A model generated the notes under the pieces. The model made no database searches, was not told the DNA's origin, and saw only the letters and a program-made list of their open reading frames with translations. A stretch of DNA of 64,000 bases from the IMG/VR virus record IMGVR_UViG_3300018915_000002. One strand, given 5' to 3'. The position numbers were made by a program, and so were the translations under genes. The stretch comes from a virus. Positions 1-64,000 of the stretch are shown piece by piece; positions within the stretch are counted from its first letter, which is position 1, and each line of letters begins with the position of its first letter.

Positions 1-2
1 AG

Positions 3-542
3 GATGAAGTTGTTCGGCTAATTGGGCAAACACGGCGCGTGAGAGATCGGGTGTTAGTTGAAACCCTGTATCTTGCCGGACTTCGACTTTCAGAGCTTAC
101 TGGGCTGAAGTGGCGTAACTGTATCCGAATGGATGCGGTTGACAAGCTGGTTATCAAAGGGAAAGGAGGGTATGTTCGTGATGTCCCTATTCCCAGTAAT
201 CTGATGGATGCGATTGTTGAACTGCGATCGCCCCAAGACAAAGATGACGATCTTGTATTCCACAGTCGAGAGGGGAAGTCGCTAAGAGCGTCAGATGTTC
301 GTTACCTACTAAGGCAAGCTGCTAAACGCGCTGGACTGCGCCAAGCAGACCACCTATCTCCACATTGGCTTAGACACGCAAACGCTTCCCATGCCTTGGA
401 GAATGGAGCGCCTATCAATGTTGTGCAAAAAACACTAGGGCATAGATCGCTAGACACAACCAGTAAGTACCTGCACACGAACCTGTCTCAAAGTTCTGCT
501 GCCTACATTAAGTATCAACCACCCGCGATAAGCAAAACATGA
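3..542 (+). CDS. Tyrosine recombinase/integrase (XerC/D-like), C-terminal catalytic part; 5' end lies outside the window
   Basis: Frame is open from base 3. Catalytic motifs: LYLAGLRLSE (Arg I), GKGG (Lys), HWLRHANASH (HxxR), LGH, and TTSKYLH (Tyr). Confidence 0.92.
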   Translation, partial: DEVVRLIGQTRRVRDRVLVETLYLAGLRLSELTGLKWRNCIRMDAVDKLVIKGKGGYVRDVPIPSNLMDAIVELRSPQDKDDDLVFHSREGKSLRASDVRYLLRQAAKRAGLRQADHLSPHWLRHANASHALENGAPINVVQKTLGHRSLDTTSKYLHTNLSQSSAAYIKYQPPAISKT

Positions 543-889
543 ACAATTCCGCCATGGATGACCGTCAAAAGGCTTCTGTACTGACCCAAGAAGCACAAGA
601 GGACTTGATCCAAGAGTTGCTCTCAACTCAGCGGTCATCAAGCACTCGTCGCGCCTACGAGAGGGACTTGAATTACTTTTTTCGCTTCGTTACTGGAAGT
701 GACTCAAGATACGACAACAGAAAAATAACCAAGCTGACTCTGGTGATGCAAGATAACTCAGAGAGAATAGCCTATGTACATAGCCACGGCTATTTTGAAG
801 GTTATCTGTACAACATTTTTCAGTCAAAAAAGGCAGCTTTTACTGATGCTTACGAATACGCAAGATTGATAGCAGCAAACAACTGGTAG
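539..889 (+). pseudogene. Chimeric ORF: integrase N-terminal (SAM-like) fragment fused to unrelated sequence
   Basis: LLSTQRSSSTRRAYERDLNYFFRF resembles the N-terminal core-binding helix of cyanobacterial XerC/D-like integrases. No catalytic domain follows. ATGA overlap with the upstream integrase. Confidence 0.5.
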
Positions 890-931
890 ACAAAAAGACG
901 CGATCACATTCCAGAACAGTCAGCTATAAAT

Positions 932-1288
932 TTGGAGAAAGTCATGATGAGTACTTTTACTTATTCTATTTCAGGAAAAGATTACAGCGTCCAAAATTCA
1001 TTGCTAATTGAGGCAGTTGAAAGGATTACTGAAGGCGAACCCTTTACTAGTCGAGATGACCTACGGGTGATCGCTGCAAAAGAGGCGTTTTTCTTGGGGA
1101 TAAACGCCGTATATTACTCAGATGGTTCTCGCAGTTACTGCCATTACCTGAGTATAGATGGCGTTAGAGTTTGGCAAAATCATTGGGATGAAGGAACTCA
1201 AGGCGACTTCGACCTTGGAGATTTTTATGAAAGGTTATCAGAACACCTAACTCAAATTGGAGCCATCAGCCCAAACCAACCAGGATAA
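932..1288 (+). CDS. Hypothetical protein
   Basis: 118-aa ORF co-oriented with its neighbours; start may be the Met at 944 or 947. Confidence 0.6.
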   Translation: MEKVMMSTFTYSISGKDYSVQNSLLIEAVERITEGEPFTSRDDLRVIAAKEAFFLGINAVYYSDGSRSYCHYLSIDGVRVWQNHWDEGTQGDFDLGDFYERLSEHLTQIGAISPNQPG

Positions 1289-1393
1289 GAGGCGACACTC
1301 AACAAAACTGAGAGAAGCGATCGCACCTGCTCACGGAGTTCCGTGGTAAAGTGTGATCGCTTTTTCATTACAAAAACAATACGGCGAGGAACA

Positions 1394-1681
1394 ATGTATT
1401 TGTTTGTTCAGCTATTGGCAAGCTGGGATGATTACGAGAGGTTTTTAGAAATAAGGGGAGAAGAAAACCGATACCCCAATACTTCGTTTAATGACAATCA
1501 AATGGCATTATCGGGACTACTTGATGACTGGAGCAAACAAGTGAAAGATCATATCTACCTTCTTCTAAATGAAGGGAATTTGATTTCAGCAACAAGAATT
1601 GAAGATGATAATGAAGAATCTGAAGCTCCTGTCACCCTAGAAGAGTTGAAAACTATTTTAGAGACTGCCTCAGAAAACTAG
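1394..1681 (+). CDS. Hypothetical acidic protein
   Basis: ORF track 1343..1681; start moved to the ATG after the GAGGA SD-like sequence. Confidence 0.6.
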   Translation: MYLFVQLLASWDDYERFLEIRGEENRYPNTSFNDNQMALSGLLDDWSKQVKDHIYLLLNEGNLISATRIEDDNEESEAPVTLEELKTILETASEN

Positions 1682-1750
1682 AGCGAATAGAGATCGCATT
1701 CCAACATGGCTATTTTGTTACAATAGAATTGAAGTGACACCGTATAGCTT

Positions 1751-2002
1751 ATGTACAAACATCTTATTGCTTATCGACACGCAAACAACCAAGTCGAAGG
1801 CTTTGTTGGAATTGGATTCCTGAAAAGAAGCGCTGAACGAAACGCGATTGCGCGAGTAATTCAAAAAGTTCAATCCATTGACAATACCTACCAAGAGAGT
1901 CGTTTAATCACCTCAGAGTCTCAGGCTTCACCTGAAGAAATGGAGATTATTCGAGCAGACTGGCAAATCGACGAGAGACCAACATTTCGTCGTGACTATT
2001 AA
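1751..2002 (+). CDS. Hypothetical protein
   Basis: 83-aa ORF with a TGTTACAAT extended -10 about 30 nt upstream. Confidence 0.6.
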   Translation: MYKHLIAYRHANNQVEGFVGIGFLKRSAERNAIARVIQKVQSIDNTYQESRLITSESQASPEEMEIIRADWQIDERPTFRRDY

Positions 2003-2043
2003 GCGATCGCTCATGCCATTCAGTAACCACATCAAGCAAAACC

Positions 2044-2313
2044 ATGCAAACAATGAGTTTCAACGACCTGGAGCAAGGTACAAAAGTCAAGTTGACGGCA
2101 GATGCCACCAAGCATTACCAAGCTCTATCTAACTGGTACGAAATAACAGCTTACTACGACAAGTTTGGAACACTAGATCCACAAAGGCATTCTCATCCCT
2201 TCTTCGATCAAGAATACGAGAGTCGAGATGTCAGGATGTACCAGATCAGAGAAGATGGCGGTAAAAATGCAATCTTCATGATTTACGACTGGGATATTGA
2301 GAGCTTGCTGTAG
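2044..2313 (+). CDS. Hypothetical protein
   Basis: Preceded by the element-wide leader AAGCAAAACC-ATG; palindrome copy downstream. Confidence 0.7.
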   Translation: MQTMSFNDLEQGTKVKLTADATKHYQALSNWYEITAYYDKFGTLDPQRHSHPFFDQEYESRDVRMYQIREDGGKNAIFMIYDWDIESLL

Positions 2314-2468
2314 TTAACGCGATCGCACCCTGCTCACGGAACTCCGTGGGCAGGGTTAGTCATATATCCAAGGAGTAAGCAATTTCAGTTGTTACAGAAT
2401 TCCTGAGCATCATTTATCGTGAAACAAACAAAGGGAAGTCACACTCGTGGCGGAACCTTAACCACGCC

Positions 2469-3053
2469 ATGAGTGAGGGCTTAAATCTAGCGATAACTGC
2501 TCAGTTCCGATTTGAAGCAGATGACTTCAAGTACATGGCTGAACATTTTAAATTTGGGTACTGGGCGCGTCTGGACAACTCCGGCACTAGTAGAGGAGAA
2601 CACTTCTACAGTCTTGCCGTAGAAGTAGCGAATACGTCAGCCGCGATCGCCTTTGAGAAGTTCAAAGAGAGATCGCCTTTCATTTATTTTGGTAGACGAC
2701 TCGCTATCGGCTCAGAGTTTGTCTTTCCTTCTACCGAACAAGGTCAAATCTGGAAGGTTAATAGTTTTGCCCAAGATGGCAAAACTATTAATTGCGGTCA
2801 CTATGTATTGAAAGAAGGAGCAGAATATGGAGAAAAGATCTTGGTGGCGAGAAAATCGCTTACCAAGAAGGATCTAAAGGCTGAAAAAAGAGCCATTGAG
2901 CAGGCTGAGGCTGAACTCAGGAGACGATTAGAGGAAGAGGCACAAATAGCTCATGCCCTTAAAACAGGGCAACCACGATCATTTGATATGGTATTAGGCG
3001 GTGATTTGCCGCAGCCACAACCATTTGATGTAGTACTAGGTAATTCTCAGTAA
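2469..3053 (+). CDS. Hypothetical protein (phage/plasmid-type)
   Basis: 194-aa ORF with protein-like composition and a C-terminal coiled region. Confidence 0.7.
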   Translation: MSEGLNLAITAQFRFEADDFKYMAEHFKFGYWARLDNSGTSRGEHFYSLAVEVANTSAAIAFEKFKERSPFIYFGRRLAIGSEFVFPSTEQGQIWKVNSFAQDGKTINCGHYVLKEGAEYGEKILVARKSLTKKDLKAEKRAIEQAEAELRRRLEEEAQIAHALKTGQPRSFDMVLGGDLPQPQPFDVVLGNSQ

Positions 3054-3346
3054 TTACCGCACCAGCGATTGCCTACCATTGAGTAGTGCGATCGCTTTTT
3101 ACTATCTAAAACTATTTGACATGACGACAACAAGGCAGCTTTGGTATATGAGTTATTCTCGCGCAAGAAGTCTAAGGCGACAGGGTTTCAAGATCATCCC
3201 TCTTTCAGAAATCCCCTCGTATAAGTACTTTGATGAACTGGCTGCTTCCGTTTTGGAGATGTCTACTGAGTCATTCTCGACATTACCCCTCAAAGCGGCT
3301 GCCATTAGATAGTGCGATCTCTTCTTCTTATCCACATAGCAAAACC

Positions 3347-3961
3347 ATGACAGAAATACTCATACTTTTTGAACTAGAATGCCTCTTTCCTTTGTTCCAA
3401 AAAGATACTTTCCTCGGTGTGTTAGATACATCGGGGAAGCTCGGCATTTACTGGTCAGAGCAAGACTGGGACAAGCCTGTAGAGGAGAAATATCGGGTTC
3501 CTTGGAAGGAAATTTATTTGTTCATAATACCCGATTCGATATTCACTGTTCATGACGGAGACCCACTGAGGTTTCACTTTAAACCCAGTGTCGCGACAAG
3601 GCACTATGACAACAACTTGGTAGAAAAACTCAACATACTGGAAGGGTATTATCCAGGTCGCGTCAGAAGGAAAGGTCCTTGGGGAGAAGCTTTCATACTA
3701 GGGGACGAGAAGCCAAGAAGTCAGATTACTGAACTCGAATCCCTGCTTAAGGAGTTACGGGACAAGACCAGGGGCGATATCTTTGAGTTGCGCTACTCGC
3801 CATTCGGACGCAATCCTGGCGACTGGTACTGGATATTGATGCAGATTAAATATCCCAATCGCCCAGAAGCGGTTCATGGAAGCATTGCGAACAATCCGAT
3901 TGATTGCGTGAAGCAAGCGATCAAGCGGTGGGATGAACGAAGCGATGAGAATCCTTGGTAA
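3347..3961 (+). CDS. Hypothetical protein
   Basis: ORF track 3230..3961; start moved to the ATG after the AGCAAAACC leader. Confidence 0.65.
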   Translation: MTEILILFELECLFPLFQKDTFLGVLDTSGKLGIYWSEQDWDKPVEEKYRVPWKEIYLFIIPDSIFTVHDGDPLRFHFKPSVATRHYDNNLVEKLNILEGYYPGRVRRKGPWGEAFILGDEKPRSQITELESLLKELRDKTRGDIFELRYSPFGRNPGDWYWILMQIKYPNRPEAVHGSIANNPIDCVKQAIKRWDERSDENPW

Positions 3962-3985
3962 CAACTAACAACTAACAACTAACAA
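3959..3985 (+). repeat. Heptamer tandem repeat (TAACAAC)x3+, STRR-like
   Basis: taacaactaacaactaacaactaacaa lies between a stop codon and the next ATG. Heptamer tandem repeats are typical of filamentous cyanobacteria. Confidence 0.75.
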
Positions 3986-4383
3986 TGAACAAACAACGAA
4001 CGGCAGAATTCGATAGCTGGAATCAGTCCCGCATTGGCATACCAGAGCGATCGCATGAACAGCAAATATTAGAAATCTGGTGCTGTTATTACAGCATTCT
4101 TGAGGAATTTGATCGGAAAGTCTGCACAGGTGGAGTAGGGAAAGACGGCAATCCTCTCCCAGTAAACGGAGAAGAGGAATCCCTCATCAACTTTCATGCG
4201 GTCACACTGAGAGGCGCGATTAATGGCTTGGTGAAGCGGCTACAAATTGTAGACACTTTCTTTGAACGTTCCCGCTCACGCATTGACAGAATGAGCAAGC
4301 CAGCCATAAAGGCGATCGCTCAACAAAGTGAACACTATGATCGTCTACATGAAATCAGCACTCGATTGGAGGGGAAGAGATGA
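3985..4383 (+). CDS. Hypothetical protein
   Basis: 132-aa ORF with ATGA coupling to the next gene. Confidence 0.65.
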   Translation: MNKQRTAEFDSWNQSRIGIPERSHEQQILEIWCCYYSILEEFDRKVCTGGVGKDGNPLPVNGEEESLINFHAVTLRGAINGLVKRLQIVDTFFERSRSRIDRMSKPAIKAIAQQSEHYDRLHEISTRLEGKR

Positions 4384-4778
4384 CAAGCCAAGGTATAGGT
4401 ATTCAAACGGGACGGATATATGACACCGCAATTGTCGCTTTCTTTGCCCTAATGGAGAGCCGTAGCGATATTGCAACCCCTGAAAACTGGAAAGGCGTAC
4501 TAAGTGAAATAGAGATTTTCATGAATCGCCAAAGTGAATACGAAAACCTGTATGCAAGCCAAGGGGAAAATAAAGTCGAAAGGCTTTCAGATGCAATTGT
4601 TTCGTACTTTACAAAGGATAAAACCTCACCGCTGTTTGAGATTTTTTTAAATCAGTACATAACTCAACCTGCGGAGTCACTAAAGCAACAAATTCTAAGC
4701 CTTCTTTATTCAGAAGAAGGAGTTGAGGCGGTTATTGCCGAAATCGAAAACCATGCTCAGTTGGAGGGGAAGAAATGA
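4380..4778 (+). CDS. Hypothetical protein
   Basis: 132-aa ORF with a GGAGG SD in the upstream gene end. Confidence 0.65.
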   Translation: MTSQGIGIQTGRIYDTAIVAFFALMESRSDIATPENWKGVLSEIEIFMNRQSEYENLYASQGENKVERLSDAIVSYFTKDKTSPLFEIFLNQYITQPAESLKQQILSLLYSEEGVEAVIAEIENHAQLEGKK

Positions 4779-4904
4779 CGAAAGAAGGTGAGAGGAAAAT
4801 CGTGACAGGGGTGTTAAACTGAAAGCGTGAATTGCACCCACACCACGGAACTCCGTGCCACAAAAAGCCCTCCAGGCGCTGAACTTGGGGGCATTTTGCT
4901 TTTT

Positions 4905-5087
4905 ATGAATCAGAAAGCTCTTGGAATTCTTGCTGTTGTAATCACTTGGCTTATCGTTGTCTACTTCATCGTTTCGATGGTAATCTTCTGGACGGCTATC
5001 CAACGAGACTGGGGGCAACTATCCGTGCAGGTGGCAGTACGGGATTTTGTGCGATCGCTACTTTGGATTAAGGACTTATTTAGATGA
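4905..5087 (+). CDS. Small membrane protein
   Basis: 60 aa with one long hydrophobic helix (LGILAVVITWLIVVYFIVSMVIFW); ATGA-coupled to the nuclease gene. Confidence 0.55.
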   Translation: MNQKALGILAVVITWLIVVYFIVSMVIFWTAIQRDWGQLSVQVAVRDFVRSLLWIKDLFR

Positions 5088-5614
5088 GACACATACTTCT
5101 TGCATTGGCTATTTGTTTAATACCTAGTCCAGTTGGGGCGGTTGCTCCGGCAACGGCGAAGGTCGCGAAGTTGCCGGATGGCGACACTGCTACAGTCGAT
5201 GTTGGATTAATGGCTGATGTTAGAATCGCTTGTATTGATGCTCCAGAGGTGCCTTACACCAAAAAGGAGGCAAATACAACGGATGCGGTTGCCCAAGCCC
5301 AATATAAATGGGGGAGGATGGCGCAGGCAAGGGTGAGTAATCTTCTGGCTAATACGGGATCTACGATTACCGTACAGCCGATAAGTGTGGACAGGTATGG
5401 GCGCAATATCGCTACTGTTCAATTCCAGGATGGTTCGGACTGGGGGATGACACTAGTAGGGGAAGGATTGGCGTTCGTATACGAGCAGTACGCCAATGCT
5501 GGCTGCGACAAGGCTGCTCTACTGGCTGCTCAGGCTAGGGCAAGGGAGCAAAAGCTGGGGATTTGGAGTGAGCCTGAACCTGTGATGCCTCCTTGGGAGT
5601 TTCGCAAGCGCTAG
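5084..5614 (+). CDS. Thermonuclease (SNase-like), probably secreted
   Basis: Signal-peptide-like N-terminus; motifs DGDT, VRIACIDAPE, DRYGR, LVGEGLA and AREQKLGIWS...PWEFRK. Confidence 0.92.
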   Translation: MRHILLALAICLIPSPVGAVAPATAKVAKLPDGDTATVDVGLMADVRIACIDAPEVPYTKKEANTTDAVAQAQYKWGRMAQARVSNLLANTGSTITVQPISVDRYGRNIATVQFQDGSDWGMTLVGEGLAFVYEQYANAGCDKAALLAAQARAREQKLGIWSEPEPVMPPWEFRKR

Positions 5615-5748
5615 CGGTCTTGGTCAATCCGCTTCTGAACCAAGTCCCGGAGAACATCTTCGAGAGTCATCTCGTTATCTTTGGTTAGTTGCATGAGGAA
5701 CTTGAATTGCTCCTCAGTGAGACGGCTACAGACCTCGTAGTCCTCCAT
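5611..5748 (-). CDS. Small protein, possibly ribbon-helix-helix/CopG-like
   Basis: 45 aa read by hand (below the ORF-track cutoff): MEDYEVCSRLTEEQFKFLMQLTKDNEMTLEDVLRDLVQKRIDQDR. Confidence 0.4.
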   Translation of the reverse strand: MEDYEVCSRLTEEQFKFLMQLTKDNEMTLEDVLRDLVQKRIDQDR

Positions 5749-5792
5749 CCCATAAAGTCCCTGAGACTCTCCCGTTTAAAAACGGAAGGTTC

Positions 5793-7328
5793 TTAATCTT
5801 GACGGCCCGACCCTACGGGCGGGATGTCATGCCCTCTTCCAGGCTCTCGCATTGCTGCTACAGCATCCTGGATCTTAGGCACTTCGATTAAGGCTTGTGC
5901 AGCGACCCGCTCTACCTCTGGGCAACGTCCAAAGGAGGAAGGACGAATCCTTCCAGTTGCAGGTTTCATTTCCGTTGCGGTTCTCCAAGCCGCTTGCAAG
6001 CGCAGCTCTGCACTCTGCCAGTCATAAAGTAACTGACTCACTTGGAGAACGAACGTGTCGGGTTCTATATGTTTTGCAAGAAATGCCGAATATAAGTCTC
6101 TTTGAGCCACTATTCCACACTCACATCGGTGGATACGCTCAGAGAGCTTTTTCTTTTTGACCCGACCACACTGGCAAGTCTGCGATAGCTTTGTGCTGTA
6201 CGTCGGAATTTCTACTACTTGCAAGCCAGCTCTTTCAGCCTTGCTTTTTAGGTGAGAGACGAACATTCCTGGCGCACGCTTACCAACAGATCTGCCGAAT
6301 AACTTTTGGAATGCTTTGTAACTAAGTTTCTCTAATTTGATGACATTTCCGTTTCTAAGGATGTCATTGACTATCCCCCCATGCAAGCTCTTGCGATGAG
6401 CAGCCAACTTCCGCTCTAGATTAGCCTTGCAGTTCCTGATTTCGGTATAGCTTCTAGAGTTATCCCATGTCTTCTTCCCTCTCTTGACCGTACCATTGGC
6501 ATTGTAATTATTGAGATTGTTGGCTCTACGAGATCTATCCATCCGACGCTGGAGCCTGCGGATTTGCTTATCCTGGAACTCCAGTTCAGAAGCAAACTCT
6601 TTGAGTTGAGTAATCGAGTCTCCAACAATAGCTATAGTACTTGGTCCTAGATCTAGACCAATATCACCATTTCCAGCTCGGTTCTTTGGCTTAACAAAAG
6701 GCTTTCCTTCACAAGTTAGCTGGACATAGAACCTGTTGCGCCCTGACACTTTCCGCCTAACCAAGCGCACGAACTTAACCTTGGAGTTGAGTCCATGCAG
6801 AATGACTGGATCATGGGAAGTGATCAAGGCTTTTAGCTTAAGCCCACTCCACTCAACACCTTCTCCTTTCCAGCGGATACCACACTTATTGTCTTTCCCC
6901 TCCGCCGAGTCCATTTGATTCTTCCCCTTGAAGCGAACCTTCTTGGCTTTCCCGAATAGAACTTTCTCGGCTGCGTGATAAGCGCGAGTAGCTAGCTTCT
7001 GTGTGGTATTAGAGTCAATATGACTACCCAACCAAGATTGTCTTAAAGGGGTGCTATAGGAATGAATGGCGTATTCAGAAAAATCGTACCGTTCTCTTGC
7101 TCGTTTGAACAGAACTTTTCGTTCTGGATTGCTGGGCTTAAGGGAACGAGCTTTATTGAAGTCCTTGGATTGGCGAATGAGTCTAATCCGACGCATCGCT
7201 TCCCCAAGGCAGGCGTTGTATATCTGCCGTGCTGCTTCTAGTCGAGATAGCAAAACACCCTCATCGCGAGGAGATACCTTAAGAGGTAGCTCACAAACGA
7301 ATGAGGGTGTAGAGGACTTTTTAGCCAC
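5793..7328 (-). CDS. tnpB: RNA-guided endonuclease TnpB
   Basis: RuvC I (IGLDLG), RuvC II (IKLEKL), zinc finger (CQCG...CECG) and RuvC III (QRDLYSA). Confidence 0.93.
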   Translation of the reverse strand: MAKKSSTPSFVCELPLKVSPRDEGVLLSRLEAARQIYNACLGEAMRRIRLIRQSKDFNKARSLKPSNPERKVLFKRARERYDFSEYAIHSYSTPLRQSWLGSHIDSNTTQKLATRAYHAAEKVLFGKAKKVRFKGKNQMDSAEGKDNKCGIRWKGEGVEWSGLKLKALITSHDPVILHGLNSKVKFVRLVRRKVSGRNRFYVQLTCEGKPFVKPKNRAGNGDIGLDLGPSTIAIVGDSITQLKEFASELEFQDKQIRRLQRRMDRSRRANNLNNYNANGTVKRGKKTWDNSRSYTEIRNCKANLERKLAAHRKSLHGGIVNDILRNGNVIKLEKLSYKAFQKLFGRSVGKRAPGMFVSHLKSKAERAGLQVVEIPTYSTKLSQTCQCGRVKKKKLSERIHRCECGIVAQRDLYSAFLAKHIEPDTFVLQVSQLLYDWQSAELRLQAAWRTATEMKPATGRIRPSSFGRCPEVERVAAQALIEVPKIQDAVAAMREPGRGHDIPPVGSGRQD

Positions 7329-7451
7329 GACAATGGTGATTTGTAGACTGATCTTAGTATATCATGTATCCACGGTATACAGTATTAATGCGACTAAAGT
7401 CACTCCGTCGCCTTCCTCCCCCGACTAGAAGTCGGAGGCTCCCGGCTCTTG
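5799..7451 (-). mobile_element. IS200/IS605-family tnpB-only element
   Basis: Left-end hairpin (cctccgacttctagtcggggg, ~7415-7440). Right-end hairpin (cccgcccgtagggtcggg) followed by TCAA at 5799-5802. No tnpA. Left boundary is approximate. Confidence 0.8.
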
Positions 7452-7680
7452 GGTTGCACTTGTGGAGGACAACAAACAATTCCTTCGCCGTGGATTCGGT
7501 CATGGTCAGCGTTAAAATTGGATGCGCTTCTATGAAATCAAGATTCACGCTGATATGGCAGCTACGCATAAGCCCCAAACGAACTGTCCCCGTCTTGGGG
7601 TCAGCGATCGCATTCATCATCGCCTCTTCCGGCTGCTGATCTTCACTCATTTGTTCATGTTTTGCTTTGGATATTATCAC
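7354..7680 (-). CDS. Hypothetical protein whose 3' end runs into the IS left end
   Basis: Protein-like until ...LHKCN, then reads IS left-end sequence; probably interrupted by the insertion. Confidence 0.4.
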   Translation of the reverse strand: MIISKAKHEQMSEDQQPEEAMMNAIADPKTGTVRLGLMRSCHISVNLDFIEAHPILTLTMTESTAKELFVVLHKCNPRAGSLRLLVGGGRRRSDFSRINTVYRGYMIY

Positions 7681-7748
7681 TCTAGCACCACGGAGATCCG
7701 TGACAGCAAAAAGCCGCTCAACCTTTAAATTGGTTGGGCGGCTTTGTT

Positions 7749-8345
7749 CTAGACATTCCAGATGTCAGGGCGTTTGTCCTTCATGCTGTAGAAGGAGTCA
7801 GGGGTAACAACCATAGAATCTACAATCTCTAGATTCATTAGGTTTCCGGCTTTGATTAAGTGCTTGGTGAGATTAATATCTTTCTCGCTCGGCTCAACCC
7901 AGTTACTTGGATGGTTGTGCGCGACGACTAGCCTGGTGGCATTGAGTGCGATCGCACCCCTCACCAGTTCCGCTACGTCAACCAATGTCTGAGTGGCAGT
8001 TCCCACGCACAGAACCTTGACCTTGAGTACGTGGTTCATGTGGTTGAGGTAGATGACCCAGAACACCTCCTGTCGGGGATATTCTGTTAAATCCAATAGA
8101 GCGTAGGCTTTGGCTGGTTTATCTACTATTTGTAGGTTGAGTGGGTACGTTGCGATTCGTCGTCCCAGCCGGATGGCTGTATAGAGCTTCTCTGCCGTGC
8201 GATTATCTACAAACTGAGCAAGTTGCTCTTGGGAATAGATTCTCAGCAGGTAAAAGGGATCTCCAATCTCTTGGAGTCCTTTTAGCAGCTTCTTGGTTGC
8301 TCTGGTGCCGATGATCGTTGTGATTAAGTTTTCGATGTCGTTCAT
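7749..8345 (-). CDS. radC: RadC-like JAB/MPN domain protein
   Basis: QEVFWVIYLN..N, GTATQTLVD, and the AHNHPS...PSEKD...VDSMVV JAB motif; AAGCAAAACC leader. Confidence 0.92.
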   Translation of the reverse strand: MNDIENLITTIIGTRATKKLLKGLQEIGDPFYLLRIYSQEQLAQFVDNRTAEKLYTAIRLGRRIATYPLNLQIVDKPAKAYALLDLTEYPRQEVFWVIYLNHMNHVLKVKVLCVGTATQTLVDVAELVRGAIALNATRLVVAHNHPSNWVEPSEKDINLTKHLIKAGNLMNLEIVDSMVVTPDSFYSMKDKRPDIWNV

Positions 8346-8421
8346 GGTTTTGCTTTATTAGAAAATCCCCAACGACATGCGATCGCTGGGGATAAGGACA
8401 AGTTAAGTTGTGAATCGTGGC

Positions 8422-8964
8422 TTAGAAATTCCTGAGGTTCTCAGTCATTTCCTTGTACTTTTTAGGGCGTGGTTGCCACTCTTCTGCTGCCAATAGGAGG
8501 CAGATTTTCAAGAATCCACCATCTAACTCCGACTCGTCAAGCGCCCCGGATTTGGAGAGATGCTTGACTTTGTAGAGGTAGGCTTCGCGGAATTGCGCGA
8601 ACATTTTTTCTGCCTCTTCCTGTAGTTTGGATGGTGCTGGATTAAGACTTCCAATCGTATATACGATTGCTCGTCCAATGCTGTTGCCGCTAACGTCCAT
8701 CAACGCACAGTTGGTCATATTCGTGATTTTTGATGCCAGTTCTCCGAAGATTCTGCTCATTTCTTCGATTGGATCGCTCATAAACGCATCGTCTTCAATG
8801 TTAGTGAGATTAATGGACAACACCAATTGAGAAGCGTCTTCCAAGTTTTTACTAGTGGAGTAAATTCTTCCTTGGGTTCTGTACTCAGAAGCTACTTCAA
8901 GAAGTAATTGAGTAAGTCCATCCTCTGAATCCGCTGTTAATTGAATCTTGATTTGTTCACTCAT
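8422..8964 (-). CDS. Hypothetical protein
   Basis: 180 aa; GAGCAAAACC-ATG leader. Confidence 0.7.
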   Translation of the reverse strand: MSEQIKIQLTADSEDGLTQLLLEVASEYRTQGRIYSTSKNLEDASQLVLSINLTNIEDDAFMSDPIEEMSRIFGELASKITNMTNCALMDVSGNSIGRAIVYTIGSLNPAPSKLQEEAEKMFAQFREAYLYKVKHLSKSGALDESELDGGFLKICLLLAAEEWQPRPKKYKEMTENLRNF

Positions 8965-9187
8965 GGTTTTGCTCGTCTTCGTTAAATTCGTTAATGAGTT
9001 TGTGAACCTTAGGTAGTTTTTGCAATGCCTTGATTAATTCAAGGCGATCGCATGTAAATGTTGATTCACATCTTCTTCCGTCTTCTTCGCAGTCTGAGTA
9101 AAGGGAAAGACTGACTTTGCCCTCGTCGTACTGGGTTAGTTCCAGGTCTCTTCCTACACTGACCTTTATTATGATTTTGGCTTCCAT
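8957..9187 (-). CDS. Hypothetical protein
   Basis: 76 aa; extended -10 at 9216-9224 plus AAGCAAAATC-ATG leader. Confidence 0.7.
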   Translation of the reverse strand: MEAKIIIKVSVGRDLELTQYDEGKVSLSLYSDCEEDGRRCESTFTCDRLELIKALQKLPKVHKLINEFNEDEQNHE

Positions 9188-9215
9188 GATTTTGCTTTTT
9201 TAGCTTGTCTTCCTC

Positions 9216-9224
9216 ATTGTAACA
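9216..9224 (-). promoter_or_regulatory. Extended -10 promoter TGTTACAAT (representative of more than 20 copies of TGTTAYAAT)
   Basis: Other copies at 10506, 12039, 13211, 22408, 26894, 28532, 30859, 33656, 34704 (minus strand) and 43929, 48881, 53725 (plus strand). Most lie 27-45 nt upstream of a start codon. Matches the sigma70 TGn-TAtAAT consensus. Confidence 0.75.
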
Positions 9225-9314
9225 TTTTGTATTACTTTAGACCACGGAACTCCGTGACAGCAAAATCGCCCACCCTCTAAGAGGATGAGCGATCGCATAT
9301 TCTACTTGAAATGA

Positions 9315-9779
9315 TTAGTAGCGAGGTTTGTTAGGTGTACCAGAAATCTCCCTGACTGAGCGAAAAGGAGTTCCAGAAACGGCTCCCCCTCCACTATGGG
9401 TTCTTTGTTCTATTTCTAGGTGACAAGGCATCCATCCAGTTGATTTCCCGACGTAAAAACGACGGGTTTCTCCGTAGCAGTCTATGACCTCAACTAATTT
9501 ACCTTCAAGTCCAATGAGTTGAGGGGTTAATTCCGCAGGACAACGAGTCTTGGTCTTTTCAGAATACTCCTGACCTAACTTCATTAACCTTTGAAGTTCG
9601 TCATATCCGGCGAGTTGCCCCCAAATACTAGGATCAGGAATTGGTTCCCCAATCCATTGAGCAACAGCTTCTGCTTGTTTTCGAGCATTCTCAAAGCCTA
9701 GGCAAGAGAAACCTTCTCCGTGCCAAAACAAATAAAGCTTTTGCTCAGTATTGATTTTTGGTTGATTACATTTGGTCAT
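9315..9779 (-). CDS. Conserved phage-type hypothetical protein
   Basis: LTPQLIGLEG...GETRRFYVGKSTGWMPCHLEI segment resembles a family I recall from phage genomes; function unknown. Confidence 0.7.
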   Translation of the reverse strand: MTKCNQPKINTEQKLYLFWHGEGFSCLGFENARKQAEAVAQWIGEPIPDPSIWGQLAGYDELQRLMKLGQEYSEKTKTRCPAELTPQLIGLEGKLVEVIDCYGETRRFYVGKSTGWMPCHLEIEQRTHSGGGAVSGTPFRSVREISGTPNKPRY

Positions 9780-9941
9780 TATTTTGCTCCTTGATCATGT
9801 TTTGCTTTAGTAGCCTCTTCCATTATAACACCTTGATTTGACGTAGATTAAAGCAAAATCGCCCACCCTCTTAGAGGATGAGCGATCAATGGGGATGATA
9901 TTGGGTTACTAGATCAAGCCTTCAATAGCTGGTGGCAGTTG

Positions 9942-10478
9942 TCAGTCGATTTGTACGGGGGTGACATACCGCTCATTTAGTATCTCCTTTATCTGATCTC
10001 CGTAAGTTCGGAGTACATGACGCTTGCTAGCGGCTGAGTAGGGTTGATTAGCTGTTCTGTAACTCCCATATTCATCAGACTTCAGCGTGAAGGCTAAGTG
10101 CTTTTTGCACTTCTTCTTGATCGACAATTCCTCGATCAAATAATTGATGTATTCATCTACGCCAATCAGCTTTTCTATTGAATGTTTTTCACGAGTGAAA
10201 ATTCCGTCTTTGAGGTATTCCTCATAAAGGTCATTAAAGACCCCCTCTTTGATTAGCTTCTGGACATGATTGTGAAACAGATCTTCATGTTTGCGGTCAA
10301 CAATCCAGTGATAGTGGTGAGTCCCACCCGTACCAGAATTGCCAATAACTGCAACACGATTGCCATTGATATAAAGACTCGCTTCAAAACAAACGGTTTC
10401 ATCTCCTCCTGCTTCTCGGTAATTCTTTAATTCTACGGTCGTGATTTCGGTGATTTCGACACTTTTCTTGCTAGCCAT
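9942..10478 (-). CDS. Hypothetical phage-type protein
   Basis: 178 aa; promoter plus leader module upstream. Confidence 0.7.
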   Translation of the reverse strand: MASKKSVEITEITTVELKNYREAGGDETVCFEASLYINGNRVAVIGNSGTGGTHHYHWIVDRKHEDLFHNHVQKLIKEGVFNDLYEEYLKDGIFTREKHSIEKLIGVDEYINYLIEELSIKKKCKKHLAFTLKSDEYGSYRTANQPYSAASKRHVLRTYGDQIKEILNERYVTPVQID

Positions 10479-10592
10479 GATTTTGCTCCAAAGCTTTATA
10501 TACTTATTGTAACAAATTTGTAATACAAATAATTCAAATAGAAATCGCCCACCCTCTTAGAGGATGAGCGATCGCATTAATGAGAAAGAGAA

Positions 10593-11060
10593 CTAGGTTT
10601 CAGAAAAAGGAGATTCTACAATATCAAACTCTAAGTCTTCGAGCTTAAATATTGAGCCTTTCTCTTGGGTCATTGGAGCATACGCTTTCTCTTTAAAGAT
10701 TGCATACGCTTCTTCAATGGAATCAGCTTCTACGCCTAATCCCATAGCGTTGCTTCTCCTGTATCTCTGGCTTTTCGGGTAGACGGCATACACCTTCTTT
10801 GGAGGAATGCCGTTTGCCCAGCGGCGTAAAGTGTCAGAGTCTTCGTGGTAGCCGTGCCGATCATATTCGGTGGCCCACATCAAAAGGTCTTCAGCTTGGA
10901 TTTCGGTTACTCGCCAAGCGTATGCGTAGTAGACACTGCCACCAGTTTGTTGGAGGACAACAGTTCGTTTACCCTTCTCAATCGAAGGAAAATACATGGC
11001 TTTCATGGGACTGCACCCACATCCCATGTAAAACTTCCCTGCTTCTAGTTTTTCAACCAT
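10593..11060 (-). CDS. Hypothetical protein
   Basis: ORF track 10593..11120; likely start overlaps the stop of the upstream gene. Confidence 0.6.
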   Translation of the reverse strand: MVEKLEAGKFYMGCGCSPMKAMYFPSIEKGKRTVVLQQTGGSVYYAYAWRVTEIQAEDLLMWATEYDRHGYHEDSDTLRRWANGIPPKKVYAVYPKSQRYRRSNAMGLGVEADSIEEAYAIFKEKAYAPMTQEKGSIFKLEDLEFDIVESPFSET

Positions 11061-12009
11061 TAGAGTCATCCTCTTGGACAGGTTTAGCATCATGGACTTG
11101 CCAGCCCCCTTTGCTCCCAAATAGCCTTACGCCACGTCCCCACTCATAGTGGAAGAAGTAACGAACGCCGAGGGCGATGTACTCCCGTTGGTTGATTTTA
11201 TCGACTACTAGTGAAGCCTTTTCTTGCAGGTAAGCTTCTTCAAGTAGAGCGTGGGAAGGGGGATTATCTGGTTGTAGCCTTTCAACATAGTTCAAGGCTA
11301 CTTCTAAACCATCTTTCAATCCCTGACCATATCGGACAGGCTTTTCAAAGATGCTGGTCTTTGGATCGCAGTAAGCGATCTCCCATCCCTCTTTCGTACA
11401 CCAGATATGCCACTCACCTTTCTTCAGTTTGAAGTATTTTCCGGCGTTAACAGGAAGGATTTCAAATCCCAGTTCTGTTAGATAATGATCTAACGTTCGA
11501 CGGTTAAGTTGTCCTTCTTTGATAAACGGAGATAAGTCTATTCTTGGCTTGTTCAAGAGCATAATCTCAAAGTATCCGTCGTACCACTGAGACAGCAACT
11601 CTTCCGACAAATCGTCGGTTGTTGGAGCGCTGACTTCCTTGAGTGCCTCTTGTTTGCCGTAGGAAATCTGTGACAGTTGATACTCGACATGGGAGGCACC
11701 GAGCGCCACTCCAGGGCGCTCTGGATCGATTAGGATATGCCCTCCTGTTCCTTTTACCCACTCCCAGAGAACCCATTTTTTACCTACCTCCTTTTCTAAG
11801 CAGCAGGTTGCGGGAACCGTACCGGGATGCCCAAGTTGAAGTAGTTTCTCCTCAATAGGAACGTGAGCCGTTTTCTCAAACGAGTAAGACTGGCGACTAA
11901 CTACATTTTCTTGGTCTTCGTCCTCTCCGTAGCTCACTCGTTTTGCCCCCTGTTCGAGGACTACTTTGAAAGCTTCGTCGAGTCGATCAAATTCTTGGCT
12001 TTGTAGCAT
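11053..12009 (-). CDS. Hypothetical protein
   Basis: 318 aa; promoter at 12039-12047 plus AAGCAAAACC leader. Confidence 0.75.
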   Translation of the reverse strand: MLQSQEFDRLDEAFKVVLEQGAKRVSYGEDEDQENVVSRQSYSFEKTAHVPIEEKLLQLGHPGTVPATCCLEKEVGKKWVLWEWVKGTGGHILIDPERPGVALGASHVEYQLSQISYGKQEALKEVSAPTTDDLSEELLSQWYDGYFEIMLLNKPRIDLSPFIKEGQLNRRTLDHYLTELGFEILPVNAGKYFKLKKGEWHIWCTKEGWEIAYCDPKTSIFEKPVRYGQGLKDGLEVALNYVERLQPDNPPSHALLEEAYLQEKASLVVDKINQREYIALGVRYFFHYEWGRGVRLFGSKGGWQVHDAKPVQEDDSNG

Positions 12010-12100
12010 GGTTTTGCTTTTAATAAGTAATCTATTTCATTGTAACATTTTATACTTCAGGGCATTCTAAAACCTATAGCAACAAAGATGCCACCCCGGT

Positions 12101-12511
12101 TTGAAGATTATTTCAGATTTCTCTATATTTAGTTTGCCGTTACGTCTATTGTTTATGAAAAATGCAGAACTAGAGGAAAAAACGATTCCTATTTATAAAT
12201 TAACAATCCGATGGGGTGTAGGACACGATGCAGTTATTTTCCAAGAATTCTTCGACAACATCCCCCCCAATTCAGCAAAGCTAAGGGAATTGATTTATAT
12301 TCGGTCACAGATAATGGGAGGATCAGAAGTAGCAGAAAAAGTAGTATATTGCCTTGAGAATATTGTGGGGATTGATGTCATCATCAAGAAATTTCCTGAG
12401 AGTGGGGGAGCAACTCAGTTTTTGTGGCATGAACCTGAGACAGGGAATTTTCTAGGAAGTATTCAGTTAACAAAGCTGCTTGTCATTAAGACCAAAAGTT
12501 ATCAGGATTAA
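12101..12511 (+). CDS. Hypothetical protein
   Basis: 136-aa ORF ending at a bidirectional terminator; start uncertain. Confidence 0.5.
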   Translation: MKIISDFSIFSLPLRLLFMKNAELEEKTIPIYKLTIRWGVGHDAVIFQEFFDNIPPNSAKLRELIYIRSQIMGGSEVAEKVVYCLENIVGIDVIIKKFPESGGATQFLWHEPETGNFLGSIQLTKLLVIKTKSYQD

Positions 12512-12533
12512 AGTCCTAGCATTAGGCTCCATA

Positions 12534-12579
12534 AAAGCAAAAACGCCCACTCTCCATTGAGAATGAGCGTTTTTGCTTT
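12534..12579. terminator. Bidirectional intrinsic terminator
   Basis: aaagcaaaaacgcccactctc-cattga-gaatgagcgtttttgcttt stem with A/T tails on both sides. Confidence 0.8.
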
Positions 12580-13204
12580 CTTGCTAGTCCGACGAATATG
12601 TTCCCGTGCCTCAGTGGTGAGGCTCCAGGGTTTGATACCTGGAATCCACGAATTTAATTGCAAGTGTTTAAATTCTTAAAGGTTCGGTCTGGATTGCTTC
12701 CTGCCCTCGATCTAAAATTTGGAAGCCTTCTGTCATCGAGGGGAATCGGACTTGCTCTTTTACCTCCCTAGTAAGGCTGCAAACCTGAAGTGACGAATAA
12801 CCTGCCGACATCTTCCACTGCCCCTCACTTCTGGGACAGGTGCCGCACTCATCATCGCAAACGCAGTCTGCGAACGCCTACCATTACGCGACTTCTCGCT
12901 GTCTGGTTTCTAGGCTGACAGCAGCCCTATCGCTCTGTCGTCTAAATATTGTTAAATATCTGAAGTCTGTTTGAATTCGTACCCCTGCCGTAGGATGCGG
13001 CATTTAAGTTTTTCACGCTCTCAAGGGGCTTTCCCGCCTGATAGTACCCGACATTACTCGCTGGTGACGGTTTACGAGTGGACAACTCGACAATCTTCTG
13101 ACTTCACTTCCGCCAACTTTGGGGTTGATTCCCCTATGTCCAGTTGATGACCTGTGGATGTGCAACACAGGCTTACACGCGGAGTAGACTCTACATCGTT
13201 TGCT
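12580..13204 (-). ncRNA. Candidate large structured non-coding RNA (~620 nt)
   Basis: No ORF of 60 aa or more on either strand. Consensus promoter at 13211-13219 points into it and a terminator at 12534-12579 closes it. At least nine hairpins visible. Confidence 0.5.
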
Positions 13205-13453
13205 CTCTCAATTGTAACATATTATACATTAAGTATAATTTTGCAACCGTTTGTGTTGACGATCGGCGCGACAAACAACGCAAGGAACTCCTACTGCACT
13301 AAAAGTGCCATCCTTCTCAACCTGTATATGCCGTCGAACAGGATGGGCAGGGATACTGGCTTTTTCGTCAAATCTGCAATTGATTGCGTACTACAGATAA
13401 GCGGAGTGGCTTATTCAAAGTCCTATCCCTATATGTTATCACAAATGCACTCA

Positions 13454-13954
13454 CTAGAGCAAGTATTGGGCAGGCATCTCAGTAAAGTAAGGGAACGGTT
13501 CTCCATTGAGCGTGACGTTATCCCTGAACGTCTTCAAGCCCTGATCGTAGGCGGCTCCAGTGTATGCCCAGTAACCGAATGACAGGACGTTTATTGCCTG
13601 ACTAATATCGTCATCCGTCCCAAATCCAATATTGATTGTTATGTCATTTCTGTATATATTCTGGGGTTCCAGTTCAACCGCCAATGTCGAGATACCTATC
13701 TTGGCGGCTCGATTCCACTCTAGAATCTCCTGTCGAGCATGATACTGGAAGTACTTGGCTGTGCGGTCTGTTAGGGCGACGAAGAGCTTTGGAGCAAGAC
13801 CCATTGTTGGGTGAATTGGCGATCGCCCGTAATCGAGCAACAGCAGGTGCAATATTCGGCTTGCAACTACTGCGGCTGGGCGGCGAACAATATTCATCTG
13901 CCCTTGGGCGTTGTGGGGGCAAAACCATGTCCAATCGTTGCCAAGTGAACTCAC
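13454..13954 (-). CDS. Baseplate wedge protein, GPW/gp25-like
   Basis: SRILHLLLLDYGRSPIHPTMG resembles the gp25 signature (xSIxxILxTxxGERxxxPxFG); size is appropriate. Confidence 0.6.
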   Translation of the reverse strand: MSSLGNDWTWFCPHNAQGQMNIVRRPAAVVASRILHLLLLDYGRSPIHPTMGLAPKLFVALTDRTAKYFQYHARQEILEWNRAAKIGISTLAVELEPQNIYRNDITINIGFGTDDDISQAINVLSFGYWAYTGAAYDQGLKTFRDNVTLNGEPFPYFTEMPAQYLL

Positions 13955-14391
13955 TGATCCGCCTCCTGTGCGATCGCCTGGGTTACCAGTAGATCTCGCA
14001 CTCTAATCGCCATCTCCATCACTCGTCCTATGTTGCACCCAACCTTGATGTCAACGACCTCTTCTCCGGAGTAGGCGGTATCGTCCAGCAGATCGATAAG
14101 CTGATTCTGCTTTTCGAGGGCTTCTATAAACAACTGACTAGCTGCCGGAATTGGGAGGAACGGTGGTGGTGACGGGAAGATTAAAGGAGTCCAGTAGCGA
14201 TAGGTCTCCAAGGGTTCGTTCAATGTCAGCTCTGCTATATCCCATCTAGATTCGGCGATATCACCTTCTGGGGAGCGCTGCGTCAAGAGCGTTCGCACGA
14301 AAACAGCCTGACCAATATCGACACAGACAAAATACCAGCCACCACCGGATGGAGGTTCTTGATCTGTTCTTTTCCAATTGATAAAAGCCAT
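13951..14391 (-). CDS. Hypothetical protein
   Basis: 146 aa, translationally coupled to both neighbours. Confidence 0.65.
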   Translation of the reverse strand: MAFINWKRTDQEPPSGGGWYFVCVDIGQAVFVRTLLTQRSPEGDIAESRWDIAELTLNEPLETYRYWTPLIFPSPPPFLPIPAASQLFIEALEKQNQLIDLLDDTAYSGEEVVDIKVGCNIGRVMEMAIRVRDLLVTQAIAQEADQ

Positions 14392-14657
14392 TAAGGTTTC
14401 TTTTTCTTTCTAACTACTTTGAGTTTCGCTCCTTTGCCCTGGTTGCACGTTTTGCAGAGAGCTTGGAGGTTTTTGAGGATTGATTTTCCGCCTTTCGCTA
14501 CTGGGATGACGTGATCAATTTCTAAAATCACTTCACTCGCGGTACGACCGCAAGCCTCACAGCGGAAGTTTGCCCTTGCTAGCACGTCATAGCGAAGCCC
14601 TGGAGAGATAGGCTTGCGTTTGAGAGCAGGTCGCTTTTTCTTCGGTTTGGGTTGCAT
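14391..14657 (-). CDS. HNH endonuclease
   Basis: CEACG...LEIDHVIPVAKGG...NLQALCKTCNQGKG. Confidence 0.92.
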   Translation of the reverse strand: MQPKPKKKRPALKRKPISPGLRYDVLARANFRCEACGRTASEVILEIDHVIPVAKGGKSILKNLQALCKTCNQGKGAKLKVVRKKKKP

Positions 14658-14658
14658 C

Positions 14659-15024
14659 TCAATAGAAGTTTGCCTCTTGCACCCGTTTATATTTCTCTTC
14701 AGTGCTATGCCCGTCCCATGTCCCCTTGTAGGGAGGTAAGAAAGAAAACATCTCCAGCTCAGAGTCGTGAATATGCCATGAGGCTTGAACAGATAGGTCT
14801 GGACTCCCGTTTTTGCTTGGAAACTCTAAAAAGACAATGTTGCGCCAATCGTCCTCCCAAGTTGTGTCATTCTCGTCATGCTTCCCCAGTCCAGCCTTGT
14901 ACCCCAGAGATATAAGAACTTTTGCCAAAGGCACAAGCAACATATTCCGCTCTCGATAGACAGAGTCTTTTTGTTTGGCGAGTTCAGCAAGATTGTCCTG
15001 CAACTCTTCGACGGAAATCGTCAT
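14659..15024 (-). CDS. Conserved phage-type hypothetical protein
   Basis: YRERN...SWHIHDSE...WDGHSTEEKY pattern; function unknown. Confidence 0.7.
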   Translation of the reverse strand: MTISVEELQDNLAELAKQKDSVYRERNMLLVPLAKVLISLGYKAGLGKHDENDTTWEDDWRNIVFLEFPSKNGSPDLSVQASWHIHDSELEMFSFLPPYKGTWDGHSTEEKYKRVQEANFY

Positions 15025-15079
15025 TCTGTTAGTTCCATGCCATATTTGTTGTTGAGTTTATTTTACAAGGCATGAGCCG

Positions 15080-15652
15080 ATGATATTTTCCTTGGACGAT
15101 ATGCCGCCAGAAGATCTGGAAAAGCTCAAGGCAGCTTGTCTTGCGGCTGCTCGTCAGCCAACAATTGTCGTTGAACCCAAGATTAATTCGTTTGGCGCAT
15201 ACCAGTTGATCGAGGCTTTACGCGATCGCATTCAAACATCAAACGATCCAGCCCTAGCAGATCAGGCGTTCAGTCTCCTTGAGGAATTGGAGGCTAATTT
15301 TCGCGCCACGGAACTCCGTGAGGAGCAACTAGATTTAACCGATGAACAGGCGGTTCAGCGAACAAAAGATTCTCGGCGATTGGCGTACCTGGCTGCCGTC
15401 GAGATTTACGAGAAGCTGAGTCTTACTCGCCCTGGTGTTCGCTCCGATGAGAAGGCAATCTTCTTCACGCCTGCATATCTGAAGTGGGCGCTGACTCAGA
15501 TCTGCGTTTACGCTGGATATTGGGAAGAGGATAAGTTGCACCGCTGGCTTGGTTGGTGCCAAGCGATTAGCAACTGCTTGGGACTAACCACTATCAATGA
15601 GGAACGCGATCGCATCCGCACCCTCAAAGCAGAACTTAAAGAAAAATCATGA
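15080..15652 (+). CDS. Hypothetical protein
   Basis: 190 aa; carries a palindrome copy in its coding sequence (ATELR) at 15307. Confidence 0.7.
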   Translation: MIFSLDDMPPEDLEKLKAACLAAARQPTIVVEPKINSFGAYQLIEALRDRIQTSNDPALADQAFSLLEELEANFRATELREEQLDLTDEQAVQRTKDSRRLAYLAAVEIYEKLSLTRPGVRSDEKAIFFTPAYLKWALTQICVYAGYWEEDKLHRWLGWCQAISNCLGLTTINEERDRIRTLKAELKEKS

Positions 15653-16710
15653 TTGCCAGTCGTATTACTTCGGCTTCTCCCCTGCCCTATGAAGTCCTTG
15701 AGGTTGAGCAGTTGGGGCAAAACCTCCCACTAGGGATCTGGACACCCGATGGAGAGCGCCTGAGGGACTTTACCCTAGCGCGATTCATTGGGAGGCATGA
15801 ACTCATCCTGGGGGAGTTGGAAGATGCCAATCGCGATCGCCCAGACAAGTACAACCGCATCTTCACTCAGTTCCTGCCTGAGGTGCTATTGGAGATTGGG
15901 GGATACCCTCTAAGGGATTTGGCTGCATTGATGAATTTAAGTGTCAGCAAGCTCTTATCAAGCATGTATGTGGCAGATGTCCTTGCCATCCTGCTAAATA
16001 TCCGGGTAACCGGGATGACTCCCCTCGTTCCCCTAACTGGGGAATGCCCCTGTGAGGAGAAGTTTAAGATTCGCGGCGGTGAAAATACTCCGGCGCACGA
16101 CATGGCAACAGTAGAGATGCGGGTGTTACCTGACAGGGATTATTTGCCGATGCTCCGAGTGGAATTGGAGGATGGTATTCCACTGGGGGATGTGCGGATT
16201 GATGTGGTGCATCTGCATCCATATCGGTTTGGGCAGGTGCCAGAGGTTACAAATCCAGACACAGCGCTTGATTTAACCCTCCTAGGGGCACTGACAGAGC
16301 CACCTATTAAAGGGCAGTTGTACCGAGCGGCTTCCCCACGGGATATTAAAAAGATTATTTCTTGCCTTCCACGCATATTTTATGGTCCAGAGCGGACTGT
16401 GCCGATGGACTGCCCAAGGTGTGGATTTGAGTGGGCAATTCCTTTGCAGTATGGAAGGGGATATGAACATTTCTATTTCCCCTTACTTTCAGCACCAAGG
16501 GAAAGTGAAGAAGCAGGAAGTACAGCAGAGTATTTTAATAAAATTGCTAAGTTTCTGACGTTTGGTGAACAGGCACCTTTTAGTTCTTTACAAGAGGTTT
16601 TAAGTCTAACTCCTGATGCTCGGAATTGGTGGGTAAAAGACATCAGTGATACCTATGAACGGCAGCAGAAGGAGATGGAGAAGTCTCAGGCGCAGGCGAG
16701 GCGCAGATAA
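15649..16710 (+). CDS. Baseplate hub assembly / tail assembly chaperone-like protein (T4 gp26/gp51-like)
   Basis: Two chaperone-like repeats, each with Cys motifs (CPCEE; CPRCG), and a C-terminal segment EVLSLTPDARNWWVKDISDTYERQQKEMEK typical of tail/baseplate chaperones. Confidence 0.55.
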   Translation: MIASRITSASPLPYEVLEVEQLGQNLPLGIWTPDGERLRDFTLARFIGRHELILGELEDANRDRPDKYNRIFTQFLPEVLLEIGGYPLRDLAALMNLSVSKLLSSMYVADVLAILLNIRVTGMTPLVPLTGECPCEEKFKIRGGENTPAHDMATVEMRVLPDRDYLPMLRVELEDGIPLGDVRIDVVHLHPYRFGQVPEVTNPDTALDLTLLGALTEPPIKGQLYRAASPRDIKKIISCLPRIFYGPERTVPMDCPRCGFEWAIPLQYGRGYEHFYFPLLSAPRESEEAGSTAEYFNKIAKFLTFGEQAPFSSLQEVLSLTPDARNWWVKDISDTYERQQKEMEKSQAQARRR

Positions 16711-16771
16711 AACAAAACGCCCCAGATACTGTTAATTAAACAATATCTAGGGCGTTAATTAAATGGGGTTA

Positions 16772-17518
16772 CTAATCTTTGTCAGCTAGACCCCATACGG
16801 CACTCAAAAAGCATTTAAGACGGTATTCGTCGTCTCGGAGGTTGTCTATGATGTAGGCAACTGCTGCCGATGCTTTATAAATTGATAGTGCCGATATCTC
16901 ATTCAGAATCTCTTCGGATAACTCATTGAAACCTGGCTGATATTTCTTCTTGAGTTTATCACTCCATTGCTCAGCCATCTCTGCGACAGAAACTACATTC
17001 TTCTTGGATTCACCCCATTTCAGGGCTTGTCCCATCGCGGTCTTGACATCCGCATAGCTCGATTGACTTTTCCAGAGTTTTCCTTCTTCTCTGGTTTGTA
17101 AATGAAAGCGCTCATCGGTTTCTTTGACTACTCGAATTTCGGGTGTCGTCTTAGTCCTTGCGAGGTAAAGATAGCCGCCACTAATAAGACCTTGTAGCCT
17201 CATGATTGCGTTGTCTATTGTTGCCTTTATTCGCTCTCCTAGATCTTTCTCTTTGGTGCGAGGACTGGTGCTGTAAGGGACACTCCCGAACAGAGCGAAT
17301 CTCCCGACTTGGATGCATTCTGGTTCAGGAAAAGGAAGAACTATTCCTGGAACATAACTCCAATAAACATTCACCTCTCCTCCGTTGTCGTAGACTTCAA
17401 TATGACCGTATGGATGTAAGCAAAGTTGGGCAAATGCTGGAGTTAAGCGAATTAGATCTGCTCCTTCTCCCATTGCTTTGGAAACTTTACTCCAGTCAAA
17501 ATCAGAAAATCTTGTCAT
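16772..17518 (-). CDS. Hypothetical protein
   Basis: 248-aa ORF followed by a terminator at ~16711-16757. Confidence 0.7.
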   Translation of the reverse strand: MTRFSDFDWSKVSKAMGEGADLIRLTPAFAQLCLHPYGHIEVYDNGGEVNVYWSYVPGIVLPFPEPECIQVGRFALFGSVPYSTSPRTKEKDLGERIKATIDNAIMRLQGLISGGYLYLARTKTTPEIRVVKETDERFHLQTREEGKLWKSQSSYADVKTAMGQALKWGESKKNVVSVAEMAEQWSDKLKKKYQPGFNELSEEILNEISALSIYKASAAVAYIIDNLRDDEYRLKCFLSAVWGLADKD

Positions 17519-17593
17519 TGTTTTGCTTACCTAAAATAAAAGAGAGGATAGAAAACTATCCTCTCTAATTATAACGAATTGGGTAATTTGTTG

Positions 17594-18031
17594 TCACAAA
17601 ACCCAGGTTTCTGCGTCGTTTCGTCCCACAGTTCGTCGGACGAATTTATTCATCCGAGCAATATGTTTCCTTCTTAAGGTGGTAAACGGATTAAGTGCGA
17701 TCGCAAACCAGTGATTGGCTGAAGTTGTTGCCTCATACTGTCTTCCTTCGGTTGACCAAGCAACATGGGTATAAGTATCTCCATCTATTTCTGCCACAGA
17801 AATAATGTAGCCAGAGATATAGACTTTCCCTTCTTCTATTAGCAGATATTCTTCGTTTGGGAAATACACGAGAAGTCCACCAGAACCTCGCGAGAATTTT
17901 AGGCGATCAAGTTGAACTTGCCCCTTCCACTTCACTGAAGGATCTTTGATGTCGATAACGCACCGAAAATTTCTTTTTTGCCATTGAATACGACTTTGTT
18001 CGTCCAACATAGTTGCCTTGTAAGCTATCAA
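17594..18031 (-). CDS. Hypothetical protein
   Basis: 145-aa ORF. Confidence 0.6.
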   Translation of the reverse strand: MIAYKATMLDEQSRIQWQKRNFRCVIDIKDPSVKWKGQVQLDRLKFSRGSGGLLVYFPNEEYLLIEEGKVYISGYIISVAEIDGDTYTHVAWSTEGRQYEATTSANHWFAIALNPFTTLRRKHIARMNKFVRRTVGRNDAETWVL

Positions 18032-18129
18032 ATAGACTGAGGATCACTTGCTTATATCTAAAATCCCCTCGCCCAACAGAGGGAAAGGGGATAAGAGGTA
18101 CTCACCACGGACTTCCGTGGTGAGTGGAA

Positions 18130-19023
18130 TTACTCCGAATCAGGGAGTAGCGATCGCGCTACATTGGGCCAGTCAACGCACTGGATACCAGCTAGTACTA
18201 ACTGGGAATTTACATCGCGTGAATTCACAGAGTAGGGTAGCTTTTTGATGAACCAGTCGTGCAACTGATCTGCCAATGAGTCGATATCAGCCTTTTTTTC
18301 CAGGTGCTGCTTAATAAACCTCGCAACAACAGGAAGCTCTCCGGGTTCCATAAGGCGGAAGTCCGAAGGCAAGGCGTGAAACCCATTGGATTCGATAAAG
18401 TGAACAACAGTCCACGTTAGGGAGTTGGTATAGTATTCGTACATTACGCTGTCCCATTTGGGTTCGTGCAGCCAGTGTCCGACATCAAGTGCTTGGGCAA
18501 TTAAGATCCAGTCCACATATCCGAGTGTCTCCCGCAGAAAGTTATACCAGATGGTGTCGCGGGTTTCTGGGATTTTCTCGTCGAACCAGCTTTCTAGGGC
18601 ATCCGCAAGGTTAACGCGGTAACCCTGCCGTTCTTCTCTTTCTACTCCGGGAACTAGATGTTCCCGTTTAAAAGCAATTACATCCTTCAACAGCTTGTTG
18701 CGAGAGTCTGTGATCAGATCTTGCATCAAGCTGGTGATGCGCCTGGTCGAGTTAATTACGGCTTTGCTTTTCCAGGCGTACTCGAAGCGATCGCCTAGGA
18801 TGAAATTTAGATCAACCTTGTTGTAGTTTTGCTTTACCGTGAGGTTGACATCCAGTTGGTATGGGTCAGTACCGAAGTTGGTATCCAAGTCGCATGAGTT
18901 AGCGCCCGTATACCATGAGCCGTATTGATTTATTTCATAGTTATGGACAACGACTCGGTATCCATCCAGTGTTTGGGTGCCAGGAATGATGTCTTCCTTG
19001 ACAAATATGTTTTGTTTCTTCAT
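18130..19023 (-). CDS. Hypothetical protein with two internal VDW-ending helical repeats
   Basis: Start moved to 19023 (GGAGCAAAACC-ATG). Repeats ...WFDEKIP...YVDWILIAQAL and ...WFIKKLP...CVDWPNVARSL. Confidence 0.7.
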   Translation of the reverse strand: MKKQNIFVKEDIIPGTQTLDGYRVVVHNYEINQYGSWYTGANSCDLDTNFGTDPYQLDVNLTVKQNYNKVDLNFILGDRFEYAWKSKAVINSTRRITSLMQDLITDSRNKLLKDVIAFKREHLVPGVEREERQGYRVNLADALESWFDEKIPETRDTIWYNFLRETLGYVDWILIAQALDVGHWLHEPKWDSVMYEYYTNSLTWTVVHFIESNGFHALPSDFRLMEPGELPVVARFIKQHLEKKADIDSLADQLHDWFIKKLPYSVNSRDVNSQLVLAGIQCVDWPNVARSLLPDSE

Positions 19024-19082
19024 GGTTTTGCTCCTTAGGCTAAATGTAGTGTCCGCCACGGAGATCCGTGACGGACGAGGTA

Positions 19083-19487
19083 TTAGTCTTCGTCTTCTGA
19101 ATCACTCTCTAAGTTGCACCAGTCAACATTAGGTGTTGCTGGTATAGATAAAATCTCTTCGACGATCTCATCCACATCTGCACCTGTCGGAGGCTCGAAG
19201 CCGCGAAATATGAATTTGAGGTCTTCCTCTTCCCACTCATCGTAGTTTGACGAGTAGTTGTCCTGCCATGCCCCAACGACCTCCTTGAGGAGGGCTTTTT
19301 CTACCTCGTTCAACGGAAGCCCTGCGCCAATCTTCAACGCCATTTCAATGAAATCGTCGGAGTTTGGAGACCAGTTGCGTATGCGTATGTTTGAGCGCGG
19401 AATATCCTCCCAAGTATTCTCAGGGAGATATTGGTAATACCCCAGAATACTTGTCAGGATATTGAGCTTTCTCGTATTTAGGTTCAT
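19083..19487 (-). CDS. Hypothetical acidic protein
   Basis: 134 aa; AAGCAAAAACC leader. Confidence 0.7.
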   Translation of the reverse strand: MNLNTRKLNILTSILGYYQYLPENTWEDIPRSNIRIRNWSPNSDDFIEMALKIGAGLPLNEVEKALLKEVVGAWQDNYSSNYDEWEEEDLKFIFRGFEPPTGADVDEIVEEILSIPATPNVDWCNLESDSEDED

Positions 19488-19502
19488 GGTTTTTGCTTCT
19501 TG

Positions 19503-19799
19503 TTAATACTTGAAGTTGCGTCTTTCTAGTTCAGGGTAGTCCTTGGGCGCACCTGGATATTCAACGTAATAGCTACCTTCCTTGTGCCTCCACTCGGTAA
19601 GGCGAACTTTAAATTCCTTGAGAATCTTCGGTTGAACTCCTATCTCAGCAAGAGTGTGCCAGCCGTTGTTGTTATTGAGGAATACGGGCTTTGGATCACT
19701 GTTTGCCCATAGTGTTTCTATTGGACCATGTTCATTTACAGGGTAAATGAGGTAGAGGGCAGTATTGTTGGTGATCAGCCGCTGGAAGTATCCTTTCAT
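19503..19799 (-). CDS. Hypothetical protein
   Basis: 98 aa; GGAGCAAAATC leader. Confidence 0.7.
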   Translation of the reverse strand: MKGYFQRLITNNTALYLIYPVNEHGPIETLWANSDPKPVFLNNNNGWHTLAEIGVQPKILKEFKVRLTEWRHKEGSYYVEYPGAPKDYPELERRNFKY

Positions 19800-19814
19800 G
19801 ATTTTGCTCCTTTG

Positions 19815-20153
19815 TTAGATTAATGGAAGGAAGTGTTGAGCGATTTTATTCCACCCATCATCGGGCATTGTTTGAATCGCTGAGCGAAGGAAAGTTCCGA
19901 ATAAGAACTCTATTTCAGTTACTTCATCAGGATTCTCTGCCTGAGAAGGGTCTGAATGCGTGACTTCGTAATTATCTAGTTCCGCTAAGAACCATCCTTC
20001 GTACTGTCCTGCTACATAGCCATAATCGTGATCTTCACTGTTCCTTGCTATCTCAATGAATTTCTCCCTAAGAAGCGCACTCTTTGTTGCGTATAGGATG
20101 ACAGCATCTGCGGTATCTGCTGAAGGCAGCATAGTTAACTCCTTATAATTCAC
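19815..20153 (-). CDS. Hypothetical protein
   Basis: 112 aa; TGTTATAAT promoter just upstream. Confidence 0.6.
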   Translation of the reverse strand: MNYKELTMLPSADTADAVILYATKSALLREKFIEIARNSEDHDYGYVAGQYEGWFLAELDNYEVTHSDPSQAENPDEVTEIEFLFGTFLRSAIQTMPDDGWNKIAQHFLPLI

Positions 20154-20222
20154 AATCTTTCTATATTATAACAAAACAGCCAAGCCACGAAGGCTGTAAT
20201 GCTTTCGTGGCTTGGCTTTTGA

Positions 20223-20501
20223 TTAATTCCAGGTATGCTGTTCGCGTTCTCGCTCACGTTCCGTCTTGGTCGTGGTGAGAAATTCTGGATGCCTTAGGCA
20301 GCATCCAAGAAGAACAACTAGATTAATTTGTTGTTCGTTGCTTAACTCTGGTACGAGGAGCATGACTTTCATGACTCGTGGGTTTGTGCAAGAGGGCAAT
20401 ACTTCCGCTTCTGCAACAACTGCGGCTAAGAAGGAAAGAGTCGATGCTCTTTCCATTGGAGACATTTCGACTAAAAGGTCTTTGACTGCTTGTAATATCA
20501 T
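20223..20501 (-). CDS. Hypothetical protein, paralogous to the C-terminal domain of 20567..21358
   Basis: EMSPMERASTLSFLAAVV aligns with ELTPEERALALSYLGALL. Confidence 0.6.
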   Translation of the reverse strand: MILQAVKDLLVEMSPMERASTLSFLAAVVAEAEVLPSCTNPRVMKVMLLVPELSNEQQINLVVLLGCCLRHPEFLTTTKTEREREREQHTWN

Positions 20502-20566
20502 TGGTCTAGATGTAGTTATGTTGGGAAGCGATCGCGGTGTGTCACTGACGCGATCGCTTCCTTTGT

Positions 20567-21358
20567 TTAGAGCAGGCTTGGGTTTGCCAGTAGTCGGGCG
20601 ATGAACCCGATTAACTTGACTTTGGTGTCGGGATTTGCCAGTTTGACAAGATAGAAGAACTCTGTCAGTCGAGGGCTAGGGTCAACGTAAGGGTATTCCC
20701 TGCACCCGCCGAGTAGCGCCCCCAAGTAAGAGAGCGCCAAGGCTCGTTCTTCTGGAGTTAGCTCTCGAAGAACAACCTTTATTCGGGGTTCTTTTTTTGG
20801 CTTCTCAATGCAGCTTACGAGCTGCGCTTTCCCGTCTTCGGGAAGGTACGTTATAGAGAGTTGGGTTGGCTCTCCATCGGCTTCGAGGAGGTCAATCGCC
20901 TCCTCTGGTGAAACATCGATTAAGAGAAAGCAGCCGCTGCCACCTTCCTTGAAATCCCTGGCTCGACCATACGCTGGCGTGTAGTCGATGTTCTTGGAGT
21001 CTAGGAGACTTTTAAACTGTCGGACATACACGCTATTTTGCGTTGGACTAGGGTTTGGATTGTCAATGGGATTTTTGGGAGTTACTCCCACGATCCCTTT
21101 GATGCCTTTTTTCCTCATAAAGGATTGAAGAGGAAGGTTTGGCAGTCCAACATGAATCTCGATATCGCACCCCAGCTTTACGCTGAGGTTGTTAGTGGCA
21201 TCGACGAAGAACACTGTTGAGATGTGGCTCAACAGCCCTTGGTAGGATAGTTTGTTCCAGAGCTGCTTAATGGCATCGTCATATACCAGATCGATGACGA
21301 CCTGTTGGTAGTGCGCCTCGTCAAAGACGAAGCGCTCAGAGGAAATATTAGTAGTCAT
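20567..21358 (-). CDS. Hypothetical protein with a possible DUF3293-like central domain
   Basis: N...QFKSLLDSKNIDYTPAYG....E..FLLIDVSPEEAIDL pattern; recognised by eye only. Confidence 0.55.
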   Translation of the reverse strand: MTTNISSERFVFDEAHYQQVVIDLVYDDAIKQLWNKLSYQGLLSHISTVFFVDATNNLSVKLGCDIEIHVGLPNLPLQSFMRKKGIKGIVGVTPKNPIDNPNPSPTQNSVYVRQFKSLLDSKNIDYTPAYGRARDFKEGGSGCFLLIDVSPEEAIDLLEADGEPTQLSITYLPEDGKAQLVSCIEKPKKEPRIKVVLRELTPEERALALSYLGALLGGCREYPYVDPSPRLTEFFYLVKLANPDTKVKLIGFIARLLANPSLL

Positions 21359-21497
21359 GGTCACGGTTTTGCTTTAGTTAAAACAAGGCACATAAATATA
21401 CCTTGTTATACACTATTGTAACTTATTATGTTACAACAAGGCAATACAAAAGACTCGCGAAAATGTAAGATTTTGGAAGGTGTTAATAACGTTTTAA

Positions 21498-21680
21498 ATG
21501 AACAAGGATAGTTGGCGCGTGATTAATGTATGGCTTATCATTGGGCTAACCAATGGAGCGCTTTTTTTTCTGGATTTATTCGTTTTAGATAGTCCGAGGA
21601 AATCAGTTTTGGATATTATCCTATGCCTGTATTTCTGCTACATCGCCTATAGAGCCTGGAAGGAACTCAGGGTATTATGA
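21498..21680 (+). CDS. Small two-helix membrane protein
   Basis: 60 aa with two hydrophobic segments. Confidence 0.5.
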   Translation: MNKDSWRVINVWLIIGLTNGALFFLDLFVLDSPRKSVLDIILCLYFCYIAYRAWKELRVL

Positions 21681-21755
21681 TGAGGTTGATGTGACCAAAA
21701 AAGAAGCCCACGGAACTCCGTGAGCTTCTTTTTCTAGGAACCAAGCTTTTTGTTG

Positions 21756-22379
21756 TTAACGTTTCGCCAAATATGCGTCAGAAAGATCGCACAGGGTTAA
21801 ACGAAATAGCCAGTTTCCCCCTACATAGGGGAAGAGGTGGTAGGAGAGTGCGCCTGCTACTAACAGAGGATCGGTTGGGTCTCCGACTCCCGTGTAGTTA
21901 CAAGTACACTCTCCTTTTTTCAGGAAATTGTACAAGATGATAGCTGTTGCCTCTACAGGTTCTTCACTGCCCTCTCCACTCCGAATAACAGAGCTAATCC
22001 CACCTTCATCAATCCAGCGTAGGGTACGCCATTCTTTCATGTTTTCATCAGGAATCCAATCGATTCCAATCCGACGACGGGAGCCATCTGGATAATAAAA
22101 GGCAATTAGGTCGGTTTTACGGGTTGCGATCGCTCTTACAGCCTCGCACATCCCGAATACCCAGCTTGGGGTTTCCTCCACAAGTTGGGGCAATAGAGGT
22201 GCTAGGACATGAATCCAGCGGTCAATCTTACCCCCTTTTGTTAGGTGTTGAGCAATGCAGAATGATTCAACTACTGTATGCCCACTGCACAGGTCTCGCG
22301 CAGCTTTAGTTACACCATCGGTGTTGGTCTGTCTGTAGACAACAGCGCCCTCGCCCATCAAGCCATGAATGTGTCCCAT
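21756..22379 (-). CDS. Hypothetical protein
   Basis: Start moved to 22379 (promoter at 22408-22416 plus AAGCAAAATC leader). Confidence 0.65.
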   Translation of the reverse strand: MGHIHGLMGEGAVVYRQTNTDGVTKAARDLCSGHTVVESFCIAQHLTKGGKIDRWIHVLAPLLPQLVEETPSWVFGMCEAVRAIATRKTDLIAFYYPDGSRRRIGIDWIPDENMKEWRTLRWIDEGGISSVIRSGEGSEEPVEATAIILYNFLKKGECTCNYTGVGDPTDPLLVAGALSYHLFPYVGGNWLFRLTLCDLSDAYLAKR

Positions 22380-22550
22380 GATTTTGCTTTTAGTATAGTA
22401 TACACACATTGTAACAAAACTACAAACCCCTTGGGGTAAGCGTTTCAAGGCTTTGTGGTCATCGGTAATTGAGCCAATAGTCGAACTGGAGAATAGCAAA
22501 AAGCAGCCCACGGAGTTCCGTGAGCTGCTTCCTTTAGCTAGGCGTTGCTT

Positions 22551-23123
22551 TTATTTGTCTTGGGTTTTCGCGGCAAGATCTATGACCTTTGTACGAACTC
22601 CGTAATCGGTTTTAGCCTGCTCGAAGAGCCATTCAATACTCTTCGCTTGCGCCTCATACTGAGGCAGTTGCTTCATCTTCTCGTGTGATTCCTCAATTAG
22701 ACGGTCTTCCGTCTCCTTAAGGTATGCGATCGCACGATCGTAACCCGTCTCCTTTGATGCCGCTTCCTCGTATAGGATGGCGGTCTCGTGGCTTTGAGGA
22801 TCATATTCAGGGGTTTTCCCCAGGATATGTTCGCAGTACTTCTCGCAGATCTGTTTCCAGGTTAAGGCAGCGAAGTATTCGTGCTGTACCTCCGAGAAAC
22901 CGGAGTTCTGGTTGACTGGAACCAGTTTCTTGACCTGAAGCCGGTCGAAGTCTTCCCAAAGTCCAATTATGAACTTCTCGCCAGAATGTGCGAGTTGACT
23001 GAATTCCTTCGCCGCCTCAATCAATTCCTGGTTGGTTTCGAGAGGCTTGTCGCTGGTAAATGAGAACGGTTCGCGATCGCCAGTAAGAGAAAAGTCAATG
23101 GTCAGAAAATTTGTCGTTGTCAT
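22551..23123 (-). CDS. Hypothetical protein
   Basis: 190 aa; AAGCAAAATC leader. Confidence 0.7.
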   Translation of the reverse strand: MTTTNFLTIDFSLTGDREPFSFTSDKPLETNQELIEAAKEFSQLAHSGEKFIIGLWEDFDRLQVKKLVPVNQNSGFSEVQHEYFAALTWKQICEKYCEHILGKTPEYDPQSHETAILYEEAASKETGYDRAIAYLKETEDRLIEESHEKMKQLPQYEAQAKSIEWLFEQAKTDYGVRTKVIDLAAKTQDK

Positions 23124-23212
23124 GATTTTGCTTTAGTTGAGTCCACCCTATCAATACGCCAGGACAGGGGTGGTGACCATCCTGGCAGGGAAATTGTCCA
23201 TCAACGAGGGAG

Positions 23213-23545
23213 CTATTTCTTCATCAAAAATGAGATGAAGGTTGCTGTATCCGAGGTTTCAATGAACTTGGCTAGGTTAGCCTGAAACTGCCAAAATTCT
23301 TGGCGGGCTTCTTCTGATTCAAACTCCACCGAAGGCTTCGGTGGTTGCTCCGAAGGGTAAAAACTGGTATACCCAGATTCAACAACTACCATCTTTACTT
23401 TGGCATCTATTTGATCTAGGTCAATTTGCTGTCGGAAACACATAGCATCCATCTGATCTAGTTCTTCTTCCCGTCCATCTGGATAGACGGCAAAATACTT
23501 GACTTCAGGAAGCTCGTAGTCGTTGACTCCAGGCGCGTATGGCAT
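23213..23545 (-). CDS. Hypothetical protein
   Basis: 110 aa with an AGGA SD and an upstream promoter motif. Confidence 0.65.
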   Translation of the reverse strand: MPYAPGVNDYELPEVKYFAVYPDGREEELDQMDAMCFRQQIDLDQIDAKVKMVVVESGYTSFYPSEQPPKPSVEFESEEARQEFWQFQANLAKFIETSDTATFISFLMKK

Positions 23546-23668
23546 TAAAAATTCCTTGCGTTTGAAATTGTAGACTTTGGCTTGAACCTAATACTATTGT
23601 AACATTTGCACACAAAAACGCCCTGCTAACCCGCAGATTAGCAGAGCGCTGGTCACGGAGTTCCGTGG

Positions 23669-24334
23669 TTAGATTTGGAGAAGTTCGTCAATGCAGATTT
23701 GCATTACCCTACCTCGTGGGAAGGCCCACCAGGTTCCGTCTACATGCGATGGCTCGGAATATCCGTTGTGAACACACCAGTTTTGAACTAGTTCCTCCAT
23801 GTTGCCAGTAATCTCTAGGCATTTCCTCCGCTGTTCGCGGATCAAGTCATCGATTTTGACTATCCCTTCCTCAATCGAGAAAAAGGAGTTTTCGATCACC
23901 ATCTCTTTTGCCTTGACAACTTGAGCGACTCGTCGCGCATATTCAGAAAGTTTAGTGGTATAACCTTCCTTCCTCTCGATCGCGTCAAGTCTTCTGTTGA
24001 TTCTCTTCAATGTTTTGAGCATCTCAGAGAGCTTTTGCTCTTTTAAGTTGTGGACTGAATCGTAGCGGAGATCAAGTAGATATCCGTCAACCTCGTCATT
24101 GTAATTTTTTTGAGGTTGTCCGTCGATTGAGAAGCGGCAAATGAGATTGTAGTAGATCCCTCCTGCCTGCTCGAAGCTGGTATAGCAATAGCTCGAAAGT
24201 CGCCCATCGTCACCATCCTCTTGAAAACGAAATTCTATACACACAGATGTGTTAGCCCCACGATGTTGATCAATCGCGGTTGTATAGACGTTGAGAATCG
24301 GTCGTCTTGACGGGTGTTTTAGTTTTCTGCTCAT
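23669..24334 (-). CDS. Hypothetical protein, tandem paralog 1
   Basis: Shares the N-terminal PIL motif and C-terminal WC...GYS....VDGxWWAxPxxxVM with 24344..25015. Confidence 0.75.
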   Translation of the reverse strand: MSRKLKHPSRRPILNVYTTAIDQHRGANTSVCIEFRFQEDGDDGRLSSYCYTSFEQAGGIYYNLICRFSIDGQPQKNYNDEVDGYLLDLRYDSVHNLKEQKLSEMLKTLKRINRRLDAIERKEGYTTKLSEYARRVAQVVKAKEMVIENSFFSIEEGIVKIDDLIREQRRKCLEITGNMEELVQNWCVHNGYSEPSHVDGTWWAFPRGRVMQICIDELLQI

Positions 24335-24343
24335 AGTTTTGCT

Positions 24344-25015
24344 TTAGAATGCGAGGGCTGATTCAATACATTCAGGCATTACCCCACTTGGTGGGATTGC
24401 CCACCAGCGTCCGTCCACTGATTGCAGTTTAGAGTAACCCTTGCGATCGCACCATTTCTGGGCATAGCCTTCGCTTGTTTGGTTGCGGTCTAGGACAAGG
24501 CACCTCTGACGAATCTTCCACGCCGTATCTTTCATGTATCCTAAGGCATTGCTCAAGGGCATCTTTATGTTCCCGTCATCCAAGACAGCTTCCTTGATGT
24601 TCAGGATGATTGCTGCCTCCTCGACGTATCGGGAGAAATGCGGATAGGGTGTTTGGAACCCTAGCGGCTTGAGCTTCGCCTTGAAATGAAGTAAAGTCTT
24701 TGCCATTGCTTTGACGTGATCTTCATTGTTCAGGCGATACAGATTTTCGTATTCAATCTCTGGACAGTAACTTGCATCATCTCCTCGCTCTGGGCGATCA
24801 CCTGAAATTGAATATTTTAGGTAGAAGTTTCCCAAGGCGAATTTCTTGGTAAAGCGATAGTCGTGATCACCATAGTATTGAAGGCGATTCATTTCATCAC
24901 TCCAGTACCGGAAACCTGCTCTCACAGAGCCAAAGGTTCCGTAAGAACTGGTTTGGGGACGCTCAATCAGAACACTCAGAATTGGTGTTCTTCTTAGGTC
25001 TTGTGGACGTTTCAT
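24344..25015 (-). CDS. Hypothetical protein, tandem paralog 2
   Basis: See paralog 1; AAGCAAAACC leader. Confidence 0.75.
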   Translation of the reverse strand: MKRPQDLRRTPILSVLIERPQTSSYGTFGSVRAGFRYWSDEMNRLQYYGDHDYRFTKKFALGNFYLKYSISGDRPERGDDASYCPEIEYENLYRLNNEDHVKAMAKTLLHFKAKLKPLGFQTPYPHFSRYVEEAAIILNIKEAVLDDGNIKMPLSNALGYMKDTAWKIRQRCLVLDRNQTSEGYAQKWCDRKGYSKLQSVDGRWWAIPPSGVMPECIESALAF

Positions 25016-25052
25016 GGTTTTGCTTTGTGCTTATTTTTTGAGTGTGTTTGAC

Positions 25053-25094
25053 ACACTACCCTCATTATAACAATTGTTATAATGAGGGTAGTGT
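25053..25094. repeat. Perfect 42-bp palindrome containing back-to-back TGTTATAAT promoters
   Basis: acactaccctcattataacaa|ttgttataatgagggtagtgt, no spacer, between divergent genes. Confidence 0.95.
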
Positions 25095-25110
25095 AATCAC
25101 AGAGGTTTTC

Positions 25111-26064
25111 ATGGGCGATTATAGTGTTGTTTGCGGTCTTTCTGGACTGCCAATTACTCGTAAAGAAAAAGTGAAACTAATCTTTTTAAGATCAACAAAA
25201 CACCCCGATGAATTTGACACTTATTGGGTTCCAAGGTATCCAGTATGGAAACCGTTGATGCTTCCTGTGGAAGGAATTTATAATGCAGGTGCTTGGATCG
25301 AGGAGATACCTGATTCTCCTTCGGTTAAGCTACTACTTAAGTACTTTTCCAAGCCAGAAATCAAAACAAGCTCAGGAGGAAAGTTTGAGTTTCCAGAAGG
25401 AGACTTTGACAAGATGACGGATGAGTTATTCGACTTGGGTAAACATCCTTGTTATCAAAGTAGGATTTCTGAAACTAAACAGCATTCAATGGCTATTGTT
25501 TCAGAGGATTCTTTCAAATTCGCTCTTCAATTAGCCGAAAAGCAATTTGAGTCGCGAGATGAACTTAAGGAGCTATTCCAAAAAGGTTTGCAAGACTACC
25601 GCTGTCCAGTGTTCCCATATTTCAGGCTTACTCGAAAAGAGCGAGAGATGGGAATAAAAGAAGTTTCAAATTCTCAAGAATGGTTTGAGAATGGAGGAGA
25701 GTCTATCGAAGACCCTCAGTATGATGATAAAGACAGGGAGGAACACGCATGGTCTATCTCTCAGCGTTCCGAAAACTTCCTCCATCTATTGGACAAGTCG
25801 ATAGAAGTCGGTGAGTTGCCATACGTTATATATAATCAAACCAAAGAGGAATCAATCCTTGAGGGAATGATTGACATGATTCTCCTCAAGAGGATCATGG
25901 GACGACATGGACTCCAGAAGAGGTTTGATCCGCTCAGGACTTGTAGTATTTACGAACCCGATTTTGACAACATCTTCGTCCCTTGGAATGAGTTTGTTCT
26001 CTCTGAGGCGAAAAGGAAACAGGAAATTTATGCACCTGAGCATGAAGATGATTGCGACGACTAA
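25111..26064 (+). CDS. Hypothetical protein
   Basis: Start moved to MGDYSVVCGLSGLPI at 25111 (GAGG SD); terminator at ~26085-26122. Confidence 0.7.
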   Translation: MGDYSVVCGLSGLPITRKEKVKLIFLRSTKHPDEFDTYWVPRYPVWKPLMLPVEGIYNAGAWIEEIPDSPSVKLLLKYFSKPEIKTSSGGKFEFPEGDFDKMTDELFDLGKHPCYQSRISETKQHSMAIVSEDSFKFALQLAEKQFESRDELKELFQKGLQDYRCPVFPYFRLTRKEREMGIKEVSNSQEWFENGGESIEDPQYDDKDREEHAWSISQRSENFLHLLDKSIEVGELPYVIYNQTKEESILEGMIDMILLKRIMGRHGLQKRFDPLRTCSIYEPDFDNIFVPWNEFVLSEAKRKQEIYAPEHEDDCDD

Positions 26065-26123
26065 CTAAAGAAAATTAGTCACAAAAGAAAGCCACGACAT
26101 TTATAAATGTCGTGGCTTTTTCA

Positions 26124-26864
26124 TTAGCTATCAGTCAGCTCACGGAAGTTTCTAATCTTCCAGCCTAGCCCGTGTACGGGGTTGGCAATGTGGATTTGTC
26201 TCTTCTTGTTCCCAGAGCAAAGTCCACAGGTTTCGCAGGTGACGAGGTCATCCTTGCGGTTAGGGCAAATGATCTCCCCAGGAAACAATGGATCTCCCTC
26301 GTTAATCACTCGGAAGGTACTCCATCCTTGCTCTTTGGCAAGGAGAAAGTCCTTAGGTCTGTCGCATGATGCCATCAGAAACTTGCCCCAAGAACCATCT
26401 AAATCCCGCCACTGGTGGGTATATCCAGTGGAAGATTCAGAGTCAAAGTACGCAAGCAGACGTTCCCAAACCTTCCTTGGAACGGCACTGGGGTCACCGT
26501 AGGAGGTGATCCTCAGTTTGCGCGATCTTCGTTTGGCTCTTTCGAGTATGGCTTTTGATATTCGAGGATATGCTCCCTTTTTGTAATATCGCCACATCGT
26601 ATTAAAAGGCCTTAAGTCTACATAACATGAACGCCTTCTTAATGCACAATTTCCACAGACACTACCATCCTTTTCCTCGGTGACAGCATCAAGTGGAGGC
26701 ATATCTTGACGGATTACGATGGACTGAACCATTTGCCCCGTCTTCCTATTAGCGCTAGGACGCTCCAGACAGGTCAAAATTAAAACCACGGGTACGCCGT
26801 CAAGAAGAGATTTCCCTTCCCATGCAACGCACCCGTTCGGGTGTTTCTTGATTTTCTTGATCAC
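26124..26864 (-). CDS. Cys-rich phage protein, possibly a degenerate radical-SAM/Fe-S family member
   Basis: ANRKTG, CGNCALR...CYV, LRITSYGDP, TGYTHQWR and a C-terminal CP...CETCGLC; no canonical CxxxCxxC. Confidence 0.5.
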   Translation of the reverse strand: MIKKIKKHPNGCVAWEGKSLLDGVPVVLILTCLERPSANRKTGQMVQSIVIRQDMPPLDAVTEEKDGSVCGNCALRRRSCYVDLRPFNTMWRYYKKGAYPRISKAILERAKRRSRKLRITSYGDPSAVPRKVWERLLAYFDSESSTGYTHQWRDLDGSWGKFLMASCDRPKDFLLAKEQGWSTFRVINEGDPLFPGEIICPNRKDDLVTCETCGLCSGNKKRQIHIANPVHGLGWKIRNFRELTDS

Positions 26865-26965
26865 GGTTTTGCTTTAATTAACCTTCTGTACTCATTGTAA
26901 CAAAGCACTAAAAACAAAAATGCACCACAGATCTCCGTGGTGCATTCACTGGGTTATTGATTCAA

Positions 26966-27412
26966 TTACTTAACTTCAAACCATTCCCCATGTTCGTCTT
27001 CGTAGTAACTACCGGAAGACTGGCTTCGCTGGCGATCGCCGATGCGAGTACAGGATTCGATTTCGTATTCACTGGCGTGAGGACTTCCAAAGAGGAAATC
27101 ACCTGCAAGATCAAGAGCGATCGCTTCAGGATTCCCATTGCCATTGAAGTCTATAACGACAGTTCTGTTTGACCAAGCCACTCGATCTACCTCGACTTTG
27201 TACAATCCAGGTGGAAGCTGTGGTGGATTTGACTCCTCTTTTATCTCCTCAAACCGTCGATCTGCCTTGGTCAGGATTTCAAAGATTTCTTCCTTCCCCA
27301 AATCCATCGAAGCGCACAATTGCTCCATCGTTTCATCAGGCAAGCCTGCTGCTAATATTTCAGACAGCAGCCGGGGAAATTGAATCGAGTCGTCATTCCA
27401 GTTGTTTGTCAT
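26966..27412 (-). CDS. Hypothetical protein
   Basis: 148 aa; AAGCAAAATC leader. Confidence 0.7.
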   Translation of the reverse strand: MTNNWNDDSIQFPRLLSEILAAGLPDETMEQLCASMDLGKEEIFEILTKADRRFEEIKEESNPPQLPPGLYKVEVDRVAWSNRTVVIDFNGNGNPEAIALDLAGDFLFGSPHASEYEIESCTRIGDRQRSQSSGSYYEDEHGEWFEVK

Positions 27413-27488
27413 GATTTTGCTTGTTTTTGAAGGTTACTAGTTGGGCGATCGCATTTGATGCGACCACCCAGTAAACGTCTTAGTCTGG

Positions 27489-28487
27489 TTACTGATAAAG
27501 CTCAGCAACTTCACGCGCATCCTGAACTAAAGCCAGTTCATGAGAATAGGCTTTTGGTTCAGATTGCTTGAGATAGTCTTCGAGTATCGACAAGGCATTT
27601 TTAGCCTTGACGGGAACCGAATCTGGTAGGTCATCATATTCGTCTTCTTTCACACCGCTAAGATGTTCGGCGACGTGGTATTCAATAGCGCCATGAACGA
27701 CGGCTTCGTCATATTTCTGCGCCCATTGAGGAAGCTTGTGCATCACGCCTTCATAGGTAAAGGAGTAGAAGGTAGATACATCAAGTTCGCTTCCTATCTC
27801 GACCTCTATACCCACTTTGTGCAGGATGTAATTTGCCAGAGGGCAATCCTTGAAACCTGCGGAGTGTCCAACAATGAACTCCGGATCGAGTGCCTTTAGC
27901 CATGCCCTGAACAAGTCAGGTTGCAAGGCTTGGATCACTCGTTCCTTCGCCGTGATTTGGCTTAGGTGACAAAGCTTTCCGTGAATATTGATGTAAGGCA
28001 ACTTGAGTTGCCCGTCATAGGGACTATTCACGTACTGCCCATAGGCTCCGGCAAAGAACAACGCAGTACATTCAACTGCTAATTGTTCTGACCCTGTCTC
28101 ATATTCTTCGATTAGCTCTAGCCTTTCAAGCCGTTCATCTAACAACGGCTTTCTGACCAGTGGTCCGGAAGCCGCTAGATCTATTAACCTCTCGTACTCC
28201 TGCCCACTCAATGGATGATCCTCTAAGTGCCTCACCACTTGGTGCATCTGAGCGCGAATCTCAAGCTCACGGCGTGTCGGCAACAACCATCCGGTTTTCC
28301 GGGTGGTTGTTGAACAAGAGAGGACAGGCAAGCATTGAGGGTTTGGGCTAAGACTTAAGCGCCCAAAATCCGCGAAATCATCGTAGTTGATGCCACCCGC
28401 TTCGCCACCAGGGATATAACCCAGGAAGCACTTCGGATTGGGCTGCCGACCAGCGGCAGGTGCAATGAAAATCGTTACTTCATTCAT
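27489..28487 (-). CDS. Hypothetical protein
   Basis: 332 aa; promoter plus leader module. Confidence 0.7.
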   Translation of the reverse strand: MNEVTIFIAPAAGRQPNPKCFLGYIPGGEAGGINYDDFADFGRLSLSPNPQCLPVLSCSTTTRKTGWLLPTRRELEIRAQMHQVVRHLEDHPLSGQEYERLIDLAASGPLVRKPLLDERLERLELIEEYETGSEQLAVECTALFFAGAYGQYVNSPYDGQLKLPYINIHGKLCHLSQITAKERVIQALQPDLFRAWLKALDPEFIVGHSAGFKDCPLANYILHKVGIEVEIGSELDVSTFYSFTYEGVMHKLPQWAQKYDEAVVHGAIEYHVAEHLSGVKEDEYDDLPDSVPVKAKNALSILEDYLKQSEPKAYSHELALVQDAREVAELYQ

Positions 28488-28582
28488 GGTTTTGCTCGAT
28501 TAATAATGTGCAGCACTGTGGCTGTATTGCTATTGTAACAAATCTACAAAAGATAACGTACCACGGAACTCCGTGGCGAGGT

Positions 28583-29479
28583 CTAAGCTGATACGGTCAC
28601 GCACCTATTGAACAGAAGTTTTGGTTGTCCTAGATGGCTTTTCATGCCAAAGTGATAATGTTTCTCATCAGTGTGCCAGCCCTCCTGGGAGGGTAGAGAA
28701 GGGTGCAAGTCACGCAAGGCATACCAGTAAACTCGATCTACTGGTACAGATAAGTCCTGCTCCACAGCTTCCACTTCTCTGAACCGCTCCACCTGAGTTG
28801 TCTCACTGCGACTCCAGGTTGACACTCCTACTTCAGTGATCCAGATTCTGCAATCGGAGTAGGACGCGATCGCATCCCCAGTCACCTGCACCAAATACTT
28901 CCATCCCATCCAGCGTCCGCAGTCCCAAGTTCCGGGGAAGCCGTGGATGCCAACAACGTCGATGTGTTCAAGAACCCCTTGGCTCCCGATTAAATGAATC
29001 CACTTCTCATCAACTGGCGACATCCCTCCCAGTACCGTCTTCTTCCCCCGCTGTTTAGTCCAGTAGGCAGCCATGCTTATCATTTGGGAAAATAGCTTCC
29101 ACTCCGGGTCAAAGCTGAAGTCCCAGTCGAGGCAGTTGTTGGGTTCGTTCCACAGCTCGACATACTCAAAGTGTTTGCCGTAGCGATCAATAATAAAATC
29201 CACCCAGTCGGCGTAGTCCTGGAGCCGCTTGGGTGGTGATGCCGTGGAAGGGGTGATCGCAATTGAAGGAGGGGTATAGGTTAGGCAGGGCAAAATCTCT
29301 AACTCCTTGGCGAGTTTAGGAATGAGCCAGTCATACCAAGCTAGTCCGCCTGGGGCGTAACAGTCTGCCCAAGATATCCCGGTTCTAAGTTGCTGGATAT
29401 TCAGTTGGCGAAGATCTGTGAGTACATCTTCAACATGCTCGAAGCGATCGCGATGCAACCATTCAACGATGCCAATCAC
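28583..29479 (-). CDS. Glycoside hydrolase, clan GH-A TIM barrel (GH39/GH5-like)
   Basis: LRTGISWAD, acid/base ELWNEPN, VVGIHGFPG and nucleophile WITEVG. Confidence 0.8.
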   Translation of the reverse strand: MIGIVEWLHRDRFEHVEDVLTDLRQLNIQQLRTGISWADCYAPGGLAWYDWLIPKLAKELEILPCLTYTPPSIAITPSTASPPKRLQDYADWVDFIIDRYGKHFEYVELWNEPNNCLDWDFSFDPEWKLFSQMISMAAYWTKQRGKKTVLGGMSPVDEKWIHLIGSQGVLEHIDVVGIHGFPGTWDCGRWMGWKYLVQVTGDAIASYSDCRIWITEVGVSTWSRSETTQVERFREVEAVEQDLSVPVDRVYWYALRDLHPSLPSQEGWHTDEKHYHFGMKSHLGQPKLLFNRCVTVSA

Positions 29480-29724
29480 AACTCACCCTCGCGTATTTTT
29501 CTTAAATCCACCCAGCCACCGTAACCCTTGATCCGCCGCATCACCCTAACGCCAAGTCGCCGCTGGACAGGTTGCTTCTCTAGGAATGCGATCGCGTCCC
29601 TGAGTTTTGGGAATTTGGCTGACCAATCATCTTTTTTGAGAACCCAACCACCACGAGGATGACGACAAGAGACGTAGCCTCGCTCACGTAAGAGTAGCTG
29701 TAATTGTGAGTATCCGGGAGACAT
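29476..29724 (-). CDS. Small basic hypothetical protein
   Basis: Likely true start MSPGYSQL at 29724; ATGA-coupled to the hydrolase. Confidence 0.5.
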   Translation of the reverse strand: MSPGYSQLQLLLRERGYVSCRHPRGGWVLKKDDWSAKFPKLRDAIAFLEKQPVQRRLGVRVMRRIKGYGGWVDLRKIREGEL

Positions 29725-30063
29725 GGTTAAGGGTTTGTGTTTTCGAGAAATTCTAACAGACGTTAAGATCAACAAAATGAGTTTTTCTGCCAAATGACAA
29801 TTATGCTTATGACTGCAACGATTAGAGGCGGACACGAAATTCGTAAACCAGATACGTCTGGGAAAAACGTGATCCCTCAGGGACCAACTACTCCAAGAAC
29901 TCTCCCAGTCAGGACTGCCCCGCGCCCGAAAGATCCACCAACTCTCGACAACCCTGTGTGAACCTGGCTCCCAAAGCAAATCAAAAGCCCCCTAGATCAT
30001 TGATCTAGGGGGCTTTTGTGTCACGGAAGTCCGTGGTGGACGACTATTTCTTTAGCATTGCAC

Positions 30064-30282
30064 TCAATAACAGCCGTACCCTAAGGTGAACACTTTTTCA
30101 CCAACTTTATTTTCACAATCGGCACAGTCATCAGCGTGTTCCTCTGTGATGACCTTGTAAGAGTCGATATTGATCTCGCGGGGTACTCCACCGCCATTAG
30201 ATCCGTCGAGGATCATTACCTCGATGTCGCCGGATTCCACTTTGGCTTTCGCAAGAATTGCTTCTAAGTCGCTGATTTTCAC
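30064..30282 (-). CDS. Hypothetical protein
   Basis: 72 aa with an AGGAG SD and GTG start. Confidence 0.6.
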   Translation of the reverse strand: MKISDLEAILAKAKVESGDIEVMILDGSNGGGVPREINIDSYKVITEEHADDCADCENKVGEKVFTLGYGCY

Positions 30283-30294
30283 TGGGATATCTCC

Positions 30295-30828
30295 TTAGTT
30301 TGATTGTGTGCAGCTTCTTTCAGAAGCTTTGTATTTGTTGTACAGATCTCGCAGGAGAGAGTTGGTCATCTCCACAGTCTTTGTGTATTTATCGGGATTA
30401 TTGTCTACGTCGTAGACGTAAGCATCAAAGTAATCCCTTTCCAAGAAAAACCGATGAACAGAACTCTTTGTTCTCTGTTCCACCCAATTTGCACGGCTAC
30501 ACGACTTTGTTGTAGAAACTAGAAGTGCGCTCGACAATAGGTCATCAAGATGCCTTATGTTGGGCATGGATAATCCGAGTGTTTTCCATCGATCTCTGAT
30601 TAAGTACCAATTCCAGATTAGTTGCTGAACAGCATCTCCTATGTCTTGGTAGACAACAAGATTGAACTGTCTGGTGTTTGAATTTATCCATACAGCTTGA
30701 TGATGTCCGTTGTATGGAGCTTCTTGTACTGGGTCATAAATGACCTTCCTCCCTTGTTGGGTGATGATTTGCTCAAACTTATTCATCCAGATGAATTTTG
30801 ACCAAAGTTGGAACCCTTGATCTCTCAT
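30295..30828 (-). CDS. Hypothetical protein
   Basis: 177 aa; promoter at 30859-30867 plus leader. Confidence 0.65.
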   Translation of the reverse strand: MRDQGFQLWSKFIWMNKFEQIITQQGRKVIYDPVQEAPYNGHHQAVWINSNTRQFNLVVYQDIGDAVQQLIWNWYLIRDRWKTLGLSMPNIRHLDDLLSSALLVSTTKSCSRANWVEQRTKSSVHRFFLERDYFDAYVYDVDNNPDKYTKTVEMTNSLLRDLYNKYKASERSCTQSN

Positions 30829-30912
30829 GGTTTTGCATTAACAACAGTTCATTCTTTAATTGTAACAAAACTACAAACAAAAACCGCCACGGAAGTCCGT
30901 GACGGAGTGGAA

Positions 30913-32862
30913 TTAAGCGAAGAAATACCCAGGAATAGCACTTGTGAAGCGTTCTACAGGGTCATACTTCAACAGGTATTCCCTGGAAATCGCCTCCATC
31001 TCCCGTAATTGCTGCCTCTCCTTCTCCCCGATTTCAGTATCAGTGGAGAGGAGAATGACTTGGTTTGACGCTACTGGAAAGTAGCGCTCTAGGAGGTTAG
31101 TCCGGTGAGACGAATCAAGTCGCCCTAGGGGAGTGTCGATCGCAACGGGAATCTCTCTTCCCGATAATCGAGCCAATCCCCAGAGGAATGCGATCGCAAG
31201 CAATTGCTTTTCCCCTGCTGACAACCGATGTTTTGGAACGAATGCTCCAGCTTGGTCGTATAGGCTCATGCCGAATGTTGCTGCATCGATGGCGATGCGG
31301 TGAACAAGATCTGTTTTTCTTAGGAGATAGCGGAAACACTCGGTTACCTCAATCTCCAACTTGCTGATTTTCTTCACCGTGATTTTCTCCTTAAAGATAG
31401 CGAGAGTGGCTTTCGCCTTTGCGATCGCCTCTACTTTGTGTCGCGTCTCCTTGAGCTTCAGATGTTCGTCGGCATAGGATTCCAACTGATCTTTGGTTAC
31501 CTTAAGCTCTCGCTCTACTTTGTTGTACTGTTGCTGCTTCAACTCTCGTTGGGAGATAAGTTGGGCAACACTCTTCTGGGTTGTTTTGACGGCTCCTTCC
31601 AGTTGCTGGTATAGCTCTGGAGATGCAGCCGTCGCTAGCTCTCTGTCGAGGAAGTCTATCTCCTCTTGGAGCTTTTCTAACTCCTCTATACTTGTCTGAG
31701 CCTTACTCACAAGGGAGTTTAGCTCGTAGTTGAGTAGAGCGTTAAGTTGTGTTGTCGCTCCCTCTGTCGCATGAAGCCATTCCTCCCCTTCCAGGGAGCA
31801 GGATTGACTTTCTAGGAACGACTGGACTTTATTGAGTTGCTCCTGGACTAGTGATAACTCACTCAGGTAGTCCAGAAGTAGGCGATCTCGCTCCTCAATT
31901 ACCGCCCGTGCCGCTCGTGACTGAGCAAGTCGCTCCTCCACTTTGGCTTGGGCTTGAGCTTGTTGTAGGAGAGGGGCAATCATCATTAACGGTAATGCCC
32001 CAGCCGCTAGTTCTCTCAAGCTCTGTCGAGTGTCAGCAACCTCTTGAGTGAGCTTGCTTTGCTCTAACTCCAGTCGAGAGCGATCACCGGCTATCTTGCC
32101 TCCCTCGATAACGAATTTGTCCAGGGCTTGCTGTTGTTGATACTCGGCATTTTTCAACCGACCATCAAGGCTTGCCAGTTCTTGGGCAACTATGTCATGA
32201 GATTGGCGTTGAGTCTGGAGGGTATTTTCAATCTCCTCCAATTCGGCTGTTTGCTGTGTATTGGCAAGTTCCTTTCGCTTACGAGACGCGAGGACATCCA
32301 AGTCAGCAGATAGCCGTTCAGCGAGTTCTAGTCCCAAGAGGGCTTTAATCGCGCTTACTAGGATTGGGGGTGGGGTATCGAGTTCCGCAAGTTCTTTTAC
32401 CTGCTCCCCGTCGAAGAGGAACAAGGTGGAAATTCCCAGTGGGAAAAGGTTCTCGATATATTCATCCCAGGTGTTAGCGATCGCCTTATCGGGCCAGTCG
32501 CCAACTAACACGCCAAGCGTATCTTTCTCGTCACCCACTTCCCAGTAACGGACGATGCGGAGAACTGTGGGCTCGTCATCAATTATTAGTTCGATGGCAA
32601 GCTCGATCCGGGTCTTCTCTCCCGGTACAGAATGGCGGTTAACGCATTCTGTGAGGAATTTACTGTAAGGCAGTGCGCCACGAGTGGAACACTGCGCGCG
32701 ATGCCCATACAATACAAGCCGAATCGCATCAACGAGGGTAGTTTTACCTCCCCCGTTCATGCCTCCGAAGAGGATGATGGTGCCGGATTCAGGCTTAAGA
32801 GTGATAGCTTGTCTCCCTAGGTAGGGGCCAAAGTTCTGAAGGACGAGTTCTGTGAAAATCAT
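30913..32862 (-). CDS. dndD: DNA phosphorothioation ATPase DndD (SMC-like)
   Basis: LQNFGPYLG, Walker A GGMNGGGKTT, long coiled coil, LSAGEKQ signature, Walker B AIDTPLGRLD...HR, and STDTE. Confidence 0.9.
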   Translation of the reverse strand: MIFTELVLQNFGPYLGRQAITLKPESGTIILFGGMNGGGKTTLVDAIRLVLYGHRAQCSTRGALPYSKFLTECVNRHSVPGEKTRIELAIELIIDDEPTVLRIVRYWEVGDEKDTLGVLVGDWPDKAIANTWDEYIENLFPLGISTLFLFDGEQVKELAELDTPPPILVSAIKALLGLELAERLSADLDVLASRKRKELANTQQTAELEEIENTLQTQRQSHDIVAQELASLDGRLKNAEYQQQQALDKFVIEGGKIAGDRSRLELEQSKLTQEVADTRQSLRELAAGALPLMMIAPLLQQAQAQAKVEERLAQSRAARAVIEERDRLLLDYLSELSLVQEQLNKVQSFLESQSCSLEGEEWLHATEGATTQLNALLNYELNSLVSKAQTSIEELEKLQEEIDFLDRELATAASPELYQQLEGAVKTTQKSVAQLISQRELKQQQYNKVERELKVTKDQLESYADEHLKLKETRHKVEAIAKAKATLAIFKEKITVKKISKLEIEVTECFRYLLRKTDLVHRIAIDAATFGMSLYDQAGAFVPKHRLSAGEKQLLAIAFLWGLARLSGREIPVAIDTPLGRLDSSHRTNLLERYFPVASNQVILLSTDTEIGEKERQQLREMEAISREYLLKYDPVERFTSAIPGYFFA

Positions 32863-32954
32863 TTTGGGTTCCTATAAATAAAAAAGTACGCCACGGAGTT
32901 CCGTGGCGCGAGGATCATCTGTGAGCGATCACTATTCGTGCCTTATAGACATTT

Positions 32955-33629
32955 CTAGTGTTTCAGGTATTCCTGCATTTTTTGGACACAATCCTCAAAA
33001 GAGCTGAATACAAGAAGAGATTTTGGGTCATTCTCGAACAAGATTAGACTCCCACTACAACCTGGGTTGTATTGCAAAGAAACCAATATTTCAGATGAAT
33101 TATTGATTTGAATCAGTAGCTGAAACATCTGATAAAGCAAGTCTTTTGTTCGCTTTATCTCAATATCTTCTTTTGCTTGAATAACCTTCTCTGTCGTATT
33201 AGTTGGAGTTTCATGCTCTTTCAAGAATTTTTTCATGCTTACGACAGCTTCTTCAAAAGAATCAAAGCCAAAAATCTCTTCACCTTCGTCGTAGTTGTAT
33301 AAAACTCCAGCTAGAGTTGGTTGAAAATGGAATTCAATTACGGGTTTATACACCGCATCGATTCGCATCAGAAGCTCTGTTATTTCACAATGAAGCTTTG
33401 CTATTCTCTTTACCTCAATACTCTCTTCCGTTTCACCTTGATCATTTAATTGTTCACTCAACCAAAATGTCTCTTCCTCTGTTAGGCGACCAGTCTCAAA
33501 TAGACACCGATACACTAATTCTTGGACTGATTTCGATTCCATGTAGCCGATGGAAGTTAATTCTCCCATCGCTTCAAGGGCTTTTACGTGATTGGACAGT
33601 AATTCTGCTTTGCGTTCTAAGGTGATCAT
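32955..33629 (-). CDS. Hypothetical protein with a duplicated C-terminal domain
   Basis: Start moved to 33629. Repeats EFHFQPTLAGVLY...FGFDSFEEAV and SLQYNPGCSGSLI...LVFSSFEDCV. Confidence 0.65.
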   Translation of the reverse strand: MITLERKAELLSNHVKALEAMGELTSIGYMESKSVQELVYRCLFETGRLTEEETFWLSEQLNDQGETEESIEVKRIAKLHCEITELLMRIDAVYKPVIEFHFQPTLAGVLYNYDEGEEIFGFDSFEEAVVSMKKFLKEHETPTNTTEKVIQAKEDIEIKRTKDLLYQMFQLLIQINNSSEILVSLQYNPGCSGSLILFENDPKSLLVFSSFEDCVQKMQEYLKH

Positions 33630-33725
33630 GATTTTGCTTAAGCTCATCTATACCAATTGTAACAATTGTATAGGCACAAAAAAGCCCATCCCGTAAGGGA
33701 TGAGCTTCTTTTCTAGACTTCCGTG

Positions 33726-34667
33726 TTATGGCTGGCTAACATTACCACGCCACTCTTTTTCTCCTAGCTCGTGCCAGAAGTAGAACCGCTTGTCTCCCCA
33801 CTCCACACTGGCTCGTGTGTAGTTACCTGCGTGAGTAGCAAGAACTTCTTTGAGTCGTCGGATGTTGCTAAGCTCAAGGGGCTTGGACATCATCCCTGGA
33901 TCTTGAAAAATCACTACGACTTGGGGCTTCTCGTGTCCCTCGCTAGCCTTCCAGTTAAGGTCATCAAGCTTCCAGAGAATTGCGTCAAGGAGGGTTTCTC
34001 CATCAACGTCATCTTCTCCTTCAGGAAACTCTATGTCACATTCAAATTTCGCGATTTGAATGAGTTCGGCAATGCCAACCATTGCTAGAAGATTGGTTTT
34101 ACTGGGTATAGGCAAGTCCCATTCCCAGATATTTTTGAGATTCTCAGCTTTTTTAAACAGCCTCACCAACTTCTCTTCACTAAACTGTATTTCAGTTGGG
34201 AAACTGGGATTCCATTCCCTTTTTTCCTCTAAAGCATTATTGCGTTCAGTCTGCCAAGTGAGCCAGCCTCGAAGACCGTAGCTCAGATAGAAACTCCAAT
34301 CTTCGATTGCTAGACGAGAATACAGCTCCTCTTCAGTTATTTTTATGTTTCTGTATTCCTCTGGTCGAGCAGCACATAACATACCTTCCAGATCTGACTT
34401 ACTTTTAATCGGGTAGTGTATGCAACCAATTTCTGCGTGAGGGCAGACAGTACGTGCAATCTCAAGTACCTCTTCCTCAGAGCGATCAGTCAAAAGCCAG
34501 GTATGGACAGGTGGTCCCATATCTGAGTACGCACCCTCCCACTCCTCTGTTCTTGTTTTCCACCAATCTGGGTGAGTGGCGATCGCGTTCAACTTCTCTT
34601 CAAGGTGTTCCTTGAATTCGTCATTAGCGGCTTTATAAGTATCTACTTGAAACAATCTGTGTGTCAT
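33726..34667 (-). CDS. Hypothetical protein
   Basis: Start moved to 34667 (promoter at 34704-34712 plus leader). Confidence 0.65.
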   Translation of the reverse strand: MTHRLFQVDTYKAANDEFKEHLEEKLNAIATHPDWWKTRTEEWEGAYSDMGPPVHTWLLTDRSEEEVLEIARTVCPHAEIGCIHYPIKSKSDLEGMLCAARPEEYRNIKITEEELYSRLAIEDWSFYLSYGLRGWLTWQTERNNALEEKREWNPSFPTEIQFSEEKLVRLFKKAENLKNIWEWDLPIPSKTNLLAMVGIAELIQIAKFECDIEFPEGEDDVDGETLLDAILWKLDDLNWKASEGHEKPQVVVIFQDPGMMSKPLELSNIRRLKEVLATHAGNYTRASVEWGDKRFYFWHELGEKEWRGNVSQP

Positions 34668-34760
34668 GATTTTGCTTAATGGAAACAATGCACTAACTCT
34701 TCTATTGTAACAAGAATATAAACGCAGAATGCCCATCCCGTAAGGGATGAGCATCATTTT

Positions 34761-35894
34761 TTAGCCCTTTTTAGGCTTGGTTTTCAGCAAGTCGCTGTGA
34801 GCATTTTCCAATTCAACTTCCTCTTTCGAGAAAATCTTAACTGGAATCCCCAGCTTGAACTTCAAGTAAATAGCGAATCGCTTCACACTTTCGCTATCCG
34901 TTAATACCTTGTACCCCTTCTCACCTGGAGAAAGGATACGCCCGTGCCAGTCGGGATTGGATTTTCTCCAATCAATTTCCTTCAAGGGCTTGAAAAAGTC
35001 TAATAACTCTTCAGGAGACTTGGCTTCGAGAGACTTACCAACAGAAGCGATCGCATCCAAGAACACGGCTTGACCACACATATAGTCTTCCCGCACCTCT
35101 TTTGGTTCGATCTGCTTAATTGCCACTTCAGTCCACTGGGGAATGGTGACAATTAGGGCGTTCCAGAAGGCAAGGCAGAATGCCTTGTCCTCGTCATGAG
35201 ATTTTCCAGGACGGATTTGCTCGTGGACTTTGTAGATCCACTTGAGAGTTAGGAGTTTTGGGCTGGTTTTACTTACCGTCCCTCGCTCGAACTCCGTCCA
35301 GAGGTGAAGAAACTCAACCTCCTTCACGACTTGCATCGTGAAGTTGTTAGAGGGGCTGTCCTTGTAGACGATCTGGAGACTACTCTCCAGAGTCTTAGTG
35401 GTAGTGGTAATCGCCGCGAAGGCTTTCTGGCTCCGTCTTAGCCCAGTGTCGATTATTAACTGGACGGCGATCATCTCGTCACGGAGTTCCGTGAGTGCGA
35501 TCGCCTGAGCGATTTCCAGTAACTTTTCCGTTGCCAAGCGACGGTGTTGACCGTCGATAAGTATCAACTTCGCGTCGGCAGCGATGTGGAGCATTCCACA
35601 TCTGAAGAAATCCTGGTTCGGAACCTCAAACTCTACTTCGCCATCAATGCTGGCGATGAGAGGCGGGACGACATGATCTTTAAAATCCCCTACCACGTAG
35701 TCAACAATTTCTTGTACATGTTTTGGGCGCGGAGTTCGCTGTGATCTTTCTTCTACCGGAAGCTCAAGATAGTCGAGATTAAAGGTCTGGATGATTTCTG
35801 CGTACTTGAACCAGCAGATGTATGTCTCCATACCTGCTTGAATGCCACGAGCCGCAGGGAAACTGCGACGTGGATCGTCTCGGCGCAATGCCAT
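34761..35894 (-). CDS. dndB: DGQHR-domain protein, DndB family
   Basis: FPAARGIQAG, SQRTPRPKHVQEIVDY, LIDGQHR and the C-terminal IDWRKSNPDWHGR. Confidence 0.8.
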   Translation of the reverse strand: MALRRDDPRRSFPAARGIQAGMETYICWFKYAEIIQTFNLDYLELPVEERSQRTPRPKHVQEIVDYVVGDFKDHVVPPLIASIDGEVEFEVPNQDFFRCGMLHIAADAKLILIDGQHRRLATEKLLEIAQAIALTELRDEMIAVQLIIDTGLRRSQKAFAAITTTTKTLESSLQIVYKDSPSNNFTMQVVKEVEFLHLWTEFERGTVSKTSPKLLTLKWIYKVHEQIRPGKSHDEDKAFCLAFWNALIVTIPQWTEVAIKQIEPKEVREDYMCGQAVFLDAIASVGKSLEAKSPEELLDFFKPLKEIDWRKSNPDWHGRILSPGEKGYKVLTDSESVKRFAIYLKFKLGIPVKIFSKEEVELENAHSDLLKTKPKKG

Positions 35895-35986
35895 AGGTTA
35901 TTCCTTTGATAATTGAAAAACTTGCATCTATTAGTATTGTAACATTTTGTGGTATTATGCCTGAATCTTTCATTCTGGAAAAGCGA

Positions 35987-36793
35987 ATGCCAGATTCTGG
36001 GAAACAAGCAAACGTAATAACTATATCCTGTCTGAGTGGGGGTTCGGGTAAGTCTACTGCGGCTCTCAATATAGCAACCATGCTATCAGGGCAAGGAAAA
36101 ACACTTGCCATAGACTTCGATCCTCAGGGCAACTTAAGTCAATGGATGGGATGGACTGATTTATCTGAAACCGCCACAATTGCGGAAACAATTGTATCTG
36201 GAGACAACCGAATTGAGATTGGGAAAATTATTGAACGTCCTCGTAATGAGGGGCGTTCAACATTGTGGATTGCTCCAGCAGACTACTCCTTGATAGCAGC
36301 AGCCGATGCGATCGCAGGGCATCCGGGGAGGGAAAAAAGGCTCAAACGGGCGATCAAAGAAGTACTTGATGAGTACGACTTCATCGTTATTGATTCGCCA
36401 CCAAGTAAAGGCATACTCAGCTACAACGCCATCGTCGCGGCGGATCTACTTGTCATTCCAACTGAATGTACGAACAAGGGTGTGGTAGGAGTCGTCAGTA
36501 CAGTGACACTTATCAAGGAGTTGGAAGAGTTAGACTTCCAGGTTCCTACAATACTGGGGATTATCCCGACACGAGATCAGTGGTCGGGGATGAACCAAAC
36601 GCGGATGAGTAAGGCGGCGATCGCATCCCTAAAGGAATCGCTTCCTGACATTCATTTATTTCCTTCTATTCGGCAGAGTACCGTTGTCCAGCAGTGCAAT
36701 CATGCGGGCTGGTCACTGGTGGAGGCAGGGAAAGAGGATTTAGGTCAGGGTTACGTGGAAGTTGTTAAATCAATATTGGAGAAACGGTCTTGA
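35987..36793 (+). CDS. parA: ParA-family partition ATPase
   Basis: Deviant Walker A SGGSGKST, IDFDPQGNLS, IDSPP and IPTEC. Start estimated. Confidence 0.92.
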   Translation: MPDSGKQANVITISCLSGGSGKSTAALNIATMLSGQGKTLAIDFDPQGNLSQWMGWTDLSETATIAETIVSGDNRIEIGKIIERPRNEGRSTLWIAPADYSLIAAADAIAGHPGREKRLKRAIKEVLDEYDFIVIDSPPSKGILSYNAIVAADLLVIPTECTNKGVVGVVSTVTLIKELEELDFQVPTILGIIPTRDQWSGMNQTRMSKAAIASLKESLPDIHLFPSIRQSTVVQQCNHAGWSLVEAGKEDLGQGYVEVVKSILEKRS

Positions 36794-37260
36794 CAGAGGA
36801 CAAGAAAGAGTTGGCGTGGGGCGAGACTCCGCTCGACAAACTAACCCCCGACGAAGTGCTGCTTGCAGCAAAACGGATGTATGGCGCTCTTATTTCAGCA
36901 AACAGTTGCCTAAGTATGATGAGGTCAGCAGACAAGAATGATCCGTATTGGGCAAGAGACGGAATCGGAGGTATCGCTCTTGCCCAAATTAAGCAAGCTA
37001 TGCAAGCAGTAAACGAGGGGTATGAATCCGGGGATATTTTCCACGCCTACTATCGCTACGCCAACGATCTACTGTTCGACTCATCCGAATTCAAGATCGG
37101 TTCCAACTGGGTTGTGTGTGATCGCTGCCCAACTATGACCGGGGATTCTTCTGGTAGTTATCTAGGACGAAGATGTGCCGATGTCCGAGTCCCTTGTCAA
37201 GGGGATGGAGAAGGTAGCTTCAGAAAGCTGGAGTGGAGCGATCTAAATCCCAATGACTGA
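36790..37260 (+). CDS. Hypothetical Cys-containing protein inserted in the par operon
   Basis: 156 aa overlapping both neighbours. Confidence 0.6.
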   Translation: MTEDKKELAWGETPLDKLTPDEVLLAAKRMYGALISANSCLSMMRSADKNDPYWARDGIGGIALAQIKQAMQAVNEGYESGDIFHAYYRYANDLLFDSSEFKIGSNWVVCDRCPTMTGDSSGSYLGRRCADVRVPCQGDGEGSFRKLEWSDLNPND

Positions 37261-37618
37261 GAAGAAACTTCCAACGGGTCCCATCCGCATTGAACCTCCA
37301 GCCACAAAAAAGGATGACCCGACGACAGTCATCCCGACACCAGACGAATTACATCCAAAATTAGCACAACCTTCCCAGAAAGTATCCATGCGTCTGTCTG
37401 AAGAAGCCGCCTCTGTTTTGAAGCGATTCCGACTGGACGAAGGAATCCCTTATGAGATTCTGGTTGAGATCATGATTCTCAACTTCCATCAACTGCCGGA
37501 ACGCATCCGTAAAGCCTACCTAGAGCAAGGCAAGGAATTGCGAACCCAGCGGTTGATCGCAGGGCAGGAGAAGGCGCTAGAGACGATGAAGTCGAAGGCG
37601 AAGAAAGGCTCAGTTTAG
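37253..37618 (+). CDS. Small ParA partner, possibly ribbon-helix-helix
   Basis: Disordered Pro-rich N-terminus followed by QKVSMRLSEEAASVLKRF (beta-strand then helix). Position downstream of parA fits a type Ib partner. Confidence 0.5.
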   Translation: MTEKKLPTGPIRIEPPATKKDDPTTVIPTPDELHPKLAQPSQKVSMRLSEEAASVLKRFRLDEGIPYEILVEIMILNFHQLPERIRKAYLEQGKELRTQRLIAGQEKALETMKSKAKKGSV

Positions 37619-38165
37619 GTCGTGTATAGATGTGGTGCAGGCAATACACAGGATATACGAAGGCTGTGTATTGCCTACACAGAATCGTTCACCAAGGAAC
37701 AAGAGGCTATGGCAAACACACTTGAAGTTCAATACAGAGTAGAGCGTAGCGTAGTCGAGGAATATAACGACTGCGAAAAAGACGCTTGGCATACCGAGGT
37801 CGAGACTTTTCCCGTTCTTCATGAAGCGATTGAATTCGCGAGGATAGGCGAGGAACCAAAAATCTACCTGGAGGTATTCAATCCAATCGAAGAGAAGTGG
37901 GAAACCTTACTGAGTTTTACCCTTGACGCAGCAAGGCAGATTGAAGTCGAACCAGAAGACTAAGAGACTCTGTACAGGTTGTGTTTAGACCTGTACAGAG
38001 TCGGTATACCCTGCATACAGCCTGTACGAAGACCTCGTGCAGGCTGTACAGTACCTGGGTGGTTCTGGTTTTGACGTAAGAAGCTAGGTGATGTATAGCC
38101 CTTGTTTGCTCTGCGTACAGATCTCGTTTAGTCTGTATGCAGGGTAAACAAGGTCTATACACGCC
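37618..38165. repeat. Cluster of short CTGTAYAG-type direct and inverted repeats downstream of the par genes
   Basis: ctgtacag at 37970, 37991 and 38044. 14-bp inverted repeat taccctgcatacag (38007) / ctgtatgcagggta (38133). 13-bp inverted repeat aggcaatacacag / ctgtgtattgcct. Outer cgtgtataga / tctatacacg. Confidence 0.6.
37709..37963 (+). CDS. Hypothetical acidic protein
   Basis: Start moved to MANTLEV (GAGG SD). Confidence 0.55.
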   Translation: MANTLEVQYRVERSVVEEYNDCEKDAWHTEVETFPVLHEAIEFARIGEEPKIYLEVFNPIEEKWETLLSFTLDAARQIEVEPED

Positions 38166-38179
38166 CACGGAGTTCCGTG

Positions 38180-39454
38180 CTAACCAAGGAAAATATAGCC
38201 AGCTCGTTCCAGGTTAGACAGGACTTCGCTAATCAGAAAAATGGCATCAGGCTTCTTCACCTTCTCTCCACTCATTGGGTAATGAGGATGGATTGACTTC
38301 CAGTATTCAGCTAGTTCGCTAACCCTTAAGTCCCCCTCCCACAGGGGAATCAGTGCAACGGAAACAGAACTATCTAAAAGGAATGGCTCTGGACGGAGAG
38401 GAAGACACTCATTGATATCGAAGGGAGCAAAGCGGGTGATTGATTCAATCAGGAACTCCTTAACCGAATCACTCTTCAATAGTGGGTGTAATCTGACTGT
38501 CGGATCATTTGGTATTCTTCGAGACCGCACCCCTATCCCACACCAGAAATCTAGTAACCGATGGATAGGATGAAAAAGTTCAAATAAATGTAGCTGTTGT
38601 TCCTTAGGCAAATTTAGCGCCCAGGACAAAACATTCTTTGCTCCTGGCTCAAATAGATCGGGGAGATGCCACTGATTCCAGTTGACCATATCAATGAATT
38701 CAAGTCCTGCGGCTTTCAGTAAGGCAAATAGTTCAGTGATTGTGAACCCACGATCACCTTGGAAGAGAAAGTTCATCAAGACCGCGTGTCTGGAATGCTG
38801 CCCTTCGTAGGATGGGTTCCAGGTTTTCCTTAAGTCAACATTGGACTTGAGGTTTTTTATTACACTGATAGCCGTTTGAATCTCTTCCTCTTCTGGATTC
38901 CCGTCCATCAACCCCATCATTCCAAATATTTCCTGTGCGCGATAGTAGTGGAAGCGCTGGAAGAGGCTGTGTAGATTACCTCGGATGATGCCTTCTCGTT
39001 TGAGGAAGGTTTTCAAGACGGCTAATGCCTCAGCCGGATCTGGCATCAGGTACAGAATTTCATCGCAGTTAATATAGTCAAAACTCCCTTTCTCAATATT
39101 CGGGAGATCAAATAGAGATAGCTGTCGGAAGTCAGCTTCTAACTGGTGGTAAGCGAATCGTTGACGGGCGAGGTCAATTGAGCGATCGCTTAAATCGATG
39201 CCCGTTACCTTCGCTCCAGGATTGGCGAGAGCTAGGAGCAGGGTCTTGTATCCGCTCCCACAGCCTACATCTAATATCTTCCTGCCTTCTGGCTCTACGA
39301 TTTCCCTGTTGCGTCGGTAGAAGGCGGTGGACAGGGAATGGTAGTAGAGCGCAGCGCGATCTGTTGGAAGGTTCTCCACCTCCGTCACTGGATAAGGGAT
39401 ATAGTCGAATTGCTGTTGTATCTTTTCAAATAATTCCGAATCTTCGTTGCTCAT
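38180..39454 (-). CDS. Class I SAM-dependent methyltransferase, cyanobacterial chromosomal-type family
   Basis: ILDVGCGSG, VTGIDLS and FDYINCDEILY; the QQQFDYIPYP N-terminus is typical of this family. Confidence 0.88.
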   Translation of the reverse strand: MSNEDSELFEKIQQQFDYIPYPVTEVENLPTDRAALYYHSLSTAFYRRNREIVEPEGRKILDVGCGSGYKTLLLALANPGAKVTGIDLSDRSIDLARQRFAYHQLEADFRQLSLFDLPNIEKGSFDYINCDEILYLMPDPAEALAVLKTFLKREGIIRGNLHSLFQRFHYYRAQEIFGMMGLMDGNPEEEEIQTAISVIKNLKSNVDLRKTWNPSYEGQHSRHAVLMNFLFQGDRGFTITELFALLKAAGLEFIDMVNWNQWHLPDLFEPGAKNVLSWALNLPKEQQLHLFELFHPIHRLLDFWCGIGVRSRRIPNDPTVRLHPLLKSDSVKEFLIESITRFAPFDINECLPLRPEPFLLDSSVSVALIPLWEGDLRVSELAEYWKSIHPHYPMSGEKVKKPDAIFLISEVLSNLERAGYIFLG

Positions 39455-39718
39455 GGATGATTTTGACGTTTGGAAAACAAAATGCTCCGAACTTCGGTTC
39501 GGGATTCAGGGAGAAATTTACCCTGATTTAGAAGCTTGGGAGAAAGCTATTCAAGTCTATGACAGAAACTAGTACTGGGTCTACGAATGGATGATGGTTG
39601 GCAACCCTACCCCACCTGCATGGTTTTTTAAGTTCAGAGAAAAGTACTTGCAGGCACTTTCAGGCACAAAAAAAGCCACCACGGACTTCCGTGGTGGCTA
39701 AATTCAAGCCGAGCCTAA

Positions 39719-40315
39719 TTAACAGAGATGCTCAAACTGAAGCAATGTGCTGAGAGTTTGATTCGCAGAGAACGGATCGCTCTCAACTGATTGACGGGCG
39801 ATCGCATCCAAATAAACGCGATCTTTCCCAGAGACGGAAGCAATCTGCACTCCTGGATGAGTGCGGTTAAAATGATCAGCCGCGTCCGACTGGTGTTGAC
39901 CTGTAAACTCGTGATTGTATTTATCACCTGTCGTGGTCTCAACCCACCAGGATTTCCAGTATGGAGTGTTGGTTGTGTTACCGCACCAGAAGTCGGCAAC
40001 CATGCGAGTGATGTATTCATCCTTAAATGAAGGAGCAATGATGTCAGCCTTCCATAACCGAGCAGGCTCGTTGTCTTGAACCAGAACGAAAATATCGAAC
40101 CAGTCATAGTGCATAGGACATCTTACTGCTCTTTCCACAACTAATTCGTCAGGGTCAGGTTCTGCTGTGATCGCCAGTCCATCAACGAACCAAATGGCGA
40201 GTTGTTCAACTTGTTTTCCCTTGTGGTTCAGCATTATTCTCTCCAAAAAATTAGGAAGTGTACTAGGATTCGCGATATACAAAATCGCTCTGAAGGTATT
40301 GAGTGTAGGAATCAA
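39719..40315 (-). CDS. Hypothetical protein
   Basis: 198-aa ORF; true start may be 40234. Confidence 0.55.
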   Translation of the reverse strand: MIPTLNTFRAILYIANPSTLPNFLERIMLNHKGKQVEQLAIWFVDGLAITAEPDPDELVVERAVRCPMHYDWFDIFVLVQDNEPARLWKADIIAPSFKDEYITRMVADFWCGNTTNTPYWKSWWVETTTGDKYNHEFTGQHQSDAADHFNRTHPGVQIASVSGKDRVYLDAIARQSVESDPFSANQTLSTLLQFEHLC

Positions 40316-40652
40316 GTAGCGCGATCGCTACTTCATTGTTCCTTGAATTAAAAAACTGGAAATTCCCGTTCTCTTTACGAGTGTAGATTTCACCAAAATA
40401 TTTACCCTCAGGGCGTTCTGGATCATATTGAATCGTAAAGAACAACTTCCTTTGTTCAATTGCGTATTGAATCGATCTTTGTAGTTCCTTGAACGCAATC
40501 CCACGCTCAAACGGGTTTTGAGCATAGAGTTCTATGCCGAAGTTGAAAAGGGAATACTTGACTAGGTAAATACCAGGCATTTTTTTCTGGCAAGTTACGT
40601 CTTCGAGCGTTTCTAGTAACACCCAAAGCTCTAAAAGTTTTTCAAGACTCAT
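40263..40652 (-). CDS. Hypothetical protein
   Basis: Start moved to MSLEKLL (promoter at 40681 plus GCAAAGCC leader). Confidence 0.55.
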   Translation of the reverse strand: MSLEKLLELWVLLETLEDVTCQKKMPGIYLVKYSLFNFGIELYAQNPFERGIAFKELQRSIQYAIEQRKLFFTIQYDPERPEGKYFGEIYTRKENGNFQFFNSRNNEVAIALLDSYTQYLQSDFVYRES

Positions 40653-40768
40653 GGCTTTGCACAATAATAAATCTAATTCAATTGTAACAAAATAGCCCCC
40701 AGTGAAATTAATCACTAGGGGTATGGTCTTTGAAGCCTCTTTAAAATCTAGGGCGTGTACCGAAAAGC

Positions 40769-41821
40769 CTACTTGACAGCATCAACAGTTAATTCGCCAG
40801 GGTTTTCCGTGTAATATGCAACGTCCAACCCAATCTGGTACAGGTAGTGGTGGATACTAGGGTTGTGATAACGATTGTAATCCTGAATTACTTGCCCCTT
40901 GGCGTTCAGTAGTTGGGGGATGCCGCACCTGATTTCCAGGGACATCAATCCACCTGCCTTGATCGACCTTTGTAGATCAATGAACGTCATTGCGTCTCGC
41001 ACTTCGCGAAACAACTTCTGCTCGTTTTCTCCTTTGGCTTCTCGTAAGATGCTTTCTAAATTGATCTCACAAGTTGAGTAGGGATAGGTAATCTCTTCCG
41101 GGGTAATCCAAGCGATCGCCTTGTACTCTTTATACTTCCAGCCCGTCACCTTGTTTTGCTTTCGGTAGTCCACCTGGTCGTAAAACGTCAGGACGAGACC
41201 CATGCTGGATTCAGAATAATAGACCTCATTATCTACAACCAAAACGAAAAGTTCTGCTGTTTTCAGGAACTCATGAATTGGTTTAGGGATGGGAAGTAGG
41301 AGATAATCACTACCAAGGTGAGTACCTATCTTTAACTTATTCGCCTTTGGAGATAGGCGCTTTAAGTCGGAGTAGATTTGATACCCCAAGAACCAAGCCT
41401 CAGCAATGCTTTGGGCTTCTTTTCCATGCTTGAGATGATCCTCTTTGAGGACAACTCGTTGTCGAGATAACCCTTCTAGCCCTACTGGGGCAATGTTAAA
41501 TAAACTGCTGCCCCACTGGGTAGGACGGCAGGCAAGTGTGACTTTTTTAAGATATCCAATCCCAAAAAAGTCGATTGTAAACATGGCTTGCTCGTAATCA
41601 AAACAACAGGGAGGTTTGAGTTCCGGATCGTTTTGAGCAGCAAAAGCATTAACCCACTCGAATGTAATCTCATCCTTGCGATCGCGATACACCCGCATCG
41701 CTTTATTTTGCTCTTCAGGGTGTATTACTAACCAGTGACTTTGTTCCGAGGTGATTAATAGATTGGTAATCTCTAGATGCTCTAGGACTTTCTCCATGTC
41801 CTTGAATCTTTCGTGGTTCAT
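40769..41821 (-). CDS. Hypothetical protein
   Basis: 350 aa; promoter plus AAGCAAAATC leader. Confidence 0.75.
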   Translation of the reverse strand: MNHERFKDMEKVLEHLEITNLLITSEQSHWLVIHPEEQNKAMRVYRDRKDEITFEWVNAFAAQNDPELKPPCCFDYEQAMFTIDFFGIGYLKKVTLACRPTQWGSSLFNIAPVGLEGLSRQRVVLKEDHLKHGKEAQSIAEAWFLGYQIYSDLKRLSPKANKLKIGTHLGSDYLLLPIPKPIHEFLKTAELFVLVVDNEVYYSESSMGLVLTFYDQVDYRKQNKVTGWKYKEYKAIAWITPEEITYPYSTCEINLESILREAKGENEQKLFREVRDAMTFIDLQRSIKAGGLMSLEIRCGIPQLLNAKGQVIQDYNRYHNPSIHHYLYQIGLDVAYYTENPGELTVDAVK

Positions 41822-42176
41822 GATTTTGCTTATTGTAGTTAAACTCCACTGTTTTTATTATAACAAAATAACAAATTGCAAAGTCCTACAACTGACGCTA
41901 TAAAACAAAATAGCCCTCAGTGAAATCCATCACTGAGGGCTGTTATTTGAAGCTTCTTTTTAAAATCTGCGGCGTTGTTCTCTACTTTGGTTAAGACCTA
42001 TTGGACTGTTTACGGTATTCCGTAAATCTACATCCCTGCAACAAGGCTGGACACATCGCGGCAGACTTTTTCTTTATACAAACATTGTAACACTAAATTG
42101 AAGCAATGTGTGTAAAAGTCTTGTATTATGACGTATTTAAGGTCATAATAGTATTGTAACAGATATTTTACAAACA

Positions 42177-43865
42177 ATGAATTTCAAGCAACTCGGCGAA
42201 CTTATCGCCCGGATTTCGGCTGTCGCTTGCGCGAAGGAAACATTCTCTATCCTCATCGAATACAACCGAGGGTGGGAGAAATTGACCTTTACGTTTGAGA
42301 CAGAAGACGGCATCAAGTTTCAGTTGGTTGAACGCGCCAAGTCTTCTGGGAAGTGGCAGTGTCTCATTCAGTTCTATGAATTGTGCGAGTTCCACGTCCA
42401 CAACAAAGACAAGGTAAGCGACGATCAAATCATCGAATTCGATGGCTCTGACAAGTGGCTTGCGCTCCGAGCCGGAGCCGTCGAGGACTATATTGGATAT
42501 ACTTCGCATGGAATTGAAGAAGTTGAACTCACAGAGTGGGAGAAACGAGAGAAAGACGAATACTTCCGCTTCTTCTGGTTTGACCCACTGGAGTTTGAGA
42601 CATATCACGAAGCCACTGTAAGTATCAGCGAATGGTTCCATTTGAAAGCCGCTGCTTTAATTGCTCGGCAAAATTCTGTTCGCAGGAAGACCAAGTACCC
42701 AGCCCTTGCTGGAATCAATATCAGCGCAGTCAATCACCACTTAGAAATAAGTGCAATGTGCGATCGCGCTACTACTTATCGTCTATTGTGGCGAGAAGAG
42801 CCATTTGATGAACCCTTCTCATTCACTATCCCTGTTGAGTTGATAGACCACATCAACAGGGCGCTTGACGGAGATGCCGTCTGGAATGTGCGCTTTATGG
42901 TCAATCCCGAAGAAGTTTGGGTCAAGGTCATCTATGCCAAGAGCAACAAATCAGATGAGGGGATAGAAATGAAGGACATTAACTTCTGTGTCCCTCCGGT
43001 CTCAGGTCGATACTGGTATCCCAAGGTGCCTATTAACCAAATCACAGAGAAAAGCGTAGGCATCAAAACGCACCAGCTCAAGGAAGCTTTAGAATTCATC
43101 CAACTCGACAGCGGGAAAGGCTGTGTCCTGCACAACCAGATTCTTCTGCAAGTACAGGATGAGCAACTCTATATTCACGGGCTTGGCTCTAGCTATCTAC
43201 TAGAAACAGCCGATTGTCGCGACGTACAAGATGCGTCCATACACCTCGACCTTATCCAGTTACTGGATATGATCAAGTACATTCCAAGTGAAACCAGTAT
43301 CTTTCTGGAATTCCCAGACAAAATCACCCAAGCACTGATGATTGGAAACTGCACAGGCATCCAGTACCTAGTGTTTGGACAGGTGAAGGGAGAAGATTTT
43401 CAAGTAGGCGATCTTCTCTCTGTCCCAGGAATTCTTCCTGGTGAACCCGATCTACTTCTTCGCCTAGTCGAAGAACCTCTGGCTCTCGCAATGTCAGAGG
43501 AAGAAAGCCTACTTGACGCTCAACTTGAACGGGAGGCTTATAGCTGCTACGAAAACTGGCAGTTCTGGGCAGCCGTAGAGAATCTATGCGATCGCCTTGA
43601 CGAGACACTAGATCTTGTCGATGGCTGTACCGATCCAGTCATCAAGAAGCAGTTGTACGACTTCTTGTACGACTACAGCACAATGCATGTAAAACGAACC
43701 AATGGCATCGGAGATGTATATCGTCCCGATCCAAACGTTTGTGTGGAGTCACAAGTAGATGACCTCAATGCAGCCGAAGCAGATGTTCGCCTTCTTAACG
43801 GGCGTGTACAGCAATTACACCTCAATTATCAGCGAACCTACAGCGTCCGCATGACGTTTGCTTGA
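42177..43865 (+). CDS. Divergent DNA sliding clamp (DnaN-like) with a C-terminal helical extension, paralog 1
   Basis: YPALAGINISAVNHHLEISAMCDRATTYRL, GRYWYPKVPINQITEKSVGIKTHQLKEAL and IHLDLIQLLDMIKYI...FLEFPDKITQALM...IQYLVFG each parallel DnaN domain 2/3 segments. Confidence 0.6.
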   Translation: MNFKQLGELIARISAVACAKETFSILIEYNRGWEKLTFTFETEDGIKFQLVERAKSSGKWQCLIQFYELCEFHVHNKDKVSDDQIIEFDGSDKWLALRAGAVEDYIGYTSHGIEEVELTEWEKREKDEYFRFFWFDPLEFETYHEATVSISEWFHLKAAALIARQNSVRRKTKYPALAGINISAVNHHLEISAMCDRATTYRLLWREEPFDEPFSFTIPVELIDHINRALDGDAVWNVRFMVNPEEVWVKVIYAKSNKSDEGIEMKDINFCVPPVSGRYWYPKVPINQITEKSVGIKTHQLKEALEFIQLDSGKGCVLHNQILLQVQDEQLYIHGLGSSYLLETADCRDVQDASIHLDLIQLLDMIKYIPSETSIFLEFPDKITQALMIGNCTGIQYLVFGQVKGEDFQVGDLLSVPGILPGEPDLLLRLVEEPLALAMSEEESLLDAQLEREAYSCYENWQFWAAVENLCDRLDETLDLVDGCTDPVIKKQLYDFLYDYSTMHVKRTNGIGDVYRPDPNVCVESQVDDLNAAEADVRLLNGRVQQLHLNYQRTYSVRMTFA

Positions 43866-43979
43866 TTTAAGCCCCTATCACGGAGTTCCGTGGTAGGGGC
43901 TTTGCCTATGGTGCCTATGTTATAACACTGTTACAATATAAGAAGAAGTTAAATTACTTTAAGCATTTAAAGCAAAGCC

Positions 43980-45683
43980 ATGAAAATCAAAGACCTTCGC
44001 GATATCGTCGCGCAGATTGATGCTGCTTGTCCAACCGAAGATACTGAATTCCCTGTCCTCTTAGAGGGACGACAAGGCTTTCTTCAAATCACATTTATGT
44101 CGCACGATGACATCAAAATCCAACTGCATTATCGATGTGATTCCGAAGAAGACTGGGCAGTGATCGCCTACTTCTACGAGTTGTCCGACTTAGTGGGGCA
44201 ATTCGGTAAGCAGCATGTTGATGAAGCACGAGTCTCCATTACTCCAATGGATGGCACTCTTACGGTGGAGTGCAACAAGACGAAATATAACTTAGGACGC
44301 GCAGTGGAATCTATGACTGAAGACTTTGAACTTCTCTTCTTCAATGAAGAGGAGTTTGAGGCTTATCACACCTGTCGTGTTCTAGGAGACGAGTGGTCAC
44401 ATCTCAAGGCGGCAGCCTTCATTGCACGGCAAAACACAGTTAAAAAGAAGGCTAAATACCCAGCTTTATGTGGCATTAACCTTTCTGGGGTTACCAATAA
44501 CCTAGAAATCAGTGCCATGTGTCCGACCGCTACTACTTATCGCCTGATTTGGCAAAAAGACCCCTACTGGCAGAACTTCAGTTTCACTATTCCAGTAGAA
44601 CTGATTGACCAAATCAACAAGAGTATCGATCCGTCTTGGTTCAATTCAGTAGAGTTTGAGATCAGTCCAGAGCTTGTGAAAGCAACGCTCTGCTCTGTTT
44701 CTATTGACAAAGGGAAAACACCTGAAAACAATAGCAGGACAATTAAAAGAGTAGTACGGTTTCTAGTGGCTCCCATCAAAGGGCGCTACTTTTACCCAAA
44801 AGTGCCAATCAATCAAGTCACCGAGAAATCGGTAGAAGTAGGTACATGGCTTCTTAAGGAAGCACTTACAAATGCAATCAAAGGCTCTAGTCAGCCCCAT
44901 TCCAACGAAGTTTTACTGCAAATCCAAGACGAGCAACTGTTCGTCCACGGATTAAGCAGTAGCTTCCAAATTGATGCAGCCGACTGCATCGGGATAGCAG
45001 ACAACGAAGTCCGTGTCTGTGCTGTTCAACTGCTAGATATGCTCAAGCACATGGATGTCCGTAGCGCCATTGTCTTTCTGGATTTTCCAGATAAGATTAC
45101 CCAAGCGTTGATGATTAGTACCTGTTCAGGCATCCAGTACTTATTGTTCAGCCTCGTGAAAGGCGATCGCATCCTTTCTCCCAAACTTGATGTAACCGAA
45201 ACCCTTCTTACTATCCCTGGAGTAAGTCCAGGGGAGCCTGATTTAATCCTGGAACTAGCAGAGCAATCTGTGCTTAACCCTCCCAAATCAGAAGCGCAAG
45301 CGATCATAGATAAAGAGGAGTTAATCCAAGAGTATGGATTGCTTGAAAAAGAAGAAGGGGAGTTCACCGTCGCAATCAATAAAATGTGCGATCAACTTAT
45401 CGAGGCACGAAGAATCGTAGAAGACACTCTAGATTCAGAAGTTATGCCCCTAGTCAAGTTACTCAAAGAGACACTTGATGATCATGAATACAAACTCGAC
45501 GAATACGAGTCCGACGATCCAGGGGATCTCTACTATCACGGTGGACTTTGTAAGAAAGACCTAAATACCGAGATTGATGCAATCAATGATCTTGCCGACT
45601 CCGTTAAAGTTATAGCCGGAAGAGTGCAAGAATCATCTCTCAAGCTAGAGAAAACCTACAGCGTCCGCATAAGGTTTTTCTAA
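43980..45683 (+). CDS. Divergent DNA sliding clamp (DnaN-like) with a C-terminal helical extension, paralog 2
   Basis: Clearly homologous to paralog 1 (HLKAAAFIARQN, YPKVPINQVTEKSV, FPDKITQALM, PGEPDL, TYSVR). Confidence 0.6.
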   Translation: MKIKDLRDIVAQIDAACPTEDTEFPVLLEGRQGFLQITFMSHDDIKIQLHYRCDSEEDWAVIAYFYELSDLVGQFGKQHVDEARVSITPMDGTLTVECNKTKYNLGRAVESMTEDFELLFFNEEEFEAYHTCRVLGDEWSHLKAAAFIARQNTVKKKAKYPALCGINLSGVTNNLEISAMCPTATTYRLIWQKDPYWQNFSFTIPVELIDQINKSIDPSWFNSVEFEISPELVKATLCSVSIDKGKTPENNSRTIKRVVRFLVAPIKGRYFYPKVPINQVTEKSVEVGTWLLKEALTNAIKGSSQPHSNEVLLQIQDEQLFVHGLSSSFQIDAADCIGIADNEVRVCAVQLLDMLKHMDVRSAIVFLDFPDKITQALMISTCSGIQYLLFSLVKGDRILSPKLDVTETLLTIPGVSPGEPDLILELAEQSVLNPPKSEAQAIIDKEELIQEYGLLEKEEGEFTVAINKMCDQLIEARRIVEDTLDSEVMPLVKLLKETLDDHEYKLDEYESDDPGDLYYHGGLCKKDLNTEIDAINDLADSVKVIAGRVQESSLKLEKTYSVRIRFF

Positions 45684-45808
45684 ATCCAGTTCCCATCACG
45701 GAGTTCCGTGGTGGGAATTTTGCTTTATTCTGTTATCACATTTGTTATAATCAAAAAAGGACTACAAAGTCCTAGTAAACTTTAAGGCAAAGCCATAGCA
45801 AGGTAACC

Positions 45809-47425
45809 ATGCAAATTCAAGCAAAAGTCAGCGAGAATACCTTATCTAAAGTGACTCGCTTGTTCAACGCAAGTTTGAATGACATCTTGAACGAGTTGCT
45901 CCAAAACGAACGAAGGGCTGGAGCAACACAGGTGAAAGTGGAGGTCAACGAAGACTACTTAAGCATTACAGACGACGGGGTTGGCATCAACGACCCTAGC
46001 ATCCTGCTTACCTTGGGAAATAGCGATTGGGAAGAAGAAACCCAGGAGCGAGAAGACCCAGCAGGAATGGGAATATTTAGCCTAGCTAACCGCACGGCTG
46101 AAGTGCGATCGCGTGATTGGTTTGTGCATCTTACTCCCGCTCATTTCCGGGGCGAGTTGCCTGCAACTGTTAAACGTACACAGTCACAGATTGGAACTAC
46201 AGTCATCTTTCGACTAGAAGAAGGTGAGGCTACGAAGCTCAACAAAATACTTAGCCACGCAGCTAAATATTACCCTTTACCCGTAGAGTTCAACGGAACA
46301 CGAGTAGAGCAAAAGGACTTCCTTGAGGGCGCGGCATATATTGAGCAATGGCGCGGACTCAAAATGGGGGTTGTTGCGGATTACTACTCTTGTTTGGAAG
46401 TGATAAATTTCCATGGCATCACCCTGTCCCACGACCTTCCTCGTATCGAGCAGGTGGGTCAGTATAGTAGTCGATTGGGAGTCAAAATAGATGTAGTTAA
46501 CTGCCCAGACTTAAAGCTAGTACTACCAGCTCGGAAGGAATTGGTGCAAAATCCGTTTCTTTTGGAGCTGTACGATGAAGTGCGGCGGGTTATTTACCGC
46601 TACCTCAGGACGTTAGAGTTTCACCAACTTTCGCATGTCCTGTGGGAGGAAGCGTCATCCCTAGGAGTAACGCTACCAGAAGCCAAGCCTGCACTACTGG
46701 AATATAAGCCATCAGTTGCAGATCATCACGCAGTTAACTGGGCTGAAGAAATTCCAGTTATGGACAACAATACCTTGATTATTGATACTGAGGATCTCAA
46801 TTCAGATCAACAACAGGTGTTCTGGCGAGAGTTTGGGCGAGCCAATTTGCCCTATACGCCAGTTCAACGGCAGCCAGGGTACAAGGGTTATACCTGGTAT
46901 GACCAACTCCCGATGCTGTCGGAGATTGAGTTTGAGATTGTGATCGATGACAAACAGTTCACCCCCGAACAACCTGAAGTAGAGTACGGCAGCAACAAAG
47001 TAGAAGTCGATGATATTGTCATCACGGCTACTATAAATCAACCAGACGGGAGCAGTACGCAGCAAGTTTTTTCAACCGACCTGCACCTGTACCAGGTCGA
47101 AGATAGTTACTCTATGGAAGAGGTAACTATCTTCCTCAAACGTGGACACACGGTAAAGGTGGACGAACTGGCTGATTTACTAAAAGCGTCGTATTTCTTC
47201 CCGTCCGACGACGGTGAGGCTGATTCCTATGACACTCAGGAAGAGGGTTTTGAGGAATTTGCTCATTTGAGGGCAACTGAAATACTGCTCTCTAGCGAAG
47301 AAGCTTTTTTAGAGAATTTTCGCTCACGGCTCAATGAAATCCGCTGGATGCTTCCAGAAGGAGCAAGAGCAGAGATCAGTATGTCTCAGGAAGGCATAAC
47401 CATCCAAATCCATCAAGGCGAATAA
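45809..47425 (+). CDS. GHKL (HATPase_c/Hsp90-like) ATPase-domain protein
   Basis: N-box ELLQNERRAGA, G1 ITDDGVGI and G2 AGMGIFSLA. Confidence 0.85.
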   Translation: MQIQAKVSENTLSKVTRLFNASLNDILNELLQNERRAGATQVKVEVNEDYLSITDDGVGINDPSILLTLGNSDWEEETQEREDPAGMGIFSLANRTAEVRSRDWFVHLTPAHFRGELPATVKRTQSQIGTTVIFRLEEGEATKLNKILSHAAKYYPLPVEFNGTRVEQKDFLEGAAYIEQWRGLKMGVVADYYSCLEVINFHGITLSHDLPRIEQVGQYSSRLGVKIDVVNCPDLKLVLPARKELVQNPFLLELYDEVRRVIYRYLRTLEFHQLSHVLWEEASSLGVTLPEAKPALLEYKPSVADHHAVNWAEEIPVMDNNTLIIDTEDLNSDQQQVFWREFGRANLPYTPVQRQPGYKGYTWYDQLPMLSEIEFEIVIDDKQFTPEQPEVEYGSNKVEVDDIVITATINQPDGSSTQQVFSTDLHLYQVEDSYSMEEVTIFLKRGHTVKVDELADLLKASYFFPSDDGEADSYDTQEEGFEEFAHLRATEILLSSEEAFLENFRSRLNEIRWMLPEGARAEISMSQEGITIQIHQGE

Positions 47426-47427
47426 CT

Positions 47428-47505
47428 CGCTTAATTGCAGGGCGAGTCAGAGAAGCTTCGCTCAAAACGGATAAAACCTATAGCGTTCGCATGACGTTCG
47501 CTTAA
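47428..47505 (+). pseudogene. 3' remnant of a third clamp-like paralog
   Basis: Translates as RLIAGRVREASLKTDKTYSVRMTFA*, matching the C-termini ...RTYSVRMTFA* and VIAGRVQESSLKLEKTYSVRIRFF*. Confidence 0.85.
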
Positions 47506-47578
47506 TCCAGTCTCGTCACGGACTTCCGTGACGAGATTTTTGCTTTATCATCATCTCAGTTATATTAAAGGCAAAAGC

Positions 47579-47794
47579 ATGACCGACAGATTAAAAGGAT
47601 TGATTGTAACCTTTGAATCCAGTATTCGCGAAGACGACGCAGAAGCGATTATCAATGCAATTAAGATGGTCAAAGGCGTGGCAAGTGTCACTCCCTCGGT
47701 TGACAACGTAGACGACATGATAAACCGACAGCGCGTCAAGAACGACCTACGCACTAAGTTCTATGAGTTATGGCAACAACTTTTTAAGGACTAA
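47579..47794 (+). CDS. Small conserved hypothetical protein
   Basis: MTDRLKGLIVTFESSIREDDAEAIINAIKMVKGVASV; start moved after the GCAAAAGC leader. Confidence 0.65.
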   Translation: MTDRLKGLIVTFESSIREDDAEAIINAIKMVKGVASVTPSVDNVDDMINRQRVKNDLRTKFYELWQQLFKD

Positions 47795-47874
47795 TTTTGT
47801 GGCGCTTTCGTTATCACGTTGTTACAATGGTAATAAGGAGTAAATTCTCCAAACCATTACTACAAAGCAAAATC

Positions 47875-48279
47875 ATGACTACGAAAAATAAACAGAAGGG
47901 CGTATATTCCCAGATGACTCAAATCATCCAGTCATCTTCCCAGTTATTAATTTCCAACAGCAATGATTTCTGGGAGGGCGATCGCAAGAAGATCGCTGAA
48001 GCCAATCCTGGCTTCCACCTCTGGATTGTTTCTACGAGCCACACCGATTTCTTCCGAATCGGTTCATATCCAAGCCAGAAGACCCTGAACGCGGTACTCC
48101 GCAATTCCATCCAAACCTACGGACGGAATTACGTGCAGTTCTACAAAGTTCAGATAACGGGACTTAATAACCACATCCCAAAAAGGTGGGAACGCCCACA
48201 AGGCTCATTGCAACGACTTACTTACGAAACGGCAGTCGAGTTTGTTAACGATGCGTTTACCCAACTAGTTAGCGCATAA
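47875..48279 (+). CDS. Hypothetical protein
   Basis: Start moved to the AAGCAAAATC-ATG. Confidence 0.6.
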   Translation: MTTKNKQKGVYSQMTQIIQSSSQLLISNSNDFWEGDRKKIAEANPGFHLWIVSTSHTDFFRIGSYPSQKTLNAVLRNSIQTYGRNYVQFYKVQITGLNNHIPKRWERPQGSLQRLTYETAVEFVNDAFTQLVSA

Positions 48280-48364
48280 AGCAGCGCCAACTAATAAATC
48301 AAGTAAAACCCGCAGCGCGACTAGCAACTGCGGGTTTTTGTTGTTGCAATAAGGAGAAGAAAAC

Positions 48365-50614
48365 GTGAATCATCCGTCATGGCTAGACTATCACACCTGG
48401 GAAACGCCACGCTGGAAGACAGCGGTGGGCAGCAGAAAGATGTCATTTCCGATGCGAAAAGCATTGGAAATGAAAACAATCACGCCTGAGACTACGGTCT
48501 TGGATTTCGGTTGTGGACGCAACAACGATGTTACGTCCCTCAAGGAGATGGGCATTGCGGCAGCAGGATTTGATCCCTACTGGTGCAACGATCCGTCTCA
48601 ATTGAAGGTCACCGATGTGGTGACTTGCATCTACGTCCTCAACACGATTGAACGCGACTGGGAAATCCCAGAAGTGGTTCGATACTGCTGGGATCTAACC
48701 CGCAAGACACTTGTCCTAGCAGTTCGTCCAGGTGATGACCACGAAGAGACTACTACCATTGGGACCTACCAGTACTACTGGAAGCCCAAAAGCTGGCAGC
48801 GATTCGTACTCGATGAACTCGGATATGATGCCGAGTTCCCTGAAGCAGGTATCGCGGTTATAAAGAAACCTGCAACAATTTGTTACAATAAGAGTGTAAA
48901 GAATTCAAGCCAAACAGATATGAACAGCAAAGAGTTCAAGAAGTTCTTGTCAGTTTCCCCTGATAAGGACGGAGAGTCCAATGGTTCGCCCGTCTCTTTG
49001 GAGTATGAGCACGGAATGCTCATGCTCACCTACAAGAAGGGCGGAATGCTCGTCAAAATCCCCTACGCCTTAAATGGGGCGGACGAGAAGTGGTCAATCA
49101 CTGTTGACCACACAGCCGTAATGGCTGCACTCGCATCTGTGAAGAGCAAGGCAGACGTAAGCTTGAGCATCGTTGACGGCGATTTAATCATCGCCAACAG
49201 CGAAGTCAATCTTCGTATCAGTCCTTGGGGCAAGGATATCGTGGATTTTGATCCCGACATCCTTGAACTCGATAGCCAAGTTATTGAGTTTCCAGGTACG
49301 TTTTGGGCAGAATTTGTCGCTGCCGCAAGGGTAGCTAAGACTAACAAAAAAGGGGTAAACCCAGAGATTGTCGGTAAAGCTGTCCATGTTAAGGCGATAA
49401 ATGGACTTGCCTCCGTCTCAGCTTGGTCTGAGTCGGTTGCAACCCATCGACCAATCCCCCTCCAAAGGGAAATCACTGAAGACCGAAGCTTCGTTCTCCC
49501 CTTGGAGGCAATTGAAATCGTGGCTGCGATGAAGTCGTCGCAGATTACGATGACCCTCGATTACAAGTTTCATCAATTACTGATTGAAACGGACATAGGG
49601 TATGTCCTCGTAGACCTACCCCAAGTCAAATACCCCGTCACAGATGGGATGGAAAAGGGCGACTTCGCTGAAGCCTCAGTGGAAGTCAAACGAAAGGATC
49701 TGCTAAACGCGGTGAAAACCGCTGTCGAGGCAGGAGCCAAGAATGTGACGCTGGTGTTCGATAACAACACCGTTGTCGTTGAAGCAGCCAAAGTCAAAAA
49801 GCAGGAAGTTATTCCTACTGAGATTGACGAAAAGAAAAAGTTTGCGGCTAGCATCAAAGTGGCAGCAGGAGCGCTGCTTGACGCATTAAAAACCCTAACT
49901 GCGGCAAAAATATTCCTGCACTTTCCAATGGCTGCTGCAAACAGCCTGATCATCGATACCGTCACTGGTATCATGTACGTCTTTGTGGTTACCGTCAAGG
50001 TAGCTGCTCATTTGATTGAAACCGCAGCAGATGCACTGAAAAAGCCAGAACCGAGGCGAGAAGTCGTCTCGACTGGAGAAAATAGCGATGGCACTACCTT
50101 TGTAGTAGAAGCCGTCGAAGCCTCCCCTCTTCAACCAGAACTTTCTGTTGAGCAAGTGGAGGAGAAACGAGCCAAGCTCGAAGAGCAATTTGGCAAAGAG
50201 AAAGTCGATCTCGCGGAAGCTGCTCTGGATGTCGCTCAATACCGAGAAAGGGTTCGCGAAATCCTCAAGGCAATTGATGTGGAACTAGAGCAACTGCGAT
50301 CGCTTCCTGCATCCAGCAATACCGCTAAGATCAAGAACTTGGATAAAGTCCAACAGAGCATCCAAGATGATGCCAAGAAACGAATTGCAGAGCTGACAAA
50401 ACTACATCAGAGTCTTTCTGGTGTGGTATCGGACGCGGAAAACGCCGAGTCAGCTATTGAGGCTGATGTGTACGAGACAGAATTCACCCTAGATGGCTTG
50501 GAGGAGGTTCTCCTTCGCCTCAAGTGGTGGGGCGGTCGTACCCTTCATCTCCTCTGGAAAGAAGAAGCTCAATGGATGCCTCAGATGAGGCTTGTTGAGC
50601 CACGGACACGCTAA
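48365..50614 (+). CDS. Fusion of a phosphorothioation-associated-type methyltransferase domain and a DnaN-like clamp with a coiled C-terminus
   Basis: N-terminus RWKTAV...VLDFGCGR...GFDPYW...VVTCIYVLNTIE...WDLTRKTLVLA matches the DNA phosphorothioation-associated putative methyltransferase family. Residues from 186 on show clamp-like segments (KYPV...VEVKRKDLLNAVKTA; LLDALKTL...IMYVFV). Confidence 0.65.
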   Translation: MNHPSWLDYHTWETPRWKTAVGSRKMSFPMRKALEMKTITPETTVLDFGCGRNNDVTSLKEMGIAAAGFDPYWCNDPSQLKVTDVVTCIYVLNTIERDWEIPEVVRYCWDLTRKTLVLAVRPGDDHEETTTIGTYQYYWKPKSWQRFVLDELGYDAEFPEAGIAVIKKPATICYNKSVKNSSQTDMNSKEFKKFLSVSPDKDGESNGSPVSLEYEHGMLMLTYKKGGMLVKIPYALNGADEKWSITVDHTAVMAALASVKSKADVSLSIVDGDLIIANSEVNLRISPWGKDIVDFDPDILELDSQVIEFPGTFWAEFVAAARVAKTNKKGVNPEIVGKAVHVKAINGLASVSAWSESVATHRPIPLQREITEDRSFVLPLEAIEIVAAMKSSQITMTLDYKFHQLLIETDIGYVLVDLPQVKYPVTDGMEKGDFAEASVEVKRKDLLNAVKTAVEAGAKNVTLVFDNNTVVVEAAKVKKQEVIPTEIDEKKKFAASIKVAAGALLDALKTLTAAKIFLHFPMAAANSLIIDTVTGIMYVFVVTVKVAAHLIETAADALKKPEPRREVVSTGENSDGTTFVVEAVEASPLQPELSVEQVEEKRAKLEEQFGKEKVDLAEAALDVAQYRERVREILKAIDVELEQLRSLPASSNTAKIKNLDKVQQSIQDDAKKRIAELTKLHQSLSGVVSDAENAESAIEADVYETEFTLDGLEEVLLRLKWWGGRTLHLLWKEEAQWMPQMRLVEPRTR

Positions 50615-50733
50615 CCACGGAGTTCCGTGACACAAATAAACCCCCTAGATCAAGTTTGATCTAGGGGGTTTATTCGTGTTTATAGTTAGCACACATAGTG
50701 TGATAACATAGATATAGTTACTAAAGCAAAATC

Positions 50734-51267
50734 ATGACCAAGTATGCGATTGGCGATCAAATTAACCTTGATCTAGATTCGATTCAAGGTGTAATTAAAA
50801 CCGTAAAAACAAAGCGATTTTTACAAGAAGATCAGCAATCTCTTTGCTATGGAATTCAATGGACAATTCCATCCTGCAACAATTACCAGTTCACAACTTT
50901 CGAGGAAGTCAAAGTAATTGATGATTCAATTGGTTGCCTCGTCATGGCAGAAAACATGGCTCTAGGAGGAGAAATTGGAGGCTCCGAAGCGTTGCTCAAA
51001 GAGCGATTGAAGGATGCAAAACAACTCCTCTTTGACGAGTGGGAGAAAGCTTTTTCGGGAGCAAGCTTTGACTTTGAGAAAAAGCAACTTCTAAGCAAGC
51101 CTCTTCCCCGTAAAAGACCACAATTTACTTTTGTTGGTCAACAATACGCCCTTCAGTGGGCGTTGAGGCGAGACGTGCTCTTGCCAGAGTCCTATCACAA
51201 CCAGCAGACTTCTCGTGGCGGTGTTTGGGTAATTGATGCTTGGGATAATTTACCCATAGATTCTTAA
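50734..51267 (+). CDS. Hypothetical protein
   Basis: 177 aa; AAGCAAAATC leader; palindrome variant immediately after the stop. Confidence 0.7.
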   Translation: MTKYAIGDQINLDLDSIQGVIKTVKTKRFLQEDQQSLCYGIQWTIPSCNNYQFTTFEEVKVIDDSIGCLVMAENMALGGEIGGSEALLKERLKDAKQLLFDEWEKAFSGASFDFEKKQLLSKPLPRKRPQFTFVGQQYALQWALRRDVLLPESYHNQQTSRGGVWVIDAWDNLPIDS

Positions 51268-51344
51268 TCACGGAGATTCGTGACACAAAAAACCCGTAGA
51301 TCAAATTTGATCTACGGGTTTTTTGTTTTGGGAGTGTGATCGCC

Positions 51345-52175
51345 TTATTCCATCCGCCAGCTAGCTAATATTTCCGTAACTTTGTCGCTTCTGGCAGAGA
51401 TTTTAGAGTTGATTGCTCTTGTCACCTCAACGTACTCAATATTTGCTCCAAGCTTGGTGTAAAGCTCAACAATCCGCTCTGTAGCGTGATTGGATACCAA
51501 GGTGGGGCAAGGGTATCTAGAGGCGGCTAGCGCCAATTCTTCTTGCTTTTCCCAGTTGAATAATTCCCCTGTGCCATACTGAGTAAACTTTGAGGTATCA
51601 GTTAGCTCGTCATAAGGCGGGTCACAATAGACATAATCGGTTTTCAGTACCTCTACTTGAGAGAAGTCACCACAGGTAAACTCCCATTGCTTGAACACAG
51701 GAAGGTAATCCGTGTAATCCAACATGTACTTAAACTTTTGTCCCTTTGGAGGCTTTCCAATGGGTACATTCAGGCCACCGCTCATATTGCTCCTGATGAG
51801 GCCATTGTAGCCGTGGCGATTTAGGTAAACCAGCAATTCCGCAACTTCTTGGGCGTACATGGATAACATCAATGGCACAGACAGGGTGTTGAACCGCTGC
51901 CTCGCTTCGTAATAAGCTTCTTTAGAGTGCTGGATTGGGTTTTGAATTACAAACCCTTCCTGTACTCGGTGGTACAGATTTATCAGTGCTGGGAAGCTGT
52001 CATTGAGAAAAGCCTTGTTCGGCATTAACCCCAGCACATCTCCTAGTCCGCCACAGAACGGAGCAACATACCTGCGATCACGGTGCAAGTCATAGTATCT
52101 CTTGAGGTAGGGTACTAGCTTTGTCTTCCCTCCTGGATATTTCAGAATGGGGAGCAATTGCGTTGTTGTTTGCAT
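51345..52175 (-). CDS. dam: DNA adenine methyltransferase, Dam/D12 class
   Basis: LKYPGGKT, APFCGG, NDSFPALINLY, YLNRHGYNGL..N..G.LNVPIG and VYCDPPY. Target specificity is not determinable from sequence alone. Confidence 0.9.
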   Translation of the reverse strand: MQTTTQLLPILKYPGGKTKLVPYLKRYYDLHRDRRYVAPFCGGLGDVLGLMPNKAFLNDSFPALINLYHRVQEGFVIQNPIQHSKEAYYEARQRFNTLSVPLMLSMYAQEVAELLVYLNRHGYNGLIRSNMSGGLNVPIGKPPKGQKFKYMLDYTDYLPVFKQWEFTCGDFSQVEVLKTDYVYCDPPYDELTDTSKFTQYGTGELFNWEKQEELALAASRYPCPTLVSNHATERIVELYTKLGANIEYVEVTRAINSKISARSDKVTEILASWRME

Positions 52176-52320
52176 GTTTATTTTTGTAAAACTCAAATTA
52201 ATTGTAACATAATACCCAAATTCAATCCGCCACGGAACTCCGTGGTACGCGAAAAGGCAGACTCATCAAATCGATGAATCTGCCTTTTAATCTGCTAGTT
52301 GGTAGCTAGCAGCATAGCGT

Positions 52321-53226
52321 TTAAGCGTCGTAGAAAGCTTTGATCTTCTTGATCAGTAATGTTTTGGACGCTTTTTTGTATTTGGTGATGCTACCTCTTT
52401 GAATCACGTTGATGCGATCGCAGAAGGTAACTAACTGCTCTTTCTCCCACCGCTGCAACACGAAGTTTGCAGGTCTTAAGGGAAGTTCCGGCGCTATTTG
52501 CACCTCCGATGGGAGGGAGCGCTCCACTTCAGAATCAATCTGAGTAGTTGGAATTTCTTCAACAGGGGGAAGAGTGAGGTTCTGGAGAATGTAATCTTTC
52601 CAGGTTCGGGAGGGGACAACAACGTTAAATTGCTGTTCTAACCCTCGTCGGAATGTCTCAACGTCGAGCGTCTTGACTTGATGAGCTTCGGCTTCTTGTA
52701 TTGATGGAATGAAGCTCTCAGTCCAGTCATAGGTGACTGGTGGTAGCTCAACCCCAATCCCCGCAATAAGTGCAAGGCTGCTAAGAGCAAGTATAGGAGG
52801 AGCGATTGGGATGACCCGATCTGAAGCCTTTTCTAGGTCTGGGAAGTAATCAATCCGCTCTGGAAGGGGTTTAAATGCTTCTTGGAGCTTTCGGTACAAG
52901 ACCCAGATGTAAACTATCGGCACAGTTGCCGTGTGCGCGATCGCACTTAGGGCGAATAGGATCACCCAGGTGACCGCAAAACAGGGAACCGCTGCTAATG
53001 TCATAGATAAAGTGACAGGTGCGAGGATCATGCCTGCTAGACCATCAAGAAGGTCTTCGGTTCCGCGACGGGCGCGGTCATAGGAACTATTGAACTGTTT
53101 AATACAATCGTTAACTACCGAAACAGTTTGCCCCCCAACTTCCTTCGCCGTAACGAGGAAAAGGTCGCAAATTGATTCTACGGACTCTAAAAGAGAATCC
53201 ATTGCATAGCTGATGAATGCGTTCAT
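52321..53226 (-). CDS. Membrane-associated hypothetical protein
   Basis: Hydrophobic segments at about aa 62-110 and 135-160. Confidence 0.65.
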   Translation of the reverse strand: MNAFISYAMDSLLESVESICDLFLVTAKEVGGQTVSVVNDCIKQFNSSYDRARRGTEDLLDGLAGMILAPVTLSMTLAAVPCFAVTWVILFALSAIAHTATVPIVYIWVLYRKLQEAFKPLPERIDYFPDLEKASDRVIPIAPPILALSSLALIAGIGVELPPVTYDWTESFIPSIQEAEAHQVKTLDVETFRRGLEQQFNVVVPSRTWKDYILQNLTLPPVEEIPTTQIDSEVERSLPSEVQIAPELPLRPANFVLQRWEKEQLVTFCDRINVIQRGSITKYKKASKTLLIKKIKAFYDA

Positions 53227-53386
53227 GATTTTTGCCTTTTGTTGAATATTTTTGAGGCATCTTGAAGAGATTTGCCTCAGTTACTTCTTAATTATAACAA
53301 CAAATACATCATTATGTCTATATCTATTGTTATTTAGTTTAAAGTACGTCATAATAGTATATAGAACCTTCTACTAAAGCAAAATC

Positions 53387-53680
53387 ATGACTACCACTAT
53401 TTTCAGTCGCGTAGGCGATGCATTGCACCGCCTACAAGTCGTGTACGTCCTACTGGGATGGTTTATAGCGATAGCGCTGCACGAAACCGTCCATAGCTTG
53501 CACTACAGCAAGCCCGGACACCTCGCTGTAGACGTTATGCCGGGACTAGAACTGGGAGCAGCGGGCGCATTGCAATGCGTGATCGCACTGACCCTCCAGT
53601 TGGTCAAAGTCCCCTCAACTCCAGCTTGGCTAGCAGGTGAAATCATCAGTGATTTCATCCTGGCTAAGCTGCAAAGCTAG
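53387..53680 (+). CDS. Small hydrophobic protein
   Basis: 97 aa; AAGCAAAATC leader. Confidence 0.6.
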   Translation: MTTTIFSRVGDALHRLQVVYVLLGWFIAIALHETVHSLHYSKPGHLAVDVMPGLELGAAGALQCVIALTLQLVKVPSTPAWLAGEIISDFILAKLQS

Positions 53681-53766
53681 CCCAAAGCCCTCATTGATGT
53701 ATTTCAATGAGGGCTTTGTCATTTTGTTACAATAAAGGAAGAAATCTACAAAAATAAGGCAAAATC

Positions 53767-54087
53767 ATGCAAGTATTTTTCCTGCAACGGCACGGCTTCC
53801 GTGCGATCGCCTGCGCTGACAAAGAGCGCTACTGCTTTGTTGAGTTTTATCCAAACTCGCCTCATTTCAGTTCAGACTTCGGTGAGACAATGCATTTAGA
53901 GCATTGGCTCAAAGGTTGGACTAAAGATGAGAACTGGGAGCTTCCCTGCTTCAGTAAATTTGAAGCTTGGAAGAAAGAGATAGAAGAACGCTTGGAGAAA
54001 AAGCCAGAACACTGGAATTTGATGTCTCAAACACTCTTCATTGCTGGATTATCTGCAAATGAAGTCGTGGGGACGTTGAGTGATTAA
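53767..54087 (+). CDS. Hypothetical protein
   Basis: 106 aa; promoter at 53725-53733 plus leader. Confidence 0.65.
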   Translation: MQVFFLQRHGFRAIACADKERYCFVEFYPNSPHFSSDFGETMHLEHWLKGWTKDENWELPCFSKFEAWKKEIEERLEKKPEHWNLMSQTLFIAGLSANEVVGTLSD

Positions 54088-55075
54088 CCACAGAAATTAC
54101 GACCAAGTGGTCGTGTCCTTCTGTGGGAAAGACTCCCTTAGCTCCTTGCTTCACTGCTTGGAACTAGGTTTTCCCACAGAAAAGATCGAGCTATGGCACC
54201 ACCTAGTGGACGGCAATGGCTCAACATTTATCGACTGGCCTTGCTCTGGTGGCTACGCCAAAGCCGTAGGCAGGGCATTCGGCATCCCAACCTACTTCTC
54301 GTACCGAGACGGTGGTTTCAAAGCCGAACTACTGCGAGAGAACCGCAAGAGTGCGGCTACCTTTTTCGAGACCCCAGAAGGACTGAAGAAAGCAGGAGGT
54401 GATCGCGGTAAAATACTGACTCGTAGACAGTTCCCTCACGTAGGGGCGATACGAGATGGGCGCTACTGTAGCGCTCTAGAAAAAATTGACGTTGGGCGCA
54501 CAGCGTTCAACAATCAAGATCGATTCAAGGGTGCAAGAACCCTATTTATTAGTGGCGAGAGGGCTGCCGAGTCCAAGCAAAGGGCTTCCTACCATGAGTT
54601 TGAGACTCATGAGTGTGATGCCCGTGAAAAGTGTGGTCGCTACATTGACCACTGGAGGCCCGTCCACAAACTGACGACAGAAGAGGTGTGGTGCATCATT
54701 GGTCGCCACAAAATCAACCCTCATCCCTGCTACAGAGCGGGTTGGGGAAGATGCTCGTGTGCACTCTGCATTTTTTCGGATTGCGATCAGCTTGCCTCGG
54801 CGAGACTGGTCATGCCAGAGCAGTTCGCAGAGATGGTCGCTCTTGAGCGAGAGTTCCAGAAGAGCATCCATTTTAAAGTGAGACATCGAAAGGGTCAAGA
54901 GTCGGAGATCATTAATATCTGGCTGGAAGACCGTGCCAACAAGGGAATTCCTTATGGAGGGATTAACCTATTAACAATAGCGGAACTTCGGGACGAGAAC
55001 TGGGATTATCCCATCTTCTTGAACCAATGGGAAATGCCACTAGGAGCCTTTGCGAGTCAAAGCGGTCCTAGTTAG
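54080..55075 (+). CDS. PAPS-reductase-family protein (phage/plasmid type)
   Basis: VVVSFCGKDS (PP-loop-like), RYCSALEKID, SGERAAESKQRA, RPVHKLTTEEVW and HPCYRAGWGRCSCALCIF. Confidence 0.85.
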   Translation: MINHRNYDQVVVSFCGKDSLSSLLHCLELGFPTEKIELWHHLVDGNGSTFIDWPCSGGYAKAVGRAFGIPTYFSYRDGGFKAELLRENRKSAATFFETPEGLKKAGGDRGKILTRRQFPHVGAIRDGRYCSALEKIDVGRTAFNNQDRFKGARTLFISGERAAESKQRASYHEFETHECDAREKCGRYIDHWRPVHKLTTEEVWCIIGRHKINPHPCYRAGWGRCSCALCIFSDCDQLASARLVMPEQFAEMVALEREFQKSIHFKVRHRKGQESEIINIWLEDRANKGIPYGGINLLTIAELRDENWDYPIFLNQWEMPLGAFASQSGPS

Positions 55076-55160
55076 GGGAAAGGGGAAAGGTAAATATTTA
55101 CCTTTCCCCTTTTCTTTTTCCAAGGAACCTGGAATCCAGGCACCCAGTTTCCATATTTAT

Positions 55161-56495
55161 GAGATTCGCTGGGAAGACTGCGTACCCTCGTGGTCGCAGA
55201 TGAAAGGCGAGTCAATTGCGGTCGGTCAATCCCGACGCAATTGACTTTCCTGCCACGGCTTACCTAAAATCAAAAAAGTAGATAAATTGGTGAGTGATGG
55301 CAAATAAAGGTTATCGATTTCGGCTGTATCCAACCCCTGAGCAAGAGAAATATCTGGCTCGGTGTTTTGGGTGCAGCCGCTTTGTGTATAACCATTTTTT
55401 GCGGTTAATCACCGATGCTTACGCCGAATCCAAGAAGCACCTAAAGTATACTGACACAGCTAAGTTGCTCACTCTCCTGAAGAAAGATGAGCAATATTCT
55501 TGGCTAACAGAAGTCAACAGTCAGTCCCTACAGCAGACGCTTAAAGATTTAGAGTCTGCATTTAACCGCTTTTTCAAAAAGATAGGAAGTTTCCCTGTAT
55601 TTAAGAAGAGGCGCAATCGTCAATCATTTCGCATTCCTCAGCATTGGAGCATTACTCCCGATGCAATGCTAAAACTTCCCAAGATGCTCCCTATTAAAAT
55701 GGTGCAGCATCGGGAAATGGAAGGAACACCAAGCAGCGTTACTATCAGCAAAACACCTACGGGCAAGTATTACGCTTCCATTTTGGTGGAATATGACCAG
55801 AGAGAAGCTCCGCTTAATGGTGGAAAGACTGGCGCTGACCTGGGGCTAAAAGACTTTTTGATTACCAGCGAGGGTAAAAAGTATCCAAATCCCAGATTCT
55901 ACAAACGTGCATTAAAGCGTTTAAAGCGGCTACAACGCTCTTTATCTCGTAAAGTCAAAGGCTCTAACAACCGTAATAAGCAACGGTTACTTGTTGCCAG
56001 AGCGCACGAGAAAGTAGCCAATCAACGGTTAGATATGCAACACAAACTCTCTCTACAGTTAACGTGCGAAAACCAAGTTGTTGCTGTGGAAGATTTGCAT
56101 ATCAAGGGGATGGTTAAAAACCATAAGCTAGCCCAAGCTATTAGCGATGCTAGCTGGGGGCAATTCTTGACAATGCTGGAGTACAAAGGGAACCTCTATG
56201 GTTGTGAAATTCGTAAGCTAGACAGGTTCTTCCCTAGTTCTAAGCGCTGCTCAAAGTGTGGATACATCCATGAGCATCTGACGCTAGATGTCAGAGAGTG
56301 GATTTGTCCAGAATGCGGCACCACTCATGACCGTGATGTCAACGCCGCAACTAACATCCTCATCTTTTCAGATCCACAAATACGGCAGGGATTGCCGGAA
56401 TCTACGCCCAAAGAGCCTGTTGAAAGACAGGGATACCAAGGGGGTTACTCCTTGGGCTTGGGAAGCTGCGTGGGCTTGTCCCCGCAGTAATTCAC
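55161..56495 (+). mobile_element. IS200/IS605-family (IS1341-like) tnpB-only element
   Basis: Left end follows TTTAT, with hairpins ctgcg...cgcag and gtcaattgcg...cgcaattgac. Right-end hairpin ctgcgtgggcttgtccccgcag is followed by TTCAC. No tnpA. Confidence 0.8.
55294..56490 (+). CDS. tnpB: RNA-guided endonuclease TnpB
   Basis: N-terminal HTH (YRFRLYPTPEQ...FGCSRFVYN), RuvC GADLGLK, VEDLHIKGM, zinc finger CSKCG...CPECG and DRDVNAATNI. Confidence 0.95.
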   Translation: MMANKGYRFRLYPTPEQEKYLARCFGCSRFVYNHFLRLITDAYAESKKHLKYTDTAKLLTLLKKDEQYSWLTEVNSQSLQQTLKDLESAFNRFFKKIGSFPVFKKRRNRQSFRIPQHWSITPDAMLKLPKMLPIKMVQHREMEGTPSSVTISKTPTGKYYASILVEYDQREAPLNGGKTGADLGLKDFLITSEGKKYPNPRFYKRALKRLKRLQRSLSRKVKGSNNRNKQRLLVARAHEKVANQRLDMQHKLSLQLTCENQVVAVEDLHIKGMVKNHKLAQAISDASWGQFLTMLEYKGNLYGCEIRKLDRFFPSSKRCSKCGYIHEHLTLDVREWICPECGTTHDRDVNAATNILIFSDPQIRQGLPESTPKEPVERQGYQGGYSLGLGSCVGLSPQ

Positions 56496-56557
56496 TCTCT
56501 AGTTTCCATATTTATTCTCTTTGCCACGGAACTCCGTGGGCGACACCTATACAGGCA

Positions 56558-57682
56558 TTAATCAAATTCAACATCGCCCCACTCCTCCTCCTCCAGTTCA
56601 TCATCGGCTTTCACTATCCCGTCCACGAGCTTCTTCCCTTGGGTTATAGCGCCAACAATCCCCAACCCCACCAGTTGAGCCATCGTTTCTGCAACGACCT
56701 GCATTTTTATAATGTCCTTGAATTTTGGCTTCCCTTCTTCATATAAGGAGTGAACCAATTCCACACTGGGTGCAACCGACTGTGCTGTTTTGACTGCCGC
56801 TCGGTTCTTCAATGCTCGTAGTTGAACCCAAGCTGTTTCCAGAGTGATTCCTGTTGCCAAATTCACAGCAAAATCAATTCCCAGTCGCGCCCAGAAGTTC
56901 TCAACACCTGCTTCGTCAGCAATCTTGTTAGATATGAAGTAACTCAATTGCCCAATCGCCGCGAAGGTCAGTATGGTACTTAGTCGCTGGCGCAGAAGTA
57001 ACCCGATCGCAATCTCCGGAGTCAATACGGCAGCCAGATAAATCCCAATCGGAATAGCCGTCGCCGTGAGCTTCCCTAATTTCTTGATGAGTTCAGACTC
57101 ACTTTGAACATTGTTAAGATCGTCAATTAATTTGTTGTAGCGGTATCCAGTCAGTTCAAAAGCCCGTTGAAAATCTTTGATTAGTTCCTTTGGCTCACGC
57201 CCATCCTTAAGACCCTTCAGGTCATCAGCAATATCCTTGAACGGATCTGGCTTGATTGCGTTGGGCAAACCGGGGTTAATTTCCCCGTACATATCGGCAA
57301 GTTTATCCCTTGTCTTCTGAGCATCGATGCCGAACATTCTGTCAGTGAGCTTATCGGCAAACTCTGGGTCTTTGTTGGCTATCTTCTCCAGTCCCTTGGC
57401 TGTAAGTTTAAGAAGCTCTGAATTGACCTTGAGCTTTGCTGCCTCTGGGTCACGCATTGCCTCCCGTAGTATCTGCTTAACGGTGGAGGTCTTACTACTG
57501 ACTTCTTCTATGTTTTGGCTGATTGCACTCCTTGTCGCCGAGGCTTTCGACGCAAACTTTCCCCCCTCATCCCGCAGGACAGAATCCACATTCACAAGCC
57601 ATTGAGCCCCAAACTCCTTAACAAGCGCCTGAAGTAGAACTGAATTAAGTTGGGCTTGAAGGACGGTGTAGGGATTGAGCAT
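56558..57682 (-). CDS. Leader-family effector A: shared N-terminal leader, helical body, hydrophobic C-terminal region
   Basis: N-terminus MLNPY..LQAQ...W...VLRDEGGKFAS; hydrophobic helices at about aa 210-290 and 335-345. Confidence 0.6.
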   Translation of the reverse strand: MLNPYTVLQAQLNSVLLQALVKEFGAQWLVNVDSVLRDEGGKFASKASATRSAISQNIEEVSSKTSTVKQILREAMRDPEAAKLKVNSELLKLTAKGLEKIANKDPEFADKLTDRMFGIDAQKTRDKLADMYGEINPGLPNAIKPDPFKDIADDLKGLKDGREPKELIKDFQRAFELTGYRYNKLIDDLNNVQSESELIKKLGKLTATAIPIGIYLAAVLTPEIAIGLLLRQRLSTILTFAAIGQLSYFISNKIADEAGVENFWARLGIDFAVNLATGITLETAWVQLRALKNRAAVKTAQSVAPSVELVHSLYEEGKPKFKDIIKMQVVAETMAQLVGLGIVGAITQGKKLVDGIVKADDELEEEEWGDVEFD

Positions 57683-57685
57683 GGT

Positions 57686-57898
57686 TTAAACGTCAACAAC
57701 TTCGGCAAACACCTGCGATCGCAGTCTTTGGGGCAGGCTTTCAACAAACCCCTCTAGGGAACCTGTCTTATCTGTCTTCCTTAGGCTTGCGACCAACCGC
57801 TCAATACGCTTCCCTCCCTCAATCTTAAGCTCTCCTCCCTCCACGTAAACTGCTCCGATTTGCTCTTCCAGCTTATAAACAAGTGCTTTTCGCATCAC
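57686..57898 (-). CDS. Small protein, candidate immunity for the kinase effector
   Basis: 70 aa with ATGA overlap with the kinase stop codon. Confidence 0.5.
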   Translation of the reverse strand: MMRKALVYKLEEQIGAVYVEGGELKIEGGKRIERLVASLRKTDKTGSLEGFVESLPQRLRSQVFAEVVDV

Positions 57899-58773
57899 AT
57901 CATCTGACTTACGGCTTGCCCAATATCAGGGGAAGATGCCACCACTTTCAATGCATCGAGCCGACCTTTTACGGTTCTCGTGTAAAGTGCCACTAGATCG
58001 TCATCCTTAACTGTTTTGGTGATTGCCTCCAGAATCTTATCTTCCTTATCAATTACAGATTGAATATCTTCCCTGGATATCTTACTCCCTATGTTTCGGA
58101 AAGCGTCGGCAAGTTCCCCTTCAAATCCAGCAAGACTGGAAAAGGTCGCTTCATGATCAGCAAGCTTCAATCCCTGCTTGGTGATATAGAAGTTGCCTTC
58201 GTTGCGATCTCCATTGGCGATTACAAAGTCGAATAGTCCTAGTTTAGTTATTTCTTTCTCGTTCAATAATCCAGTTAATGGAGTATCAACTTCAAACAGG
58301 TTTTCTCCTTCGACAAAAGGACTTACCGAGTAATCTCGTCTCTTGATTTCCAAGTGTTTTGCAGGAATAACATAGTCATTGATACCCATCACCCTGGAAA
58401 TCTCAGTAGACAATTCCTCCTTGATTGCCGCATCCTCAAAAAAAGCGTTGTCACGCCTTTTTAAAAAGTACTTCTGATTGTCAATCTCTGTTGTGTAATA
58501 CCTGCTAGACCCCGCTGTTGTTTTAAGAGGGGTGAGGGTAGCTTCTTCAAACTGACCAACACTAGGGAATGCAAATCCCCTTGGAGTCCTAGCCTTGGCA
58601 CTTGGTCGAGGCGCAGTGATGCGCTTACTCGCTTCAGAGGCAAACTGCCCGGATTCATCCCTTAACACCACCCTTTGGGCTTTCTTATACCACGGGGCAG
58701 GGTAGCGAACAAGGGCAGCCTGCAATAAAGCAAGCTGGCACTGAGCTTGAATTAGGTCGTAAGGGTTCAACAT
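57895..58773 (-). CDS. Leader-family effector B: HipA/PI3-PI4-kinase-like kinase domain
   Basis: Start moved to MLNPY at 58773. Motifs YFLKR, KEELSTEISRVMG, catalytic FDFVIANGDRNEGNF and LKLADHEATF. Confidence 0.8.
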   Translation of the reverse strand: MLNPYDLIQAQCQLALLQAALVRYPAPWYKKAQRVVLRDESGQFASEASKRITAPRPSAKARTPRGFAFPSVGQFEEATLTPLKTTAGSSRYYTTEIDNQKYFLKRRDNAFFEDAAIKEELSTEISRVMGINDYVIPAKHLEIKRRDYSVSPFVEGENLFEVDTPLTGLLNEKEITKLGLFDFVIANGDRNEGNFYITKQGLKLADHEATFSSLAGFEGELADAFRNIGSKISREDIQSVIDKEDKILEAITKTVKDDDLVALYTRTVKGRLDALKVVASSPDIGQAVSQMM

Positions 58774-58789
58774 AAAACAATTATCCGCA

Positions 58790-58832
58790 AAAATAAAAAA
58801 CCCACCAACTTTTGCTGTTGGCGGGTTTTTCC
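58790..58832. terminator. Intrinsic terminator
   Basis: aaaaaacccaccaac-ttttgct-gttggcgggtttttt. Confidence 0.75.
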
Positions 58833-58844
58833 GTATGCACTCCA

Positions 58845-59108
58845 TCAATCCTTAAGAATCTGGAGTGCAGCGTTTTTATGTTCCTGAAACCGTTCATTTT
58901 TTAGACTCTCTATAAAGGGGACAGCTTGTTTTAGTTCCAGGGCTTGAGCAAGCCACAAGGTACTTCGCAGGTACTTACCTTCTTTCAAACAGTCTAAGAC
59001 TACCTGCACTCCGGCTTCTCCTTCCTTCTGGACGGCTGCAAGCAAGTCAGCCGCAGCCTCTCGGTCGTCGGTTTCGTCCATGAAACCGATGAATTCTTTT
59101 AATTCCAT
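58845..59108 (-). CDS. Small helical protein, candidate immunity for the EndoU effector
   Basis: 87 aa, HEAT-like helices, starting 4 nt after the EndoU stop. Confidence 0.5.
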   Translation of the reverse strand: MELKEFIGFMDETDDREAAADLLAAVQKEGEAGVQVVLDCLKEGKYLRSTLWLAQALELKQAVPFIESLKNERFQEHKNAALQILKD

Positions 59109-59112
59109 AATA

Positions 59113-59766
59113 TTAAAATACTGGGTAACTTGTTACAATTTTATCATTTTTTAAGCAAACACGCAACCTTACGCCCTCGTGAACACCTTCCACAAACTGG
59201 CGATCGCCATATCCCAGTACCTTATTATTCTGAACAACATCCTCAATTGCATCCATGATTTTGTCGTTGTTCCACCTTTCTGGAAACAAGGTTTTACGGT
59301 TCTCTGGAATACGACCATCCGGATAAGCTTTCATCGCCCCTGGAGGTAGTTCAATTTCCATCACTCCATTCTTCTGCTTGCGGAGGACATCATATTCATA
59401 GCCATAAATATTACAGAACGTGTCAGCCGCCTGCTTGGTGTGCATCCCGCCTCGTAGCTGGTTGTTTTCAATATCACCCTGAAATATATGTTTAATATTG
59501 ACTGGGTAGCCTGCGACACTTGTTTTCGTCGTTGGTCTCTTCACGGGTTTATTCGACGAGCTGGGGGAAGGGGTTTCGGCTAATTGTTGATTGGGTTTGA
59601 CGGGTTTCTGAAAAGCTTTATTGGCAGATTCTGAGACGGGAGAGGCAAACCTACCACCTTCTCGATAAACGGTTTGGGTCTCTTTCAGCCACTTGGCGGT
59701 ATAGGCAGTGGCAGCTAGTTGAAGAGTGTGAAGTTGGGCTAGGGCAACCTGGTAGGGGTCAAACAT
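59113..59766 (-). CDS. Leader-family effector C: bacterial EndoU ribonuclease toxin domain
   Basis: KHIFQGD...GGMH (two catalytic His), KTLFPERWNNDKIMDAI and C-terminal GVRLRVCLKNDKIVTSYP. Start moved to MFDPY. Confidence 0.85.
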   Translation of the reverse strand: MFDPYQVALAQLHTLQLAATAYTAKWLKETQTVYREGGRFASPVSESANKAFQKPVKPNQQLAETPSPSSSNKPVKRPTTKTSVAGYPVNIKHIFQGDIENNQLRGGMHTKQAADTFCNIYGYEYDVLRKQKNGVMEIELPPGAMKAYPDGRIPENRKTLFPERWNNDKIMDAIEDVVQNNKVLGYGDRQFVEGVHEGVRLRVCLKNDKIVTSYPVF

Positions 59767-59793
59767 ATTGGTCACGGAGTTCCGTGGTAGTGA

Positions 59794-60321
59794 TTAATGC
59801 AGTTCTCGCAAGATTTCTCGCCACATCATTTTATCCTTCTGGTCAAATAAGGTTTTGGCAAAATCATTGAGGAGAGTGTTGAGATCACGATCATCACCAC
59901 TCGCTTCGGCGATCGCTTTTTGGATTACTGCGATCGCTGCCATAGTCGGTATCGGATCTTCTGTTAACTGCTTACTTTCGGCTAAGGCACGAACTTGGAG
60001 ATCGTAATCGCCGGACTTGAGTGCCTCATAGAGCTTATCTGTCGTCTGTTCAAATACTCCCTTCCCTTCATCGAGCCGATTTCTCACCTGCTCCTTAGCT
60101 GAGGCTTGTCCAGGAGATCTGAGGATACGAGCCGCTTGCTCTTGGGTATCACTATCGAGTCCGTGATTCTTCTTGATAATGTCACGACGGGCAGTTGCCG
60201 TTTTGAGCTTTTGGGCGGTTGTAGGAGCAAATTGCCCTAGCTTATCGCGTTCATACGTGCGTTCTAGCTGGAGAAAGGTGGCAATGAGTTGAGACTTGAG
60301 GAGGGCAATTGCAGTTTGCAT
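59794..60321 (-). CDS. Leader-family protein D (short leader, helical body)
   Basis: SQL..FLQL..YERDKLGQFAP shares the RDxxGxFA motif. Confidence 0.55.
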   Translation of the reverse strand: MQTAIALLKSQLIATFLQLERTYERDKLGQFAPTTAQKLKTATARRDIIKKNHGLDSDTQEQAARILRSPGQASAKEQVRNRLDEGKGVFEQTTDKLYEALKSGDYDLQVRALAESKQLTEDPIPTMAAIAVIQKAIAEASGDDRDLNTLLNDFAKTLFDQKDKMMWREILRELH

Positions 60322-60365
60322 ATACCGTTATAATATTTATCAATGCATTTCAATGAAGTAAAACC

Positions 60366-60995
60366 ATGAACCTCTTGAGGTTTTCTGTCTCCATCAAGCC
60401 TGAGCTTCTAGAGAAACGGCAAGGCAAGAAGTCTTACGCCAATTTTATTCATATTTTCCCCGACAACAAAATCCCCGTATGTGAAGCTGTTCCTGTTTTT
60501 GTTGTCCCTCCCAATGAAGCCGTAGCAAGTGGGCTTTGTCCAGAAGACTATCTAGGTTTCCGCCTAGATACTTCTCGTTTAACCCCTGAACAGTATCTAA
60601 CGCTCTACAAGTTATTTTTTGGCGACAAAACAGAGGAGGAACTAGGTTCGGGATTCGGCAACCAAGGCAACCCATTGCGGATAGTTCGCATTAACTTTAG
60701 GGATGTTCTAGCTGTTTTTACGGAAGAAGTAGCGGAACCCCTTGAAAACACACTCAAGTTAGATAGCAGAGGATTTACCTTTGGCGACCTCGAATGCCGT
60801 CACGGTGCCCTTTGCCGCATCCAAGAAAGTGCATCAGGAACAGAAGAGGCTATTTGGTTAATCGCCCACCCCGATTCCCCTGAACGTACTTCTGTGGAGC
60901 TAACACGATTCAATGCTGCTCAGCTAGCTGTTTGGTTACATCATTTTGCCCTAACAGGAGAACTTCCAGTCCCTAATCCAGGCGATCGCACATGA
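60366..60995 (+). CDS. Hypothetical protein
   Basis: 209 aa; promoter and leader upstream. Confidence 0.7.
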   Translation: MNLLRFSVSIKPELLEKRQGKKSYANFIHIFPDNKIPVCEAVPVFVVPPNEAVASGLCPEDYLGFRLDTSRLTPEQYLTLYKLFFGDKTEEELGSGFGNQGNPLRIVRINFRDVLAVFTEEVAEPLENTLKLDSRGFTFGDLECRHGALCRIQESASGTEEAIWLIAHPDSPERTSVELTRFNAAQLAVWLHHFALTGELPVPNPGDRT

Positions 60996-61080
60996 CCGAG
61001 CAAGCAGAATTACAAGACTTCTTCTCTTCGCTCTGTTTCAATAAGATACGAATAAGAGTACTAGCAAAAGATGGCTACCT

Positions 61081-61377
61081 ATGAATACTAGAAGATCGCA
61101 AGAGGATTACGACAAGTTAGTTGCAGGTATAGACTGGGGGAAAATCAACAAACAATTAAATACCCACTACAGCTTGCCCGACAACGGAGATGAGTTGCGT
61201 GTAGAGAAGTCAGAGCGCGAATACTACTACAACATGATTTGCTGGAATCCAGTCACTAAAGCAGAAAATCGACAAGAATTCTTTGTTGATTCTGACGGGA
61301 ATTTCTGCTCACTAAACTGTGCATGGGTTCCGGCAGCTTTGCGTTTTGCTGGATTGATCAAAGAAAAGAGTGACTGA
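61081..61377 (+). CDS. Hypothetical protein
   Basis: 98-aa ORF in a co-oriented run. Confidence 0.6.
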   Translation: MNTRRSQEDYDKLVAGIDWGKINKQLNTHYSLPDNGDELRVEKSEREYYYNMICWNPVTKAENRQEFFVDSDGNFCSLNCAWVPAALRFAGLIKEKSD

Positions 61378-61419
61378 ACACAGATCAACTTAGACCCATA
61401 ATACTTCGTTGCAATTCAA

Positions 61420-61815
61420 ATGAACACAGAAAATAAAGTCAAAGCTCCCCTTAATAAGGGGGACTACAACAAATTCTGGTATGCCAATTGCGGCTTCTGC
61501 TCAAAGAGTCCACATCGAAACGGTACTTGCGAGATCCAAAATCAGTTGTGTTATGCAAATGCTTCCCTATACGGAGTGAACGATGAATGCCCTCCCAGTC
61601 CAGAGCTTTCTTTTCTCTTGGGAGAAGGTTTTATCCCACAGGATATTGCTAATCGACTAGGTTTGGACGAATCAAGCGTTCACATCCCTGAAGACTGCCC
61701 TGAACAGGAAGTTGTGTTCCAAGGACAGCATGAACGCGAGGTTGGAATGACGGCAGAGAAGTTAGAGGCAATGGCAGATGAGTATGAACGCAAAAGAGGA
61801 AGAGATCCAATATGA
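61420..61815 (+). CDS. Hypothetical Cys-rich protein
   Basis: CGFC...C...C...C pattern; ATGA-coupled to the next gene. Confidence 0.6.
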   Translation: MNTENKVKAPLNKGDYNKFWYANCGFCSKSPHRNGTCEIQNQLCYANASLYGVNDECPPSPELSFLLGEGFIPQDIANRLGLDESSVHIPEDCPEQEVVFQGQHEREVGMTAEKLEAMADEYERKRGRDPI

Positions 61816-62003
61816 AAGTTAAGGTCAAATTTTGGGTTGAACTTGGAAGCGCCACTGTCGAGCAATTTGTTGATGTCGAGCTTCCAGAAAACTACACTGA
61901 GCAAGACATGAGGACAGAGTACGAAAGCTGGGTCTGGGATCAAATAACAGGTGCATGGGAAGTTCTGGAAGAAAAAACTCAAGGGAAGAGCGATCGCACA
62001 TGA
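61812..62003 (+). CDS. Small acidic phage-type protein
   Basis: 63 aa, coupled to both neighbours. Confidence 0.6.
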   Translation: MKVKVKFWVELGSATVEQFVDVELPENYTEQDMRTEYESWVWDQITGAWEVLEEKTQGKSDRT

Positions 62004-62413
62004 CCGAGCAAAAAGAATTAGATTTCCTCTCTTCACTCGAAGTCGGGGACGAAGTAGCCTTTGGCAAGCAAGTCTACAGAGGGACTGAGTTGGAACCCCA
62101 TTTCCAATTCACTACCGTAGCGAAAATCACCCCATCGGGTTTAATCAAGACGAAGTGCGGGAAAACTTTCAACCCAGACGGACGTATACGAGGGGAGAAG
62201 TATTGCGCCTTAGTATCTCCCGAAGTTGCCAGAGCAGCACAACAAGAGTACAAGCAGGAACAACAAGCCAAGAAAGATGAGGCGCGTAAAGAACTTCATC
62301 AGTTGGTTGATCAAATAGAAAACTTGTATTACCTGGAGCGCTACGTCCGCACCATCAAATCAGAGTTGCAAAACCTTAAGGTAGTGCGATCAAGTGATGG
62401 AAGAATCTATTAA
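62000..62413 (+). CDS. Hypothetical phage-type protein
   Basis: Start moved to MTEQKEL (ATGA overlap); LEVGDEV...VAKITPSGLI...FNPDG pattern. Confidence 0.65.
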   Translation: MTEQKELDFLSSLEVGDEVAFGKQVYRGTELEPHFQFTTVAKITPSGLIKTKCGKTFNPDGRIRGEKYCALVSPEVARAAQQEYKQEQQAKKDEARKELHQLVDQIENLYYLERYVRTIKSELQNLKVVRSSDGRIY

Positions 62414-62648
62414 AACAGAGCAACTGATGCGCTTCCTGAAGCTGGAAGAAGAGCTTCAGCGCTATCAGAATGGGAATAGCAGGATAGAGTACCAAGTTCT
62501 AGTTAGGTTTCTGCATGGCACCCATGAAGACAGAGAACGCGACATCACAAGGCTTGAGAGTTGGCTCAACAGGTCATGGAGAACTGGGAGAAAACCCAGT
62601 GAAATTCCCTATTCGGAATTGGTCAAGAGGAGGAAGTCCCAGAGGTAA
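62394..62648 (+). CDS. Hypothetical protein
   Basis: 84-aa ORF. Confidence 0.5.
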   Translation: MMEESIKTEQLMRFLKLEEELQRYQNGNSRIEYQVLVRFLHGTHEDRERDITRLESWLNRSWRTGRKPSEIPYSELVKRRKSQR

Positions 62649-62695
62649 AATATCGTTATCGTTTAGCACAGAAATCCGTAACAGAGGTAAAGCCA

Positions 62696-63064
62696 ATGAA
62701 CCAGCCTGCCGCAGAGGATGCAAGGTCGTTTTCCACCAAAGGAGCAACTCAGTCACTTATCAATTCCATTAGAAATGGTGCTGAACTTCTTCATGTCTCA
62801 GGAATTTGCACTAATTTATATGGCTTCTGGCTAACCGAGGGAATCCCAGAAGAAGACCTTCAGCCAGTGGTTAAGTTTTTAGTTCGCATGAACGAATTAG
62901 AACAAATTGGGGTTCGGGCAAAACAAGACGATACGCTCATGGAGATGGATAAAGAAAAGAAATTTCTTGAAAAAGAGTCGAAGCTCACTGTCTATCAGGC
63001 GATCGGTCATCTAGTTAAACTTGTGCAGCCACTCACAGAGACAGTGGGATTGACTAGCAATTAA
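62696..63064 (+). CDS. Hypothetical protein
   Basis: 122 aa with a GAGG SD; palindrome 4 nt after the stop. Confidence 0.6.
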   Translation: MNQPAAEDARSFSTKGATQSLINSIRNGAELLHVSGICTNLYGFWLTEGIPEEDLQPVVKFLVRMNELEQIGVRAKQDDTLMEMDKEKKFLEKESKLTVYQAIGHLVKLVQPLTETVGLTSN

Positions 63065-63181
63065 CCGCCACGGAGTTCCGTGGTCAACAAAAACAAAAAA
63101 ACAATCCAAAAGGGGTAGACTAAGGTCAATCTTAAAAAAGGTCTTCAGCCGCTCACGTAACCCGTGGGCGGCTTTTTGCGT

Positions 63182-64000
63182 ATGGATGAGTTTTACGGGT
63201 TGCAGGCTCAATTTGAATTTGTCGTTGACCCCCAAACCAAGACAAGCATGGGTTGGGTGCGATCGCAGTTGGGTGGTATTGAGACTGACGTAGAGTCCTT
63301 GTCTAGAACACTGGGGCGCAACAATATCGCTTCCCAATTCACTACCGAAGCAAGTCAAGTCCAACGTGCCACTCGTCGCACGACCAAGGCTGTTGACCAG
63401 ATGAGCGACACCCTAAAGGTGGCGGCGAAATCTATTGACCCTTTGAAGCGAGAGTTTCGTGCCTTACGGGCGGAATCTCGAAATATTGAATTTGGAGAAC
63501 TCACTGACCCTGAGCAATTCCAAAGAGCATCTCGTGAAATCAAACAATATGTATCTGCACTCAAAGCCCTAGAGACTCAAATCACGGGCAATACAACGGC
63601 TGAGCGTGAATTTGGTGCGACCCTTAAACGCCAACAGAGTATTGCGGAGACTCGAATTGATCTTGCCCACGCCGAGCGCCGAGCTGCGATCGCCTCTCAG
63701 AACCTAGGTAGCGCTCAAGCGCTCCAGGGGGGAGGGCAATCTATTTTAAGGAATCTAACGGAACCAATTGAGGCTGCCAAAGAGCTACAGCAAGGGCTAG
63801 GGACAATCAAAAAACTGGCAGGAGATATTAGTGATCGTGGACTAGTTGAAATTAAAAACAATATCCTGAACTTGTCAGCAGCGATGGGTGTTGCTGATAC
63901 TCAGATTAGCTCTGTATTTGAAGATCTAGCTGGGGCTGGAAAGGACTTTTCGGATGCTATTGACCCCAAGACGGGAAAACGGGCAATTGAGAACCGAATA
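63182..64000 (+). CDS. Phage tail tape-measure protein, N-terminal part (runs off the window)
   Basis: Hand-translated open frame of 273 codons, absent from the ORF track: MDEFYGLQAQFEFVVD...helical Ala/Gln-rich...PIEAAKELQQGLGTIKKLAG..., resembling the start of a tape-measure core. Confidence 0.8.
   Translation, partial: MDEFYGLQAQFEFVVDPQTKTSMGWVRSQLGGIETDVESLSRTLGRNNIASQFTTEASQVQRATRRTTKAVDQMSDTLKVAAKSIDPLKREFRALRAESRNIEFGELTDPEQFQRASREIKQYVSALKALETQITGNTTAEREFGATLKRQQSIAETRIDLAHAERRAAIASQNLGSAQALQGGGQSILRNLTEPIEAAKELQQGLGTIKKLAGDISDRGLVEIKNNILNLSAAMGVADTQISSVFEDLAGAGKDFSDAIDPKTGKRAIENRI

Follow-up and report, generated by a model that had tools for sequence, protein, structure and literature searches.

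We identified a 14-bp palindrome, CACGGANNTCCGTG, in 28 copies across the window (the whole 64,000-nt stretch of viral DNA analysed here), which we read, with a probability of roughly 45%, as a lineage-specific 3′-end stem-loop recognised by a putative factor. The window has its match in a biocrust metagenome contig of 242,772 bp, and the carrier of the palindrome is a ~243-kb phage-like element of soil-crust cyanobacteria, not the host, as five likely-host genomes of 5-9 Mb hold 0-3 copies each and the motif is at chance level in 301 genomes of the likely hosts' order. These counts rule against a generic host repeat of equal density on the host chromosome, a possibility raised in an earlier note on this DNA, and they bear out its proposal of a dedicated element-wide network. 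Nor is the motif HIP1, in keeping with that note, which did not recognise it as such. The replicon is phage-like, with integrase and ParA present, and a syntenic relative encodes a tape-measure domain in an ORF of 7,312 aa; the element therefore looks like a jumbo cyanophage or phage-plasmid.

All 28 sites listed previously, 26 of them perfect and two with one mismatch (26926 and 51269), were recovered, while 100 dinucleotide-preserving shuffles of the window gave a mean of 0.05 copies and a maximum of one. Gaps between copies range from 653 to 6,064 nt, in line with the ~0.65-6 kb reported before. None of the 12 arm bases varies, the A6/T9 pair included, loop positions 1 and 4 are A and T in every window copy, and variation is confined, as had been noticed, to the central two nucleotides (GT/AC 19, CT/AG 5 and GA/TC 4), which always combine one strong and one weak base. 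Read on the sense strand, these centres are AC (10), GT (9), CT (3), AG (2), TC (2) and GA (2), confirming that both orientations relative to transcription occur, and do so at random. At the flanks, the Y(-1) and R(+14) preferences are independent of each other, in the manner of half-site positions, and C·A combinations are not depleted. Half-sites outside the palindromes are not enriched (15 vs a median of 23 for hexamers of equal composition), and therefore the unit is the whole dyad.

Investigating the genomic context (Table 1), we found 26 of the 28 copies to be intergenic in a window that is ~85-90% coding, and by median distance the upstream stop codon is much nearer than the next start. 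Among the 25 measured intergenic copies, 17 lie within 45 nt past the upstream stop, the range given in the earlier note, and 12 within 13 nt. According to the window's gene list, four of about eight convergent gaps contain a copy vs none of the eight divergent ones; no copy overlaps a promoter core, and only 7-9 of the 28 have a consensus promoter within 50 nt. The intergenic module is nevertheless uniform, consisting of the hairpin, a TGTTACAAT extended -10 and then a AAGCAAAAYCATG leader. Real coding sequence holds only the two copies already described as such, 15307 and 35480, and the remaining apparent overlaps arise from short ORFs that are spurious or from start codons set wrongly. The supposed retention of the coding copy at 35480 does not extend to the relative (Table 1).

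Table 1 The 28 copies of the palindrome in the window.
Position	Strand	Centre or mismatch	Class	Structure and context	Orthologous site
1332..1345	+	GT	A	Apex of long interrupted stem, then T-run; 43 nt past stop at 1288	
2335..2348	+	AC	A	8 further pairs, junction U·G on sense strand; 21 nt past stop	
4844..4857	+	AC	B	Short hairpin, then separate terminator-like hairpin	
7689..7702	-		B	Just beyond terminator T-run of gene 7749-8345	
9243..9256	-		B	Beyond terminator T-run; 18 nt upstream of TGTTACAAT promoter at 9224	
15307..15320	+		Coding	ATELR (RATELRE) in ORF 15080-15652, near junction of non-conserved N-terminal and conserved C-terminal half	
18106..18119	-		A	11-bp perfect stem, no T-run; 10 nt past stop	
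19057..19070	-		A	11-pair stem with sense-strand U·G; 12 nt past stop	
21709..21722	.		A	17-pair bidirectional terminator apex, convergent gap	
22509..22522	-		A	Terminator apex, three sense-strand G·U pairs, T-run	
23654..23667	-		B	1 nt past stop, then separate terminator (23650-23617)	
26926..26939	-	One mismatch, sense-strand G·U	A	Terminator apex; 23 nt upstream of promoter at 26902	
28562..28575	-		C	7-pair hairpin; 7 nt past stop; 21 nt upstream of promoter at 28540	L224:15920
30022..30035	-		B	3 nt from large GATC-apex bidirectional terminator 29982-30018	
30888..30901	-		A	9 pairs + T-run; 11 nt past SMC-like gene stop; 20 nt upstream of promoter at 30867	CATAG-ATAT-CTGTG in relative
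32892..32905	-		A	9 pairs + T-run	L216:2492
35480..35493	-		Coding	LTELR in DndB-family gene	Relative's orthologous DndB codons (LLELH) without the copy
38166..38179	-		C	Adjoins stop codon of methyltransferase gene 38180-39454	
39680..39693	-		A	11-bp stem + T-run	L216:6477
43879..43892	+		A	Terminator apex, 13 nt past clamp-like gene stop	
45697..45710	+		A	Terminator apex, 13 nt past second clamp-like gene stop	
47517..47530	+		A	Terminator apex behind gene 45809-47425	
50616..50629	+		B	1 nt past methyltransferase-clamp fusion stop; 5 nt before large terminator 50635-50674	Small hairpins in three other lineages
51269..51282	+	One mismatch, G·U on + strand	B	1 nt past stop; 2 nt before large terminator 51285-51326; convergent gap	
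52231..52244	-		B	Beyond terminator; 21 nt upstream of promoter at 52209	L219 and L227: CCCAG-N4-CTGGG between conserved flanks
56525..56538	.		C	Convergent gap; 34 nt past TnpB stop	
59773..59786	-		C	7 nt past stop of 59794-60321; edge of EndoU cassette, which relative lacks	
63069..63082	+		C	4 nt past stop of 62696-63064; upstream of giant tape-measure-like gene	

Thirteen copies form the apex of longer hairpins, most of which are followed by T-runs, and about half of the strongest terminator-like sites between 18 and 58 kb contain the motif. All five cores previously assigned to terminator stems (43879, 45697, 47517, 39680 and 21709) are indeed terminator apexes. In stems extended by at least four Watson-Crick pairs, 14 out of 14 non-Watson-Crick positions (nine from the window, five from relatives) read G·U on the sense strand, with no A·C among them (p = 6e-5), which shows that the extended stems are under selection for RNA pairing. 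Furthermore, three of three half-changed cores are likewise G·U on the sense strand. The earlier note had argued for a dimeric protein on double-stranded DNA rather than an RNA tetraloop; the random orientation it relied on stands, whereas its preference for DNA over RNA is not established, given the 13 longer hairpins and the G·U bias. Copies 7689, 9243 and 52231 lie downstream of a terminator's U-run and would therefore be absent from most terminated transcripts, if transcripts end there.

The window and a 245-kb relative are colinear, with 45-84% protein identity, and related lineages carry small hairpins at orthologous gene ends. The conservation in related phages that the earlier note suggested checking thus takes the form of hairpins kept at orthologous sites, with stems changed by compensatory pairs (CACGG/CCGTG, CACAG/CTGTG and CCCAG/CTGGG). 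Together with the asymmetric 4-nt loop that forms the centre in relatives, this weakens symmetric recognition of double-stranded DNA only. Across 30 distinct sequences from four lineages, pairing at the five core pairs holds in 100% of cells, double changes comprise G-C↔A-U and A-U↔C-G, and the covariation score of 0.334 vs 0.190 in shuffles was reached in 0 of 500 shuffles. Stem types are mixed within single genomes (CACAG with CCCAG; CACGG with CACAG and CATAG). Most sites are positionally stable between lineages, and the syntenic 33 kb holds 14 copies in the window lineage vs about six in the relative.

A roadblock-type DNA site, stoperator-like or CIR-like, is a live rival that we consider possible. 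Here a dimeric phage protein would bind a lattice of 14-16-bp palindromic operators (half-site YCACGGA) at gene ends, serving either as a transcriptional roadblock or insulator, in the manner of stoperators and phiC31 CIRs, or to organise the nucleoid, and terminator hairpins would merely form around the sites. The phiC31 CIR operators, grouped with stoperators as comparable sites, are a temperate-phage precedent for DNA operators. Cluster A stoperators are another (PMC4351075). A DNA site fits the invariant arms, whose A6/T9 pair is symmetric only in duplex terms, the random orientation, and a lineage-specific consensus, centre included, that would have co-evolved with its reader. Several of its supporting features also weigh against RNA reading: the invariant loop A and T keep dyad symmetry, for which RNA reading offers no evident reason; the centre, though found in both orientations, is strong plus weak throughout, fitting a duplex-level constraint better; Y(-1) and R(+14) act independently without C·A depletion; and some copies lack stem extension, three lie past U-runs and two are coding. 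In addition, no candidate RNA-binding protein was found, which counts against RNA reading as well. However, a DNA-only site would not yield sense-strand G·U at every stem position and half-changed core, and single genomes mixing stem types, promoter cores free of copies and eight divergent promoter regions without any speak against it. Moreover, the window holds no HTH or ParB-type candidate, its sole binder-like candidate being 37253-37618 with a weak RHH match (E = 0.009). Gene-end RNA reading is favoured by 3′-end location, terminator structure, sense-strand G·U, covariation and element specificity.

Improbable by comparison are PeSL-like composite terminator-promoter cassettes, in which the shared dyad would be a recombination linker shuffling ORFan cassettes between related phages. 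The uniform intergenic module, an ORFan-rich region that is highly mosaic vs the relative, several copies at lineage-specific cassette edges (e.g., EndoU cassette, ParA operon, D12 methyltransferase) and the precedent of PeSLs (PMC2839356, PMC4122927) would agree with this, but copies occur at 12 of 37 conserved/non-conserved gene boundaries vs nine of 32 others (Fisher p = 0.8), so that the recombination sites proposed earlier find no enrichment at breakpoint-type boundaries. Furthermore, homologous exchange would need more shared sequence than 14 bp between unrelated flanks, and the positional stability of most sites and the small share of copies near consensus promoters also disagree with a linker. 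A very small mobile or self-spreading repeat (REP/RAYT-like, MITE-like or SDR-like) entering intergenic hairpins seems very improbable: it would account for the higher copy number than in the relative, the presence of TnpB genes and identical cores in unrelated flanks, yet the window contains no Y1 (RAYT or TnpA) transposase, conserved flanks, target duplications and terminal motifs are all absent, orthologous sites are stable, their cores diverging through point and compensatory mutations, the motif is missing from host copies of the TnpB element, and the DndB coding copy equals the orthologous codons in length and therefore arose by substitution, not insertion. We give least credence to a target of the element's own modification or restriction-type enzyme (methyltransferase or Dnd-like sulfur modification), as GAAC/GTTC, although found in the GT/AC variant and most second-lineage copies of an element with several methyltransferases, a DndB-family gene, a PAPS-reductase-like gene and an SMC-like ATPase, is missing from nine of 28 window copies and from lineages 3 and 4, such targets are not expected to be confined to gene ends, and 12-base specificity is atypical for these enzymes. 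The dispersed centromere suggested in the earlier note is unlikely, considering the dispersed sites, the lack of a detected ParB-family gene and a relative that keeps the hairpins though its syntenic ParA operon is missing.

The closest analogues are the Cluster O mycobacteriophage repeats, PeSLs, stoperators and REPs. The Cluster O repeats (17 bp, TGTTCGG-NNN-CCGAACA) occur in more than 30 copies per phage genome and have no known function (PMC4351075). They share with our palindrome invariant inverted arms, a variable centre without meaningful orientation to transcription and dispersed copies, but differ in sequence, 7-bp arms, 3-bp centre and host, and about one third lie in genes, many near 5′ ends, whereas our copies are nearly all intergenic, by 3′ ends, and half are terminator apexes. 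PeSLs of T4-type phages are repeated intergenic cassettes that pair a stem-loop terminator with a strong sigma-70-like promoter (PMC2839356, PMC4122927). Like the modules described here they lie next to ORFan genes where large phage genomes are plastic, yet their stem-loops are not one invariant 14-mer, and the palindrome often lacks a promoter and showed no hint of dyad-mediated shuffling in the boundary comparison. In Cluster A mycobacteriophages, stoperators, with a proposed role in termination or silencing (PMC4351075), are similar in that a single short site recurs tens of times, within short intergenic regions, in a phage that is probably temperate. They are asymmetric and oriented with transcription, in contrast to a symmetric, randomly oriented palindrome whose extended stems are under RNA-level selection. 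REPs and intrinsic terminators fold in mRNA, where they can halt transcription or shield the 3′ end, and resemble the palindrome as 3′-end palindromes in both orientations. Enterobacterial REPs are 35-40 nt long, imperfect, chromosomal and tied to RAYT transposases via 5′ GTAG, unlike a perfect, phage-borne 14-mer without RAYT. Defined short stem-loops (5-6 bp stem, 4-nt loop) or palindrome rules also mark the 3′ ends of a gene set in the histone mRNA stem-loop with SLBP and the Mimivirus 'hairpin rule'; these eukaryotic or giant-virus systems are a functional analogy only, implying no homology to a palindrome whose reader is putative.

Returning to the gene-end stem-loop, transcribed CACGG/CCGUG would fold right after the stop codon, with a 5-bp stem closing a loop of 4 nt. 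Locus-specific pairs and a U-run lengthen this core into an intrinsic terminator at about half of the sites; at the others it either has a separate large terminator as its neighbour or stands on its own. Since ~26 loci retain the same 12 bases where other lineages keep a different stem, we infer a lineage-specific factor, acting on RNA, that would recognise the exact core sequence. Overall, the stem-loop may end or insulate many single-gene transcription units of this phage-like element, each with its own TGTTACAAT promoter.

Pattern search recovered all 28 sites of the palindrome CACGGA-NN-TCCGTG that the earlier note had counted, 26 perfect and two with one mismatch, against a mean of 0.05 in dinucleotide-preserving shuffles of the window. 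The flanks are unrelated from copy to copy, and half-sites are not enriched outside the palindromes (15, whereas hexamers of equal composition had a median of 23), so that the unit is the full dyad and a Chi-like or monomer half-site was rejected. The dyad symmetry is perfect, and on the sense strand the two central bases (positions 7-8) read AC in ten copies and GT in nine; the stoperators of Cluster A mycobacteriophages are asymmetric and oriented with transcription, this dyad is neither, and no repressor was identified. Along the + strand the GT and AC centres interleave without pattern, on which ground replication-type polarity was rejected. In 28 out of 28 copies the centre combines one strong and one weak base (GT, AC, CT, AG, GA or TC), and it is never WW, SS or CA/TG. 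Only two copies are truly coding, other overlaps with ORFs being due to spurious small ORFs or over-long start calls.

The dyad belongs to gene ends, not to promoters, because the upstream stop codon lies within 13 nt of 12 of the 25 measured copies, the next start being typically about 75 nt away, and because the gene list gives a copy in none of eight divergent intergenic regions versus four of about eight convergent ones. Sense-strand folding of each site separated the non-coding copies into 13 in which a longer hairpin with locus-specific extra pairs has the dyad at its tip, in most cases with a T-run behind it (class A), eight bare hairpins of 5-7 pairs located 1-9 nt from a separate strong terminator, on either side and often bidirectional (class B), and five that stand alone (class C). 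Nearly every gene or small operon in the window has a terminator, and between 18 and 58 kb roughly one in two of the strongest terminator-like sites includes the dyad. Approximately 11-13 of the 28 copies present a G+C-rich hairpin with a sense-strand U-run downstream of a stop codon; the others are 5-7-pair hairpins lacking the U-run, some of them beside a separate terminator.

Where a stem is extended by four or more Watson-Crick pairs, all non-Watson-Crick positions were G·U on the sense strand (nine in the window, five in relatives) and none was A·C, which the antisense strand would read as G·U (p = 6e-5). The extended copies are therefore under selection as RNA hairpins. Half-changed cores were likewise G·U on the sense strand in three out of three cases, namely the two one-mismatch copies and the variant CATAG-ATAT-CTGTG in a relative. 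The earlier note had preferred a double-stranded DNA site over RNA; the random orientation of the centre on the sense strand agrees with this, but for the extended stems the 14 G·U versus zero A·C positions speak against it.

Conservation was checked in related phages, represented by loci on contigs (prefixed L), where small hairpins stand at orthologous gene ends and the stem type differs by lineage (Table). Behind the methyltransferase-clamp gene a large GATC-apex terminator adjoins the small hairpin in all four lineages compared, and at the site beside a conserved terminator the flanks are nearly identical around a small hairpin of switched type. When 47 copies (30 distinct) were aligned, the five core pairs proved to be paired without exception, double-sided changes comprise G-C↔A-U and A-U↔C-G, and the covariation score of 0.334 was reached by no shuffle (0.190 in shuffles). 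Furthermore, L213, a fragment of a fifth lineage, carries the exact window-type 14-mer although its DNA is about 35% diverged, indicating that selection acts on the sequence and that it was not left behind by a recent burst.

Conservation of hairpin structure alone would not preserve 12 identical bases at 26 loci, or a lineage-specific consensus at orthologous loci, and we therefore infer a sequence-specific reader. Our leading but tentative reading, with a probability of roughly 0.45, is that the dyad acts as an RNA 3′-end stem-loop that would be recognized by a putative factor. A possible alternative, to which we incline less, takes the dyad as a DNA roadblock or insulator site for a putative symmetric duplex reader. 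It is consistent with the first and last loop bases being always A and T, with the randomly oriented centre, with Y at -1 and R at +14 behaving as independent half-site positions, with three copies lying behind the U-run of a terminator and with the two copies within genes; the constant strong-plus-weak centre is also counted here, and is in itself explained by neither an RNA nor a DNA reading. A pure DNA site is, however, difficult to reconcile with the G·U asymmetry, with the mixture of stem types in single genomes and with promoter cores and divergent regions free of copies, and no candidate HTH or ParB protein was found. A wHTH protein of the relative was rejected as shared reader, having no homologue in the window or the other lineages examined. 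The most far-reaching version, that most gene ends of a jumbo cyanophage family are marked by one dyad with a dedicated co-evolving reader, either an SLBP-like RNA 3′-end system or symmetric roadblock-termination, whose specificity switched from CACGG to CACAG to CCCAG by compensatory changes, appears doubtful when taken as a whole.

Other readings receive small weight. As a PeSL-like recombination linker the dyad would be expected at indel or replacement junctions, but of the 37 boundaries that separate conserved from non-conserved genes 12 carry a copy, versus nine of 32 others (p = 0.8), which weakens this reading and gives no support to a role at recombination breakpoints; seven to nine of the 28 copies are followed by TGTTANAAT at a distance of 18-49 nt, the rest having no consensus promoter nearby. 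Against a mini mobile element of REP/RAYT or MITE type stand the lack of a Y1_Tnp family in the window, the unrelated flanks and the stable orthologous sites. A DNA modification target is given similarly little weight; the Dnd-type motif GAAC/GTTC in the centre is not universal among the copies. A parS/ParB centromere or KorB-type operator is not supported, as the sites are dispersed and Pfam scans of the window's ORFs returned no ParB family, only a weak RHH match downstream of ParA. The ParA operon is missing at the syntenic place in the 245-kb relative, which still has the hairpins.

The window contains 65 HIP1 sites (GCGATCGC) and is thus cyanobacterial DNA. One of its two TnpB proteins has copies at 87-91% identity in genomes of Allocoleopsis, Coleofasciculaceae and 'Aphanothece CMT', which share the HIP1 density and G+C content of the window and for these reasons were taken as likely hosts; this identity suggests host-phage exchange of the 398-aa TnpB. 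Across the 38.6 Mb of five likely-host genomes the dyad counts were 0, 0, 3, 0 and 0, and the 3.8-kb contig that carries one of these three copies comes from a further related phage. In a set of 301 genomes from the same order the dyad occurs in 11, ten of them as a single site and one (G003) with three, and a reversed-pattern control is about equally frequent. The equal density on the host chromosome by which the earlier note would have been refuted was thus not observed, and a HIP1-like or other generic host repeat is rejected. Scans of genome contigs with the bare 14-mer gave only scattered single chance matches, and dyad-plus-promoter scans of genome and metagenome collections gave matches at chance level only. 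No Rfam family was found in the window, and none of the papers searched contains the motif.

The window finds its match within a metagenome contig of 242,772 bp and is present in biocrust metagenome runs. Most of its proteins have no Pfam or PHROG match; those matched are an integrase, ParA, RadC, SNase, EndoU, HNH, methyltransferases, DndB, an SMC-like ATPase, clamp-like proteins and the two TnpB. Relatives retrieved via a clamp-like protein include contigs of 156, 220 and 245 kb, which are colinear with all of the window beyond about 13.4 kb at 45-84% protein identity. Adjoining the syntenic block, these relatives have an ORF that reaches 7,312 aa and contains a phage tape-measure domain (PF10145); if it is a true tape measure, its length would be extraordinary. 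Tape-measure ORF, colinear relatives, gene content and the contig match together indicate that the element is a phage-like replicon of about 243 kb, which may be temperate or plasmid-like. Alignment of contigs from four biocrust runs to the window revealed the same strain and diverged relatives; some alignments end beside dyads, as would be expected if conserved islands stop at gene boundaries, and this was not taken as evidence. No relatives were found in the plasmid collection or IMG/VR, and protein-pattern scans with DndB and the clamp alignment gave no matches.

In addition, the element has uniform expression signals. An extended -10 promoter, TGTTACAAT, occurs in 22 exact copies in the window (31 as TGTTANAAT), is kept in all related lineages (also at L216, L219, L224 and L227) and is absent from about 100 kb of likely-host DNA. 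About 25-40 nt downstream of it follows the leader AAGCAAAAYC-ATG (16 exact, 27 relaxed), which has no classical Shine-Dalgarno sequence; this module recalls the start-associated sequences of Cluster K mycobacteriophages. Further repeat families are listed in the Table.

Table. Positions of the dyad-type hairpins, neighbouring signals and selected genes (unprefixed, window; L, loci on related contigs)
Feature	Position	Description
Stem type, lineage 1	window	CACGG-ANNT-CCGTG; no other forms
Stem type, lineage 2	L216, L218, L224, L230	tCACGG-N4-CCGTGa, loops mostly TTCT/AGAA; also CACAG..CTGTG, CATAG..CTGTG
Stem type, lineage 3	L227, L228	CACAG-N4-CTGTG; also one CCCAG..CTGGG
Stem type, lineage 4	L219, L220	CCCAG-TATC/GATA/TATA-CTGGG; also one CACAG..CTGTG
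Orthologous hairpin		behind clamp-like gene
Orthologous hairpin	50616; L216 14860; L227 6335; L219 8247	behind methyltransferase-clamp gene
Orthologous hairpin	52231; L219 11612; L227 8215	beside conserved terminator
Further orthologous hairpins	32892, 39680, 28562, 23654, 30888
Coding dyads	15307; 35480
Fusion-like ORF	15080-15652	only C-terminal ~95 aa match the relative's 97-aa gene; N-terminal half unrelated to its 109-aa gene; coding dyad ~50 nt before junction
Extended -10 promoter, examples	9224, 28540, 30867, 43929, 47820, 52209
GATC-apex terminators	29982-30018, 50635-50674, 51285-51326; L216:14881-14918; L219:8266-8297	second repeat family: large, perfect, bidirectional; apex (T)AGATC-N3-4-GATCT(A), two GATC sites; each 1-6 nt from a small dyad hairpin, pairing conserved in three further lineages
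42-bp perfect palindrome	25053-25094	two divergent TGTTATAAT promoters; between genes 24344-25015 (-) and 25042-26064 (+)
Multi-copy terminator families CCTCTAAGAGGGTGGGCGA... and GCTCATCCCTTACGGGATGGGC...	9257-9300, ~9850, ~10530; 33664-33700, 34712-34750	GCTCATCCCTTACGGGATGGGC... also at orthologous place in the relative
TnpB genes	5793-7328; 55294-56490	no TnpA in window
RRXRR-domain (PF14239) genes	L216:7208-8368, 18929-20047	372-386 aa; elsewhere in the relative
SMC-like ATPase gene, deep stretches	31129-31221; 32350-32460	summed contig depth up to ~275 versus ~5 elsewhere (four biocrust runs); probably a motif common to many other organisms or elements
ParA operon	35906-38168	ParA, then ORFs of 156, 121 (weak RHH/CopG match) and 113 aa; 245-kb relative: 101-aa gene between DndB and methyltransferase
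Giant ORF, start	63164-64000	closes window; homologous to start of relatives' 7,312-aa ORF
Giant ORF in relatives	L221:1-7983; L222:1-6955	at least 7,312 aa; another assembly: split, 736 aa and >6,532 aa

Functional analogies to the dyad are offered by REP elements and the histone stem-loop. Dispersed invariant palindromes are already known in a few phages, and in form the nearest published case comes from Cluster O mycobacteriophages, whose 17-bp dyad repeat is present in 34 copies with invariant arms around a variable centre, follows no orientation rule and has no known function (PMC4351075). The likeness, that of dispersed dyads, is one of form only, since the sequences are unrelated and the distribution differs, the copies lying at 3′ ends here; stem switching by compensatory change and the RNA-level asymmetry are likewise not reported for Cluster O, the closest described case (PMC4351075). 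In layout, the closest resemblance is to the PeSL promoter-terminator cassettes described for T4-type phages (PMC2839356, PMC4122927).

Together, the comparative data narrow the role of the dyad: gene 3′ ends are marked, extended copies are selected as RNA, and the sequence was switched while remaining paired, by which a phage-encoded reader, of RNA or DNA, becomes testable. The unusually uniform promoters, leaders and terminators could serve as genetic parts for filamentous cyanobacteria, and the result aids the annotation of a previously undescribed family of phage-like elements of about 243 kb in biocrust cyanobacteria.

Follow-up and report, generated by a model that had tools for sequence, protein, structure and literature searches.

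To our knowledge, ROOL and GOLLD are large phage RNAs whose shapes are known but whose job is not. GOLLD consists of a conserved 3' and a variable 5' region that are folded as separate domains, and the cages of both ROOL and GOLLD are joined by self-kissing loops (bioRxiv 10.1101/2024.12.08.627333). In this study, we analysed a stretch of 64,000 nt of viral DNA (IMG/VR record IMGVR_UViG_3300018915_000002; the window), for which a sequence-only reading had proposed a single structured non-coding RNA of about 620 nt on the minus strand at 12580-13204 (the flagged unit), either a member of the ROOL/GOLLD kind or a new class. The Rfam search which that reading suggested returned no match to ROOL, GOLLD, OLE, HEARO, introns, RNase P or tmRNA, nor to 6S RNA. 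RF03087 (ROOL) was not matched at E<10 (a true ROOL control scored 260.6 bits), and pairwise scores against ROOL were inside the shuffle range. The universal 3'-region of GOLLD (RF02032) was likewise not matched at E<10, the positive controls of the comparison being ROOL, 6S and group I, not GOLLD. RNase P RNA, tmRNA, OLE and HEARO were matched neither in Rfam nor by ARAGORN, and for group II intron domain V there was no Rfam match and a simple motif search was empty. ARAGORN detected 0 tRNAs in the 64-kb window, thus a ROOL/GOLLD-like tRNA island does not exist there. Since no ROOL or GOLLD model was matched, the flagged RNA is not filed under either; the proposal stands in so far as no known family was matched, but the results do not support placing the RNA in ROOL or GOLLD. 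C/D-box sRNAs gave weak matches (E 0.25-6) well under the gathering scores. Words resembling those of ROOL, RNase P, SRP and group I introns were rejected, as they stood in the wrong order or were no more frequent than chance allows.

The window DNA originates from biocrust metagenomes. Proteins of the window are borne by a 242,772-bp contig, relatives measure about 245 kb, and the tape-measure gene starts at 63164. The nearest matches of a DndD-like protein are from Coleofasciculaceae, Stenomitos and Microcoleus (53-60%), and NblA was weakly matched in one distant relative. We infer from these sequences that the source is a jumbo phage whose host is probably a filamentous cyanobacterium. A protein-pattern search of IMG/VR did not find the phage group. 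TnpB/IS605-family genes are present at 5793-7328 (minus strand), with a Cas12f1-like TNB domain, and at 55294-56490 (plus strand).

The non-coding gap and its expression signals

The flagged unit had been described as the largest ORF-free stretch of the window. This is correct, except that the gap extends over 942 nt (12512-13453), of which 625 had been covered. The consensus promoter pointing into the unit was recovered; its 9-mer occurs 22 times in the window versus 0.39 expected, and behind 18 of the 22 copies an ORF (ATG/GTG start, ≥70 aa) begins 8-50 nt downstream, the copy in front of the flagged unit being without one (Table 1). Also in agreement, the leader motif (29 copies in the window with ≤1 mismatch vs 0.44 expected) is absent from the unit, no ORF of at least 60 aa lies inside it (the longest, 58 aa, is on the plus strand), and a terminator hairpin closes it. 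This terminator is probably bidirectional; the convergent gene at the edge of the gap has a 68% identical homolog on another 245-kb contig. Transcription by the host RNA polymerase from the predicted start is highly probable. Every frame of the unit holds 7-11 stops, codon scores are below those of all 67 genes, and neither Pfam nor PHROG was matched. The concern that the region is a decayed protein gene thus met no coding signal, and the flagged unit is non-coding. A chimeric assembly can be discounted: contigs of other runs span the two internal junctions, and 12738-13185 recurs without difference in a second study.

Two further sites of the window were recorded. A second promoter-to-terminator unit without an ORF, at 42085-41912 (minus strand) with consensus promoters at 42161 and 42092, holds a candidate small RNA of about 130 nt with a long end-to-end helix, followed by a terminator hairpin (41941-41912); its comparison with Rfam gave nothing beyond terminator-driven noise. 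At 59131-59139 (plus strand), a consensus promoter lies antisense to the gene at 59113-59775 and has no ORF behind it.

Table 1. Features of the locus in the window, and the corresponding layouts in relatives (L numbers denote relatives).
Feature	Position	Strand	Remark
Convergent 118-aa protein gene, edge of gap	12155-12511	+	Gene-like codon score
Intrinsic terminator hairpin, 22 bp	12533-12580	-	Type recurs behind other genes
Tail word, candidate second pseudoknot with loop L5 (12664-12660)	12580-12584	-	Kept in both lineages
Module C, 167 nt	12586-12752	-	Homolog in L014/L159
Module C closing helix P1	12752-12746/12592-12586	-	Followed by P2 and a five-way junction (P3, P4/P5, P6, P7)
Module C candidate pseudoknot, 6 bp	12726-12721/12701-12696	-	Pairs in both phages
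Direct repeat, 7 nt, second copy	12752-12758	-	5' edge of module C
5' segment (446 nt) without ORF	12759-13204	-	Many alternative helices; candidate structure
Direct repeat AGAGCAA (7 nt), first copy	13200-13206	-	Flanks 5' segment
Extended -10 promoter, phage consensus	13211-13219	-	Predicted start ~13204
Module A, ~185-nt RNA	13240-13426	-	Covariation; outside the coordinates of the sequence-only reading
Module A promoter, extended -10 (TG-n-TAACAT)	13433-13441	-	Site common to 6/6 lineages
Anchor gene, 166 aa, conserved	13454-13954	-	Served to fetch L003, L005, L011, L014, L329
Module A in relatives	L003 10524-10713; L005 1267-1446; L011 3362-3555; L014 601-838; L329 10524-10710		
Layout of L329			A, terminator
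Layout of L005 and L011			A, 55-70-nt hairpin, terminator
Layout of L014/L159			A, hairpin, module C, terminator
Layout of L003			A, gene
Layout of window			A, second promoter, 446-nt 5' segment, C, terminator

Modules A and C and the 5' segment

The flagged RNA has a folding z of -6.6 with the terminator, -2.7 without it and -2.0 for the 5' 445 nt; the value of -6.6 is owed mostly to the terminator. Sense strands of genes of the same phage gave -2.55 +/- 2.14 at equal lengths (8 shuffles each), therefore the 5' stems are within background. All stems that had been listed for this RNA are in the sequence, and those of the 3' part are backed by a homolog, but those of the 5' part do not exceed background. 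In ROOL, a long helix pairs the 5' with the 3' end, with a nested P1-P19 architecture; among the strong helices of the flagged RNA there is no end-to-end helix, the 5' part being judged from a single sequence. Hence, of the proposed ~620-nt RNA, its non-coding, structured and phage-borne nature is retained, while comparative support is restricted to the 3' 167 nt (module C). As one relative has these 167 nt but not the 446 nt of the 5' part, the flagged unit is a modular unit and not one demonstrated 620-nt fold.

In that relative (L014), homology to the window reaches from the first base of the module C closing helix to the terminator, and all eight helices (P1-P7 and the 6-bp pseudoknot) form in both phages. 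Changes affect 2/98 paired versus 19/69 unpaired positions (Fisher p=9e-7), in a comparison of two independent lineages with a pairing scheme drawn with both sequences in view; the two paired changes are a single compensatory pair, C-G to U-A. All indels (+9, +1, -2, -3) are in loops and no frame is kept. This pattern of substitutions shows that module C is under structure-preserving selection, and the module is very probably functional. Its stems are 98% identical to those of L014, the adjacent protein gene 72% at the DNA level, and recent recombination may account for part of this stem similarity. A module C model found no credible match in 151 cyanobacterial genomes. Besides the two candidate pseudoknots, a third pair of complementary loop words was noticed (12686 with 12596). 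Loop-word pairs of 6, 5 and 4 bp occur in both phages, and shuffled unpaired bases equalled this set in 135/3000 trials, giving the predicted complementarity of the loop words modest support. Loop L5 contains the palindromic, self-complementary UGCA, which could be a contact between two molecules; we regard this only as a lead.

Module A lies upstream of the flagged unit and was found in 6/6 close lineages, with two-sided changes at 14/33 predicted consensus pairs. A model trained on five lineages without L329 (R2) finds L329 at 92.8 bits. Directly behind the stop codon, a TG-n-TAnnnT site is present at the same place in 6/6 lineages. The GCAAYC loop word and its 3'-end complement GGUUG(C/U) are also kept in 6/6, a candidate pseudoknot, so that module A is probably pseudoknotted. 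The covariation shows structure-preserving selection on module A, which is by this measure a new RNA family in its own right; no Rfam match was obtained for it. As 6S RNA, module A was rejected, there being no RF00013 match and dissimilarity to three cyanobacterial 6S RNAs (z ≤1.4). Three weak matches of the module A model (22-25 bits) were apparently due to chance around the HIP1 palindrome, and in the more distant relatives L013, L174 and L175 the stretches examined held no module A. In L329, the DNA of module A carries an erroneous call of a 70-aa ORF, placed on the opposite strand. Since no terminator separates module A from the flagged unit in the window, a read-through transcript of about 900 nt is also possible.

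The 5' segment has numerous competing helices, of which few local ones are well determined. Homologs were found neither in INPHARED phages, plasmids and 401 genomes of the cyanobacterial phylum nor in one MAG with a distant relative, nor, by nhmmer, in 457 fetched loci; when IMG/VR, JGI metagenomes and GTDB were scanned by pattern, any matches were attributable to chance. Structural selection on this segment is conceivable, the odds lying somewhat against it, and the 446-nt 5' extension, the largest part of the flagged RNA, is unproven. Eleven bases of the promoter end in front of it (13214-13204) recur identically in L011, in the 3' arm of the hairpin behind module A (3588-3640), which suggests a common origin of promoter and hairpin.

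The anchor gene has no match in Pfam or PHROG and is baseplate-wedge-like in our own reading only; its protein is 77-83% identical in the five other close lineages. Behind it, the six lineages display five layouts (Table 1), and L011-type contigs skip the flagged unit entirely. Occupancy of this site thus varies between lineages. The relatives were read within ≤10 kb per side of the anchor gene, therefore modules may sit elsewhere in those genomes. In L005, about 300 nt more of non-coding DNA follow the terminator (1550-1878), with HIP1 palindromes and the repeated 14-bp palindrome of the window.

A proposed hot-spot of exchangeable RNA modules and its alternatives

The best explanation, to which we assign a probability of roughly 0.5, is that the locus is a non-coding RNA hot-spot of ~245-kb soil-crust cyanophages, whose modules can be swapped and would serve in trans as decoys or scaffolds. 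The order would be structural gene, core RNA (module A), swappable modules and terminator. The flagged unit would be an accessory RNA cassette, which uses the promoter and terminator type of neighbouring accessory genes but whose product is RNA. Its working core would be module C, a self-folding five-way junction with pseudoknots that possibly dimerizes through the self-complementary UGCA of L5, and the 5' segment would be a lineage-specific addition. The A-rich linkers may allow the modules to fold, or to be cut out, separately. In this view the RNA would bind a host protein, e.g., a defence nuclease or an RNA-binding protein, as a non-essential trans-acting decoy or scaffold, a role which is proposed from the accessory behaviour and which we consider somewhat less likely than not.

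Alternatively, the flagged unit might be one integral, ornate RNA of about 625 nt, GOLLD/ROOL-like with conserved 3' and variable 5' parts and assembling into an RNA-only multimer or cage, L014 then having a truncated or alternative version. A single promoter and terminator enclose the 625 nt, the described GOLLD likewise has a conserved 3' and a variable 5' region in separate domains (bioRxiv 10.1101/2024.12.08.627333), and the z of -2.0 on the minus strand compares with -0.1 on the plus strand. However, this z is in the range of protein genes and the 5' segment is without homolog. A possible 10-bp helix might close the 5' segment, and a 9-bp complement connects 13135-13127 with 12747-12739. 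The closing helix, however, carries a penalty of 8 kcal/mol in the fold model, and by our estimate a sequence of 625 nt would contain about 0.7 perfect complements of 9 bp by chance. Given also the lack of any ROOL or GOLLD score in Rfam and of tRNAs in the 64 kb, we consider the integral RNA unlikely. A bolder version, also improbable, is that cyanophages have here provided their first large self-assembling RNA, as a third class of such phage RNAs. The transcript of 625 nt would then fold in full length, around a module C that is an exchangeable core of assembly and is able to work by itself, and module A would be a second new family, core to the jumbo-phage group. If this were true, the natural short and long versions would permit a direct test of domain roles.

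It is similarly doubtful that foreign or selfish DNA makes up the 5' segment, i.e., a decayed mobile element or captured fragment that arrived with a 7-bp duplication at the start of a stand-alone RNA gene of about 170 nt. The direct repeat exactly flanks the segment. When the segment is deleted in silico, module C comes to lie 3 nt behind the predicted start, and the 13 nt upstream of C match L014 at 8/13 positions, versus 4/13 at the present junction. Repeats and linker match together suggest either that a short, independent RNA gene received an insertion or that there was a repeat-to-repeat deletion in the ancestor of L014. This inference is weak, since the 7-nt word is common in the window (26 copies); it resembles the leader motif and may be a linker signal or chance. 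Furthermore, the segment lacks terminal inverted repeats, is present only once in the window and has no match among cyanobacterial genomes, plasmids and phages. An insertion is compatible with a real module C.

A ribozyme is far less probable, be it a degenerate group I intron in the 5' segment or, in module C, a ribozyme of a new kind that cleaves itself or serves in processing. Compact junctions with nested pseudoknots are typical of small ribozymes, and module C is predicted to be such a junction; group I-like words also occur, including a P7-like pair at 12969/12894. Yet the group I core descriptor fires in 59/60 shuffles as well, a profile built from 8 genuine group I introns of cyanobacteria gave no match at E<10, RF00028 recovers 9 cyanobacterial introns above cut-off but not the 5' segment, and there is neither exon context nor a match to any Rfam ribozyme. 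Least probable of all is a decayed protein gene or small-peptide mRNA: one minus frame reaches -0.05 (1.4 SD above the off-frame background) and ATG ORFs of 22-47 aa are present, but this frame scores below all 67 genes, and the stops, the missing leader, the lack of Pfam/PHROG matches and the frame-breaking indels of module C speak against it.

Comparison with described RNAs

With GOLLD (RF02032), the flagged unit shares that it is phage-borne, is of unassigned function and has a conserved 3' and a variable 5' part, a likeness of layout only and not of sequence or model. It differs in size and setting: GOLLD is often >800 nt with a model of 416 positions, whereas here the unit has 625 nt, the shared domain 167 nt, and the window no tRNA island. 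ROOL (RF03087) is similar in length (574-position model), phage-borne, non-essential and pseudoknotted; however, in ROOL the 5' part is intertwined with the 3' part, whereas module C has its own closing helix and occurs alone. OLE, HEARO/omega-RNA and raiA motif RNA also possess multi-helix junctions with pseudoknots in 200-600 nt, but none is matched in Rfam, and no OapA, IscB/IsrB or raiA was recognised beside the flagged RNA; the HNH gene lying 1.2 kb upstream (88 aa) is of the small, stand-alone type. Module A resembles 6S RNA (RF00013) in its ~185 nt, own promoter and cyanobacterial setting, but its consensus fold is branched and 6S is rod-shaped.

Module C is small (167 nt) and thus suits probing, cleavage assays and structure work, with natural forms that have or lack the 446-nt extension. 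As judged from sequence comparison, modules A and C are two structured phage RNA motifs, new with respect to Rfam, within a known kind, the phage non-coding RNAs of unassigned function. In summary, the locus adds two structured RNAs without Rfam match from uncultured soil-crust cyanophages, which are gained and lost modularly among close relatives.

Follow-up and report, generated by a model that had tools for sequence, protein, structure and literature searches.

Four consecutive genes on the minus strand of a phage genome share an N-terminal leader that, on the strength of sequence comparison, defines a previously undescribed family of putative swappable phage effectors, encoded as separate genes and usually found beside a giant tape-measure gene. 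The explanation we favor, and consider somewhat probable, is that the products are effectors carried by the virion and delivered on infection, for which the leader acts as loading signal; we infer virion incorporation solely from gene position and cargo type. The genes lie within a 64,000-nt stretch of DNA, all of which was analyzed and is referred to here as the window. The source DNA came from biocrust metagenomes and the phage is uncultured; a cyanobacterial host is an assumption.

Checking the open reading frames of the window placed the array at 60321-56558, and the ORFs and start codons agreed with the positions, all on the minus strand, given by an earlier annotation made from the letters alone (the sequence-only reading). 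The first gene, g1 (59794..60321), encodes a 175-aa helical protein whose body has no assigned function and whose shortened leader occupies residues 1-36 (60321-60214). The 217-aa product of g2 (59113..59766) has its leader at 59766-59632, followed by a linker and a bacterial EndoU RNase domain at residues 91-216. Only 4 nt separate the g2 stop from an 87-aa ORF (58845..59108) encoding an acidic protein (pI 4.8), a candidate EndoU inhibitor or immunity protein. A terminator-like hairpin on the same strand (58795..58831; 15 pairs and a T-run), a pattern match from a consensus scan, lies between this cassette and g3 (57895..58773), which encodes 292 aa comprising a leader (58773-58627), a linker and a protein-kinase-like domain of the HipA, PI3-4K or choline-kinase type. 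The stop of g3 is overlapped by a 70-aa ORF (57686..57898), whose basic product is the constant partner of the kinase gene and which ends 3 nt before g4 (56558..57682). The 374-aa g4 protein consists of the leader (57682-57539), a helical bundle at residues ~80-220, and hydrophobic helices at ~200-290 and 329-347. Small ORFs directly after both the nuclease and the kinase gene, as the sequence-only reading had described, are therefore present.

On the plus strand, an IS605-type TnpB gene (55294..56490; OrfB_IS605, E 3e-27; Cas12f1-like_TNB, E 6e-25) adjoins the end of the array and is missing from the syntenic site in the related contig L006. A tail tape-measure gene begins at 63164, also on the plus strand, and runs off the window (63164..64000), its N-terminal part matching phrog_167 (E 1.8e-8). 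The expected distance of about 3 kb is thus 2.8 kb from the array start, but the gene lies on the opposite strand.

The claim that the four genes combine a common leader with unrelated bodies held, with three clear leaders and a shortened one in g1. When the first ~48 residues of g2, g3 and g4 are aligned, 17 columns are invariant and identity to g4 is 45-50%; in an alignment of all four, g1 is 23% identical across 60 residues. A helix and then a beta-hairpin make up the leader, the hairpin ending in the motif R-D-x-S/T-G-K/R-F-A-S/K. An HMM built from family leaders recovered g3 (E 3.5e-18), g4 (E 1.6e-17), g2 (E 3.4e-13) and g1 (E 4.2e-6), and matched nothing else among all six-frame ORFs of the window. 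Membership of g1, which hits no Pfam family above threshold and has an orthologue in L006, is supported by its relative P0085, which carries a full leader. Beyond linkers rich in Pro, Ser and Lys, the four bodies gave no direct BLASTP match to one another. As the leader paralogues are only ~63% alike in DNA (mean column identity), their conservation lies at the protein level and does not reflect recent gene conversion.

Searching for the leader in other genomes, as had been proposed, yielded many further cargo domains. The leader HMM identified 79 clusters (at 50% identity) with an N-terminal leader among 1.84 billion proteins. In all 79 the leader is over by residue 70 (by residue 57 in most) and includes an RD..G.FA-type motif, while the proteins range from 63 to 996 aa. 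Six positions are invariant and five nearly so across 28 diverse members, and Pfam, PHROG and NCBIfam have no model that covers the leader. The bodies form 26 BLAST components, with 22 singletons. Most belong to no recognized domain family; EndoU and ADP-ribosyltransferase (ART) are recognized, and the Pfam domains found are EndoU, ADP-ribosyltransferase exoenzyme (two members, e.g. P0066 residues 780-963), GNAT, thioesterase/lipase, TPR and DnaJ. The kinase-like phrog_3162 matches four family members. Other PHROG matches were to an internal virion protein with an endolysin domain (three members), a minor head protein, a virion structural protein and an Alt-like ART; the head-protein matches may reflect a shared ART domain alone. 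EndoU, ART and kinase domains need cytoplasmic substrates, and we count such effector-like cargo in favor of our explanation.

A search of 185,579 prokaryotes, with each species represented by one genome, found no family member, and the genes are therefore not common prophage cargo of sequenced bacteria. The same absence weighs against regarding the array as an inter-bacterial polymorphic toxin or bacteriocin set, that is, lysogen weaponry exported by the host or released by lysis, with the leader or g4 as an export or entry domain and the small ORFs as kin immunity. That explanation would account for toxin-immunity pairing and cassette swapping as in polymorphic toxin loci, and for integrase genes near the array in contig L001; language-model neighbors of g4 include PT-TG, LXG and DUF637 clusters, at scores (0.77-0.81) below a meaningful level. 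Since no signal peptide or known secretion-system domain is present, and the array is linked to a tape-measure gene and not to any secretion genes, we regard it as very improbable.

The conserved part had been described as only about 45 aa long. This describes g2 and g3, which carry the 45-aa leader, whereas 38 of the 79 clusters share an N-terminal module of ~290 residues made up of the leader, a helical bundle and hydrophobic helices, and align to g4 past its residue 200. On this alignment g4 is the stand-alone form of the module and not just another cargo. An AF2 model from a 41-sequence alignment reached pLDDT 79-91 over g4 residues 90-220, and a fold search with g4 returned no informative match, which we count against our explanation. 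Relatives have an enzyme fused to the C-terminus of a g4-type module; the RNase and the kinase-like enzyme of the window have the leader only. The g4-type module would most likely insert into the host membrane, carrying or assisting enzymatic cargo.

The EndoU assignment of g2 proved sound: PF14436 matched with E 1.1e-17 and 65.1 bits against a cut-off of 25.3, over profile positions 5-128 of 129. His93 in a K-H-I-F motif and His109 in G-G-M-H are what we take to be the catalytic histidines of the bacterial EndoU family. The orthologue P0032 is 54% identical, and in contig L013 a 50%-identical homologue of the 87-aa ORF again directly follows an EndoU orthologue. With the best of three controls at 0.00, a modeled complex of the EndoU domain and the 87-aa protein scored 0.88, a mark that solved complexes reached in 51 of 78 cases and mismatched pairs in 2 of 108. 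Separate runs had at least 94% of contacts in common, with partner pLDDT of at least 92, and the contacts fall on EndoU residues 93 and 105-107; sequence comparison finds no PDB relative for either chain. The model supports binding of the 87-aa protein over the EndoU active site. Co-inheritance in L013 and the modeled binding are both in keeping with the proposed immunity pairing, in which the immunity function is putative.

The kinase call for g3 stood in part. The protein is kinase-like with conserved catalytic residues, but every HipA or PI3-PI4 match fell below the family threshold: HipA_2 matched g3 with E 0.054 (13.2 bits versus a gathering score of 27), and PI3_PI4_kinase matched the L001 paralogue with E 7e-5 (23.3 bits versus 27.1). 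The match of g3 to phrog_3162 had E 6e-9, and a PDB profile search gave E 0.1-0.6 only, with choline-kinase catalytic-loop matches at E 0.1-0.5. Across 11 g3 relatives Lys105, Asp206 and Glu208 are invariant and Asp189 and Asn194 at least 90% conserved; the conserved residues align to the choline-kinase catalytic loop, and the relatives have the catalytic-loop D-x-x-x-x-N, the metal-binding D and the ATP-binding K. The kinase gene with its small ORF recurs in L001, L006 and L013.

Comparing loci revealed conserved flanks around cassette sets that differ in content and order. The window has g1, EndoU+87, kinase+70 and g4; L006 has g1 and kinase+69; L001 has kinase+70, a g4-like gene, a second kinase (kinase2) with a small ORF, and a 242-aa leader gene; and L013 has the kinase partner, EndoU+84, a g4-like gene and kinase2. 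Related phages exchange toxin genes together with their small ORFs, as single units.

Of the 9 informative contigs, 7 have their leader genes next to a giant tape-measure gene (5,581-7,556 aa). In four lineages they directly follow the tape-measure stop (6,300-7,556 aa) on the same strand, as runs of four genes in L007/L008, six to seven in L009, three in L010 and four in L011, where the tape-measure stop overlaps a leader-gene start. The arrangement is divergent in the window, L001 and L017, where leader genes point away from the tape-measure start; the N-terminus of the window's tape-measure protein is homologous to the giant ones of L001 and L017. PF10145 was found on the giant genes of L001, L008, L010 and L011, and an FAxGG...GEF C-terminal tape-measure motif in L007, L009, L010 and L011. 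The relatives also encode portal, capsid, terminase and siphovirus-type tape-measure genes.

Genes right after a tape-measure gene usually encode structural parts of the tail tip (Dit, Tal, fibers), which we count against an effector role. The leader might accordingly be a structural anchor by which interchangeable proteins are held on the exterior of the tail tip or baseplate, like the conserved N-termini of tail fibers and tailspikes; lipase/esterase and TPR bodies would be appropriate for enzymes acting outside, and the same HMM found an I-V-x-R-D-x-S-G-N-F-x-A-G-T-I-T repeat, resembling the hairpin motif, in 5-21 copies in giant fiber-like proteins. These giants, however, match just 13-17 residues of the leader profile. 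The bodies are small globular enzymes behind a flexible linker and not fiber shafts, the g4 module has membrane-type hydrophobic helices, and EndoU with its inhibitor, ART and kinase-like bodies would find no substrate outside the cytoplasm. We consider an external anchor improbable.

We counted three further observations against our own explanation. The long contig L016 has a leader gene and no tape-measure gene within 10 kb; nothing resembling the leader occurs in the examined parts of the tape-measure proteins; and the gene for P0072, which bears on the site of loading and is the sole member in a head module, is flanked by a putative portal gene and the capsid gene.

The window contains 29 copies of a promoter motif, TGTTAYAAT, against 0.8 expected; in a scan of the window, the motif drives neither the array nor the tape-measure operon, which fits a common, different (late) expression class for the two. 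This pattern bears on the possibility that the proteins are never packaged and are products of the infected or lysogenic cell, with the leader as an intracellular module that gathers enzymes (a docking, membrane, oligomerization or regulatory handle) and the small ORFs as regulators. Phage kinases and ARTs that act after expression are well known (T7 gp0.7, T4 ModA/ModB), the window array diverges from the tail operon, with the terminator-like hairpin giving partial insulation, L016 lacks a nearby tape-measure gene, and virion incorporation is putative. Against it, the genes of four lineages run straight on from the tape-measure stop codon, the window's abundant promoter is missing from the array, and a late RNase with a tightly coupled inhibitor would be of little use in a lysing cell unless exported in a particle. 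Purely intracellular action therefore seems to us unlikely.

The polymorphic-toxin-like architecture that had been proposed was upheld. As in polymorphic toxin systems (Zhang et al. 2012, PMC3482391), a shared N-terminal region precedes unrelated C-termini (79 clusters), a small gene lies directly downstream (the 87-aa ORF, of putative immunity function) and cassettes are exchanged among relatives (the window, L001, L006 and L013). CdiA-CT and Rhs-type EndoU toxins (PF14436) have the toxin domain of g2 followed by a small cognate binding protein; their delivery part differs, and solved structures include no detectable relative of the 87-aa partner. MuF toxins, encoded by temperate phages, likewise join a virion-associated conserved N-terminus to a variable C-terminal toxin with an immunity gene downstream, and their delivery with DNA is proposed (Jamet et al. 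2017, PMC5576092). We rejected MuF membership: Pfam found no Phage_Mu_F/SPP1 gp7 domain in the four window proteins or 80 family members, and the genes lie by the tape-measure gene, not in the packaging/head module (P0072 excepted). The conserved part here is also a ~45-aa leader or ~290-aa helical and hydrophobic module, the genes form tandem arrays, and the phage is of an uncultured soil-crust type, whereas MuF belongs to Firmicute prophages.

The capsid targeting sequences of T4 (IPI-III, Alt) and the propeptides of SPN3US are likewise short N-terminal signals on unrelated proteins, including an ART, destined for ejection (PMC9026906, PMC5694885). The T4 signal, however, is a ~10-residue stretch that the prohead protease removes by cutting after L/I-x-E, whereas the leader has ~45 residues, a conserved helix-hairpin and another motif, and is linked to a tail gene. 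P0072 units begin M-E-P-Y-S-L-A-L-L-E-G, which fits L-x-E, in this one protein only. In eCIS, cargo genes also sit at the end of the tail operon, and 20-50 N-terminal residues load diverse toxins into a phage-tail-like particle (PVC Pdp1/Pnf, Afp18 NtSP; PMC10097599, bioRxiv 10.1101/2023.11.13.566157). Those leaders are polar, disordered and without conserved residues, whereas ours is strongly conserved; the leader-gene loci examined contain no sheath gene or AAA+ loader, and the relatives are true phages (portal, capsid, terminase) with non-contractile-type tape-measure genes, so that eCIS/PVC cargo membership was rejected. Polyvalent proteins and tape-measure-embedded enzyme cassettes (Iyer et al. 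2017, PMC5512222) resemble the array in that host-directed enzymes travel with tail or DNA, as we propose, and in having swappable modules bounded by a conserved short element; they are domains of one giant polypeptide, whereas here separate genes have their own leader and often their own putative inhibitor gene.

Taken as a whole, the sequence-only reading of a phage-borne, tape-measure-linked array with polymorphic-toxin-like architecture stands, with a module longer than 45 aa, a sub-threshold kinase and an assumed host as its amendments. As virion-borne effectors, the proteins would be products of a locus of variable cassettes in a siphophage that is uncultured and has a very long tail; each would be built into the virion via its leader and released into the next host cell with the DNA or just ahead of it. 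In the producing cell, the small downstream ORFs would keep their cognate enzymes from acting; the 87-aa protein would inhibit EndoU by covering its active site. Here too we infer loading site (tail or tape measure favored over capsid), delivery, toxicity and host. A bolder and more doubtful version makes the tail a protein injector, in which the leader docks swappable enzymes and a membrane-inserting carrier beside the giant tape-measure protein in the tube and the toxins are expelled before the DNA. If true, phages would have an equivalent of eCIS cargo loading whose loading signal is its own, defined by sequence and usable for engineering.

Six tightly packed ORFs fill the minus strand from 60321 down to 56558: g1 (175 aa), opening with a shortened leader; g2 (217 aa), an EndoU RNase; an 87-aa ORF; g3 (292 aa from its Met at 58773); a 70-aa ORF; and g4 (374 aa), with helical and hydrophobic segments. 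The sequence-only reading had described four genes with a shared N-terminal leader and unrelated bodies, with a small ORF following both the nuclease and the kinase gene. Each of these points held, as the 87-aa and 70-aa ORFs directly follow g2 and g3, and the four bodies have no match to one another. Over their initial ~48 residues, g4, g3 and g2 have 17 invariant positions in common, and the g1 leader is a shortened version without the middle part. When an HMM of the family leader was compared with all ORFs in the six frames of the 64-kb window, exactly g1-g4 matched (E = 3.5e-18 for g3, 1.6e-17 for g4, 3.4e-13 for g2 and 4.2e-6 for g1), and the module was absent from all other window genes. 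Therefore, the likeness of the leaders is not due to chance and is confined to the array. At the DNA level the leaders have a mean column identity of only ~63%, indicating that the protein is conserved and that the leader is not a recombination site; recent gene conversion among the leaders was ruled out by the same low value.

Close relatives retain the flanks of the array (a D12 methylase, a 300-aa membrane-type protein and a PAPS-reductase-like gene) and differ in the array itself. In the related contig L006, the array consists only of g1 and a kinase gene with a 69-aa ORF. L001 has a kinase gene with a 70-aa ORF, a g4-like gene, a second kinase gene paired with a separate small ORF, and, on the opposite strand, a leader gene of 242 aa, while the order in L013 is a kinase partner, EndoU with an 84-aa ORF, a g4-like gene and a second kinase. 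A strong terminator-like hairpin (58795-58831, minus strand) lies between the EndoU/87-aa cassette and the kinase gene in the window, which gives the cassette the look of a self-contained insert. IS605-type TnpB genes occupy the array edge in three related phages (window 55294-56490, plus strand; L001:17263-18531; L017:8616-9857), and TnpB is absent from the syntenic site of L006. The D12 adenine methylase gene (51345-52196, minus strand) and the PAPS-reductase-like gene (phrog_424; 54080-55075, plus strand), together with a DndB-like gene (34761-35894) and a SAM methyltransferase gene (38180-39454), both on the minus strand, suggest that the phage extensively modifies its DNA.

The search for other cargo proposed in the sequence-only reading was carried out with a leader profile of 48 positions, built from ten leaders (window, L001 and L006), against 1.84 billion representative proteins. 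It returned 104 matches at E <=1e-3. In 79 of these, counted as clusters at 50% identity, the leader lies at the very N-terminus and ends at residues 39-69 of proteins 63-996 aa long with many different bodies; all 79 have an R-D-x-x-G-x-F-A-type motif. The other 25 matches are non-relatives. Giant proteins account for 23 of them, matched solely through 5-21 copies of a short repeat, I-V-x-R-D-x-S-G-N-F-x-A-G-T-I-T, which resembles the last 13-17 residues of the leader, the end of its predicted hairpin. P0086 is a non-relative without the repeat motif, and P0007 is a low-complexity repeat protein matching another part of the profile. The giant repeat proteins (P0012, P0017, P0018, P0025, P0075 and others) reach 6,021 aa, with repeats ~55-160 residues apart; their repeat had no Pfam family in the seven proteins scanned, and none in the PDB. 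A metagenome scan with a narrow leader alignment added 24 short loci, many with two or three tandem leader genes. No family covering the leader was found by Pfam and PHROG on all 80 leader proteins, or by NCBIfam on ten representatives and PADLOC. Leader patterns and g4-module patterns had no match in IMG/VR or in one genome per prokaryote species, nor did tblastn of g4 and the tape-measure N-terminus, or blastn of the region, against 50,697 phage records. Judged by sequence, the leader defines a large, previously undescribed family.

The bodies carried by this family are diverse. Pfam identified ADP-ribosyltransferase (ART) exoenzyme (two members), EndoU, GNAT acetyltransferase, thioesterase, class-3 lipase, TPR, DnaJ and apolipoprotein-like helical repeats. 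PHROG matches comprised kinase-like phrog_3162 (four members), an internal virion protein with an endolysin domain (three members), a minor head protein, a virion structural protein and an Alt-like ART; some of the head-protein labels may reflect just a shared ART domain and carry little weight. A common N-terminal module on such enzymes could also be a docking domain of effectors that act inside the infected cell and are never packaged, but with the genes in or beside the tail operon we regard this as unlikely.

Within the window, the body of g2 is an RNase domain of the bacterial EndoU type (PF14436, E = 1.1e-17, far over the curated cut-off), as had been proposed. The HipA/PI3K-like assignment of g3 stood in part. 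Among g3 relatives Lys105, Asp206 and Glu208 never vary and Asp189 and Asn194 hardly do, and these are the residues that a kinase of such a fold needs; all family matches, however, were under threshold (HipA_2, E = 0.054). PI3_PI4_kinase matched the 399-aa g3 paralogue of L001 at E = 7e-5. When a profile of 11 g3 relatives was run against the PDB, the sole matches were to choline kinase and to an archaeal kinase, at E = 0.1-0.6 and with the alignment lying on the catalytic loop. PADLOC gave only weak kinase-like PDC-M66A matches. This kinase-like effector family with its small partner would be new.

No family was found for g1 or g4. Predicted from its own sequence alone, g4 gave an unusable AF2 model (pLDDT 40). 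With a 41-sequence alignment, residues ~80-220 were confidently modeled as a helical bundle, and the leader, at moderate confidence, as a helix (4-19) leading into a beta-hairpin (22-25 and 34-37); hydrophobic helices occupy residues ~200-290 and 329-347. Fold searches with g4 turned up nothing beyond generic helical bundles (best Z 6.9), with no significant match in BFVD and none at a meaningful score in the ESM Atlas. Alignment to g4 from residue 1 past residue 200, spanning leader, helical bundle and hydrophobic helices, was seen in 38 of the 79 clusters, and five more have only the hydrophobic part in common with it. Several of these modules run on into an enzyme: P0019 and P0033 into a g3-type kinase, and P0066 into an ART at 780-963. 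Because so many clusters share the long module and several fuse it to enzymes, g4 can be recognised as the family's putative carrier module standing alone, and g2 and g3 are short forms keeping only the leader. The earlier description of a conserved part of only ~45 aa needs correcting, since the conserved part is often far longer.

We modeled the EndoU domain (residues 80-217) in complex with the 87-aa ORF. The pair scored 0.88, against 0.00 for the best of three controls. Of 78 solved complexes, 51 attained that mark, compared with 2 of 108 mismatched pairs. Three runs had at least 94% of contacts in common, with partner pLDDT of at least 92. The modeled interface takes in EndoU residues 93 and 105-107, that is, His93 and the stretch beside His109, and both histidines belong to the two conserved His motifs of EndoU. 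The model supports binding and fits a candidate inhibitor that would cover the active site. Neither the EndoU domain nor the 87-aa ORF has a sequence relative in the PDB, and the putative inhibitor family would likewise be new. The two genes travel together, the L013 pair being 54% and 50% identical to that of the window. The small partners of two kinase paralogues had no similarity by BLASTP and were ruled out as homologues, as expected of cognate pairs. Enzymes paired with inhibitors could be bacteriocin-like toxins borne by a lysogen; given the tail-operon setting, we consider this quite remote. One TGTTACAAT copy (59131-59139, plus strand) sits antisense within the EndoU gene, at its 3' end, and faces across the gene; it may promote an antisense RNA or be a chance occurrence.

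The DNA traces to biocrust metagenomes sequenced in two studies, and the contig that encodes the protein is 242,772 bp long. Leader genes recur beside giant tape-measure genes, which carry PF10145 and the usual F-A-x-G-G ... G-E-F C-terminal motif and are genuine tape-measure genes. Four leader genes straight follow the stop of a 7,312-aa tape-measure in L007/L008 (L008:1-6291), three follow one of 6,306 aa (L010:1-8758), and four follow one of 7,078 aa (L011:1-8878), the first start overlapping the stop. Six or seven surround the end of a 7,556-aa tape-measure (L009:1-1928), with a portal gene ~3 kb past the last. Elsewhere the leader genes are divergent, 349 bp from the tape-measure start in L001 (6,944 aa; L001:1-9652) and ~8 kb from it in L017 (5,581 aa; L017:1-2132). 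In the window, where the partial tape-measure gene (63164-64000) runs off the end, the separation is 2.8 kb; the reported distance of about 3 kb was thus correct, with the array oriented divergently. At the customary ~1.5 A of tail per residue, 5,581-7,556 codons would imply tails of ~0.8-1.1 micrometres, and no similar phage was found among the 50,697 phage records. No leader-like element was present in the portions of tape-measure proteins examined. Two leader proteins (L010:10001-11998 and 11998-13893) have a second, partial internal leader at residues ~340-366 and 267-294.

There were two exceptions to this linkage. L016 is the one long contig that lacks a tape-measure gene within 10 kb, and on either side of its leader gene lie peptidoglycan-hydrolase genes, GH19 (8184-9584) and M15 (13381-15114), both without a leader. 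P0072 (L012:10001-11905) is a Gly/Ala-rich protein of 634 aa whose gene separates a putative portal gene from the capsid gene in a different phage type. Its three units each open with Met and a short leader-like element, so that it resembles a fusion of tandem leader genes, or else a polyprotein.

The array and the tape-measure operon diverge from a 44-bp spacer (60322-60365). The window contains 29 copies of the phage promoter motif TGTTAYAAT where 0.8 would be expected. Almost all fall within its first 54 kb (for example 9216-9224, 25064-25083 and 48881-48889), and no copy in the window lies upstream of the array or of the plus-strand operon leading to the tape-measure gene. This fits, as indirect evidence, a shared expression class, unlike that of the TGTTAYAAT genes and presumably late.

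Enzymes with cytoplasmic substrates, encoded in or beside a tail operon, with a common N-terminal module and frequently an inhibitor, are most readily understood as proteins that are carried in the virion and set free in the next host. External tail-tip proteins held by a common anchor would also suit the tape-measure linkage, but with enzymes of cytoplasmic substrate we find them improbable. On balance we lean towards virion-borne release, in which the leader would be the signal incorporating proteins into the virion, the g4 module would be a carrier inserting into the membrane, and leader proteins would pass from the particle into the next host. The tape-measure linkage favours the tail as their site in the particle, whereas a head location is suggested by P0072 and some PHROG labels.

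Three known systems work in a similar way. The array proteins lack the MuF domain of MuF polymorphic toxins (PMC5576092), and the leader differs in length and motif from the sequence of T4 capsid-targeted internal proteins (PMC9026906, PMC5694885). eCIS cargo leaders (PMC10097599; bioRxiv 10.1101/2023.11.13.566157) are polar and residue-poor, in contrast to the conserved, structured phage leader. The array belongs to none of these, and we class it as phage-borne polymorphic effectors.

Phage-delivered proteins decide the first minutes of an infection. To our knowledge, few general loading signals have been described, among them the T4 CTS and MuF fusions. The leader is sequence-defined and widespread, with at least 79 clusters at 50% identity and 24 metagenome loci, and is found on very different enzymes. 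With it, one can test by what means non-structural proteins are loaded and ejected by siphophages, which host-takeover or anti-defence chemistry these phages bring, and whether the leader can drive the loading of foreign proteins into particles.
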